This document shows positions 1-64,000 of a stretch of 64,000 nucleotides of DNA, in pieces. Position numbers and translations under genes: made by a program. Every line of letters begins with the position of its first letter. Within the stretch, counting starts at the first letter, position 1. The DNA is from Podarcis cretensis (taxonomy: Eukaryota). The DNA lies in NCBI GenBank assembly GCA_951804945.1, contig OX638151.1, positions 64,604,001-64,668,000 of the forward strand. Reading direction: 5' to 3'. The notes below the pieces were generated by a model that ran no database searches, was not told the origin of the DNA, and saw nothing but the letters and a program-made list of their open reading frames with translations.

Positions 1-204
1 AGTCAAAGGCCAACCCAAGCAGGTGGGAGTCACCCGTCCAGGTGAGCCCCCGCTCGGTGCTGCAAACCCCACCCACCTGTAGGGAAGGGAGGCTGGAAAT
101 TGAAGTTCTAATGTAAAGTTAAGCTATGGGCTACAATTCCTTTGCTTTCGCTTGCATATGTCCTCAAGGATACAAGCTGTTTGCAGCCTGCCAGCTTTCT
201 GTAC

Positions 205-325
205 CTGTGAGTATGTGGCAGAGCAGCTGCTTTGCATGCAGAAGGTCCCATGTTCAATTCCTGGCCTTTCCAGGTAGAGCTGGGAGAGGCACCTGCCTGA
301 GACCCTGGAGAGCTGCTGCCAGTCA
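205..325 (+). mobile_element. tRNA-Ala-derived SINE remnant
   Basis: GTGGCAGAGCA..GCTTTGCATGCAGAAGGTCCCATGTTCAATTCCTGGC resembles tRNA-Ala(TGC). A related piece lies at ~14868-15050. Confidence 0.55.
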
Positions 326-575
326 CAAAATACAGTTCCTAGGATGCCATGTGATTGTTAAAGTGGTATAACAGTGCTTTAAATGTATGGTGTATCTATG
401 GCCTCCACCCAGAGAATGGTCAGAAGGCATATAGCCTGGTTCTACTACTAAAGCTAAGAAGGTCTCGGGTCTTTTAAGGTGCTTGGGTGAAAGAAGCTCT
501 GGAGCAAGACCAGGGTATCTATTTAATAAATATTTCTTTGTATGTATGCTGCTATTTCCCACACTGAATGTTGTA

Positions 576-795
576 CAGTGGTACCTCAGGTTAAGAACTT
601 AATTCGTTCTGGAGGTCCGTTCTTAACCTGAAACCATTCTTAACCTGAGGTACCACTTTAGCTAATGGGGCCAGCCACTGCGCCGCCGCTGCACAATTTC
701 TGTTCTCATCCTGAAGCTAAGTTCTTAACGTGAGGTACTATTTCTGGGTTAGAGGAGTCTGTAACCTGAAGCGTCTGTAACCTGAGGTACCATTG
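576..795 (+). mobile_element. Tc1/mariner (Tigger/pogo-like) MITE, family A
   Basis: TIR CAGTGGTACCTCAGGTTA / TAACCTGAGGTACCATTG, flanked by TA. Five copies in the window. Confidence 0.85.
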
Positions 796-989
796 TATGT
801 GGCTACTGTAATACCTCTGAGTTGGTAATTCAGACACCAAAGCAGTGAAACCCCACACAGCTACTTGCTTGGTGTTGGCAAATTTTCACTTTGTTTGTTT
901 TGTTATTTTACTGTAAATATCAAGACCATAAAACGCTGCAGATAAAGCAAGGAGGCTGCTTTTCTGACTTTCTGATCCACAAATGACAT

Positions 990-1330
990 TACATAAGAAT
1001 ATAAGACATTACATAAGGGGAGGCTGCTGAATCAGGCCAGTGGCTCCTCTGGTCCAGCATCATGTTCTCACTGTGACCAACAAGATGCTATGAGAAGCCG
1101 GCAAAAAGCAGGAGCTGAGCAACACAGCACCCTCCTGCAATTTCTAGCAACTGGTATTCAGAAGCATATTGTAGAGGCAAAGAACAGCCATTGTGACTGG
1201 TAGTCATTGACAGTGTGCATGCACACGAAAGCTCATACCAATAACAAACTTAGTTGATCTCTAAGGTGCTACTGGAAGGAATTTTTTTATCCTCTATGAA
1301 TTTGTCTAATCTCTTTTGAAGTCACCACTG
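990..1330 (-). mobile_element. CR1-type LINE 3' end
   Basis: Reverse-complement homolog of 9615-9907 with a (CATAAGAA)-like tail. Confidence 0.6.
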
Positions 1331-1873
1331 CCTCCTGCAGTTCAAGTTTAGCTGTGTAACATGTATTTGTATCTTGCTATTCTACGCAGGAGCTCAATAT
1401 TGCGTTTGTTTCCCTCTCCTCTTCCTTCTATATTTGCATCAGCCCTGTGAGGCAGGCCAGGTTAAGTTAATATATGTACAGAAGCAGCAGTTCTTGTCAG
1501 AATACTGTGGGGCGGGGAATGCCAGGAGCCCAGTCCTCATACACTGTACCAAGCCCAAGAAATTATTTTAGTATCTCTCCTTTTTTGGGATACAGGGGGC
1601 AGAGCAAGAAACATTTGTATTCCTCGCTAAGACTGTGCATTCTTTACACAATAAACAAATAATCTGGAATGACTCTGCGTTATTGTTGTGTTGCAGCATA
1701 ATGGAAAGTTAGTGCTCAGGTACTTATAATTTTTCAGTGTGAAATGGCACATAGTGTATCACATTGAGAATAATCTGCAGGTACACTGATAGTTGTAATG
1801 AATAAATAGTAAGAAACACATTCATCTCCAAAGGGATCTATATGCAATGTTGGATTCCTTGTTGAATGAGTGC

Positions 1874-1874
<1 letters not shown>

Positions 1875-1932
<58 letters not shown>
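1875..1932. repeat. (TTTC)n microsatellite
   Basis: Seen directly. Confidence 0.95.
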
Positions 1933-3771
1933 TTAAGAAAAAGGTTCTCAAACTACCACACACAGGTAAGTTTCCAGTGGGTCAAAGGGATTAAGTGTGG
2001 TGATGGAATCAATTGTGTACATTGGGGGATGATGATCAAATTCCACCAATAGCATGTTAATTATTTAAAGTCTGTTAATATTTCATAATAGAGGTTCAGT
2101 TTCTCTGATCACTTTACTCTGAGGAGGAAAGATTCTCAAACACCACCAAAATACCTTTCAGTAGAGCTCTAACCCAAATGTTACTGCACAAGGGCATTCA
2201 GCTTGCTTTAACAATCAGCTTGTTCTGCCATGTTTCATATGAAAATATGCTCTGCATTTGTCTGGAAATAGGTAATTCTGCAAAAGCCCATTATGAAAGC
2301 TGCCACTTCCCATTGTCACTATCTGTCAATAAGAGCAGAACATCTATACACACAAAGGCAAATATTTTGATAAATGCATGCCATGAAGTGGTTTATTTAT
2401 TATGAGAATAGACATGCTCAGAAAGCAAAAACAGTCAATTCATTATTAGAAGATGAATGCCTCACCATGAGTTGTCATGTGTTTCATTTTGGGAACGTTG
2501 CATGTTTATGAACCATTATTCAAATAGTACAGCAAGCCTGCAACTTACACGCATTTAACTCGTGCTCATTTATCTTTACGTATGGTGCAAAAAAATTGAA
2601 AATTAAAAAGGGGAAAGAAAGTGGGTGGGGTTCAAGGAAAAATGAACCCAGTGTGTTTTGCTGGATTACTTTTTTTTGTTAATGCAAGATATATATAAAG
2701 AAACATTCACAATCCATGAACAGCAGGGTTAACTAGCTCAGTGATATCCATTTCATTTTTTTTGGGGGGGGGAGGGCTGAAATTGTATTCACATTTGTAT
2801 TGAGAGTCGCTCAGTCTCCAGAAGAAAAGATGCCTATAAAATGGACACAATTACATTTCATTGTTGTGTTGTGTTTTAATAAAATAACCCACTTGTAAAT
2901 GCATTTTTCAATTTATTTCATTGAAAAGAAAACAGTTGTTACGATGAATTGCTATATCAATGGTACATACGCTTTAACTAGAGCTGTGCAAGGCCTCCCA
3001 CTTTGCAGCCCAGTTCAGTCTTTCAGATGAGCTTCCCATTTCATTCAGAATCCTTTGCTCCTCTCACTGATGTGCATTACGAAACCAAAATGACCTTTAA
3101 TCACTTTATGGTTTTAATGTTGTGCAGAACGTATTTTATTGAATTAGCTGTATTCTGCCCTGGACTCCTTTAGGCTGAAGGGTAGTCTAGAAATGGGGCT
3201 GAGGGATGAATAAATGAATATGGCAGTTCCACTAGGGCTTGGTGTAATTACTCAGTGGTCACTGTTACCATTCCATCTACTTCCAATCTTCGGGGGGTGA
3301 ATGGCATTGCTACCCACCCAGAAGGGGGGGGGTATCAAAAGGCATGGGGAACACCAAGGCTTGCAGATACACAGTAAAAATGTTATGGGGGAAGCATGGT
3401 GGATGGGGTAGGGACTGCCAAAAACCCAGTGCAGCAGACTGAATGTGTTCTGTGGCCCTGTGATGAGAGGAGATGGAATGGGGTGGCTGAGGTCCTGAAC
3501 AACAGCCCATCACACGGCAACACTGTGCTGCAGTTCATACTTGTTACTTTCTAACAAAAAGACCAATGGAAGGAACTGAATCCTTTGTGCTATGGTGGCT
3601 CTAGATCTGGTTCAGAATGAGCACTGAAATGTCAACCACCATGCAAATCTTAACAGAGGAGGGTCACTTTTGAAGTACTTACAATGGGCAGGAAAGTGTC
3701 TTCATTTTTAAAATGTGGAGATGTGAATTCTACTACTACTGAGAAGCATATTGGCATCTTTCAAAGAAGTA

Positions 3772-3805
<34 letters not shown>

Positions 3806-4761
3806 TAGAAAGGGAAAAACGTTATTGAAATGGGACAACTAATGCTGGTTTTCTCTTCTTCGCTGCCCTCTCACCTGGGCTCAATAAGTGCAAGGCAGGA
3901 GTGAAAGATAATGATTTGCAGGATTGCACTGATGAGTAACACTTTCCAAAGGAAAACTGCCATCTGTCCAAAGTGTTAGGAAAGTGTCCTGGAATTGCTT
4001 CAGAGTTCAATGTGGCACTAAGAGACAGACTGAACCTCCATCGTCACGTGTAGCTACTCTCTGACTTTTTCAAAGCCAAAAGCAGCCTCCCAAGTTGCAG
4101 CTTGAAGCAGAGGAGGGGCAGAAGCATAGCTGTCAACGTTTTCCTTTTTTAAAGGGAAATTCCCTTATTCCGAATAGGATTCCTCGCAAGAAAAGGGAAA
4201 AGTTGACAGCTAGGGGCAGAAGGAGGAAGCTGTTTTCCCCTCCTCCCCCTCCAGTCAGGTTACCCACATCTCTTCCCTCCTGTGTGGAAAAGCAGCTGGG
4301 GGTGTGTGTGATTCTGAGCAGAAAATGAGCTGAAGGAACTGCTTGTGGTTTAGGCAGGCAGCCCCATAAGCCATTCCACTGTTGCAGCTCCCCACATCCC
4401 CAGTAACTTTTCCTTAAACAAAACAGGATGGGAATGTGTTGTAAATGTGTGCTGTTTAACATCTAGGTTGCCCTAAAATACAATAATAATGGAAAAAATA
4501 TTTCTAAAAAGTCCTAGTATCAGCTGCTACTGGTGAAAGAAAAAGAGAATGGGCATTTATTTACTTGGTTGTTTACATTAGTCACATATACCATTCCTGA
4601 GGCATAAAGGAGATGAAATAGAATGCCACCTGTCACATAATAGCAAGATTACCCGAAAGGACACATCTCTGTTCAAAAACAAGCAAGTCTTGTGGCAAAC
4701 AGATTTATTCTGGCATAAATGTGCACCAGGATAAACATGTTTGCTGTTAAGGTTCCACGAG

Positions 4762-4961
4762 CAGTGGTGGAGCTTCATGCTTCGGCACTGAGGGTTGGAG
4801 AGCAGGTGAGGGCAGGACCGGCGTGTGTCCTGGGGGCATGGTGCGCCACATGCGGGGGCGTGGCGCCCAGCGTGGGCAGGGGGCAGTCGTAATGGCACCC
4901 CACTGGGATCGCGCTGCCGGGGGTGGTGTGCTCCCCCTGCACTCCTCTTCCTCTGCCAGTG
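4762..4961. mobile_element. GC-rich hAT-type MITE
   Basis: Imperfect TIR CAGTGGTGGAG / CTCTGCCAGTG. 8-bp TSD (T/G)CCACGAG at 4754-4761 and 4962-4969. Confidence 0.7.
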
Positions 4962-5571
4962 GCCACGAGACTGTTGTTTGTGTTGTGACAAATGGAAATA
5001 TCTCCCCCTCCCAGATGACAGAGCAGTTATAAAAAGTTTCAGTAACTACTTTAGTGTTTAAGCAATTGGTACGAGCAGCTCATTCTAGGGGCCTGGGCAG
5101 TGTCATGCCCTGAGCAAAGTCCAGTTGCCACTATCATGGCAAGCAGCATGGAAGTGAATGTGAAAGCAGCCTACTGATCTTTGAAATGGGAGGTGCAAAG
5201 TCACCCTTCACATGCTAAGTAACTTGTTTTACTCTTTTCTTTCTCGTGCACCCAAAGTCCTTTGCAGAATGCCCAGGAACGGAGGAGAAATTCTATTTGG
5301 TTTGCACTTTGATGAGAAACTACCAAATTCACGTTTTTGAACCAACACACACACACACACCAGCTATCCTTCTCTGAATTTTGCAATGCTGCTCTCTAAC
5401 CAATGGAGATATATAGATTTGGGGCAAGTGTACATAAAAATGCATATATGGGTGAAGGTAATGTATGCAAAAATGCATTAGAGAAAATCACAGTAGGCTT
5501 CTATTATTCAAAACGGCATTAAAAATGTGTTCATTTGACAGTCATGCTAAAATGCTTAACATTTTCATGAG

Positions 5572-5610
<39 letters not shown>

Positions 5611-6351
5611 AATTGCTGCAGATATGTGGAAAGCTGAACATAAGACTGGAAACATGAAAAATGGAGAGAGACTGAATTTGAAGTATTTTCCCATGCCTAG
5701 AACTGCCTAACCCATTTACTCTGTAAAAGTTGGTTTTTACTTTCTGCAGAAATGCTGTGTGTATTTGATTTTAAAATGCCTCTGGTCCACTTCCTATTCC
5801 CTATTAATATCCTTTGTATGACTGCATGGAATAAGCTCAATGATACCTGCAGTGACATGTGAGAACACTCTTACATCTATGTCCACTTCCCTTATCGTGG
5901 GAGGAAATAGGTACTCAAGCCTGTTGTTCCTCATCCAATCTACCTGAAAAGCTCAGCATGTGACGAGGTTCGAGCTGGTTGTTTCCAGCTCAACTTTGTG
6001 CCTCTCTATGGCCATTCCTGCGTTCCGATACCAATATTTACAAACTTTTACCACTTTGTAACTAAGCTGCCTGTGCAGCTTTCTGAAGCACATGAACCAG
6101 ACCTTTGACCTTTGAAGAGTTTGTAAGTAAACCAGTTTTTAACTTATCAGATGTGTGGTCTTTTTCCTATGTTTTGGAAAGAAACCATTTAAGGGGACAT
6201 TTTAGAACTCTCTTAGGAGAGCATATTCTAAAGGCCTAACAGTCTATAATCCAATGCGTTACTTTGCTGCATATTTTGTGAGTTTAAATGCTGGAGTTCT
6301 TTTACCAAAGAGTAGTTGGCCCAAACTTGAATGTTGGCATCCAGGTATTCA

Positions 6352-6353
<2 letters not shown>

Positions 6354-6401
<48 letters not shown>

Positions 6402-6419
6402 GTGTGTGTGTGTGTGTGT
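6354..6419. repeat. Compound (CT)n(GT)n microsatellite
   Basis: Seen directly. Confidence 0.95.
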
Positions 6420-7069
6420 ACACTTACACATACACATATAGGTCAATACCAGCACCTTAAATGAATAATCAGCAAAATAACTGTGCATGCATTTTCATAC
6501 TTAGTATAATGTGTTTTCAGAAACACGTCTTATTTCTGGGTAACAGAGCACAGGATTGCAGCCTTAGTCCTCACTGTGAGCAGAGCAGCAGAAAACGAGG
6601 AGGCACAGTCACATGATCAGAATTGATGGCAGAATTGCTGTCCCTGAAGGAAACGGGGAAACCGCAATGGAGTGCATTGCTACTCTCTTACAGAGATGAA
6701 AATCAAAGGTGGCCATTTTTCAGAAAACTGGTTATACTCTTAACATCAGCAGGTATTAAACTGACATGCAGATGCACTTGATTCAATTCTTACTAAGCAG
6801 GCAGCCTGCTTCTGACAAGACACACTGGTATGACTATCAATCAGCAGGATTAATTTGATCTGTTGGCTGCAATCACATCAGAAGCACATTTAAATGGTGA
6901 CGGAAAGATGGCAGATCATAAAAGGGAGAAAGTACAAATTGTAAAATAAATACTAAATACAGAATGTGCATATGGCCATATAGAAGGCAGGACTAGTCCA
7001 AAATAATGTTATATGGATGCCATGGGCTTTTGTGTACTGCATATGATACAGTACAGCATAAATTTTAAC

Positions 7070-7146
7070 TCTGAATTCCTCCAGCAATTTTATTGCTTGT
7101 GATGCCGTCTATTGTATCACAGAGGTGAAGAAATGCTACCTTTAGT
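7070..7146 (-). other. Candidate terminal exon with stop codon and polyadenylation signal
   Basis: Acceptor atatttttctccaacag at 7147-7148. Joining to exon D gives G|AC TAA (stop at 7142-7144). AATAAA lies at 7089-7094 on the minus strand, followed by a GU-rich tract. The 3' end is approximate. Confidence 0.25.
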
Positions 7147-7427
7147 CTGTTGGAGAAAAATATAACGTTCAGGTCCTGTTTGCAGCAGGACAGTTTTATC
7201 ATTATTTTCAATGGGTCTTGCAGTAAGAATGGGGAATCTACTGAGGTCTTGTTCCTAACCATTAAGCTGGCTTTACTGATAGATTATTTATTTATTTTAG
7301 TGGTTTATTGAATTGCACAATGTCATCGTTTCTAAGCAGTGTACAACAAGCATAAAACGTTTACCAGAAAATCAGTTGAAAATAACCATAAGGTCAGGAA
7401 AAAAACTCACTTAAAATGCTACTACCA

Positions 7428-7466
<39 letters not shown>
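7428..7466. repeat. (AAT)n microsatellite
   Basis: Seen directly. Confidence 0.95.
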
Positions 7467-7467
<1 letters not shown>

Positions 7468-9321
7468 TGGGTCCACAATACTGATGACGTGTCTCCTAGT
7501 GGATATGATAGATCTGTGCCAATGACCTGTGATTTTATGTGGTTTTTATTGTATATATTCTTTTTATTGAAATTGCAGCATAGCTATAGATATGCGCGTC
7601 ATTGGGGAACCACTACAGTGGTCATCATGTGATGTTTTTGAGATATTAGTTGCTGTGTGGTGTCCTCATGACTTCCTCCTACGTACAACTGTACTTCAGT
7701 AGAGCACATGTGACAGAGAAAAGCTCTGGGATACCATAAATAGTGGGGAAAGCTCTTAGGGAGCCCTGTTTACAGCACAAATACCGGTACTTTATTTTAA
7801 GCACCTAAGGGCCATTGCAGTAAATAGGTTAGTCCAAGAGTGAGTGGATTGAGCTTTGCCATCAATTAAATGACAACAGATAGATCTATAGCTAAGAGCT
7901 GTGCTCCAGCAACATGATTCTGGGTGGCCTAAGGGAGAGCTTTTATTCAGCAGCTAACATAAAGAGCTTATTTTCTTCTTAAGGTTTGCATTCAAGTGCA
8001 TAAACTACCGCCTTCCAAGGGGCAAGAAATTGGTCCAGTGTTCCCGCTGAATAACAGAGCCATTGTTAAACACATAATGTTCGAATGCAATGGGCGCATA
8101 CCTTTCGATGCGCCCGCTATCAGATGTGGAACTCTGACCTTTCAAAATATATGGAAAGTGACATATTGTAAATGACACATGCAATCAGCGAGAACTAATG
8201 AAGTGGAAGACTCGATGATATGAAAGGAACATCTCAGACAAAGAGTTATGCACCTTTTTGCAGAGCCCATTGCAGGGCTATGGAACACAACATAAATATA
8301 CAGTACGCTAAGAAGGAACGTTTCTTCATAAATTATTGTACAGTACAACCATTCCCCCCCCCGTAGAATGTTTGTCTTTGTTCAGAACTATGTTTAGTCA
8401 ATGCATTTTATAAATTCTATATATGAATTTTACTTCACAACACAGTTAGAAATAAAAATCTATTATATATTTTGGAAAGCTGTTTGTTTGCTGTGTATTT
8501 GAACACCTCTTAAAATAAGGTAAGCAAACATTTTGCTGAGATCAAGGAGCATGTTTTCATCTATGTTTGGATGCCATTTTGACCCAAGATAGCAGACTGA
8601 ATCATTCAAAAAGACACTGATTTTAGCAACTGAATTAAAAACTGAAATGATTTTTAGGTTTCTTAGAATAATCAGACAATGCCAGTTAATTATAAATAAC
8701 TAAATAAATCCATGCAAAAAAAAAAAAAAAAGATGACTTACTTTGCCATGCCATATTGACAGACCAATATGGCTACTGTTTTGGAAAGCAAGTGAAAGTA
8801 ATTAATTTTGACTTTAGTGTGCTATTTTTATACACACATGCATGCACATGGCAGACACCCACAATTTGTTCTCAGGCAGTTGAGGAAAAACTCCCTCCCC
8901 TCCTCCTGAAAACTCTACAACTAGGAAATAAGGGGAGGAATCAGCTCATTCATATCAAATAAAATACTAACCCTCCCAAGAAGGGAGAAATACTCAGCTA
9001 AATTAGAGGAGGAAGCAAACAGGAAGGAAGGAACTCTGATGGGGTGGAAGAATGGGGAGCTTCAGGAAGCACTGAGGTCTGGGGCCACATGATCTGAAGG
9101 ACTATCTCTGCTCACATGAACCATCCTTGACCTTGTAGTCATCAAGGCAACACAACTGTGACATTCCCAGAAACAGTCATTTGGGCTTCTGATTTGATTT
9201 GGAAATGCCCTGGAAATGGAGCAGGGCCCAGGCTGCCTGGGTAGAGGCAGGGTTGTGGGGAAAATCTTAGAGACCTCCAGCCTCCTTCCCAAAGTCTGTA
9301 GCTTGCTGCTACAGCCGCAAG

Positions 9322-9568
9322 CAGAGGATAGCACCGCCGTCTGTACAGCGCTCGGGCGGCGCCAGTGGCAAACTGCTATGTACACTGCTATGTGCGGTGT
9401 CGCAAGCATGCGCTGTATGTAGTGCCGCCGCACATATGCCCCACGTAGTGATGCCACGCATGCATCATACGTAGCGATGCCATGCATGCGCTGTACGTAG
9501 CGGCGCAATGCGTGTGCAGCCGGCGGTTTGCCCCACGCTGGGTGTCGGTTAGCCTTTGTTCGCCCCTG
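9322..9568. mobile_element. CpG-rich probable non-autonomous DNA element with an internal 26-bp minisatellite
   Basis: Abrupt CpG-rich block ending CGCCCCTG. Four units of ~GCATGCGCTGTACGTAGCGATGCCAC at 9406, 9432, 9458 and 9484. Confidence 0.45.
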
Positions 9569-9614
9569 GGAGCAGGAAGGTGCACATCCTAGTTTCTGCG
9601 GTCAACATGTTGGA

Positions 9615-9907
9615 GGGTATGGCAGTGATGGCTACCAACCTGGATGGTATTAAAAGAGGATTAAACAAATTAATGGATTATAAGTCTATCAATGATGAAA
9701 ACTATGCTCTGCCTCCATGGACTGTGGGGCAATGCTCTGCTTCCATGGTCAGATATAGTATGCTTCTGAATACCAGTTGCCAGAAACTGCAGCAAGGGAG
9801 AGTGCTCTTGTGCTCAGGTCCTGCTGGCAAATTTCCCCTGAGCATCTGGTTGGACACTGTGAGTACTGAATGCTGGACTAGATGAGGGATTGGCCTGATC
9901 CAGCAGA
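9615..9907 (+). mobile_element. CR1-type LINE 3' end
   Basis: GATGGCTACCAACCTGGATGG..AAAAGAGGATTA..GCTGGACTAGATG..GGCCTGATCCAGCAG. Homologous to 990-1330 (-), 24895-24990 (-) and 25270-25400 (+). Confidence 0.65.
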
Positions 9908-10173
9908 AGAATAAGAAGAAGAAGAAGAAGAGGAGGAGGAGGAGGAGTTTGGATTTGGTATCCCGCCTTTCACTCCCCTTCAGGAGTCTCAAAGTGGCTA
10001 ACATTCTCCTTTCCCTTCCTCCCCCACAACAAACACTCTGTGAGGTGAGTGGGGCTGAGAGACTTCAGAGAAGTGTGACTGGCCCAAGGTCACCCAGCAG
10101 CTGCATGTGGAGGAGCGGAGACGCGAACCCGGTTCCCCAGATTACGAGACTACCGCTCTTAACCACTACACCG
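9908..10173 (-). mobile_element. tRNA-derived SINE (Squam3-like), young, with a (CTC/CTT)n tail
   Basis: The minus strand starts GTGTAGTGGTTAAGAGC..GGGTTCG, carries the core GGGTGACCTTGGGCCAGTCAC, and ends in a microsatellite tail. It interrupts a CR1 3' end. Confidence 0.75.
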
Positions 10174-11349
10174 TACAGACTCATCTTATGTATGTATGGC
10201 AAGTTGTGTTAGGACTGGCGTCCGTGCACGCGTGTGTGCACACACACACACATACAATGGATGAGTTTTTAGGTTTCCATTTTGTTGTTTTCTCTACTTG
10301 GTTTTAATGGCTGTATCATTTTGTAAGTCACTTTGGACAACTTTTCACGAAAAAAGTGACTACTACATGCATATATTATTGCAAATGATGTTGATACCCT
10401 GGGGCCACGGGTTTGTACATTTATTTAAAAGATGAGAACTTAAAGTACTATAACTTGCAGAAGATTTGCTTTGTCTCAAGATTATTCCAGAAGCATCTAC
10501 GTAGGAAAACAAAAGCAAAAGCAAAAGCAAAACAAGCCTCTTGAAAAACAATGGCGATTACATCACTGTGTGGGTCAAATGGGAAATGGAAAACATGGCA
10601 CTGTAATAATGTGAGTCATTCTGTTGCACTCTAACCATTCCTCAGACGCATGGGTTCACTTGCTGACATATGTTTTGTACAATTGCGAAAAGTACAATGC
10701 CAGGGGAGATGTCCTTGCTCATTTGCTCCTGCCAAGATTGACTCTTAACTGATAATTGGGTTCTCCACTTTCCAGGCAAGCTCTCCCTTTTTCACGCAGT
10801 GCCCGTTCATTAATCGAGAGACATAAACCTGTGCAAACCATTTATCTAACTGATTTCCTTATTTGCCTTAACTAAATTGCTCACACAGTTAGTCTCTTTT
10901 TAAAAACTGTAATCACTGGGATGAAAGATGCCAACTTTTTTCTAGGTGGTCTTTAATGCTTTTAACATCTCCACTATAGAGACAAAATTCCTCTATCATG
11001 GCATCTCTTTGCTGAGGAAAGATTCAGCGCCCGAATTTCTGCTTCTCATGCCATTTGTTGAAAGCACAGGAGTCACGATGGAAGAGAAAGAAAGAACGAC
11101 AACTCTGTATAAATAGCACTGCTTCTGCTAAAGGCCTTAGAGCAGAGGCAATTAGAAGGATATGGCATCTCTAGAATGTTGGATTGATGGTACGCTGGCA
11201 CCCAGAAGTTACCCTAGTGACATTTTTCCTGGCATGGAGACAAGAGCTGTGAAAGGAAATTAGGGTACTACAGGTACCCTAATCTCGGTGTGCCAGGCAG
11301 CTGCTAAAAGTACAGGAGCATAGCTAGTGGGAAAAGCGGTATCCATATA

Positions 11350-11591
11350 CAGTGGTACCTCGGGTTAAGTACTTAATTCGTTCCGGAGGTCCGTTCTTAA
11401 CCTGAAACTGTTCTTAACCTCAAGCACCACTTTAGCTAATGGGGCCTCCTGCTGCTGCTGTGCTGCTGGAGCACGATTTCTGTTCTCATCCTGAAGCAAA
11501 GTTCTTAACTTGAAGCACTATTTCTGGGTTAGCGGAGTCTGTAACCTGAATCGTCTGTAACCTGAAGCGTATGTAACCCGAGGTACCACGG
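11350..11591 (+). mobile_element. MITE family A
   Basis: CAGTGGTACCTCGGGTTA TIR, TA flanks, same internal sequence as 576-795. Confidence 0.85.
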
Positions 11592-12578
11592 TAGCATATT
11601 TCAGTCTAACCTATCTCACAGGCTACATTAAACGAGGCTAAAACCTTGTTATGTCTAACCTACCTCACATATGTTAGGTCATGAGGCTAAAACTATACCC
11701 TTGGAGCTGTTAAGAAGAAGCAGGGATGCAAATGAGAAGAAAAACAGTGGATGCATATGTACAGTAGAAGCACATTAACCTGCTTCTCCAAAGAATCATG
11801 GGAATTGCAGTTTGCTAAGGGTACTGGAAATTATAGCATGTGGCAAACTACAAACTGTAAGATCTTGGTGGAATTACAAGTCCCATCAGCCCAAGCAAGG
11901 ATGAGCAGTGGCCAGGGATGTTGGGAGTTGTAGTTCAACAATGTTTGAAGAATCAAATGTCCCCCATACCTGCCATACATAGTTGCTAGGGGAGTTTACT
12001 ACAAACAAACCAGAGACTAGTTGAACAATTGCTATGGGTTCTGTAGAATTGGCTGAAATGATTTTGCCATTCTCTTCCCCGCAACACTTCTGAGCGAGTG
12101 CATGATACTGACAGGGCATGCATTTGTGCAAAGAACAGTAGAACTGTGGGGTCAACCTATTACAGGGTTGAACAAGTGGGTTGCCAATGTACAAAGAAGC
12201 CTTCTCAGAAATTCCCATGCTACACCTTGCCAAGTAGGTGGTTGCCTGATTTACATTTTTTTTAAAGACACGGGAGCTGACAATTACTGAAGACGATTAC
12301 AACCCTAACCCTGTCAGTGAGTAACTAAAATCTTTTGTAATCTGAAGGTGTAACAAGAAATATAGTTCCTTTTAATTTGCAGGTTTAATTCCCCAGCTTT
12401 CCTGAAGGTGGGAAATAAGTTCATAAATGTCACTTTCTTTGTGAAGGAGCTTACTGATATAGAACACACAATCCTGAAATGCAAGATACATTCCCAAATT
12501 CATCTGCCACCCATGAAGGTTTATTGAGCATGATCTTCCTGAAGTAAAAGTCTTAAAAGGTGCTGACTGTACATTTAC

Positions 12579-12748
12579 CAGTATCAGTAAGAAAAGAAAG
12601 ATTATGCAGCAATCCTGATGAGTTCTTCTCATTTCTGACGGGCACTCTTTCTCTGGCCACATATATACTCAAGAATCCGGGAAGCAGAATGGCATCACAG
12701 AGAAGAATATAGCATCTTCTTATCAGACTTGTGTCCTTGAACAAGAAC
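12579..12748 (-). CDS. Candidate exon D (FLFKDTSLIRRCYILLCDAILLPGFLSIYVARERVPVRNEKNSSGLLHNLSFLTDT)
   Basis: 170 nt, open in the frame required by exon C (AG|G = Arg). Donor CTG|GTAAAT; the acceptor (catgttaaag) is weak. Confidence 0.35.
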
Positions 12749-14421
12749 CTTTAACATGTAACAAGTCATTTAACCACACAGTTGCTCCACCTCCTTGATG
12801 GTTGTCACTCTGGGTTCCATGTACCTTGTGAAGACTTCTGACTATGTGGCTATGCTGATTTATTTATTTTATTACATGTATATCTCAGCTTTCTTCCACC
12901 ATGGAACTTGAGGAGGGGGCATACAAGAAAGACTTCTGCCAGGGACTGACTTAGCTTTAGCTGGGTAGTAGCTTCATGTGTCCTTAGAGGCATGCCAAGA
13001 TGTCCCAGGAAGCATTGTCATGATGGTGCGCAGTTTGACAATTTCATAGGTGAACAGAATAATCTTGGTGAGCCTGTTCCCTGACCCCTCCCCCTTCCCC
13101 CCACCACAGTTTTTTTTTAAAGGAATCTGCCTTGATTACTGGAGTTTGAAAAATACCACCATTTCCCAGAGGCTCTTCTGCCTCAAAATTAGTGGGTTAA
13201 TGGCTGCATGAATTACACTCCTGTCAGTATAGTAAACAGTATGCTTATTAGCAAGCATTGTGACAGCGTGGCAACACTCCATGCAGAGATTTAGCTTATA
13301 ATTATGCAGTATTCGATCATGTGGCTCGTAGTGACCTAAATTCCTGTATTAAACAGCCCCATATATTACTTTAATTATGTCCATGAGACAGTTGGCTTTG
13401 CAACTCTCGGTTATAGATTTGGCCGTTTGGAATTGTGTACCATTGTAATGATGTAGTTTTAAAATACCAATATTATCTACTGCAAATCAGAGGTAACATT
13501 ATTCTCAGACCAAATAAAACATTCATGAAAACCCCAGGTTGCCAGCACTACAAAATGATGCCCTTTTATTTATGAACAACACAGATACGGCTAAGTTATC
13601 TCCTAAATATTTCTGGTAATTGAATTATTGGGTTTTAAGGCTACTTCACACATGACATTTTCCCTACATGGCAATCACTTCTGCATCAGACAAACACAGG
13701 ACAAAATGTGGGGATTGGGTGAAGGATGTGAAAGTTTCAGGCAAAGTATTGTTGAATATTTTTTTTTGGATACCATTTCCAATCAGCTTAATGGGCAGCA
13801 CATAAAAAACCTTAAAAGCTAGAATTTAAATGCACACATTTTTATTGTAATAAATGGATTTGTTTCCCATATTGACTCTGCTATTCTGGGCCCAAAATCA
13901 AGCTGTCATTTGTCATCCAGCCTCTCAATAGCTGGGCATGTGCAAGTAAGCCAAAAACATTTAATGCCCTTTTGGCAATTTTGTAAGACTGAGATGGTAT
14001 ACAAATAAATTAACGGTATGTTCCACCTACATTCCAGCTGAGAAATCTAATAATATGACTCAAAAGCATAACTCTGAGTTTTAACAAGGAAACTGCAGTC
14101 CCTGAGATGTGACAAGAGTCTCTAGGACTCTAAAACAGAATTATAACCTTAAAGGATGCTGTTTCGGAGTGTCCATCAATCATTACAGCACAGGCTATTA
14201 GTTCTCCTTCTTCACTTTATGACTCATGTTATCTTCACCTTCTGCACTTCAAAGGAGTCTACATCCATCTCCTGTTGTTTTGCATTTTAATGCCCTCACA
14301 TAATCTAATACACAGCTGTAAAAATAGCCACTGTACATAAGTAAATACAGTAAATCCACACATGTTTGTGGCTGGCAGACATTTTAACCTCTTTGGATTC
14401 ATATTCAGGGAGATTGCTTTA

Positions 14422-14722
14422 AAAAGGTAAAGGACCCCTGACAGTTAAGTCCAGTCGCAGATGACTCTGGGGTTGCGGAGCTCATCTCACTTTATAGGCT
14501 GAGGGAGCCAGCGTTTGTCTGCAGACAGTTTTTCCGGGTCATGTGGCCAGCATGACTAAGCCGCTTCTGGTGCAACGGAACACCGAAACCAGAGCAGTGC
14601 ACGGAAACGCCATTTACCTTCCCACCGGAGCGGTACCTATTCATCTACTTGCACTTTTTTGGAGTGCTTTCTCTCAGCTGCTAGGTTGGCAGGAGCTAGG
14701 ACTGAGCAACGGGAGCTCACGC
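14422..14722 (-). mobile_element. Sauria SINE, 5'-truncated, different or older subfamily
   Basis: AAAGGTAAAGG tail and shared body (CGGAAACGCC-TTTACCTTCCC, CTATT-ATCTACTTGCAC). The head is missing. Confidence 0.85.
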
Positions 14723-15146
14723 CAAAGCTTTAAAACAACACAAATAATGGCTTGGCTGGAGCAGGTACAATGCATATCACAGAGGATGTGCACCCAAATG
14801 CAGAAATAAAAATAAGGTTTGAAGAAAAATTGAGACACCCACTGCTATGTCCATTTCACCTAGCCCAATGGCCATATATTCTCAAAGCTAATCTTGTGCA
14901 TGCGGGAAGTTCCAGCTTCAGTCCCTGGCATCTCCATACAGAGCTGCAGAAAGACCCGTCTGAAACCCAGAAAAAAGCCAAGGCCAACCATGGTTGACAA
15001 CACTGTCCCAGCACTGTCCCAGTTCAGTATAAGGCAGCTTCATATACTCCTATAGTAATCTATTGGTTAGCTGGCTGTAATAAACACTTGACTGACCATA
15101 TTCATATAAATTTACATGGCCAGGTGTGAATAACGCAGTTGGGATA

Positions 15147-15512
15147 AAGGTAAAGGTAAAGGTACCCCTGCCCGTACGGGCCAGTCTTGACAGACTCTGG
15201 GGTTGTGCGCCCATCTCACTTAAGAGGCCAGGGGCCAGCGCTGTCCGGAGACACTTCCGGGTCACGTGGCCAGCGTGACATCGCTGCTCTGGCGAGCCAG
15301 AGCCGCACACGGAAACGCCGTTTACCTTCCCGCTGGTAAGCGGTCCCTATTTATCTACTTGCACCCGGAGGTGCTTTCGAACTGCTAGGTTGGCAGGCGC
15401 TGGGACCGAGCAGCGGGAGCGCACCCTGCCGCAGGGATTCGAACCGCTGACCTTTCGATCGGCAAGTCCTAGGCGCTGAGGCTTTTAACCCACAGCGCCA
15501 TCTGCGCCCCTA
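15147..15512 (-). mobile_element. Sauria SINE, full length, young
   Basis: tRNA-like head with B-box GGTTCGAATCC and (ACCTTT)n tail. 12-bp TSD GCAGTTGGGATA at 15135-15146 and 15513-15524. Confidence 0.92.
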
Positions 15513-15583
15513 GCAGTTGGGATAGCCATAAGCCAAACAAGAGCCTCTAAAATTGTTGGGACTTGTTTTTTACTCCCTCAAAT

Positions 15584-15871
15584 TGTTTTGTTGTTTCTTT
15601 GTTTAGTCGTGTCCGACTCTTCATGACCCCATGGACCAGAGCACACCAGGCACTCCTGTCTTCCACTGCCTCTCACAGTTTGGTCAAACTCATGCTGGTA
15701 GCTTCAAGAACACTGTCCAACCATCTCGTCCTCTGTCGCCCCCTTCTCCTTGTGCCCTCCATCTTTCCCAACATCAGGGTCTTTTCCAGGGAGTCTTCTC
15801 TTCTCATGAGGTGGCCAAAGCATTGGAGCCTCAGCTTCACGATCTGTCCTTCCAGTGAGCACTCAGGGCTA
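15584..15871 (-). mobile_element. BovB/RTE-clade LINE, 3' fragment
   Basis: Minus frame encodes SLEGQIVKLRLQCFGHLMRREDSLEKTLMLGKMEGTRRRGRQRTRWLD, typical of the RTE/BovB ORF C-terminus. CAA-like tail. TSD ACTCCCTC(A/T)AAT at 15572-15583 and 15872-15883. Confidence 0.9.
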
Positions 15872-17208
15872 ACTCCCTCTAATACTGAACTCAAACGGGC
15901 CATGCCGACAATTTGGAAAGCAAAATGGTTCTACCACTAAGAAGTAAAAGGATCTGCATGTTCAGATGAATCCTGAGATGTTTAGAACCAGTTGTCATAT
16001 TCTATGACTGCCAGATGGGGCAGCATTTGTGATAGCTGGTAGCTCTGCTATTGTGTTGCAAGCCAAAGCTAACACACCTTTTTCATTATTATTTACCTTT
16101 ATGACATAACATTTTTTTTCATAGCGTGTAAGTCTCAAGTGTTCTGTACATTCTTTGATTGCACAGCAGTAAAGTCTGATACAGGCACTGGAGGTTGCTG
16201 GCATGCCTTGACCAACATAAACAAGAGATAATAAACAAAGCCTGGTGTTCTTGTAAGATATTGTAAGGGCAAGCTGACCGCAAAGTGCATCTTTCACCTT
16301 TCGTCCAATTATTTGTTTGCCACCCTTTACAAACATAATCTTCGAAGCTCAACATGCCGTTCCTTTTTCTGGAATTCCAGAGCAGAATTCTTCACATTCT
16401 TCCTGAAATTTTAGTTAAGGCTTGCATTCCTCACTTAGCAAGGTTACATCATGTTGCCTTTTGCAGTCTGGCATTCAGTGCTGAACCCTTCCATTCTTAT
16501 AGGGTAGGTTTTAAAAGCAGCACATTCATTCCAAGGAGAAAACAGTACACACACAAAATGTTTCATGTTACCTAACAGGCATTCTGAAATGAGTGGTGCC
16601 TGGAGGTAAGTCTTTAGAAATCACTGCTTAATAGTGCATTAGTGGCAGATTTATACTAGTGGCAATCTACACATCATTCCACTTTATTCGTTTTTCTGTG
16701 ATGCTTCCCTGATGCTACTGCATCGGTGCTGTTGCATTATAGTGCAGCCAAAGTGGGGTCACACACACACACACACACACACACAGCAATCCCAGAACAT
16801 TTGTGGCATGCAAAATTACAGGATTTCAGCTGGAAGCCACTGGATGTGCATTAACTGGAAGTGAAGCAGCATGTGCTCTCCAAAACTTTTTCAGGCACAA
16901 GGAGTAATGAAAGTGGGATTGCCTATATGCACCTCAGTACCATCATGAGCACAAATAACCATGAATGCTCAGTAAGAAGACTGGGGCCCTTATTCACAGA
17001 CAGAAGTCACCACTGGATGCTGCAGTCATGCTCAAACATGTGATATGTGAACCTGCCCTAAGATTAAGCACTCCATATATAACTGAAACCAAATGGAATA
17101 TGGTAAGATGTTATAGTCTAAAGCACTGTAACCAGCAGATTTCTATACTACATGACAAACAGTTTCATTGTTTCTGTAGCTGTGGTTGCTAAAAACAGGA
17201 ATCCGTAC

Positions 17209-17265
17209 TCTTCCTTCCTTCCTTCCTTCCTTCCTTCCTTCCTTCCTTCCTTCCTTCCTTCCTTC

Positions 17266-17296
<31 letters not shown>
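17209..17296. repeat. Compound (TTCC)n(TTTC)n microsatellite
   Basis: Seen directly. Confidence 0.95.
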
Positions 17297-17681
17297 GTAG
17301 AAATTAATGAAATGCAGAATCAATTTTCTAAGAAGTCCAGTCCATCCGCCTTCTACTCCAGTACACTGTCACAGGTTTATTTCTTTTCTTGCAACCTATC
17401 TGTTGCAACCTTTTCTTGCAACCCATCTTTTCCTTTTCTTGCAACCTATCTGTGCAATCTTTATGGGAGACCATAGGTGGTATCCAGCTTAGTCATACTC
17501 AGAGTAGACCCACTAAAACCAGTGGAATCACCACTGATTTCCCCATCTGTTTGGTCTCTACACGTCAGCAGAAGAACAGGAATTTTAGGCAATGTTTGAT
17601 CTGGAAGCTCCATAAGGCAATGATCCAAACCATTTAAAGCATCTTTTTCATAACCCTGGGTTAATCAGTATCTTTTCTTTG

Positions 17682-17683
17682 GA

Positions 17684-17751
<68 letters not shown>

Positions 17752-17754
17752 AAA
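17682..17754. repeat. (GAAA)n microsatellite
   Basis: Seen directly. Confidence 0.95.
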
Positions 17755-19094
17755 GGTATGTATGCTCTTAATGCGCAAGAAGTCCTAGAATCTTCATCGC
17801 AATGAATTTATTTTCCCAGGTAGTGGCGAGAAGATTTGCTAAGTCTCATGGGAATGAAATGTCCTAATGCGGCAAAGCACACAAGGAAAATACAGGAAGA
17901 AAAGAAGGGTGGTGGAGGAATATAAAGGCTCATAACTTCCTTACTTCAAAGTGTACCTTGAGGACACTTCTTTTTCCCTTTCTTAAGCAAATGAATTGGC
18001 AATGGTTATTTACATTGCCAGCAGCGCTATGCCATTCAACTCTAAACCAATTAGACTGAAACCCTGATTTTTCCTTCCATCCTCAAGCCATTGAAAATAG
18101 CTGCATAATACTAGGCAATGACTCCCAAATTTAGAAGGACGCTTAGTGCCCTAATTATTTTGCCTCTCTGTGCACCAGGAGAGAATCAGTTTGTTGGGAC
18201 GGGGAGGGTATTTTCTCATCTCACCTTGTTAAGGGGAGCTATATATAAAGTCACTTAATCTGTCACACACTGAGATAAAGTAAAGCCTTGCTGGAGGAAT
18301 CTTATTTTGCAAGGGGTTGCCTCCAAGCTAGCCAAGTCTCTAAAGCAGCTTGGGAAAGATGAGGTGCAGCAGCCCTGCTATGTAGGCGGTAGTTTTCCTT
18401 CCAGGACTGAGGTAATGAACATGTCAGGACATATCAGCCATGCCCACGCAAGCCGTCTTCAGGAATCCCTCCTTCACCTTAGAAATTCACAGGCAATCCC
18501 GGACTACTGAATCAGCCCACAGACATCCTGCAAACTGCCCAGCTGTCTATTTTCAGCCCCCAAAGCATTTGTTTTCTTGGTGCTTAAGCACAGATATGCA
18601 TGAAGTCAGCCAGACAATGTGCAGACATTTCAGGGTGGAAATCCTATCCTATGTTTAGTCTGTGTAGCAAGTCCTATTGTGTGCTGTGGGGCTTACTCCA
18701 TGGTAAATGTACATAGGATGGCACTCCAAAGTGCCAAATGTTGTTGCCTGATGAACAAAGATCTGTTGAACCAAGTGGAACTTCAGAGTAAACATACATA
18801 AGATTATATCCAAAGAAGTTTAAGTCAGAGTGCCCTAGTGAAATTAGGCTAAGTTATGTCCATTAATTTTAGTAGGTCTGCTCTGAGTAAGATGACTACC
18901 ACACTTAGGACTGTGTTGTACTTCTTTTAATTGGTAACTGCTGGCCAGGCAGGTATTTACCAGCTATTATGGAAAAGCTGGCATAGATTTATGGCCATCT
19001 GTCATGGATGCTTTAGTTGAGATACCTGCATTGCAAGGGGTTGAACTTGGGGTACCTTCCAACTTACAATCCTATGATTCTGTTCTATGATCTG

Positions 19095-19220
19095 CAGACC
19101 CTCCAAGTGTCCTTATTTTCCAGGGACAGTCCTGGATTTACAGAAGCCATCCCTGTTTCTGATTTGATCCCAAATTTTCAATTTGTCCCTATTTTCAATG
19201 GATAAATGTTGGAGGGTAAG
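19095..19220. mobile_element. Degenerate DNA-transposon MITE
   Basis: Inverted ends ACCCTCCAA / TTGGAGGGT. No clear TSD. Confidence 0.5.
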
Positions 19221-21386
19221 CAGCTGTCCCTTATGATACTTCCCAACAGTGGGCAGGAAACTTACCCACTGATTCTTAACAACTCTGCAGCTTAATCTCC
19301 ACGCACAGGAATGGATGCTGTCTGTCGTCATTCTTTAGCATGAGGGGGCCACTATTAAGAAATCAAAACCTGCAGAGCAGTTTTTTTTAATCTTATAATG
19401 CAAGCACACTGTTAAGTGGGACTAACTTCTAGGTAGACATGTGTAGGATAGTTAAATTTCCTCTGCCTTCTTTTATCACGTAAGAAATAAATGATCAGAA
19501 TTTTTTTGCTATTCAGAACAAATGAATTAAAATGGGAAAGTTTCTTTGAAGCAAGGGAAGGCCATCCATAGCAGTTTCCTTCTCTATCTAAGCTTGGAAA
19601 GTCCTTCAAATCCCCGATCAGTTCCTCAATATTTCCTCTGTTCATAATGAGTTGTAGTTGCACAATTTGAACTATGATTTTAACTATTCATGCCAAGCCA
19701 TCTTTCATGGATATGATTTTATTAACTATGAATCACACTGGGCAGAATCATCTGCAGACTTCTATTTAGGCACTGTGCCCTCTTATGCCAGCTCTGCACA
19801 GGTTTTCATAACCCAACTGATTTATTTGAAAGATAATATATGGCTTCCTGGCAGGGCTGGTCATAGAGGCTTGCAGCAGGGTTCCTTTAAGGAGGAGAGG
19901 GATCAGAGAGTCTCAGAGTTGGGCTGCACTTAAGGAGGTAGTCCACACACAAGTTAATTCATTGTGCTTGTGTACACCATCTGATGAAAGCTGCTCACTG
20001 CTTAACAGCACACATATGTGCTTCATTTGCAATTGCAAGGGAGAGCGGAATGGAAGTTCTAGCCCAAGGGCGGCTGTAAAGAACTGGAGGGCAATGAAAT
20101 CAAACTGATAGTTCATTGTGTAATTGACAGAAGCTATCTGTCAAGGAGGCAATTCTGTGTAATTGACAGGAGGAGCATTCTGACAAGGAGGCAAAGTTAT
20201 TAAGCGATTATATGATTTACAGTGTTCTTATTTGAAAATCAATGGCTACACATGCACACGCACAGCCACACACATAATTTATCATGCTGGTGGCCACAAT
20301 CACAAGCAGCAGCCTTGCACAGTGTATACACAAGGATAAGTGTTAATCATGGTACAATCTCTTAATCTGCTTTTAAACTGGAGTGTGGAAAAACCCCAAG
20401 GACTGATTCACACATGCATACATCTCCTTCAGTGACTGCAGCATCAAAGAGAGACTTGCAGGTGTGAAAAGGCAGCTGCGGACCACCAGACAACACAAAT
20501 ACAGTATGTATCACCTGAAATGCTTATGTTTGCAGAAATGTCATGGCTTCACTTTCACTTTTCTTCAAGGCTCCATTAGTGATGTTAGACTGTAGTCATC
20601 CCAAAGTAAGATTGGGATCAGATGGGAATAATCCTTCCCACAATCTCTTTCTGAGCTGAACTCTGATTCTAGTGTGGCTCTTCCCACATGGCTCAGCTTT
20701 TCCCATGGGGAATAATGAAAGTATTGAAGCAAACATAGTAGTTTTCATCAGGGTCTATTAGTTCACATATTCGATTGCATAGTGTCAACTACAACAAATG
20801 GCACAACCAAGTCCAGAAAATAGCACGACTGTGGTCCAATAGTCCGAGGATTGCTGTTTCAGCTCACATATCACCTGCAACGACAGCAATCTGAGAGAAT
20901 GGAAGAAAGCCAACCTGAGCAGAACAGCTGCAAGAAAGTCATGATCTGCTGTGCAGTGTCCCTGAATGGCAGTGATCCTGCAATGTAACCTTCTGGCCAT
21001 AAGCAGCTTAGCTAAAATACTGGCACACCCTTTATTTATAGCCTGATTAGATCAGTATTCAGCCATATATGTATTCCTAATCAGGTTAGGTAGGTTATCA
21101 TCTCTGACACCAGATTATTCACATTCATTCAATGGGTGTGTTGAGAGATGTGCTATTATGTGAAAATGAATATTTGAGATACAGCCATGTGAACCATGCA
21201 TCAGATGATATCTAGAAAAAAAACATTATGTGAGCTGATGCCTTTTTGAGGATGGCTCAGTTGCTAGATTAAGTTAGGGATTTCAAAGGCATGGAATTGA
21301 TATCCAGGTGCAATTTCCAAAAGGTGACACTTTGTCCTGGACCAGCACAACTTTCAATTTGAAACAGACACTATGTTTATATTCCA

Positions 21387-21540
21387 NNNNNNNNNNNNNN
21401 NNNNNNNNNNNNNNNNNNNNNNNNNNNNNNNNNNNNNNNNNNNNNNNNNNNNNNNNNNNNNNNNNNNNNNNNNNNNNNNNNNNNNNNNNNNNNNNNNNNN
21501 NNNNNNNNNNNNNNNNNNNNNNNNNNNNNNNNNNNNNNNN
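21387..21540. other. Assembly gap (154 N)
   Basis: Run of N. Confidence 1.
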
Positions 21541-22074
21541 CAAGACTGAGTTTTCAGGTGATTCATTGATTGAGTTTCTCCATTTGCCTCTCTTCACTCC
21601 ACTCTTCCTTTCCGCGTGGGAAGAAATGAATGTATCTGCACTTTCACTGTCACAAGTCAAGCATAATAGCAGTGTACACACATGCAAATTTAACCACCCA
21701 TTAGCATCAAATGGATTAATGTAAGGAGTCAAAATCAAGGTGGCTCATTTGTTTCACATTTACTGCAACTGTTAATAAATAGAGGCTCATGGTCACCTCA
21801 CACATCGTGAGTTTTTGCAAATGGATTCGAGTTTTCCTAGGTATCAGTGCTGGTGCTGTTTTTAAAAAACAAAACTTTCCCCAACCGTGGATCCTCAGAT
21901 ACTGTTGGACTACATCCCCAAGAGTCACCTTCCTCAGACATTGCTGAACTCCAGTTCCCACCATCCCTGGTCATTGGCGACACTGACTAAGGCGAATAGA
22001 GGTGTAGCTGCCTCTGTTTCCATGAAATACTTCTAGCGTTGAAATCCATAAGGGTATCTTCGTATATAACCTAG

Positions 22075-22292
22075 GTTTACATCTATACTCCTGAGAAATT
22101 ATTTAAAATCTATAAAACTACTGCAAATACTTGTTGGAAATATGAAGAGCATGAAGGGAAGTTTTTATCATGCTTGGTGAACATGTAAAAAAGTCAAAAA
22201 ATATTGGATACAAATACATACACTGATACAGTGAATTTTGAAGGTTAACTTTCAATTTGAAACCAGAAATCTTCCTGCTGGGACATATGGAC
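22075..22292 (+). mobile_element. Degenerate L1-clade ORF2 fragment
   Basis: With frameshifts and stops it reads YTPEKLFKIYK..TCWKYEEHE/GSFYHAW*TCKKVKKYWIQI/KPEIFLLG, homologous to the 23217-23771 ORF. Confidence 0.7.
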
Positions 22293-23017
22293 ATTCTCTC
22301 TTTTAATTCCTTTTTCTTTATCTTTATTTTGGACCCCCCCCCAAAAAAAAAGATATTTGACAATAATCTTTGTATCTCTCTTTATAAACTCTAATTAAAG
22401 AAATCCATGCCATTGCTGAGGTGTTGCTAGACTTAGGCACTTTAATAAACTGGCAACCATGGCTGGCATAAACACACCACCTTACCTTTCCTCCCAATTA
22501 ATCTTGTGTAAACCAGCAAGTTTGCTCTGTTCCCCATAGAGAAGACTGAATGTTCTTGGCACATGGGCAAGTGACTCAGGCATGATTCAGAGGTGTAGGC
22601 AAACTTGTTAAGGGCTTGTTCAGCACCTCATGTGTGGCCACTGGTCTATGAAAGCCCTCTTTCAAGCCAGATCGCACCTGGATGGCGAAGTATTTATGAC
22701 TGTCCTGAAAGTGCCATCTCATAAAAGCTGTAGAAGCTGAACAGTGGAAAGCCCTGCCCTCCAATTAGCAGAAGTCTGAATTATTTTTGCTTTTTCAGGA
22801 AGCAAAGAATCTATGTTCATATTGTACTGGTGGAAATGTGGTTAGAGTAAGGGAGAGACATAATTTGTTCTCACCTCTTAACGGAGGACCTTTAAAACTC
22901 TTCACAAGTTCCTAGGCTAATGAACACTTTCTTCACATTCATATGTTTTCCCTCCCCAAATATTTAAAACACAGATTTAAAATATAATTCCTTATTTCAA
23001 TATTTGACCAGTATCTA

Positions 23018-23768
23018 TTTTTTTAATATATTTTTATTAATTTTCCAATACAAAACAAACATCTTATTTGTCACCAACATCCTCTTCTTTGACTTCCCTC
23101 AGCCTTTCTGATGATTCTCCGTTCTATTACTTCTCCCACATTTCTTACTTAATATTGCACTACCTTGATATCTTATTTATCCCTTATTTTTTAAACAATA
23201 TTTCTACCTTACATTTTCACAGAACTTCCTGAAAACCTACAAACGTTATTTGATCATCACATAGTATTTGCATATACTCTGTAAATTTAGTCCAGTCTTC
23301 AGTGAATCTCTGGTCACGTCGATTCCGGATCCTTCCTGTTAGTTTATCAAGTTCCGCGTAGTCTGTCAATTTCATTCTCCATTCTTCAATCATAGGCAAT
23401 TCCTCTTGTTTCCATTTTTGGGCCAACAATATTCTTGCTGCTGTTACTGCGTATAAAAACAACTTCCATTCTTTCTTATTAACATCATTTCCTATTATTC
23501 CTAGTAAAAATGCTTCTGGTTTCTTAGTAAATGCATATTTCAACATTTTTTTCATCTCATTGTATATCATCTCCCAAAAGCTTTTTACTTTTTTACATTC
23601 CCACCACATATGGTAAAATGTTCCTTCTTTTTCTTTACATTTCCAATATTTATTACTTACTTTATACATCTTTGCTAACTTCACTGGTGTAACATACCAT
23701 CTATACATCATCTTCATCACATTTTCTTTTATTGTGGTACATGCAGTGAATTTCATTCCTTCCTTCCA
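23018..23768 (-). mobile_element. L1-clade (L1/Tx1) LINE, 5'-truncated: ORF2 C-terminal zinc-finger region plus 3' UTR
   Basis: 184-aa ORF with WKCKEKEGTFYHMWWECKKVKSFW and AARILLAQKWK. A-rich tail. 20-bp duplication CAATATTTG(A/G)CCAGTATCTA at 22998-23017 and 23769-23788. Confidence 0.88.
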
Positions 23769-24034
23769 CAATATTTGGCCAGTATCTAACAGGTGACATG
23801 GCGCATTTTACATTGTGTATTAAAATACACAATGAAACAATCCCATTATATAGATGTTCATTAAGATAAACAATAAAACAATATATATTTCATAAATATA
23901 AAGTATAAAACTATATTTGATAATATTTCAAACCTGTGATGCAGCAGATATCAACATCTCAGAATATCAGGCACGCAACACACAATATTTAACAGTATTT
24001 AATGTTATGTGTTTTGAGGGTTCTTTTTGCACCA

Positions 24035-24071
<37 letters not shown>

Positions 24072-24813
24072 GGCAGAGCATCAATATTTTGAAGTGTTAC
24101 AAAAATTAACTTGCCGTTTCAGTACTACATATTTCTGGGAAGAAGATGGTGAGAGCATTTCCTTGGGTTATCAGTTTTGCTCATTTCGTTAGCTCCTGGC
24201 TCTTTAGGGCTGATGCATATGCAAAAGACAATTGAATACTGGCTGAGACTGGAGTGAGATAAGGCAGGGAAACCCTGGTGGAGTTGGACTGTCACTTTTC
24301 ACAATGTGGGGCGGGTGGAGAGATTAATAGTCCCGAAACTGTTCTATTTTATCTGCTTGCTTCAAATGTTTCTCTTTTTCCTCTACATCTCCACTGGTGA
24401 CAATAAAAGAGAACGCTAAGCTATATAGTTCCAGGTGGCTTGCATAATGGGGGCGGTGGGGGGGGAACCTGTCTAATGAAACTCTAGCGATTTCACTGGG
24501 CTTCTGTCCAGTTAAAATTTGGCTTGGTGTTATTACAGAGGAAAGGAAGAAAGGATGCAGATTCGTAAAACAGGGATCTTTGCCAAGTCTACAGCCTCTT
24601 TCATCGCCAGATGGGTGGCTGAAGGAAGTATAGTGACTACATTGCTTAGGTGGGGTTGACAATTGTAACCATGGTGAAATTATATAGAAGGTAGAGTTGT
24701 GTTGACAACATTGCAATTGCCGTGGATAAAAAACATGTGAATGATATATAAGAGTTCTCTCCCCCACCTCTCTCTCTGTGGTTGCCTGTGAAATGTGCAG
24801 CTTGGTTCTCTTA

Positions 24814-24885
24814 GGAAGCTAGGGGATCAAACTTGCAACCTTGCCATTATTAGCACCATGCTCTAACCAACTGAGCTATCCAGGC
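24814..24885 (-). pseudogene. tRNA-Ile(AAT)-derived sequence (SINE head or tRNA pseudogene)
   Basis: The minus strand GCCTGGATAGCTCAGTTGGTTAGAGCATGGTGCTAATAATGGCAAGGTTGCAAGTTTGATCCCC follows tRNA-Ile(AAT), but the B-box and acceptor stem are damaged. Confidence 0.7.
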
Positions 24886-25636
24886 TGATACCTTAAGAAT
24901 GTGAAAAGAGTCTTGCTTATTCATTCCAATGGCCCATCTAGCACAGCATTCCATTTTCACAAGGGTCAACAAGATGCCTATGGTAAACCTGCATGCACTC
25001 ACTTCTTTCCCTAAACTATACCTTGAATTATGGAGGCATCTCCAGTGAGGAGCACACTGTTTTCTATTCCTTCTGCACCTGAAACATTATAGCCTATAAA
25101 AGGCAAAAGCATCTGGACACATTTTAATGTGTCAGCATGGATAAAAATGAGTTCCAATGGGTCAGGGTCCAATTTTGTTTGTATTTAATATGTTGCTTCC
25201 ACAACATCTACTGCTTACCAGATGAAATACATTTCCCAGAATGCCTTTGAGGAAGTTGCTGAGGATCCTGAGAAGTTAATGCCATATCTCTCATGCCCTG
25301 CTTGTGAGCTTCCCATAGGCATCCTGTTGGCTACTGTGAAAGGGAATGCTGGGCTGGATAGGTCTATGTCTGATCCAACAGGGCTCTTCTTAAATGTCTG
25401 TGTTCAGAAAGCAATGGTGCAGAGAAAGGCATTCTGAGTGGATATTCTCCACTCGCTTCTACTATAGACTCTCCAAAATCAAAGCCTAAACATTTTCTGG
25501 AAGCACTGTAAAAACTACCTCTTAAGATCACCTTTGGGGCTCAGAATTAAGGCAGGAAAGCTTGGGGTAACAACCAATGTGAGTCCATCTTTATTGTTTT
25601 CTGTTAAATTAAAAAAAATGGTTGCCTTACAGTTTA

Positions 25637-25893
25637 CAGTCATACCTCGGTTGAATGTGCTTCAGGTTGAGTGCCTTTGGGGTTGCGCTCCACAGCAACC
25701 TGGAAGTAACGGAGAGTGTTACTTCCGGGTTTCGCCCGCTCGCGCATGCGCACTCAAAATGACATCATGAGCATGCGCGGAAGCAGCAAAATGTGACCCA
25801 CGCACGCGCAGACGCACCATCACATCTTATGTTCCATTCAGGATGCGAACAGGGCTCTGGAACGGATCCCGTTTGCATCCCGAGGTACCACTG
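25637..25893 (-). mobile_element. Tc1/mariner-type MITE, family B (CpG-rich)
   Basis: Ends CAGTCATACCTCG and CGAGGTACCACTG with TA flanks. Inverted homolog of 37525-37784. Confidence 0.82.
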
Positions 25894-27178
25894 TACATAT
25901 ATTTAGCAGAGTAAAAAAATGAAAAACTTTGGAAGCTGGAGCTAACCCACCACTCATCATTTATCTCATTCAAACATCACTAGTGTTGCTCAAAAAGGTA
26001 AAATAAATTCTACAGGAGGCACACTGGTAAAGAAACAAAGGTTCTTTACTCACAGCTACTTGTATACTTCACATCAGCCCTGGAGGTCTGGCAACCCTAA
26101 TGGTGAGTCCTGCAGAAACCTGACTTGTTACCAAGCTAGGGCCAGGGGCAATACCATGGGGATTCCTTCAAACTCTATGGATCCTGCCCAATGTCATCTC
26201 CCGCCAAGGAGTGGCAAACCTGGATTTCTCAATCAAACACCAAAATGTGTTCTGTAAATTCAGGGTCTGTGGGTGTATGAGAAGTTGATTCTTTTAATTG
26301 AAAAGAACAAAAATAGAAGAAATAAAACTACTGGTGATCACATCCGGCTGTTTGTCCCCCCCCTGAAATATACTCCCCTAAGGGGCAAGCAAAAAAGCCC
26401 CTTGGTGGCTGTGTAGAAAATGTACGTAATTCCGTCTTTCATTCCTAATGACATTGCCACCATTAGATTCAACTAACTCTGCTGTAATTAAAGGGTTTAT
26501 TTTGTTACTTCCAAAAGCTCTCCCTAATTACATAGTGCTTGTAAAATACTGCTGTTTGGATATTAGCATGCTTTTAAAAGATAAAGTAAAGTAGAGAGGA
26601 GGGTCCTCTCCAGTGGTTTGATTTTTCTTTATACCATGTAATTCCTTTCTTCCAGTGTATTCCAATGAAACAGCATCTATATACGGCACTGAGCATTCAC
26701 CTTGATTTTCTGGCAGGGTATTTATATGTCTCCCCATTAATCATTTATTCATTCAACACTTTTCAATGCATTCAGAGCTGTGGGTTTCTGGTGCTAGAGT
26801 GACAGAGTGCTTTAATCACTTTAATTGCGCAAACTTAAATTTCCCAGAGTTCCCTGGAAAGAGGGATTGGTTGTTAAACTACTCTGTGAATTGTAGCTCT
26901 CTGGGAGAAATAGGCTTGTCCTAACATCCTCAGCACCCATAACAAACTGCAGTTGCCAGGATTCTTTGAGAGAAGCCATGACTGTTTAAAGTGGCATGAT
27001 ACCGCTATAAATGTATAGTGCAGATGACAACTTATTGGGGTAGATCATGTGAAGTGTTTCATATCAGAAGCACATTTCTGGGCGGGGATGTTTTACATGC
27101 ACAGCTGCATAGATGTGATAAATGACGGCTTCCATGTGCAACTGCCACCATACGGAGCAAAGTACCAGAAGATCCCAC

Positions 27179-27275
27179 CTCTTGCCCCTGGCATCCTTTG
27201 CCTTAATGTTAAATGATTCAATTATTTTCTTCGGTCCTGGTTTTGTCTTGTCAGCCTGGTGTTGCATCACATAAT
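27179..27275 (-). CDS. Candidate exon C (YVMQHQADKTKPGPKKIIESFNIKAKDARGK)
   Basis: Acceptor gtttgttctttcag, donor GAG|GTGGGA. 97 nt, purine-rich. The only open frame runs phase 1 to phase 2, matching exons B and D. Confidence 0.45.
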
Positions 27276-27973
27276 CTGAAAGAACAAACAGCGATCAAAA
27301 CAGTTCCCCAAAAGCTTCAAACCCACTGATATTTTTTCCTGCCTCCTGCTTTCTAGTGATCCTGCCATATGCTGAAGACTTGTATGCCAATTTGAACCAG
27401 ATGCTAAAAAGAAACAGGCTTCTCTCCCTCTGATTTTCAGATTCAAACGTTCCCCAGCCAGTCTGGCATGACTCATTCGCACAGCAGAACCACCTTCCAT
27501 GCTCTTCTGTTTATGAAAGCTGTTAACCACAGTGGGAAAGAGAGAAGTCATGAATATAATTAATGTCTTTGTATAATACCAAAATTTTAGGTTGCTCCCC
27601 TCTCCCTGCTCCCCTCTCACACAGCAATAAACAGTTATGGTAGAGTAATAAGGAAGTGGTAGCCTGTGACACATACAAATCAGCCTACGCTACAACAGCT
27701 AACAACTCTTTGTTCTCTCTGATGTCATGAGCTTGGATTCCCAGCTAGGGATTTTCTGACTAAGCCATATAAATTCACAATGTGCTTCTCTGGATTTTCT
27801 CACAGTCGTGGGTAGATGGGTGACGCAACACATTTTTCATTCTGTAGCACATTAATGGGGTGCTGCCTAGCAGTGGTGCAAAAAACATTACCTCAAATGA
27901 CCACCTATGCTCGATCGTACATACACAGGCGAATTTCCCTCCTCTCACAGTCTCTATATCGTCTTATCAAGTG

Positions 27974-27974
<1 letters not shown>

Positions 27975-28016
<42 letters not shown>
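27975..28016. repeat. (ATT)n microsatellite
   Basis: Seen directly. Confidence 0.95.
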
Positions 28017-28018
<2 letters not shown>

Positions 28019-29304
28019 ATTGTCTTTTAGTTCTGAACGTGAACTCTATTTTATTTTAATTGCACTGTAGACCAAAATTGGCATCCATATATTACTGCAT
28101 CAAAATGCTATTGGGGTGAGTAAGACACTTTCCTATGCACAACCCTATTTGGTTGTTATCAGTGAAAATTATCTCACCTTTCCTATCCATGAAAGCATCA
28201 GTAGAGCAGGCATCTCCACCAAACTGGAGTCCTTGCTTCCACAGAGAAGATGTGTGGATCTGTCACTCTTGCTCATGATTATCATATTGCTCATAGATTT
28301 CATATCATATTTTCTCATAGATTTTAAAATCTGCAACATTGTTCTAGGGGTGGGGAGGGAAAATAACCCAAATCACTAGAATGAAATCTGTATTTGAAAA
28401 TTAGCAGAGCATATGTTAAAAGCTGTAGAGTACACGATCACTGCTTTCTACAGTATATCTCTCAGATGTTCAGAGAGGCAGATGGCTTGAAGGAGAACAT
28501 GTAGTTATCATTTCTGCTCTGACACAATGTGGTAGTGTGCCATTTGTCTTCTTCAAGTAACTGCGTCCAACAGGTAGAGAATGAGATGAGAGCAACTTAA
28601 GATCATGAGAAGAAGAAAAACCTTGACTAAACCATTGCAATACTTAAATTATTCCCAACAGAGTGCCAGAATTCTATTCAGCCATTTTGTTTGTCCTGAG
28701 TACTAGCTGAGATCACTTTTCTAAATGATTCTACAAAATGCTTTTTAGTGATGAGTGGGTGTTAATGATTGCTGTTAATGTAGCATAGAAAGTAGAAGGG
28801 GGCTGTTTTTAACAGGAATTTACATTTTAGTCAATGTAGTTTATTTGCAAGTGAATTTAAGGTGTGTGGTTTTTTTAAATCCAGTTTGATGTAACTTATA
28901 AAAATGGCCCTCAGTTACTTTGGTGGGTGTTGTCCACCCACAGATACTGAAGTGATCTTTTCATTTTGTGATACATAGATAAATCACAAATGTTCTGGTC
29001 TTAGACATGGTTTAACATGGACAACACTGGAACAGAAAACTAGTTATTTGAATTCATCCTAAGATGCATAGATGCCTGCTGCATATTTACCTTTGTAGCC
29101 ATCCTCCTCTCAGTCTCTCTGTCCTGATCCTCTGTTCAGAATCACAGCATCCCAAGACTGCTTTTTTGTGATTTGCATTTGAGTGTAATGAGTAGTTTGC
29201 TCCCCCATCAGATACAGGAAAGTACAATTACAGCAGCACCACCATAAAATTCACATAAAATATGGGAAAACCCAATCTTCTCAGCTAACCAAAGCAACCC
29301 AATA

Positions 29305-29386
29305 CAGTAGTACCTCGGGTTACATACGCTTCAGGTTACATACGCTTCAGGTTACAGACTTCGCTAACCCATAAATAGTACCTCGG

Positions 29387-29431
<45 letters not shown>

Positions 29432-30130
29432 TTATTATTTGTACCCCGTCCATCTGGCTGGGTTTCCCCAGCCACTCTGGGCGGCTTCCATAAAAACCAA
29501 AAATACACTAAAATATCACAGATTAAAAACTTCCCTGAACAGGGCTGCCTTAAGATGTCTTCTGAATGTCAGGTAGTTATTTATCGCTTTGACATCTGAT
29601 GGGAGGGCGTTCCACAGGGCAGGCACCACGACCGAGAAGGCCCTCTGCCTGGTTCCCTGTAGCTTTGCTTCTCGCAATGAAGGAACCGCCAGAAGGCCCT
29701 CGGCGCTAGACCTCAGCGTCCGGGCAGAACGATGGGGGTGGAGACGCTCCTTCAGGTATACTGGGCCGAGGCCGTTTAGGGCTTTAAAGGTCAACACCAG
29801 CACTTTGAATTGTGCTCGGAAACGTACTGGGAGCCAATGTAGGTCTTTCAAGACCGGTGTTATGTGGTCTCGGCGGCTGCCCCCAGTCACCAGTCTAGCT
29901 GCTGCATTCTGGATTAGTTGTAGTTTCCGAGTCACCTTCAAAGGTAGCCCCACGTAGAGCGCATTGCAGTAGTTAAGAACTTTGCTTCAGGATGAGAACA
30001 GAAATCGTGCTCCAGCGGCGTGGCAGCAGCAGGAGGCCCCATTAGCTAAAGTGGTGCTTGAGTTAAGAACAGTTTCTGGTTAAGAACGGACCTCCGGAAC
30101 GAATTAAGTACTTAACCCGAGGTACCACTG
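29305..30130 (-). mobile_element. MITE family A, split by an L2-clade LINE
   Basis: The halves 29305-29391 and 29972-30130 rejoin into a complete inverted copy with TA flanks. Confidence 0.85.
29392..29971 (-). mobile_element. L2-clade LINE 3' fragment, inserted inside a MITE
   Basis: ORF LQLIQNAAARLVTG..RDHITPVLKDLHWLPVRFRAQFKVLVLTFKALNGLGP is typical of L2-clade ORF2 C-termini. Ends in a (TTA)n tail. Confidence 0.9.
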
Positions 30131-30281
30131 TACATTGCGCTGCCTGAGACGGCCCAACAAATGGCAGCAATAAATCAAGATGCTTAATAATACCCAGGGC
30201 TGATGTAACTGACATCAAAATCAAAGAAGCATCTTGACCTCTACCTGGTAACAAACATACAATAATAACAATAATCATTTA

Positions 30282-30428
30282 NNNNNNNNNNNNNNNNNNN
30301 NNNNNNNNNNNNNNNNNNNNNNNNNNNNNNNNNNNNNNNNNNNNNNNNNNNNNNNNNNNNNNNNNNNNNNNNNNNNNNNNNNNNNNNNNNNNNNNNNNNN
30401 NNNNNNNNNNNNNNNNNNNNNNNNNNNN
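30282..30428. other. Assembly gap (147 N)
   Basis: Run of N. Confidence 1.
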
Positions 30429-32451
30429 CTTCACTGTCCTTAATTGTAGGATTGGCCCTGCATCTAATTATATACCTGATAATGGCCCACACTCCCTAAT
30501 AATTATGAGGGGATTATAGGAAATGTGACCAATGTTACTCAAAGTATGGAATGCATTATTTTTTTAACTCTGGATAAATCATATATCCTTTTATGCAGAT
30601 ATTCATACTTCAACAACAGACATTCAATTATTTCTAAATAAATACATTTTTTTTTGTTTCAAGTTCTCCAACTCCACAAGCACCCATTTTAAATTTGCAC
30701 AAATATCACATGCAAATGATGAAAGAATGCCTTATTCCTCCCTCCTCTGGGAGGCGCCAACTCTATATAAGGAATGGGAGAAAAGCAGTCTCCGAATGAC
30801 TTTCAGACCACCTTTGGTAACCACAAGAGGCAGTCAAGACTAGGGATCATTGTCCCCCTGCCTTGAGAAAATTTAGCATATATGCACATAACAAAACCAT
30901 CCTTCACAAGAATTTTCCATAAGGCAGCAGGAACAATAGAAAATTAGTGACCTTGGGATGGCGCCAGGAAGCTGAACAGCTTGGCCATTGTGTGGAAACA
31001 CAGCTGACTTTTGCACAGGAAACAATCATGGTTGATTAGATACTACAAACTCCTGCCTCTATTCCCCCCCCCCCTTTGTCTATCACCCCAACCCCTTTCT
31101 ATGAAAGTGAAAGCTTTCTAACTCTGAATTTCACCTATCCGTCTGTGACACAATTAGTTTTGTCAGATGTAACCTCATTCTACGAATGGAACTATCAAAT
31201 GTTTCTCTTGATGATAAACTAGGTAGTTATCAATGCAATAAATCTCCCACCCTTTAGAGTAGGGTTCTATTTCAGTCCACCAGGCTCCCCATTGCAGAAG
31301 GTGAGCCCATAACATGTGGGGCACTACAGGAATAGGAGTAGTGTTGTTTGGAAGGAAGCAGAGATAATAGGACTGAATTCAGAGCACTTTATTTTGTCTT
31401 TCATGTTTTATGCGATCTTTCAGATGATGTAAAAGCCACTGCTTGAAACCTAGTCGAAGTTGTTCCATTTGCAGCCTTGTTAACTCGGAAAATCTGGGGA
31501 GTTTGGCACTGTAATATCACTTAACGAAATATGTGGCATCCCAGCATATCGTTCTTTCCCACCATTTAAAATTTAGCATGGCATGGCCATAGAATTGATC
31601 GAGAAAACACAGTTCCACAACACAGCAGGCAATGCAGTGTGAAATGAATGTTAGAAGCACTAGCATGATAACCAAGGAAAATAGCACATAAATCCAACAT
31701 CTGAATGCAGCCTTAGTTTGTCCTCATTCTCCTCCTTGTGTGATGGGAATCATGGGTGAGGATAGAAGGAGAGTAATGGAATAAGATCTATATGTGCTGT
31801 GATCAAACAAATCCAAAGTCTGGCTACAATGAGCCTTCTGTAATTATGTTTAGGAACTAAATAACATATGCAGCACACTACTATCACAAGAAAATCAATT
31901 CTTTACTTATGTTGTCAGGTCTCCAAAGAATGAAAAAAAAAAGTTTCATTATTAAAAACTGAAGGTAAGCCTTAGAGAAATGAAAAGTGCAGAAAATGAA
32001 AGAAAAAAAATTCCACCATAATTATAAAAGCTAACAAAAAAACATTATTATCCAGAAAAGGAAATCAATCAAGTATAAGCTACGGAAGAAAATCCATTTA
32101 AAGCAGTGTGTATTTATTAGGCCTCTGCACCAGCTACAAGATTCAACTTGTATCTATAGTGATGAACCCTAGAAAAGAACCAACCCAATCTCTTTTGGAC
32201 TGTTTTTGCTCATTCAATGTATTGGGCAAGGCAAATGGAAACCAACTGCATTAGCACACAGACTCCTTCCAAACACACAACCAGCTCTCCAGGCAGCCCT
32301 TCCCCTTTTATCCCTGAAGGAGAAGGACTGGTGTTTACCCTTGGATGTACTTTCAGCAGATGGGATGGAGTGGAATAGCAGTGGTTTCACCTAATACCAA
32401 ACATTCACTAACCAATAAAAGTTGTGGCCTAAGTTGATCCAATAATCTCTA

Positions 32452-33187
32452 TACTACTACTACTAATAATAATTTATTATTTGTACCCCGCCCATCTGGC
32501 TGGGTTTCCCCAGCCACTCTGAGCGGCTTCCAACAAAGATGAAAAATACACTAAAATGTCACATATTAAAAACTTCCCTGAACAGGGCTGCCTTCAGATG
32601 TCTTCTGAATGTCAGGTAGTTGTTTATCGCTTTGACATCTGATGGGAGGGCATTCCACAGGGTGGGCGCCACTACCGAGAAGGCCCTCTGCCTGGTTCCC
32701 TGTAACTTGGCCTCTCGCAGTGAGGGAACCGCCAGAAGGCCCTCGGGGCTGGACCTCAGTGTCCGGGCAGAACGATGGGGGAGGAGACGCTCCTTCAGAT
32801 ATACTGGACCGAGGCCATTTAGGGCTTTAAAGGTCAGCACCAACACTTTGAATTGTGCTCGGAAACCTACTGGGAGCCAATGTAGGTCTTTCAAGACCGG
32901 TGTTATATGGTCTTGGCGGCCGCTCCCAGTCACCAGTCTAGCTGCCGCATTCTGGATTAGTTGTAGTTTCCGGGTCACCTTCAAAGGTAGCCCCACGTAG
33001 AGCGCATTGCAGTAGTCCAAGCGGGAGATAACCAGAGCATGTACCACTCTGGCGAGACAGTCTGCAGGCAGATAGGGTCTCAGCCTACGTACCAGATGGA
33101 GCTGGTAAACAGCTGCCCTGGATACAGATTTGACCTGTGCCTCCATGGACAGCTGTGAGTCCAAAATTACTCCCAGGCTGCGCACCT
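32452..33187 (-). mobile_element. L2-clade LINE 3' fragment
   Basis: 208-aa open ORF (RSLGVILDSQLSM..VISRLDYCNALYVGLP..LHWLP), highly similar to the 29.4-kb copy, with the same 3' UTR. Confidence 0.9.
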
Positions 33188-35139
33188 ATGTTGTGTCTAG
33201 TTATTTACTCCAGGGAATGGGTTGGTCATGGGGCCTCGGCACGCAAGGAGATTGTAAACTTTTAGGCAAATGCACAATTTTGGGAAATCTCAAAATGGCC
33301 AACATTTGCAGGCATATTAGCTCCTCTTGAGTGGATAATGATGAATGGGTAATCCAATGCAAGTGAGAGCCAGTTATTTGTGACTCACTCCTACATGGAT
33401 GATGAGTGCTGGAACACCTAATGCCATTTCAATGGAACTGCACCTCATGCACAGGAGTAGGAGATCTGCTCTTGGAAAAGCAGTGTCTCCTCACACAGTT
33501 GGGGGTATATCTGAAGGACACCCTATCCATTTGGTGCCCTTACTGCCTTTTCTCTTCTTTCTTTGTTTTCCTGTTCACCTCACCTCCTGTCAAAATTTGG
33601 ACTATAAACTCCTCGGAGCAGGGATGTTGTCTGTATGTGTGCATGCTTATTTGACTCTGCGAAGCGCTGTGAAATATGGTGTGATAAATCAGAATAAAAC
33701 ATAATAATAAATAAAAACTGGCCATAAAGAAGCCCATGGCCCATGCACATGCCAAGGTGCCCGTCAATTTGACAGGTCCCACTGGGTGCTAATGAGATCC
33801 TGTCATGTGCGATGACAGTTTGACTTTAAGATCCCCACGCTTGATTGGCATCTGTGTGTGCGTGGGAGAGAACTGAATGCATAAAAGGTGGCAGCAGCTG
33901 CTGAGCCACGAGAACAAGGCCGTGGGTGAAAGGCTAACACTAGGATTCCTGAAGTGGCAGCAGAACACGAAGCACAGGGCACTCCTGTCAAAACCAGCAG
34001 CCTTATTTATTTGTATTTCCTGTCACAGTTATATCTCACCTTTCCTTGCTGCCCCCATTTTCTCCTCATTTCAACCATGTGAGGAAAGCTAGTCTGAGAG
34101 ACTGTGACTGGCCCAAGGTCACCCAGTGAGTTTCATGGCTGAGGGGAATTATGAACCCAGATGTCCCAGGTCCTAGTAGACCCTGCTTCATCATAGAAAC
34201 CTCTAAGTTTACATAAAATATATACCGAGCTTATCATTAAAAATCAGAACTTAAAAATAATTTGTCCTAATTTCACCCCATCCCAACAAATTTAATAAAG
34301 CCAGCAGTTTAAAAATTATACATTATAAAATAAAATTACATATTGAAATCCATGGCAACTTTACATATCTAGATAGCTTTGCTGAAACAAACATGTCTTA
34401 GCAGGCATTGAAAACATTAAAGCACAGGCACCTGCGTTATGTTGGTGAGCATCTGTATCTATGCCTAGTAAGTAAGCCTGGCTACATATTACACCCCTCA
34501 TCATGTGCAAAAGTGGCTTGGCTCTGACTGATAAGTATTCTTCCTTTCCCTTTCCAGTTTGTTTGTCATCGTTGTTGATGATGATGATCATATAATAAAA
34601 AATAAATATTATCCTTTTATCTCACCGTATAATTTCCTCACCCTTGCACCACAGAAACCTTTATTCCCTCCCACTCCCCCACCCCCGGACCTCCCTGCCT
34701 ATCGACCATCTTTATCCAGCAGGCCAAAAGTCAGTGGTGTTGGCATTGGTCCAACCAAAAGGCTACGACATGTCTTGGGGGCAGGCCAGGAACTGGGCAT
34801 ACTACAGGCGATGGCTCTCAGAGCCACCTGCAAGTGGCCCATTGCACACTGCTTGGGAATTAACACACATACCCCCACACAAAAAAAGCACACATAAAGC
34901 AACAATCCACTTTGAACTGAGAAAAAAAACCATTTCCTTTTAAAATAAAATATAATAAAATGTCAGAACAATTTCACAGCTATGGCATATATTTCACACC
35001 ACATTTCTTGGCCCTGCATTCATCCATCAGTGAGATGAATATATAATATTCTTCCACTTATAACACAATGACTTAACCTGGATGTAGATTTGCTGCAGAT
35101 GCCTGTTTAGGATAAGGAGTGCAGCCTTTTGATCTTATA

Positions 35140-35381
35140 CAGTGGTACCTCTGGTTAAGTACTTAATTCATTCCAGAGGTCCATTCTTAACCTGAAACTG
35201 TTCTTAACCTGAAGCACCACTTTAGCTAATGGGGCCTCCTGCTGCTGCCACGCCGCCGGAGCACGATTTCTGTTCTCATCCTGAAGCAAAGTTCTTAACC
35301 TGAAGCACTATTTCTGGGTTAGTCGAGTCTGTAACCTGAAGCATATGTAACCTGAAGTGTATGTAACCCGAGGTACCATTG
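35140..35381 (+). mobile_element. MITE family A
   Basis: TIRs, TA flanks and shared internal sequence. Confidence 0.85.
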
Positions 35382-36980
35382 TAGTTCTGTGCACACTGCC
35401 CACGATACCTTTCTTCATAGTGGAAGCCCCCCCCCCCATAATTAAACACTATTTAATTCTGGGATGATTCTGGGATGATCAGAGGTGGATTTATGTGCTT
35501 TTAAATGTTTATATTATGCTTCTACAGAGTGAAGAGATAGTATATGTATATAAAGTGTGTGTTTGTATTCTTCCCCCCTTCTGAGCTGTAAGGATAGCAT
35601 TATTGAGTTCAGTTTCCTTCATATGAAGAAGCACCAGAGCTATACGATGTCCACAATATTTATTTAAACTTACAAATATAGAATCAGTCCACACTTCAGG
35701 GTCCCTGTTGCCAGTCAAAAGCATGTGTCATGCCCTGCCCCACTGTCTGAGAACCTACTTGTGTTTGCAGTCCTAGGCAGATGTCAAAAAGCAGGACGTC
35801 CACTGAACGGATTAAAGCTTGCAGCTAGTGTGTTTTTGTGTGTGTGTGTGTGTGTAACAAATCCATTCAGCTCCACAATACAGTATAATGCTCTTCATTT
35901 GATTATATTGGGTTTGCTGTTCCCTCTGTAACAAAGAAGGGAAGTACATCAAGAAAATGTTGCTGCAGATGGAACGAGGAGTAACACCATGAGCTCTTTA
36001 GACGAAAACCAGTTTCAATGTACATTGTGTTTCAAGGCCCACTTCCTCTGCTCTGTAGGTCTTGAAAAGGAACATCCCACTTGTGTCTGCCGACACAAAG
36101 GAATGTTACAGCCCACGTGATGTTATCAGTCCTTCCTGTGGTACTGCAACAGTATCCTGGTTGTTCCTTCCAGAGAATTAGTAATTGTTTTCATGGGAGG
36201 AGTGACTCCTTTGGGTGGGATCTCATGGCATCTCACTCAATGGAAGTGGGTGGTGTTTGGAGAACACCCAGGCACATGACACAGATCTCCAGCTGTAGAG
36301 AAACCAAATCCAGGAGCCTAAACTATCAAAGCCATTAGTAATCACAGTTCTTAAGGCTGATTCATGACATGAAGACTTACATTTTAAAGCACAGTTTAAC
36401 GCAAGGGGGAGAGTTATTGCACATACGAGCTCTTGGACCTGACCTAACACTGTTGGACACTGTGTTCTCCTTGTTTCCTAGGGCAGTATCAAATTCCGTC
36501 GGCTTCTGACCACATTCTTTCACCGTATCTTGAAATCTGTCCAATTTATATTTGTACTATTTGATTTAAGGCTGCATGGCTTTTCAAATATAATGATCAG
36601 CCAAGTTCAAGTTATTTCAGTTTTAGGTTTCATTCAAGGCAGTCCTGAATTGAAGATTCACATTTGCCATCTTTCCCAGTTGTTCATAGTAGAACACTGC
36701 CAGCGGTGTGATGAGAGGTGTTATTTATTTCCTCAATCCCAGACAGAAAAACTAAATGGAACATGCACTCCCAAGAAAAGTACAAATGGAGCCCTTATTG
36801 GAAGCTTATGATTTTACTCCATCAGTTCTGAAATTTGTATCTATGGACAAACCCACCTGAACTAAAATTGTGACCCTCTGTGGTTATGTGTCACCAAAGG
36901 TCACATGCTTCACATCCGATGTCCCCTGATGTTGTTGGACTCCAACTCCCATCATTCCTGACCGTTGGCTAGGCTACTGG

Positions 36981-37170
36981 TGGTGTGTACACACTAAACT
37001 TTTAAAGCACATTTGAAGCCTATACTTTCCCTCAAAGAATTCTGGGCACTGTAGTTTGCCCCTCACAGAACTACAATTCCCAGCAACCCTTAGAAAGCTA
37101 GTGCCCAGAATTCTTTAAGGGAGGAAATGTGTCTTGAATATGCTTTAAAGGTATTGTGTACATGCAGCCC
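36981..37170. mobile_element. Palindromic MITE inserted among other MITE remnants
   Basis: Inverted arms TTTAAAGCA..AAAGAATTCTGGGCACT / AGTGCCCAGAATTCTTT..TGCTTTAAA. Related pieces lie near 330, 11780, 26800, 38385 and 40920. Confidence 0.6.
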
Positions 37171-37524
37171 AAGGTGTGTGGAGGCCGCCATGTTAGCTAC
37201 ATAAAAAAAGAAAAAAGCCTCAGTTCAATTCTTGGCAGAGCTGAGAAAGACCTCAGCCTTCTCCAACCCGGTGCCACCACTTTGACACAGACAGCATGGT
37301 TGTGCTGGCTGTGACTGATGGTAGATAGAGCCCAAAACATCTGGGGGGCACCAGTTTGGAGAAGGTTGATGCACCATTTTAGAATACATCAAGTTTGTCT
37401 GAATGCTCTTCCTAAGATTTGTTATTCATACATGTTGCATGTTGCATGTCTGAATGCTCTTCCTAAGCTTCTGATATGGAGCTACACTAGAAGTTAGCCG
37501 GAATTACAGCAAGATACTATAGTA

Positions 37525-37784
37525 CAGTGGTACCTCGGGATGTGAACGGGATCTGTTCCGGAGCCCCGTTCGCATCCCGAATGGAATGCAAGACGCGACG
37601 GCACATCTGCGCGTGCGCGGGTTGCGTTTCACCGCTTCCGCGCATGCTTGTGATGTTATTTTGAGAGTCTGCACATGTGCGAGTGGCAAAACCCGGAAGT
37701 AATGCGCTCCGTTACTTCCGGGTTGCCGCAGAGTGCAACTCGAACGCACTCAACCCAAAGAACATTCAACTCGAGGTATGACTG
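37525..37784 (+). mobile_element. MITE family B
   Basis: Ends CAGTGGTACCTCG and CGAGGTATGACTG with TA flanks. Confidence 0.82.
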
Positions 37785-39579
37785 TATAGACAAATCTAGG
37801 CCTCATGGACCATTGATTTGAAGCAGTACGACTAGTGTTAATATAAATATTAATTAGGCAGGAAAGCTGACTAAACAATTTTAGGGTGTCAAGTGACTAA
37901 GCATAACTCAACTTGGTTTTCTGCGGCTGCAGTGCTATGCACACATTTTGGAGTGAGCCCCAATAGACACAGCAGAACTTATTTCTAAATAGATATGCAT
38001 AGGAATGTATAAAACTTTATGTCATTCTAAATTAGTACTCACTGGTTTATACAATTCAAAGGCAATATGAAATCCATTAGCAAGAAATGACTTAAAATTA
38101 TAGATAGATGTAAATATAAATATAGATATATAGGAACACATATAGATAGATATACTTGGGGATATTAAAAATAGCATTCAGTTGGTGGGAAATAGAGGGA
38201 GAAGAGCCTACCAAAATCTGGTCTATTTTCAAGGAAACTGAAGTAGAAACACATTTTTTTTGTCTGGGTTTAAATAAAGCATAGATTTTTCTTAAATGAA
38301 TCGGCTTGATCAGTTGTTGAATTTGCATCTGCATCTGCACTAAGCATTACATCTGGTTTAGAAATCATTGGCTTTTTCTAGGGAATCCTGGGAACTGTAG
38401 CTCCAAACTGAAACTAGATACTGTATGGTAAACAGATGAATCTTACCCCAATGGCCAGACTACAATCCCCATAATTCTTTGAGGGGCAAGCATGACACTT
38501 TAAAGTGGTATGAAACCAATGTAAATTGTAGTAAAGTTATACCCGTCGGCTTTGATTCCAGTTCAGCAACAAAACTGGTGAGCAGGCTTCTGCTGATTAG
38601 TCATTTTGCTATTTCATTTCCCCTTTATAAAATGGGAATTGTAGCTTGTTACTCTAAGTCCTGTGACATGGAACTAATGCAGCCAAGAGTTTGTGTAGGG
38701 CTATAAATAGATGAACAAACCATATCAGTAAGGTGTTTTGTCGTCATGCTGGTGGGCTATAGCCAATGGAATGGTACTCAGAGTTGGCGCATTGAATTTA
38801 ATGCACCTAAATTAGTCATGTCCATTTCAACGGATCTGCTCTGAGTATGACTAATGCTGGATCCAAGCCCATCACTCAGACTTGTTTGGAAGAGACTAGA
38901 TGTTCTGTCTTTGGACGACTTACATGAGTCTTTAGTTAGTATCTGTAGTGAGCATTAGCTGTCGTGACACAAATGTGCATTACTTCATCGAGTAAAATAT
39001 GAACTTGGATGTTTCCCATCAATGGGAATAATTTAAGCTTCAGTTATTTACTCTGCCGCCCACCAGAAAGAATTTTAATGACCAAATGCCTGTAATATGT
39101 GCACTAGTGACAGGAGTTATTTCTGCATAGCTCTCCAAGAACGTGTTATTTTGTTAGAACTAATAATGTCATAGCAACCTCACTGAAAATGGTAGTGGCT
39201 AAAGTGTGTTAACTGTGTTGTCCTGTCTCCTGATAACACTTCTGTTTCTGTGATAGAAAACATAGCCCAAACTAATCAGTCAGCTTGTGGAGCATTGCAC
39301 TCAACCAAGTGACCCAAAAAAGGCTATGATTCTATTATTTATTTATTACAGGGTCATTTCAATGTTGCTGGACTCTAGTTCTCATCTGCCCCAACCAGCA
39401 TGGACAATGCTCAGTGATAGTTGTACCCACAGCTTTCCTGATTTGTTACATTTGTAGCCCATCTTTCTCCCAAGCAGGTCAAGACTGGTTCTCCCTTTGC
39501 TTACAACCACCCTGCGAGGTAGGTTAGGCTGAGAAACAAGGTCACTTAGTGATTTTCCTTGCTGAATGCAGCAGTTCTG

Positions 39580-40420
39580 TGTGATTGTTTGAGGTTGGAG
39601 GATGGATGGTGGTTAATGGACTGAAGTTGAATCCCGACAATGCAGAAGTACACTGTTTTGGGGGCACAGGGGGCAGGCAGGTGTGGGGGAATCTCTGGTC
39701 CTGAATGCGGTAACTGTGCCCCTGAAGGACCAGGTGCACAGCCTGGGAGTCATTTTGGGCTCACAGCTGTCCATGGAGGCGCAGGTCAATTCTGTGTTCA
39801 GGGCGGCTGTCTACCAGCTACATCTGGTACACAGACTGAGACCCTACCTGCCCACAGACTGTCTCATCAGAGTGGTGCTTGCTCTGGTTATCTCCTGCTT
39901 GGACTACAGCAGTGCACTCTATGTGGGGCTACTTTTGAAGGTAACTCAGAAACTACAACTAAAGCAGAATGCAGCAGGTAGACTGGTAACGGAGTGGCTG
40001 CTGGGACCATATAACACCAGTCCTAAAGGAACTTCACTGGCTCCCAGTACATTTCCGAGCACAATTCAAAGTGTTGATGCTGACCTTTAAAGCCCTAAAC
40101 AGCCTCGGCCCATTATACCTGAAGAAGTGTTTCCACCCCCATCGTTCTGCCCAGACACTGAGGTCCAGCTCTGAGGGCCTTCTGGCGGTTCCCTCAGAAG
40201 TGAGGTTACTGGGAACCAGGCAGAGGGCCTTCTCGGTAGTGGCACCTGCTCTGTGGAACGCCCTCCCATGAGATGTCAAGGAGATAAAGAACTACACAAC
40301 TTCTAGAATACATCTGAAGGCAGCCCTGAATCAGGAAATTTTTAATGTGTTATGTTTTTTATGTTTTTATATTCTGCTGGAAGCTGCCCAGGTGGGCGGG
40401 GTAATAAGAATAAGAATAAT
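39580..40420 (+). mobile_element. L2-clade LINE 3' fragment, older and frameshifted
   Basis: Same family as the 29.4-kb and 32.5-kb copies, with its frame split across ORFs 39683-40090 and 40071-40271. It interrupts a SINE. Confidence 0.88.
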
Positions 40421-42494
40421 TTTTAGGTCTCCTCAGTCCCAGTGCCCTGTTCTGACCGCTATACCACACTGCATCTCAACTGAGCATTGCAGCCCATATC
40501 ACAGAGTGACAAATTCATCTACAGATGCCAAATTTACATGGTTGAATACCCATAAATTGCTAACGAACAGCAGCATATTGCTGACATCTGACAAAGCATG
40601 TTGACATGAGTGGATATAAGCCAGGTGTCTGTACAGGTACCTTGCACAGGTAGCTTGTCATTCATAGCCTGTTCCCCTCTCATATGTATAGAGAACAGGT
40701 TTGTGATGAAGTGGACAGAGTTTTAGACTGCAGAGACCTTGGCTCTAGCTTTAGTTAGGCATAAGACATAGGTAAGACACTCTGTTTTAGACTAGCCTAT
40801 CTCACAGGGTTGTGGGGATTTTTATTTATTTCATAAATTTTATATACCACTTGATTGTAGAAAACTTCCAAGTGGTTTACAAAAACAATAGAACAGCAAG
40901 ATTATTGATAAAATAATCAAAACAGTTCCCAGAATTCCCTGTGAAGCGGGATTGGTTGTTAAACCATCTCGAGAATTGTGAATGTGGTCTAGGACACCTT
41001 GTTCTGCAAGCCTCTCAAAAGAGACTGTGGCTTTCCAAATGACTTCGAAACCATGTAACTTAAATATGGGAAAGTTAAAGCCCAACACTTTCTATTCAAC
41101 AGAGGCAATAACCTAACCCTAAAACTGGACACTGGACAAACAGTGGTTCATCCACACTTCCGCTTTCCCTGCCAGTTTCCTCCAGGAAAACCCGCTGTTT
41201 ACCCCTGAATTGGAGCAAATGTCAATCAGGTTCTCTCCGGGTTGGCACTTGCTCTGATTTAGCATTAAAGAGTGGGTTTTCTGGGGGGAAACAGTGGGGC
41301 AAAGACAAAACTCATTGGATCCATACCTAAAAAGCACGGGACAAGCAGAAAACAGCTTGGACCCATGCTTCTCTACCTCCCAATTTTCTTGATCTGTCCC
41401 TCACCCCCCCACACACAGACCCAGTTAGCTTTTCATGGCCACTGAGCATGCTCAGTCTCCAATGGACTGGTTGTATAATTCTCTCATCCCTTAAGGATTC
41501 CCTCCCCCAAAAAACCCATACTTCTGCAGACTTTGGGGTTCCCTTAGCCTGCTTGTATCTCCTGCTTGTATGTGTGTGTGTGTGTGGGGGGGAGTGTCCT
41601 TTTGGCCCTATCAGAAAGAGAGGAGACAATAATTTGCTTTGTTTCTCTCTCCCCTCCTCCATTTCCTGCTTTATTTCCCTAGTCTTTTCTAGTGAAAGGT
41701 CATAATTCAAATAGGGAGGACACAGTCACACACTGTGTATGAAATCATAGAGAAGGATGGCATTGATGTCAATTATGCTTTTTTTTTGCTCTGGGAAGTG
41801 AAGAGAGACAGACAATAGGTCTCCAGGAGCAGAAAGGACAGGCCCACTGTGTGTGGCACGTTTCCTAGAAGACAGGATGCCCTGTCAAACTCTGTGTGCA
41901 ATTTCAGCTAGCGTCTGATGTCTCTTTCCATTGTATTATTGCACTGTATACAACAGAGGCTTGGCGATTATATATATATATATATATATATATATTACCG
42001 CAAAGGCAACCCAATGCACAGGAAAATGCTTGTGCTGTTCTGAATTCATGTACCCTCTGACATCCTGCCGATCAAAATTGTGACACTTGTTTTTTGGGCC
42101 TGAGCTCTCTCTATATTATATCCTGTATGGATGGTGAGGGTGTGGCCCCTAGTTAAAGCAGGGGTAGAGCTAGCCTGCACTCCCCCCCCTCTCCTCAGCC
42201 ATCCCCACTGAACATGCCTGATCACTCTCCTCCCTTCACACATCCTTTCAATGTGCGTAGCGTTAGTTTCGCCGCAAGTACCAGTGCTGGCTTAGCACAA
42301 AACAAAAAGTCATGACACAGCACCCTCAAAATTGGTTTGCAGCATTTACTAAGAAAACATAATGAATGTTTTAATTATTAAAACGCTAGGAACAATGGAC
42401 CTTGGCAGATTTTATAGGGACTTATGAACACTTAACTTTTGATAAATGGAGCTGGTGAAAGTATCAAATGAAATGGAAAGTTTGAATGAACTGG

Positions 42495-42756
42495 ACTCCT
42501 TGGCAGGTTTTGAATAAGCACTCACAAATTTTTAATTGACAATAATCAGTCAGATAAATTAAGGATTTATACAATTATGTAACATGCAGAGAACAGCATC
42601 TGTAGAGAAACCTTAGATTGGAGCTGAGGGAAGTCAGGGGGGGAGGGGAGGGTGGGTTATTTTATGGGGGGAGGGGGGAAATGGGGGGATCAAGGATGAT
42701 ATGTATTAAGACAATATGTTTTGTTTAAATTCTTAATAAAAATATTTTTAAAAAAA
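42495..42756 (+). mobile_element. Short 5'-truncated non-LTR insertion, probably an L1-clade 3' end
   Basis: Perfect 19-bp TSD GAAAGTTTGAATGAACTGG (42476-42494, 42757-42775), a G-rich tract, AATAAA and an A tail. Confidence 0.8.
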
Positions 42757-43493
42757 GAAAGTTTGAATGAACTGGGGGGGGGGGATCTTACGCATCTCTG
42801 AAGCATAAGGCAACAGTCAACTGGTTGGCAGCCAAGTGCTACCAGGTTCATGACTGTAACCTAGCATAATCGTGGGGGTTATTGCTGATTATTGTTCATT
42901 TTGTGTAGTTATATGTGATGAATTGTTTTAATGTGTGTTTACGCTGCCCTACAATCAGTTAGTATGGGGCAGGTCAGAAATAGCTTATTTAATTAATTAG
43001 AAACATGCCAGGGCGCTTTAGTCAATTCCGTTTTCTGGACCAGTAGTATGCTACTTACTTTGCTGCATTTATACTTTATATTGGGTCGTGGGTGAAGAAC
43101 CTCTGGTGGAGGGTCTGTTGGCATGGGCCATGAGGCCCAGAAAGGCAAGCAGGCAAAGTAAACTAAAGTATCTTTGAGGGACGTAGTGCTAGCAAGAACA
43201 AGCTGGTGAATCCCTGGTGCTGGGGAACAATGGAGGCAGAGAGCTATCACTCTCAAGTCCTGCTTGTGGGCTGGCTGTCCAGAGGCATCATTTATCTGTT
43301 TGGATTTATAGCTGAAGCTACTGTCAAATCTAACATGAGTCTTCTGGAATATCATGGGATGTAAGCAGTAATCTAGCAGGCAGCACTAAGGAGAGGCTTG
43401 AAATGGCCAGATCATCCTTTGCAAAAAAGTTGGGATTGGAATGTTAAAAAAAGGGAAATAGCTCTTATTGGTATCTGGATGTTTACACCTATA

Positions 43494-43714
43494 CAGTGGT
43501 ACCTCGGGTTAAGAACTTATTCTGAAGATCCGTTCTTAATCTGAAACTGTTCTTAACCTGAGGTACCACTTTAGCTAATGGGGCCTCCTGCTGCCGCCAC
43601 GCAATTTCTGTTCTCATCCTGACGCAAAGTTCTTAATCCAAGATACTATTTCTGGGTTAGTTGAGTCTGTAACCTGAAGCGTCTGTAACCTGAAGCATAC
43701 TCGAGGTACCACTG
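43494..43714 (+). mobile_element. MITE family A
   Basis: TIRs, TA flanks and shared internal sequence. Confidence 0.85.
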
Positions 43715-44880
43715 TATGTAGATAAAACCATTGTTTCACATCGATAATAAATGCTTCATAGATTCCTTAAAGGCTTGAAAATAATGTTTTACCATTCCAA
43801 GTTTATTCTAGCAGCTTACTGATATCACACCATCTGAGTGCTCAGTGTAACAGAGAAACAATCAAATGAGTCTTTGATGTACATACTTTTTGTAAAATGC
43901 AGTTATAGCTTAATTTTAAGTTTCAAAGCCGTTCTTATTCTTTCTTTCTTAAACAGTTCTTTTTCCCATGAAAAAACCAACCCAACCCATAATTTTTGGT
44001 TGGGAAGCTTTCAATTGCTCTAGTTAGAAAAGTGTGCCTTACTTCCCTCAGGGCACAAAGATTCTCTCCTAATGGGTAGACAATGAGTGCTCTTGATGAA
44101 AAACTGAGCAAAACTCAAACAAAAACCAGCTATCTTTTTCTTTAAAAAAACACTAATCTGTCTTTTAGAGGGAGCTGGCAAGGAGGAGGGAGGATACACA
44201 CTTGCAAAGCTTGTTAAAAGATTTATTACTCCATGCTGGATGTCAGTCCATTTTAAGAGTGTTTATAAAATATTAATCAAAATGAGAGAATTAGCGATTC
44301 AAAGAATAATTATATGAAACAGACTCCAGGATCTTCCCGCAATGTGTGACCCAATTATTTGCTGAATTTCAAGAAAGCTGTCTTCCTGAGATCTGGTGTG
44401 GCTTTCAGTGTCATTTAAGATCTTTCTCAGTGGAAATATCCAGATCTTTTTATTACCATACTTTATCTCTTTTTTGTGTGATAGAAGAGCAGCTGGTGGA
44501 GGGAAGAGAATGGCAATCTGGTGCAGAAAATTTTTTGGAAGGGAAATGGGGTGCTTATGTGTCCTACTTTACAGAGGATGGTCCTCTTTTTGAAGGATTC
44601 CAGAAGGATTGCCTGATCCAAACATGAGTTAGAAAGATAAAGAACCATAAGAAGGGAGAACAGGGACCTTGAATCTGCCTGTCAGCTGCACCCCAACAGC
44701 ATACTGAGGATGTACACAGGAAGAGGCGGGTTTAGGGCATCACGGCTGGTTCTGCTGCACAGGGTGTCGAGCCTAGGGGGCACTGCGGGGTATCCAAACG
44801 ATGACGTAGTGAATTTAGCAGAATGGAAAGCGAAAGGTGGGGTGCTGGCAGTGAATTATGGCCTCACAGCATGTGTCTGG

Positions 44881-44938
44881 AATTTGAAAGACCAAATATT
44901 ACAGGGACAATTTGAAAGACCAAATATTACAGGGACAA
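44881..44938. repeat. 28-bp tandem duplication AATTTGAAAGACCAAATATTACAGGGAC x2
   Basis: Two exact adjacent copies. Confidence 0.9.
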
Positions 44939-45047
44939 TAACACTTGGGCTTAGTTTGCAATTGTGCAACCTCATTTTTAATTTGATGTTGTGGTCCTGA
45001 TGGGATGAGGCACTGATTGCTCCAAATGAAGGCTTAGCCACACTTAC

Positions 45048-45118
45048 TTTCAAGCTCCATGTCTAAGCACCCTTCCTTTCGCCCTGGAGTTTTCCCCGTG
45101 AAAACCTGCTCTTTAAAG
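45048..45118 (-). CDS. Candidate exon B (FKEQVFTGKTPGRKEGCLDMELE)
   Basis: Acceptor ctttttctcttcag and donor AAA|GTAAGT are both near consensus. 71 nt, phase 2 to phase 1, open frame. Confidence 0.45.
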
Positions 45119-46453
45119 CTGAAGAGAAAAAGCAGCAATTTGGGTCTTCCCTGGATTGTTGCTTGCTCTGATTCAGCGGTAAAGAGCAGGGTTTGTGAGG
45201 AAAGCTCTGGAGCAAAAACAACAACAACAACAACAACAAAAACAACAACAACCAACAAAAACAGTGCTCCAATATGCAGCTTGAAAGTGTGGACCATGTC
45301 TGGAAAGCGCAGTGGATAAGTAAGTGTGGATAAGCTCTCATCCTGTGTGATATCCAGAAAAAACAACACATGATACAGTTAAACCCTACGAGGAAATAAT
45401 CACACCCCAAGTGCTGGATTGTCTCCCCTGCTTCCCACATAACTGAGCATATGGAATACTTGCTCAATCATCTTTGCTTGATGAGGGCAACAGAGTGAAG
45501 CCTTTTAGGGCCTTTCTAAAACCACCCAGTGAAAAGAATTAACAACCGCCTATCACTCTGTTAGCATTTTAAGGGAAGGGGAAATTAAATATAGTAAGTT
45601 CAGCATTGCCATTTAATTCTTAGAAACATGTTGTTTAATAATATGAAAGCACATTTCGGCTTCTCTATCCTCTTTATGGTTATTCCCAGTGGCATGCTTT
45701 CTGTTCTGAATAATTCATCGCATTTTTTAGCCTGCGTCGTGCATAACCCAAAATTGCAAAACTTACCAAACTCAATTTAAAGTTTTTCACCTTAAGCCAC
45801 ACATTTCATAAATAATGTATTTTCTTCTAATATGCATGTTCCCATGGATTGCAAATAGCCTAGATGCCATCCCTTGATACTATTTATTTTCACATGAAAG
45901 GCAGGAAAAAAGATGAATATGTTCTTTTAGCAGCTCATAACTTTCCAAAATATATTACACCAGTATAATATCTTGCACTGACATTTTATGTTACAATTGT
46001 TGTACAGTATAACAAAAATATCGGAGAAACATGTTGTAAGCCTTCCTATTTGTGAAGCTCTTGATAAGCATAATTAACTGTAACATTAGGTGCCTAATTC
46101 ACCATGAGTCCTGTGTTATAGTGCTCAGGGCTATGAGCTTGTACTGCAAAATACTGGTCCTGTAAACATCAAAGTATATAGACGTTTGAATTGGCTTGCT
46201 TTTTGGCCCAGTATGGAGAGAGATATAAAACTTGAAATGTAAAGTGTAAACAAGACTTGTAATACTTGCTGCCATAATTTTTATAAAATGATGCAAGCAG
46301 GAGACTGGGACACAGAAACTTCACCAAACAGGGAAGCCATGAGAGTGTTAAAAGTGGCACCATATCATTATTTATTGCATTCATACCCTACTTTTCCTCC
46401 AATTTGCTCAGGGTGATGCACATGGTTCCAGTCCTGCTCCACATTGTAATCCC

Positions 46454-46601
46454 CAGTGCTTTTTTCTGGAGGGGAACACAGGGGTACTCATACCCCTAAA
46501 CATTTTGTGAATCTAAGTTTGGCTTCATTGAGGGGCAGTATTTCAATATGAATAGGAAAAGGAGAGTACCCCTAAACTTTTTTTAAAGAAAAAAAGCACT
46601 G
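46454..46601. mobile_element. hAT-type MITE nested in a SINE
   Basis: TIR CAGTGCTTTTTT / AAAAAAGCACTG. 8-bp TSD GT(A/T)ATCCC. Confidence 0.8.
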
Positions 46602-48141
46602 GTTATCCCCACATAAGACTGGGTGGGGTGGATGCCTCAGGCAGCACCCGCAAAGGAACATCACCTCTGTTCCATCACCCAGCTGGTCTCCCTGGCCTCC
46701 AGGGGCAGAGAGGGACTGGTGGCAAAGCTCTGTCGAATGCCTCCTCTCATGCCAAGTTGACACGAGGGGAGATGCTACACCACCCAACATTGCCACCAAC
46801 CAGGGGGGCAGATCTCCTTCCATGCCCTGCCTGGTGGTGGGACAGGGCTTTGCACTGGCTTCTCCTGAAGCTAGGAGTCAATGTCTCTGCTGGGTGGGAG
46901 TGGGAATCTGGAAAGAATCTCTTTTTCTTTCCGCTTCACCTGCCAGGCAGGGGAGACTCCTTACAGAATTTGTGCCTCCGTCACATAGGCAGCAACGAAG
47001 CGCTTCACCTCAGCTGCTGAAAAAGCTCAGGCCACCCCTGTCCTCCCAGCAAACCTGAGATGTAGGTTAGACTGAGAAACTGTGACTTCCCCAAGGTCAC
47101 CCAGTGAGTTTCATGGCTGAGTGGGGATTTGAACCTGATCTCCCAGTTCCTAGTCCTAGAGCCTCTTCAACATTAGAACCTTAATAGCCCCCTAGGAAAA
47201 AAAACCAGGCCAGTTGCAGCATATCAAGCCAGGCAAATTAGAAGTTGGGCAGTACACTTGCAATACTTAAAGAACATTTTGTTCTTCTCCCTTGGTTATA
47301 TTTTGCATATATTTCAAGTCATCTGAAAGCACACAGGAAGCCTCTGGAAGCTGGAACGATCATTCTCTTTGTTCCATAGACAATTCCTCCAACATATCCT
47401 TTTCAAATTATGTAAGTAGCACAAAATGTGAACCCAGGGTGTTGTATATGAGCATTGTCAAATAAGAGATTCCATCATATGTGAACAGAAGGAAATTGCA
47501 TAGGCAAAGGTTCCAAGGGATAACTTTTCCTGTGCAAAGCTGAACTCAGAGACAAAGCTTAAAACCAGCTGTGCTATGTACTTAAACAGCACAAAATATT
47601 AGAAAATGCACTAAAGTCCTTGATTTCCTGGAGAGCCACCTTGAGAATGGAGCGATAGGTTGAGGCATTCTCTCCACATGCCCTGTGCTGAATTTGTATA
47701 GTTAATTTTAAATTAGAAAGCAGAGGATTGTGTGAACATTTTACAGATTGTTTTATACCGGTAATTTGATTTGCTGTAGCCTGGCCTGAGACTACTGGTG
47801 GCAGTCAAGATGCAAAATTCATAACTAAATAATATCAGTAACTCTGTATTGCTCAGAATAACATCCATGCTACAGGACATTCTCTGCCTTTTTGGAGCTC
47901 AAAATGAATTTTTGCATGAATTCAAAATCGAGCAATAATTTAGAATTTTTCCAATTTGTCTTTTAAAATGTTGTACAGTGAAATAAAGTCTTGGTGACTA
48001 ATTGTAAGGTCAAATTCTGTTTGCCAAATTCAATTCTTTTACATGTTGGTTTTTTGGTTGTGCTTTGCAAGCAAAACAGAATCAGTTACTGGGAATGTTA
48101 GGAAAAGAAATCAGTGTAGAAGAACAATACAAATCCTAAGA

Positions 48142-48277
48142 CAGTGTTTCCCAACCTTGGGTCTCCAGCTGCTGTTGGACTACAATTCCCATCATCCATG
48201 ACCATTGGTCTTGCTAGCAAGGGATGATGGGAGTTGTAGTCCAAAAACAGCTGGAGACCCAAGGTTGGGAAACACTG
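48142..48277. mobile_element. Palindromic hAT MITE
   Basis: Arms of ~55 bp are near-perfect inverted repeats, with a perfect 8-bp TSD TCCTAAGA. Degenerate relatives lie near 11905, 21885, 36910, 50290 and 52415. Confidence 0.88.
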
Positions 48278-48579
48278 TCCTAAGACAATGAAGTAATGTG
48301 TGTTCCTCCAGTGATCTGTCCTCCTCCAGTGTAGTCACAAGGAAGAGTTTGGAAGCTTTCACTTCCATTTTTGATGAACTGCAGCCAGCCAAACCTGACA
48401 CACTGCAGTTAATAGAAACCATGAGTTGTTTGAAAGAAGCCAACTGTTGTTGATGAAGATGGCATGTTTCACAAGCTACAGTTAAAAGATTAACCACTGT
48501 TTGTTGAATTTGGATGATAGCTCAAGTTCTGATTAATTTAAATCAAAAGCAAACACTTCTGGTCTCCTTGTAACCCTAG

Positions 48580-48690
48580 AGTTGTATCCAGCATTAGTCA
48601 AACTAGGAATAGACCACTGAAAATAATGGGCATGACTAAGTTAGCTTCATTAATTTCTACTCTGAGTAGAATTTAGCTGGCTTCAGCCCA
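48580..48690. mobile_element. Short degenerate palindromic repeat family
   Basis: Self-complementary (ATTAGTCA..AGACC-ACTGAAAT / ATTAATTT..CTCTGAGTA). Related copies at ~17476-17560, 18803-18905 and 38755-38870. Confidence 0.5.
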
Positions 48691-51410
48691 TGTCTGAATG
48701 CAGGCATGCATTCCACAGGAGGAAGTAATTTTGCACCCACCCACCCACCCAGAAAGTTCCAGCGGCCTTACACAACTTCAGGCTCCCAACACACAAGCTA
48801 CCCATGTCCTGAGTAAGAGTGGTTTATGACAGTATATTTTAAAAACAGTTGGAGGGTGCATTCAGTTGTGGGGATTAATGTGTTCATTTCCCATGTCATA
48901 AGGCATGGACTTTGGTTCCAGTTTCTAACATTCCTCGTACATTGCATTACCTTCTGCACTGGAAGTGTGAGACTCGATCAATATGGCGCCATGTTGCACT
49001 AAATTTAATTCACACCAGTGACCATGGTGTGACACAACAGTGTTTCTATTCCTCCTCCATGATTTGAGAAAGGACTGTATGGCAGAATATTACCCCAAAT
49101 TTCATCACTGAGTGGCAGTGGCATGATCTGTGAAAACTGTGGTAAAATGTCCCTGATTTTTCAGGTAAACAGGATTGCAAATGGATTTTTTATGGAAGCA
49201 ATTAGCATGGAATTGAGCAGTAAATTTCCACTAGATTCCATTGGAACTTTAGAAGTGGTTTTTATGTCATGTAAAGGATCACATAAAGCATAAATTAATT
49301 TCAGGGAAATGGAATAAAGTACTGTCCAAATGCAGTAAATCAGATCTAAAATGTTAACTGTGTATCAGTTGCTTGTTGTTTTGCAGCATTGAAGGATGCA
49401 TTTTGAATTGGAGAATATATTTAAGAAGCAGGGAAAAGAGCTAGCAATTTTCCCAGACAGATTAGCTTCATACTTGCATTCTAATCTGTGGTCCTTAATC
49501 TTAACCTTCTTTTCAAAATCTGCTTTTCTTGGAAGTCGATTAAAGAATGAATAAGTAATTGTTGTATAACATGTAACACAAATGAGTAGAACTCAGCCCT
49601 GGGCTGGTATCCTTCCATTGAGTTCCATGTGTGCAGCTGGATTTAGCCAACGCTTGGGACCACCAGGCAATGTGAAAGGGAGTGATTGGGGGAGGGGGGA
49701 ATATTATAAAATGGCATAGAGAGTTATTCACAATCTTTTGTACGGTACGATTCGTATATGCACTATTTTAACCATATAATAAACAACCAGCCATATAACC
49801 ATATGCAAATTATGGCTTATACGGGTAAATTTCATTGTAGGTTTCTGTGGTGGCAGCTATGCTTTTATCTCTATTTATAGCTATGTGGTGAACTTTGAAT
49901 TTAGTTACAGTGCTGTACTTCCTTAAATTTTGGAGATGAAAAAGAATTGTCGTAAAACTATTTGCTCCACACTTTAGATGGAAATCACCCATCTCTTTCA
50001 CTGATAGATGGAACAGAAAATAACTCATTGTTCTCTGGTCCCAGATTCCTAAACATTATCTCTCCAATTCATCAAGGGAGATCCATGTGCATAGCTGATG
50101 CAAATGCACTCTGTGATATCCATCCACTGAACCTGGTGGGTGTCTCAGTTGTGGATGAAATTCATGACTCTATCTGGGGCCACTCATTGCAAATAAGAAA
50201 GTGAAACTGGATCTAGATTGGGACCTATGCCTCTTATTCAACATGTTCTCTCAAGTCTTCTCAGTTCCACACTTTTTATGTTCTAGATCAGCAACAGGGA
50301 TCCGTTGACCTTCCAAATGCTGCTGAACTTTCGTTCCCATCAACCCTGTCAAGCATGGCCAATGACCAGGAATGATGGGAGCTGTAGTTCAGCAACATTT
50401 GGAAGGCCAAAAGTTCCCTAAGCCTGTTTCAGCTCTTTGAGTAGATCTTGCATTGTCTGTACAGCTGGGCAGCAGGCAACCCTCCTCAGATCATTCCCTT
50501 TGTTTCAGATGTTCAAGCTATGAGTACCTTTGTTTATGTGACCAAAACAGCATCACCCGCACACAAGTGGGAAATATTAGAAGGCTTTTCAAAAATATTT
50601 ACAATTCTCTTTTAAACAAGAACCCCAAAACTGCCCAATGAAGACTAAGCATTTTCAGAAGCTAAGGAATTCTGACTGCTACGGTTGGAATGGAAAATTG
50701 AGGGAGAAATGGAATAGAGTGAACTGGAAGCACTGGCCACATTTTGTTGCAGGTTCATTTGTGCTGCCTAAAAGACATTACTTACATCAACTTGTTTTGT
50801 ATTGTTGGACTTGTAATACATTTAAGCTAATGAATGCTTTAGGTTGTCTCTGTTTAGTTGAAAATTTAAGGCAATGCAAACAAATTTAGGGAAAGTGGGG
50901 CATCATGTTCCTCTCGTAATAGTGATTATTCAGCCTCAATCAATCTCTTGTTTGTACCAAATTCCTTAAAATGACCATGAGCCAGCAGTGTTTGGATGGA
51001 AATTTTTCTGTACTACGAGTTTATGCACCAAAGCATTAGGGTGTCAGCTGACATTATTTGTTTCACTTTGATTTGACAAGCGCTTCACTTCAAAGAGTTT
51101 TCTAACAGCCAATCAGTCCCATTATGTAAAATGGGATTTGGCTTACTGCTAGCTCCCCCCACCCCCGCCTGCCCTGCCAATGTTCTACTGTATTCTATAA
51201 TTGAACTGCGGAAAGATTTACCAAGCAGTCATCACATGCAGAAGGCTTTACTGCTTCAACAGCTGATTCTTTTTTTCACTTCTGCTTTCATATTAACAGA
51301 GGTTGCCATACCAGCTACAAAGACATGGCCTGCTGCCCAGCAATTACTAGGCAAGCTGAAAACTATTGATATTCTAAATGTCTCTGCTAGATCAGGTGGC
51401 ATATTGTATG

Positions 51411-51411
<1 letters not shown>

Positions 51412-51468
<57 letters not shown>
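51412..51468. repeat. (CA)n microsatellite
   Basis: Seen directly. Other short arrays: (AAAT)n ~3770, (AT)n ~5575, ~24040 and ~41970, (AAC)n ~45216. Confidence 0.95.
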
Positions 51469-51471
<3 letters not shown>

Positions 51472-53161
51472 TCCCAAGGGCTGTTCTCCACTCAGGCTTG
51501 ATTGAAGAGTTAACATCTCAGCTGGATCAAAGGCAGCCCAACATATTGTACAGTGAGGTTTCATCACAGGACATATTTTGAATGGAAAGTGCTTATTGAG
51601 ATTCAGAAAATAGAAGCATCAGCTGTTCAGCATGCTCTGTTGCCTGCTCATGGTAGCTCTTCGTGACTGAAATGATTTTTGTTTTTATTTTAGACCTGCT
51701 GTCAGTGACAAGGATGCATCTCAGTTGCCAAAAATCTCACAGTGATTCAGGCTGACAGGGCTTTTAGACTTAGAGTGATGACAGAGCAGCAACCTGGCTC
51801 CAACCGAAACAACACAAGGACTAGTCAAACATGGTGGTCCATCAACATACTCACTCCTTATTTTAATCGGCCATTTGTTGTTTTGCAAACAGTCCAGGGC
51901 AGTTGCAGCAGATAAAAAAAATGGATAGCTTGAAAGAGTTGGAGGAGCACTATTGAAAGAGATAGCATCAAGTTGCAACTCTTGAGGGCTAAATCCAACC
52001 AATTCATGGATTGCTATGACTTAGTAGAATCTTTTATTGTCTGTAGATTATTTGAGTGTGACTTTCATGCCCAGTGTCCATCTTCTCATAGGTGTGGGGT
52101 GAGGAGATGGACCTAAAAGGATATTCAGCTTGAGTAAGCTGTATTGTTATATGCTGGCTGGGACTCTCTCTCACTCTCTCCTCTGTGTATCATTCGCACC
52201 CACCCTTTCTCTCTCTCTCTCTTGTGTGATGACATCGGGCAACCCATGTCGGCAGTGTCGATTCTGGCAGTCTTCCTTACAAATAGCTCCATAACTTCCT
52301 TTTTTCTCATTTTTGCCCAAAAAGCTCAACAACTTTGGGCAAAAGTAAAAAACAAAGCAAAACTCAACAACTTTTGTTTCTGGACTTTGATATAGGCAAC
52401 TCTTTATCAGCTAAACCACTGGATGGTGGGAGTTGTAGTCCAAAAGCAGCTGGAGATCCAAGTTTGGGAAACCCTGAATGAGAGGAAAGCTGAAGGCTTC
52501 TAAGTGGTAGAGCATACATAGCAGCAGCAATTCTAATAACAGGAATCATACCTGGATAGTATAAAGTACATATAGTCCAGGGGGAGTTCTCCTGAAACAT
52601 CACTCATAAAGTGGATTGTTATAATCAATAGCCTGGAAAACATTATGGGCCATAGTAATAATCTCCTACTACAGTGATATCACAGTATGTGAACACAGGG
52701 CAGAGTCAAACGAAAGAAAATATATTTTCCTTAATTCTCTTTTAAAGGCCCTCATTGACCCCTGCTTGAGATGGCAAATTGAAAAGAAAAGCTGCCTGCA
52801 CTTTCAAGCCCGAGAGATTTTCTATTAAAGCAATTGGGTTTTGTTCCCTCTTATCTTTTCCTTTGCAGCCAGTAAGTTACTTGTGTCCGTCCTAAAATAA
52901 TGCTTTGGGCCTTTTTTCAAGAAAAAGAGAGGCACATATTTGGGAGCTGCATTGTAATGCACTTGTGATGCTCAAAATATAAATGGTTATGCTCTGAAGA
53001 GTAGACAGACCTGGATCCATCAGTTTGCTAATTAGGCACCTGGGAAGGGCTCGGACACATGATAGATTTCATCACCATCATATTATTATTGGTTATAGTT
53101 CAATTAATGTACAAGGAGCTTTACAAAGTACAGGTCCCTGACCCGTGGTTAAAGTATAAAG

Positions 53162-53418
53162 CATGGGTAGGCAAGCTAAGGCCCGGGGGGCCAGATCTGA
53201 CCCAATCGCTTTGTAAATCCGGCCCGTGGAGAGTCCAGGAATCAGCGTGTTTTTACATGAGTAGAATGTGTGCTTTTATTTAAAATGCATCTCTGGGTTA
53301 TTTGTGGGGCATAGGAATTCGTTCATCTCCCCCCCCCCCAAAAAAATATAGTTCGGCCCCCTACAAGGTCTGAGGGACAGTGGACCGGCCCCCTGCTGAA
53401 AAAGTTTGCTGACCCCTG
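53162..53418 (-). mobile_element. Non-autonomous hAT (Charlie group, OC1/OposCharlie1-like)
   Basis: Perfect 8-bp TSD GTATAAAG and imperfect TIRs CAGGGGTCAGCAAACT / CATGGGTAGGCAAGCT. The terminus resembles OC1 as I recall it. Confidence 0.8.
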
Positions 53419-53771
53419 GTATAAAGTGTGGATGGATGTATGTGCACATGTGTGTGGCCCATGTACATATGGAAACATGTTGCTATGGGTCTGAGGTTGT
53501 TTGCATGTATATTGTGCAACATAGATGGAAAGGATGGACACAGAACCATCCCTTTGTCCGGATCCTTGAACTATTTTTATTTTAAAATGTTCACATATTC
53601 TCACAATCCTAGCATTTAAAGCACCCTGACATCCCATTAGAAAGAACCAAATAAAGCTGAAGTTATCATCATTATGTAAATGTAATTTTGTGCAAGTTGT
53701 TAATAAAAAATGTTGCTCTGGTTTATAAGTACCTCTTCTAGACTAACGCTATTTCTTTCTTTTTAATTCAG

Positions 53772-53901
53772 GACAAAATGTACCACATTCACCTGAAGGA
53801 TTCTAGCTGTGCTTTTTACCTAGTGGATTAAGTGCTGCTTCATTGCCTCTAATGCACATTTGTTCATTTTACCCCATGGTCTGACTAAGATAAATACAAA
53901 G
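53772..53901 (+). ncRNA. Candidate non-coding (UTR or lncRNA) exon
   Basis: Branch-point-like GACTAAC, polypyrimidine tract tatttctttctttttaattcag, and donor AAG|GTAAGC. Stops occur in all three frames. Confidence 0.4.
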
Positions 53902-56467
53902 GTAAGCCATAAATTCCAGTTACATAATTTCAGGATAATGATTTTTTAATCACTGTGGAATGTAATTCATTTGAGGAACTTGTACAGATCTTCAGGACTG
54001 GCAAGAAGTTACATTAATTTTAACATATTCATTTATAAAGCATTATTTATTGCACTTGAGAGGGCTTTGGAGACTATAAAAATAAAATAACTTGAGCAAA
54101 GGAAAATGCAAAGTCCATTTCAACAAAAAGTCCTTCTCAAGTCATTGATGTCTCTTAATTCCTTGGGATGTTTCCCCCTCCAGGTTCCAATTGGTTATTT
54201 TGTATGTAGTTGCAAACCTGTATTAGTATAAAATAGATACAATTTGGGTCTCTTTATTTGTGGCATTTTTATAACTAAGACATCACAAGTTAGTTAAAGA
54301 TGTCAGAACAGCATGAAACATTTGGAAAGGAGGTAGCTTTCCATCATTTTGGGACTATGTCACTGGGAATGTGACCTAGTCATCAAAAATCATAATTACA
54401 ATATGTGATGCTTGCCTTCATTGCGAATTTTTCCAGTATACTTTGGAAGAGAAGGAGACCTTCAGTACCGCAATGGTTTTTGTTTTGGGCTTTTTTATAC
54501 ATGGGATGCTGTCCAAACTTGCACAGTCAACAAAGCTTGGAAAGGGATTATGAGAATTAATCTCTTCGTACAAATTTGGTTCTGCCGTTTAACCTTTCGG
54601 AATTTGAAACACAGTGCAAAATAAGATGTGGCTTCACATGAGGCCTCGATACTTCCTTCGCTACATAGTTGTATTGAATTCGGTTGTGTTTTGTCTTAAG
54701 TCATTTGTAGTGTTGGGAGGGAGAAGAAACAGTAAGCAGTGGAAACTTGGCAACGCTTCTTACTGATATCAGTTCCTTTCCGAGACTTTCTGTTCTTACT
54801 TCCCTCGCAGGTGGCATTCCTAATTGGAGCTAGTAACTCTTAGCTGTGCTGTTTTAAAGATGAAGTAGCAGAAACACCTCAGGCAGAGCACAGGCAGAAC
54901 AAGATGAATGTTAGATTGAAAAAGTTCACTTCCAGGAGACGAAGGATCCGCCTCCACATGAAAAAGGTCTCAGAATGTTTGCCCTTAATGTGCTGCTGTT
55001 GGCAAGCACCCTATTCATAAGGTTGATCGTCTTTCAGCCTTCTGCCCTATTCTGCATTTTGGCAAGTCTCAAGTGGAATGTAGGGCAAGATGAGTCTCAG
55101 GCTAGGCTCTAGAAGACACAGAGCTCTGAAGTTGCTTCAGCCAGGGGAGGAAAAAAGCTGAAACTGAGCTCTTATATAGCAGCAGGTGCTGCCTGATTGT
55201 TAGCACCACCTGTGCTGCAAGATGATTATTAGATTAAAGGGGCTCAGCCTCCCTCAGTAGTTTCCTACTGTGATGGAGAAGGGGAGGCTCAGGAAGTTAA
55301 CAGGCAGCCATTGAAGTACTTTTAGGCCTGGCAATATATGACCTGAATGAACAGTGCTATCGAAACTCTGCCCACTGTATTTTGCACTAACTGAAGTTTC
55401 CAGAGTGCACTACATATTGCACCAGTCCAGATGAGAAGTCACCAGAGCATGGATAACTGTGGGTGCTACTGCAGCAATGTTCAGGCCATTAGAAACCATG
55501 GGAGATGTGCTTCCTGTGGTCCATGACACCTGGATGTTACAATCTAGGGTCTAATGGAAGCCCTGCCACAAACCTTCCTCTATTGCTGCTACCACCAGGT
55601 ATGTTTTGGTACACCTTCTGATAACTTAACTGGAAGCACAGTGGAGTCTGAATTTTGGAATGGGCTAGGGTTGAATGAAACCAAATCATTTTTGTCTGAG
55701 CACATTTTGAAAAGGGCAAGGGAAACACGTTCCTTGTTAGATCAGAACAAGGGAAAGTATAAACATATCTAGAATGAGCTTGATTGCAGATGTCTGCCAG
55801 AAAACAGGAGCCATAGCAGCAAAAACTTTCAAGTAGCATTGTCTCACCTGGGGAAGGAAAACCGTTTTCATACATGTATGGACTCTTCCTGCCTTCCCTG
55901 GCTCTTCTCTAGTTTAACCAGGCTGCTCTCTGGCAAAGAGCCACTCTCCCTTTCTCTCCATCAGTGACAGACAGGGTACTGCTGGGGTCATTGTGGTTGG
56001 TAGCCAGATCCAGAGCTGGGTGGGGGTTTCCATCCAAGTGACCTATCTGTTGCTGGAATTGGGAATCTGAGCTAGAATCATGTAGGAAGAAGAATCTGCC
56101 CTGTTGAGCATGCAAGGGCTGGATTCTTGGTGCTTATCCAGAGGTTTCATTCTGTTTCACAGGGAAAAACAGAATGCCAGCCAATCATGCTCCTGTCCAT
56201 GCCTCAAGAGGGCTCTGAGGCATCACAATCTAACGTGCTCTTTAGGCTTCAGTCCATGAGGTTTTATTTCAAGCCCAAAGTCCCTGAGAGTTGGAGAAGA
56301 GCCCATGGAAGGTGGAATTTAACATTTTCATGGTCCCAAGCCCTTTTCTACCTTCTGCTAGATTTTTCTTCTTCAGTGTGAGATTTTCAAATGTTTTTCA
56401 TATAACCTGAGCTTTCTCAGAGGCCTTTCAAGGAATTCTGAATTAGGAGATTAGTAATAGCAGGCAT

Positions 56468-56826
56468 GTGGGACGCAGGTGGCGCTGTGGGTTAAAGCCT
56501 CAGCGCCTAGGACTTGCCGATCGAAAGGTCGGCGGTTCGAATCCCTGCGGCGGGGTGCGCTCCCGCTGCTCGGTCCCAGCGCCTGCCAACCTAGCAGTTC
56601 GAAAGCACCTCCGGGTGCAAGTAGATAAATAGGGACCGCTTACCAGCGGGAAGGTAAACGGCGTTTCCGTGTGCGGCTCTGGCTCGCCAGAGCAGCAATG
56701 TCACGCTGGCCACGTGACCCGGAAGTGTCTCCGGACAGCGCTGGCCCCTGGCCTCTTAAGTGAGATGGGCGCACAACCCCAGAGTCTGTCAAGACTGGCC
56801 CGTACGGGCAGGGGTACCTTTACCTT
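56468..56826 (+). mobile_element. Sauria SINE, full length, young
   Basis: Near-identical to 15147-15512. 13-bp TSD TAATAGCAGGCAT at 56455-56467 and 56827-56839. Confidence 0.92.
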
Positions 56827-59271
56827 TAATAGCAGGCATCAAGTGAATCCTTACTGATCCACCCAAAACAAACCCAGTGGTTGGGGTGGTGGTAGTGAGG
56901 ATGCCCCATGGCACGCTCTTTGTTCATGCAGAATGACCTAAGAGGCCTGGCTAATGCCCTGCATCCACTCTAGAATATGACCCCCAAATCCTCTCATGTG
57001 AAGACTCCATGGCAGACCAGTCGATGGGGCTCCTTCAAGGCTGGAAGTCTGAAGAACAGACAGAAGGAGATCTAAAAAGCAATTCATTTGGGCTGGTAGG
57101 TTGTTATGGAAATTCTGTTGCCTGGTGGGGTGAGTGGTAGAAGGGCTTAGTTAATTAGTTTCCTTTTTCTTGTCAGCGTATGACCTTTATAGGAAAACCA
57201 TCTGATTGTGGAAAAAGTGCCTGTCATTATGAATATCTCTCTTTTATAATTTTTCCTTTGCTTTCTCTGTGCCAGGGTTATTTATCACTTTTGCCTCCAG
57301 AGTCGTGGGCTGACAATATTTTTAAAGACTCCTATATTATTGTAGTTGCTTAAATCACTCCATTCCTGCAAGGAGCTCAGGATTATTTAGCTCAAGGAGC
57401 TATACACGGGCCTCCGTTCCTAATTTTACCCTCACAACAACCCTGCGAGCAAGGTAGGTTCAGCTAAGAGAAAGTGACTGGCCCAAGGTCACCCAGTGAG
57501 CTTTATGGCTGAAGTCTGAACTCTGGTCTTTGAAGTCATAGTCCAACACTCTATAACCATTATGCAAAGTTCTTCTCATTCCTCCTATTGTCCTCACTGG
57601 AGCCCAAAAGGACCCAGAGTGCTTCATGGCTGAGTGGGAGATCTGAAGCACTCTCAGTCCAAATCTGACAATAGACCACACTGGCTCTCTGTGCAGGAGT
57701 TTAATATCTCCGGTTTCGACCATGCAAATAATAAAGCTCTCTCAAATTCTTTTCCCCCTGCATGATCTCTGTCCTGCCAATCTAATATAAATCCTGGAAT
57801 GGATTAGCTAGTAATTACATTCAGGTCATCCTGGAACATTTGTGTAGATCAAGGAATGGATCTGTCACAACTGTTAAACATAAAACAGCTACTGCAAGAC
57901 AGTATTGGAAATATATGCCGCTGATATTGATATTAATGGCTTGTTAGAGCCACAGCACTTCCATGTTTCTTTTTAAAAAGTGATTGTGCCATTGTGCCCT
58001 ATGGAGCCCAATAATTTCAATGTCAATTGAAGCTGCTCAGTTCTTGTCAATTGTATCTCTTTGGCTATGTCCTCTTCCTCACATGTTTCTGACTGTATAC
58101 CACCAAGTGATGAATGCAGACATCCTGAGGTGGAACCAGAACCATCATGTGCACAGCCTCTTGAGACTACCAGTTAGATACATTTCCCCAATAGTACATA
58201 GGTTATAAGCTTATCACCTTCAACCCTCACCTCAACTCCATCCCAAGAAGCATTCTTCAAAGAATAAAGATTTTTCTAAACCTAACTCAGTCTAAATTTG
58301 GGACAAAGAACTATTAATACTTGTTATATCCCCAAAAATACTTTCATCCTGTTTGTCTGTCTATCTACCTAGATCTTTAGCTGAAAAGGCTCCACGTAAT
58401 GATCTTCCCTGCCACTCAGCTTACAATTTAAAAGACATACAAGAAAATAGGAATGGAGAGGAAGGAAGGAAAACGAAAGCTCAGATACTAGATCTTAAAG
58501 CCACAGCTCTTGTAACCATCAGCTGGGTTGGAAATAGTACAGGGAGTATGATCGAGTACTTACTGCTAGGTAACAGCTGAGAGAGGCAGCTTTGGCAATA
58601 TAATAGCTCTGCTTCTCTGGTCTGCAGCCTGATGGAATGGCTGCTGCCAGATGCCAGCTGAAGGAAGGCCAAAGGCCTGTCAGCAGAGGTAACAGAATAG
58701 CCCTAGTTCTCTTCTCTCTCTCTTTCTCTCTTTCCCTCCCTCCCTCCCTCCCTCCCTCCCTCCCTCTTTCTCTCTCTGCTCTGCAGCCTGATACATGTCC
58801 ATTGCTTAGATTACATGCAGCACAATTCTAGGCACCTTTACGCAAAGTCCCAGTGTGCCAAGTATGTAAGCATAAAAATGTTGCCTATATTTGAATTTAC
58901 AGCAGAAGATGTGCAACCGGTCTTCGAATGGGATTCCCTGATAAGCTTTATCCAGTCCGTGGCTCCATCACAAGGCATTGGCTACTCCACGCCACCATCA
59001 GTGGGAATCAGCTTACCAGTAATTTGGGCTGCATTGTGCCCCATCTTTGTGTGAACACGCACACATCACACACACACACACACCAATTACTTCCTGATGG
59101 ACCTCTCTCTGGGTAAAAAAACCCAGTATGATATTTTGATCACCAAATTCCCGCTTCCTCTCCAAACCAATTAAGTTATAAATTGCCAATTGAGTCGCAT
59201 TGCAAAAGTACACAAGTGCAGAAAATGTTGCTTTAATTTTATTTCCCCCATGCCTTCCGTGCATATCTTAC

Positions 59272-59372
59272 CTAATGTTTTGTATTATGGTTATAATGAT
59301 TACAATGCGAATGGAGGGTTGCATTGATTCTCTGATTCCGTGTTCTCCCCCCACTGCTCCTTTCATAATAGC
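59272..59372 (-). CDS. Candidate exon A of an unidentified minus-strand transcript (AIMKGAVGGEHGIRESMQPSIRIVIIITIIQNI)
   Basis: Strong donor AG|GTAAGA and weak acceptor (cattgtacag). The 101-nt frame is open and ends in phase 2, matching the start phase of exon 45048-45118. No recognised homology. Confidence 0.25.
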
Positions 59373-61547
59373 CTGTACAATGCTGAACGATAATGTCTGA
59401 TGCTATCATCTGACCCCTGCTTTGTTGACAGCACAGTGGAATCTTGCTGACTTCAGTTGAAGCTATTAAACCACACAATGGGCAGAACACAGTGCAAAGC
59501 AACATATCCAGCAAGAGCCATACATCCTTTGTGACAAGTGTAAACACGGTGCCTCTGTGCTTTTCAGCCTGTTAGCTACATTTTAATTGTGGAGACTTTG
59601 AACAGTGGGCTTTCCTCCGTTGCTTGCCCTTCCTTTTCATGTTCTTCCTGCTGCCCAGTTTTGAATGATATTTTTGGTGCTGCTGTGCTGAAATTTTTCA
59701 TAGGGTCTGTATTTTCACGTGAAACATGCTATTCCAGAGAGCAGGGGATGACTGGCAAGTCACCACCCTTTTCCTCTCTTTTATTAATCACATGAACATT
59801 GTGATTCCTCTCCCTTCTCTCCACAAGGCATTTTGCTAAGACATGGGCAATATTCAGACTGTGCACTGTGCTACAGATTGCCTCATTGAAAGTGAGGCAA
59901 ACATTTTCACCCCTGTTTACATGTGACATAAAAAATTGTGGTGATACTGGGGGGGGGAACTATTTGTGGAGGTTTGATGAAACAGGCTACCCTCCTGCTT
60001 TGCCTCAGTACTAATTTTTGTTGCCTTCTCTTCCTGTGCATAACTTAGCACTGAAACTCCTACTCTCCCCTTCCTTTCTTTCCTGTGTTGCTCTTTTATT
60101 TTCCCCTCATGTGCCATGCCAATAAAAGTCTATGAATAGGAATGTGAAGCATTTTAAAGGAAGAGGCGTCAATAGCCCATTTCTCTATGCTGCTCCCCCT
60201 GCAAGCAATCCTACACAATTCATTTTCCGCTAAGCTTAATGCACATGCAAGCTTTACTTTGAAATACTTGGTTGAAGAGCCAAAGGAACAAATGTTTTCT
60301 TCATAAAACACCCTGGGGCTCCCCCCCCCCAACAGTCCATTCACATCATTCTGTATTTGCAAACAAATAAAAATCGGTAGAGTTGGCCCATTGTTCTCTG
60401 CCAGTTAGTAGCAAGACGGCATTAACAAAAAATAATTCTAAGCATCTGGGTGACGTAATGCTGTCATGAAAGTCGAGCAGCACTAAACCGGTCACAAAGG
60501 AAGCAATCTATAACCCACTTACTCCAAAGTAATTGAGTCGTGGGCCGCAGCCCTGCAGTTGTATTCCTTCCATTAAATTTAGACTAATTCCGTTTTCTGT
60601 GGCACAATTTATTCAAAAGGAAAATCCTCTTAGGCATCATGTATGAGAAACCAAGGGGAACAGTGGTGGAAGAACATTCTGGTTTGGAATTGAACTTTCT
60701 CACATCTATTTCTCACATGCATAGAAGGGCTGGCAGCAGCACCTGGCATCCTTGGTTGAGTTTACCTTGGATTCTCCTTAATCTGTGTTCAGAGTTGGCA
60801 CTCCAAAGCATCTTCAGGCAGATGGATTTAGCCACCCACAAAACCCATGGTCTAGTATTGCTGCAGGGCATTGTGGGAAACTGGAAAAACCACTAGGCCA
60901 TGGCTATCAGTGCTGCCACTGCAGCAAAGTAAGCCCAGAAGGGACTGTGCAAGAAGGGTCTCACCACATAGTCAAAAACACCCTTATGTCAGTTGCAGTC
61001 CACCATTTTACTGCAGCAATGCCAGGGAGGCTTATTCAACACCCCAAGCTTTATTTTTAGAAGTCATGGCCATTATGTACTTAAGAAAGGGCACCCATGG
61101 ACCTGCAGCTCTCTCCAGAAAGCTTGTTTTAGTCTCTCTACTTCCAGTTAAGCCACATGGTCCAGCATCTCCCACAGGCTGTGCTTTATAATTACATGCA
61201 CTTCTGCATTGAACTAGGACCATGGGTTGAGAAAGAGAAATAATGAAATAAACTATCACTGCTATCACTGCTGTGAGTCCTGGAATACATGCTCCCTGCC
61301 TTGCTGCCTCCCTGCTGTTTTTCACTTGGCTTCATAGGATGGGGCCCTGACTGACTCCAGGTACGAAAGCCAAGGCTGCTGAACAGACTCTTGGGCTAGG
61401 GTGTTGTTTATGAGTTTTTCCTGGAGTTGGGTTGTTGCTGTTATTTATTTTATTTTTTGTATTTTTATTTTTAGATCTTATGATTTATATGAAAATAGTT
61501 TTGATTATGTACTTTCTGGTGTTTTATTTATTTTTTGACTACTTTGG

Positions 61548-61705
61548 TAGGGTAGCCATATTTCAAAAAGTAAAAACCAGGACACCCCGAAAGCCAAAAA
61601 ACTGTGATCTTTCTATTGACTTGTCAAAGCGCCACCTTTTGGAAATCCCTACCGCCACCCCGGACATCAATTCCATCTTTGAAATCTGGATGTATGACAA
61701 CCCTA
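61548..61705. mobile_element. hAT-type MITE (TAGGGT termini)
   Basis: TIR TAGGGTAGCCATA / TATGACAACCCTA, with ACTTTGG(T) duplicated on both sides. Confidence 0.72.
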
Positions 61706-63589
61706 ACTTTGGTTATGTTTGTAATTACTGTATGTATTTTTTCATGTTGTAAGTTGCCTTGAGCATGGTTTGATCTATGGAAAGGTGGCATACAAATAAA
61801 ATGATGATGATCAGGGTGTCAGAGTGGTCAAAATGGTCAAGAAAACCACTTCTGTGAATCTTCCCGACTTGCTTTTTAAAGGATACAATTTTCATGTACA
61901 AGCTCTCTCTCACTCACTCAACATGATAGAGCGTTGTTAATTTGCAGAAGCTGTTAAGCCCATGTAATACAAAATAATAACAACTCCAGTCACATGGAAA
62001 TGATATGTGTCATATTTTGCTCCCTTTTGGGGCATGTGATGCATTTCCTTTTTTTGGTGTTGTGTAAGTGGCAATGGTGGCACCAGAATTTTGGGGGGGA
62101 GGGGGCACAGGAAGGTCAACTTGTATTTCTAGGTGGGCAAGTTGTGTCTCCCGTGTCAAGATATCTAAAAGAAAAATAACAGTATTTGTTAATGACAGAA
62201 ATCCAGAAAATGGGTGTAGGGGACAAGTGGAATGAACTCCTTGTTGGGGGAGGCACTTGTCCCCCAGAGTGGCCTATAGTAAGTGACCGCCCAATGCTAA
62301 AGAAGGAAAACTAAACAGAAAACAGAAAACTAAACAGCTGTAGGAAGAGGTGTAGGAAGGTAACGAGAAAGATAAGGAAATTGTTTGGGTTGGCCATGTG
62401 GAAGGGAGGAGGTGTTTATGAAGATAAAATTGATGACTGAGAAATCTCAAGGCTTGTTTGCTTCTCTTAAATGAAAAAACCTTGGCCATCATATACACTG
62501 TTTCCCTGTATGCAAAGGACCCAACGTAAGCATACCTCTGGGTTATTAATAAAACCTTGTTGTCGCATTGGTTCACACGTGTCATTGCTGTTGATGTTTT
62601 CAGCCGGGGCTGTCTGCTGGCTGCAGAGCTGTTTTGGTTGCCTGCTGCCCTATGTAAGCTCTCTTCTAAATCCGAGAGCAAAAGCACAGTAGAGCCCTCT
62701 TGATCCTCTGCCCCTGTTAGAGGACACTGCATGAATCCATCCCACTCTCTGCTTTCCTCTGTTGTAGGATGCAGAGTATGTTTCCTGGGGTGTTTCTTTT
62801 GTGAGGGTTTACTCCAGTCAGATCTCATAAATCAGATCGTGCCAGTAAAACAAAAACAAAAACGGAACAACCATTGATGGTCCAGCCTGCGGCTCAGTTT
62901 GTTCTTCCATTTATAATTACTGAAAGCTTTAGTTGGGCACATTAACCAACCCAAGTGATAAAAATTTCACTCTCCTTCCTTCTTGCCCTCTTTGTAGGTT
63001 ATGTTTTCCCCCCTACGGAAGAATGAGAAATGACTATTACAGAACGCCACTTATTCCCTTCAAAGACAGAAGTAGCTTATGGTAAAGAAGAAGGGGGGGG
63101 GAGGAACAACACTGCCACACTCGTAACATTTTATGGTATTTTTAGAGTGCAAACCACTCTACAGTCTTCATCTCATTTACCCTCCCGATGCCTCTGGCGA
63201 GGCAAAGAATTAATGTTCTCATTTTAATTCTGGGGAATACAGGCTGACAGATTGGGACTTGCTCGAGGCCCAAGAATGATGCCATGACTGAGATTATTTT
63301 TAAAGCCAATTCTCCTAGGTCAACGCTCTTCCTGCTGAGTCACAATCAGGCTCGCACAGCCTGTCACTAAACAAGCCAAACACAGCAGCTATAGCCATGC
63401 AGTGTGTGTCCTGTCAGGCTGCTCCAAGAAGTCAGAAAAACACCCAGGAAACTGACTGAGCCCATGGCTGGTTGCTCTTGACTAGTCCCAAGCTACATCA
63501 CTGGGAAGGAAATCACAATTGTAGGATGTTTTTCCCCACTGGAGAGGATGTTTAAAAAAACAACCAAGGTGTTATTGATTTATATTTGA

Positions 63590-63800
63590 TATTAATTATT
63601 GCGTTCATATCCCACCTTTTTCTTCAAAGGACTCAAGGAAGATAGCACACATGGTTTCCGCATCTTCACTTAATTCCCACAACAACCCTTTGAGATAGGT
63701 CAGGCTGAGAGGCAGTGACTGGTCCAAGGTCAACCGCTGAGTGAGGATTTGCACCCTGGTTTCCCACTCCAGTACTCTAACCACCACACCACACTGAGAT
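63590..63800 (-). mobile_element. tRNA-derived SINE (Squam3/MIR-like), older
   Basis: Core CACAACAACCCT..GGCTGAGAG..GTGACTGG-CCAAGGTCA. Related copies at ~34000-34180, 39450-40477 (split), 40700-40880, 46368-47160 (split) and 57340-57690. Confidence 0.7.
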
Positions 63801-64000
63801 GCCCACAGACATGCCCCCTCTTATTCTTCAGAGGTCTCTCATCCTCCTTGCCACAGTTGCTGCCACTATTGCTTCTGATTACTTGCTGGAAGGAGAGAGA
63901 GTGCGCAGCAGAGAGAGCTGCTGAGGAGGCAAAGGGATAGCAGCTCTTTCCCCCACCCCAATCTCTGCTGCCGCTGCTTAGGAAACCTCTTGCTTTGGGT

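Follow-up and report, generated by a model that had tools for sequence, protein, structure and literature searches.

Human long noncoding RNAs (lncRNAs) such as LINC01010 presumably lie between SGK1 and ALDH8A1 on 6q23 and are transcribed away from SGK1. LINC01010 is described as an lncRNA of 1508 nt (PMC8620790), and in the portions of the literature covered by our search, including parts of PMC5115837 and PMC8620790, it is not placed next to SGK1. Vertebrate long intergenic noncoding RNAs (lincRNAs) with exonised transposable elements, as treated by Kapusta et al. 2013 (PMC3636048), served as the comparison class. The locus studied here lies in a window of 64,000 nt from Podarcis cretensis (the whole stretch of DNA analysed), in which a five-exon gene model on the minus strand (segments A to E, Table 1) had been proposed. 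The minus-strand spliced RNA seen in a close relative is likely a weakly expressed intergenic lncRNA, and the five-exon frame has probably been put together by chance and codes for no protein under selection.

Genomic setting and structure of the five-exon model

A heuristic exon scan places the window in intergenic DNA, flanked by an aldehyde dehydrogenase gene (exons ending approximately 79 kb to the left of the window start) and SGK1 (distal exon approximately 94 kb to the right of the window end); by gene order, the former would be ALDH8A1. The nearest minus-strand coding gene found was MYB, approximately 190 kb away and past two plus-strand genes. Because of these neighbours, the segments have no minus-strand coding gene to belong to; a distant untranslated region of MYB was considered and rejected, since the two plus-strand genes lie between.

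Table 1. Features considered in the window (positions counted from its first nucleotide)
Feature	Position	Strand	Description
Segment A, unsupported candidate exon	59272-59372	-	101 nt; AG before, GT after; acceptor 6.0 bits, donor 9.3 bits
Palindromic, MITE-like interspersed repeat	45026-45341	.	Contains all of segment B
Segment B	45048-45118	-	71 nt; AG before, GT after
Exon C', missed by the five-exon model	28178-28343	-	166 nt; donor 28178 used, acceptor 28343 predicted only
Intron, donor 28178 to acceptor 27275	27276-28177	-	902 nt; GT-AG (CT..AC on the plus strand); contig depth 2; one of four runs (X3)
Intron, donor 28178 to alternative acceptor 27519	27520-28177	-	658 nt; GT-AG (CT..AC on the plus strand); contig depth 3; one of four runs (X3)
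Likely long downstream exon, possibly terminal	26749-27519	-	Candidate poly(A) hexamers at 26825, 26816 and 26749
Segment C	27179-27275	-	97 nt; AG before, GT after
Local repeat	26830-27028		May account for contig ends
Segment D, unsupported candidate exon	12579-12748	-	170 nt; AG before, GT after; acceptor 2.3 bits
Segment E, terminal, unsupported candidate exon	7070-7146	-	AG before; contains the stop; acceptor 7.5 bits

When the five segments were joined by their coordinates, the GT-AG ends, matching phases and translations were as originally claimed, giving 147 codons with the first Met at codon 3. The AATAAA reported approximately 50 nt past the stop was also found; it starts at 7094, at a distance of 50 nt from the stop's first base, and this hexamer occurs within 100 nt downstream of 9.4% of minus-strand positions. 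The acceptors of A and D had been flagged as weak, and both scored lower than any acceptor of the 18 real exons scored nearby (lowest 6.7 bits), the score of D being reached by 17.8% of all AGs. Segments A, C, D and E are each single copy.

The statement that none of the segments lies in a repeat failed for B, all of which sits in a dispersed palindromic element with genomic copies and inverted arms. This element is approximately 316 bp long, has nested inverted arms and no coding frame, and matched the genome at least 42 further times, on many chromosomes and with identities of 76-89% (40 of 326 candidates scored); being short, dispersed, non-coding and bounded by inverted ends, it is MITE-like, and the flanks of 45026-45341 hold no clear target-site duplication. 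Alignment of its two arms showed that one arm is without 33 nt that the other has, and the end of B therefore carries a consensus donor. Both splice sites of B are very strong. Among 16 repeat copies compared, the AG was common to 15, and length class and open frame were both kept in one. B is the likeliest of A, B, D and E to be included in RNA, as an exonised repeat.

Splicing and frame in a close relative

Contigs of a relative approximately 2-4% diverged, from four runs of one study (X1 to X4) and presumed by us to represent RNA, were compared with the window over positions 27000-28600. Exon C', which is single copy, had ranked top of 104 minus-strand candidate exons (12.1 + 10.3 bits) before the read contigs were examined. 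Its donor at 28178 was joined in the contigs to two acceptors (Table 1), one of them that of C; the acceptor of C at 27275 is therefore real, but its partner donor is 28178. The donor of C at 27179 was read through by contigs of X1 and X2. Loose ends at 27179 or 27275 pointing toward B or D were absent from all four runs, a weak observation since contigs drop rare forms. The original prediction had allowed for an lncRNA carrying an ORF; the spliced minus-strand RNA supports that option, and its exon structure (acceptors 27275 and 27519, each joined to donor 28178) departs from the one proposed.

The downstream exon is likely long. A contig of X1 covers 27000-27507 and extends approximately 150 nt past 27000, and one of X2 behaves alike. 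Contigs stop together near 26850, but this point lies in the local repeat and was therefore not accepted as evidence of a transcript end. C' (166 nt as predicted) together with at least 97 nt downstream exceeds 200 nt, with no single contig spanning both.

These joints could also reflect no stable gene in Podarcis cretensis at all, the signal being background transcription or enhancer RNA upstream of SGK1 with incidental cryptic splicing, or a locus transcribed in the relative only. We regard this as a clearly less probable reading, though one of appreciable weight. It accords with joints at contig depths of 2-3 in one of four runs, with the many small indels in C' of run X4, and with the failure to find a CpG-island promoter near the proposed 5' end (the three matches in the window overlap repeats). 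It also accords with the contigs of X2 and X4 that cover intron sequence, from which it follows that DNA or pre-mRNA is present and that the read-through at 27179 may come from unspliced molecules. However, two distinct canonical junctions use one strong donor, contig cover in X1 and X3 is present on the exon side of 27519 but missing from the intron at 27520-28177, and the donor at 28178 and both acceptors are intact in the Podarcis cretensis sequence.

The proposed frame was not kept in the relative at segment C, the one segment compared. A 1-nt insertion behind 27238 closes the frame in X1, X2 and X3, and loose ends of X2 and X4 look like another allele that also has this additional base, so that the base is present in all four runs (three as an insertion, two as a loose end, one run showing both); read by hand, it leads to a stop 7 codons later. 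A contig inside C differed by 4 letters and 1 gap in 86 nt, whereas contigs lying mostly in the flanks differed by 7 letters and 1 gap in 371 nt and by 5 letters and 1 gap in 360 nt. Both splice forms seen, the C'-C join among them, are interrupted by stops in every one of the three frames, and the observed splice therefore carries no long upstream frame into C; past the last stop of the C'-C join, a short Met-initiated frame is present in the Podarcis cretensis sequence. The RNA is thus spliced (in the relative, in one of four runs), lies between protein-coding genes and has no long or conserved frame in the forms observed, as an lncRNA would.

Chance level of the chain and coding tests

Phase-consistent chains made up of four exons and a terminal one were counted and compared with the summed splice score of the five-exon model (70.9 bits). 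The minus strand held 46,550 such chains, 9,637 of them scoring at least 70.9 bits, and the plus strand 2,708, of which 404 reached that score. Order-5 Markov resamples (n = 5) gave 286-5,113 chains at or above it, and flanking strand controls (n = 6) 26-2,789. The repeat mask used in the chain count and in the neighbouring exon scan was made by local self-BLAST and missed the repeat of B; the masks in both are therefore incomplete. Because thousands of chains score as well, the phase agreement of the model is no better than chance and carries no weight as evidence; these counts put a measure on the caveat, correctly attached to the original prediction, that picking exons by eye inflates agreement. 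The minus-strand count exceeds that of all 12 controls (maximum 5,113), an excess that fits a real transcription unit and would also be given by a real gene.

Searches for coding homology gave little. Pfam searches matched no family for the four coding segments, nor for five strong candidate exons of the window, C' among them. A PDB sequence search with B returned nothing, and Pumilio, as a PDB match of C, was rejected (E 1.7). Homologue searches returned 5 candidates for C with its flanks and 9 for D, none scored in either case; as a positive control, a 23-residue SGK1 exon found 76 proteins. P0001 (E 5e-8), the single match among 1.84 billion cluster representatives, was rejected because its score is the sum over 24 repeats, none above 3.2 bits, in a tandem-repeat protein of 3,237 aa. 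An ESM Atlas search with D scored 0.76 at best, within the shuffled-sequence range, and Rfam had no matches on 1-33900 and 34300-64000. The codon score, which has little power on 143 codons, was -0.069 per codon for the model; this lies between the +0.084 of the 18 real exons nearby and the -0.145 (sd 0.15) of a null set of 3,005 candidates. A scored -5.3 and D -9.1.

A reading of the segments as parts of an old vertebrate protein gene, conserved but unrecognised, is largely refuted. It is favoured only by the matching phases and by B and C having strong sites, against the frameshift of C in so close a species, the repeat origin of B, the lack of Pfam or PDB matches, and the failure of C and D to find homologues where the short SGK1 exon succeeds. 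With the neighbours leaving no minus-strand coding gene, the same findings count against the orphan gene, or 3' part of a large-intron gene, originally put forward.

A young protein gene is very improbable, if somewhat less so. Under it, an lncRNA upstream of SGK1 would have gained, in this lizard lineage, a translated A-B-C-D-E frame of 147 codons de novo, by exonisation of a MITE (B) and loss of one base (C). The junction phases all fit, the acceptor of C is real, the donor of the strongly bounded B was formed by the 33-nt loss in that copy, and, as the relative has the extra base on both of its alleles, it may be the open frame that is derived. Such chains nevertheless arise by the thousands by chance, the acceptor of D is far weaker than that of any of the 18 real exons, and, weakly, no loose end leads from C toward B or D. 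Moreover, the acceptor of C is seen paired with C', and a B-C' join would enter C' in a frame that meets a stop after five codons.

Proposed origin and comparison with known systems

For the lncRNA that we consider likely, RNA polymerase II would start upstream, probably at an enhancer or a repeat in the SGK1 upstream region, and move away from SGK1, and the spliceosome would take strong sites along the transcript. The short frames would be unselected, so that transcription as such, or the RNA, would be the source of any effect. Such an lncRNA would be one more lowly expressed lncRNA in the gene-poor interval upstream of SGK1, useful for annotation, with modest added interest if its position proves to correspond to that of mammalian lncRNAs of this interval. 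A de novo gene, if true, would be of greater importance, with both enabling mutations identifiable. The analysis also cautions that 64 kb of intergenic DNA yields thousands of phase-consistent exon chains.

The five-exon model resembles de novo genes arisen from lncRNAs in its lineage-restricted frame, candidate enabling indel and repeat-derived exon, but its spliced form, translation and selection are hypothetical here. The element of B is like MITEs, miniature inverted-repeat elements resembling non-autonomous DNA transposons, in its length, nested inverted arms, lack of a coding frame, dispersal and copy identity, and differs from them in having no clear target-site duplication. LINC01010 would share the gene interval if its presumed position is right, which makes it a positional analogy and no claim of orthology. 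Compared with lincRNAs with exonised elements (PMC3636048), the locus differs in that the repeat-derived B is here only a candidate exon; it is like them in being intergenic and without a conserved frame, in its canonical splicing and alternative acceptors, and in its low contig depth.

Splice sites, reading frame and chance expectation

On the minus strand, the AG before and the GT after the segments of the original prediction (A to E) were present as claimed, its translations of the five segments were reproduced, and joining by coordinates gave 147 codons, the third codon encoding Met and AATAAA lying at 7094. This description of the sequence was accurate, the repeat claim excepted (see below). 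The acceptors of A and D, which had been called weak, scored below those of 18 real exons from neighbouring genes (minimum 6.7, median 9.8 bits), and both N-masked stretches in the window fell outside every segment. The codon score of the model (-0.069 per codon) lay between real exons (+0.084) and the null (-0.145, sd 0.15).

Features of the window and flanks (window coordinates, or internal coordinates of flank pieces L006, L011, L025 and L026; scores in bits from an approximate splice matrix)
Feature	Position	Strand	Acceptor / donor	Basis or remark
Segment A	59272-59372	minus	6.0 / 9.3	splice matrix
Segment B	45048-45118	minus	12.7 / 8.8	splice matrix
Segment C	27179-27275	minus	9.3 / 7.9	splice matrix
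Segment D	12579-12748	minus	2.3 / 7.1	splice matrix
Segment E	7146 downward	minus	7.5 /	splice matrix
Candidate exon C′	28343-28178	minus		166 nt
Strong candidate exons between B and C′	44174-44043, 43219-43059, 41607-41405	minus
Top exon-like segment of window	9984-10044	plus	13.1 / 11.5
Repeat holding B	45026-45341			nested inverted arms
High-copy SINE-like repeats	562-808, 11342-11594, 14416-14724, 15137-15878, 35129-35389, 43488-43723, 56466-56831			self-BLAST of 464-kb region
Open frames of 156-208 codons	23217-23807, 29516-29986, 32559-33185, 39617-40090
MYB exons	-198 to -190 kb	minus		flank scan
HBS1L	-132 to -101 kb	plus		flank scan
Aldehyde dehydrogenase gene	-89 to -79 kb	plus		flank scan
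Exon-like, coding-like codon use	L025:856-1064; L026:482-745, 1372-1443	plus		39-50 kb left of window, downstream of aldehyde dehydrogenase gene
Long endonuclease and reverse-transcriptase-like frames	L006:6823-8502	plus		47 kb right of window
SGK1 distal first exon	+157.7 kb; L011:3664-3819	plus		~69 kb upstream of kinase exons
SGK1 kinase exons	+226 to +231 kb			flank scan

Chains (phase-matched series of candidate exons) were counted as four open-frame exons of 60-200 nt with matched phases and introns of at least 1 kb, using cut-offs of at least 2.3 (acceptor) and at least 7.0 (donor) and a terminal exon holding a stop and AATAAA; counts include chains with possible junction-formed stops. 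The minus strand of the window gave 46,550 chains (top, 89.8 bits), 9,637 of them at or above the 70.9 bits summed over the original model, and the plus strand 2,708, with 404 at that level, which was reached by 286-5,113 chains in five Markov resamples and 26-2,789 in six flanking controls. Since thousands of chains score as high or higher and AATAAA lies within 100 nt at 9.4% of positions, the phase agreement is no evidence. The minus-strand count was higher than in every one of the 12 controls, which hints weakly at a transcription unit.

Pfam matched none of four segments, PDB gave no credible match for B or C, the protein search returned no scored homologue of C or D, and Rfam had no match in the two window ranges scanned. 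The Atlas score for D was 0.76. A single match among 1.84 billion representatives was rejected as a repeat artefact. As a control, a 52-residue reading that includes 23 residues encoded by the SGK1 distal exon retrieved 76 proteins, vertebrate or unnamed; given the very high conservation of that exon, this demonstrates vertebrate coverage, not sensitivity to fast-evolving proteins. An old conserved gene is, in our judgement, hardly credible.

Spliced RNA and frame loss in a relative

Contigs assembled from four putative-RNA runs (X1-X4, one study) of organism A, a relative ~2-4% diverged, were compared with 27000-28600, a stretch that leaves B and D outside. These runs contain 12-16% of query words, and the run search listed none that is recorded as RNA. 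In X3, one of the four runs, contigs connect 28178 to 27275 (902 nt, depth 2) and to 27519 (658 nt, depth 3), at low depth and with minus-strand GT-AG ends at both joints. Donor 28178 is the end of C′, first of 104 ranked candidate exons and absent from the original prediction. Because acceptor 27275 of C is joined to 28178 in X3 contigs, it is real, and its observed partner is the C′ donor, not B. Contigs of X1 and X2 run across donor 27179, and intron sequence was covered in X2 and X4. Background transcription with incidental splicing is unlikely but far from negligible.

Among the differences listed, one nucleotide is inserted behind 27238 in X1, X2 and X3. The same base is also present in loose ends of X2 and X4, which look like another allele; read by hand, it brings a stop 7 codons later, near mid-protein. 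A non-synonymous substitution at 27191 (X1, X2; also among those listed and read by hand) replaces Ala by Val. All three frames are interrupted by stops in either of the observed splice forms, a short Met-initiated frame being left after the last stop in this genome, and a B-C′ join would put C′ in a frame closing after five codons. The relative shows both splicing and frame loss. The coding interpretation is unsupported, and a young de novo gene is very improbable. Inside C′, 28269-28324 is a short tandem repeat with many small indels and substitutions in X4, which fits an unconstrained exon.

Genomic setting and a probable noncoding transcript

Genes were scanned for 200 kb either side of the window, which is intergenic; minus-strand RNA from it would run away from SGK1, whose 5-prime exons many databases list as a separate 'uncharacterized protein'. 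We take the aldehyde dehydrogenase gene to be ALDH8A1 (from gene order) and the L006 frames to be a LINE-like element. The L025 and L026 segments had no Pfam match, and the sequence around the L025 pair is without a long frame.

At this locus there is probably a lncRNA of an ordinary kind. We favour, with reasonable confidence, an RNA polymerase II transcript with a putative start upstream of 28343, within the SGK1 upstream region, whose splicing would use strong sites and alternative acceptors and yield a noncoding RNA with a downstream exon that would extend beyond 27179. The three strong segments between B and C′, without Pfam match, are candidate upstream lncRNA exons; 9984-10044 may belong to an opposite-strand transcript. 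To our knowledge the corresponding human interval holds lncRNAs only, presumably including LINC01010. Its position found no confirmation in the literature searched, which included parts of PMC5115837 and PMC8620790.

Copies were searched in the 1.51-Gb, 51-contig assembly of the same genome, very common words skipped. The claim that no segment lies in a repeat held for A, C, D and E, single-copy like C′, and failed for B, which lies inside a dispersed repeat with 42 further matches at 76-89% identity (40 scored of 326 candidates). The window also holds SINE-like repeats and four open-frame regions that, from their peptide motifs, we take to be 3-prime fragments of LINE-like retroelements. In 16 B copies drawn from the upper ranks of the 42 (70-76 nt), AG was kept in 15, GT at the donor position in nine, and length class together with open frame in one, so the B peptide is repeat sequence read in frame. 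One arm is missing 33 nt that are present in the other, and this absence places a consensus donor at the end of B, which therefore appears plausible as an exonised repeat; transposable-element-derived splice sites are described as common in lncRNAs (PMC3636048).
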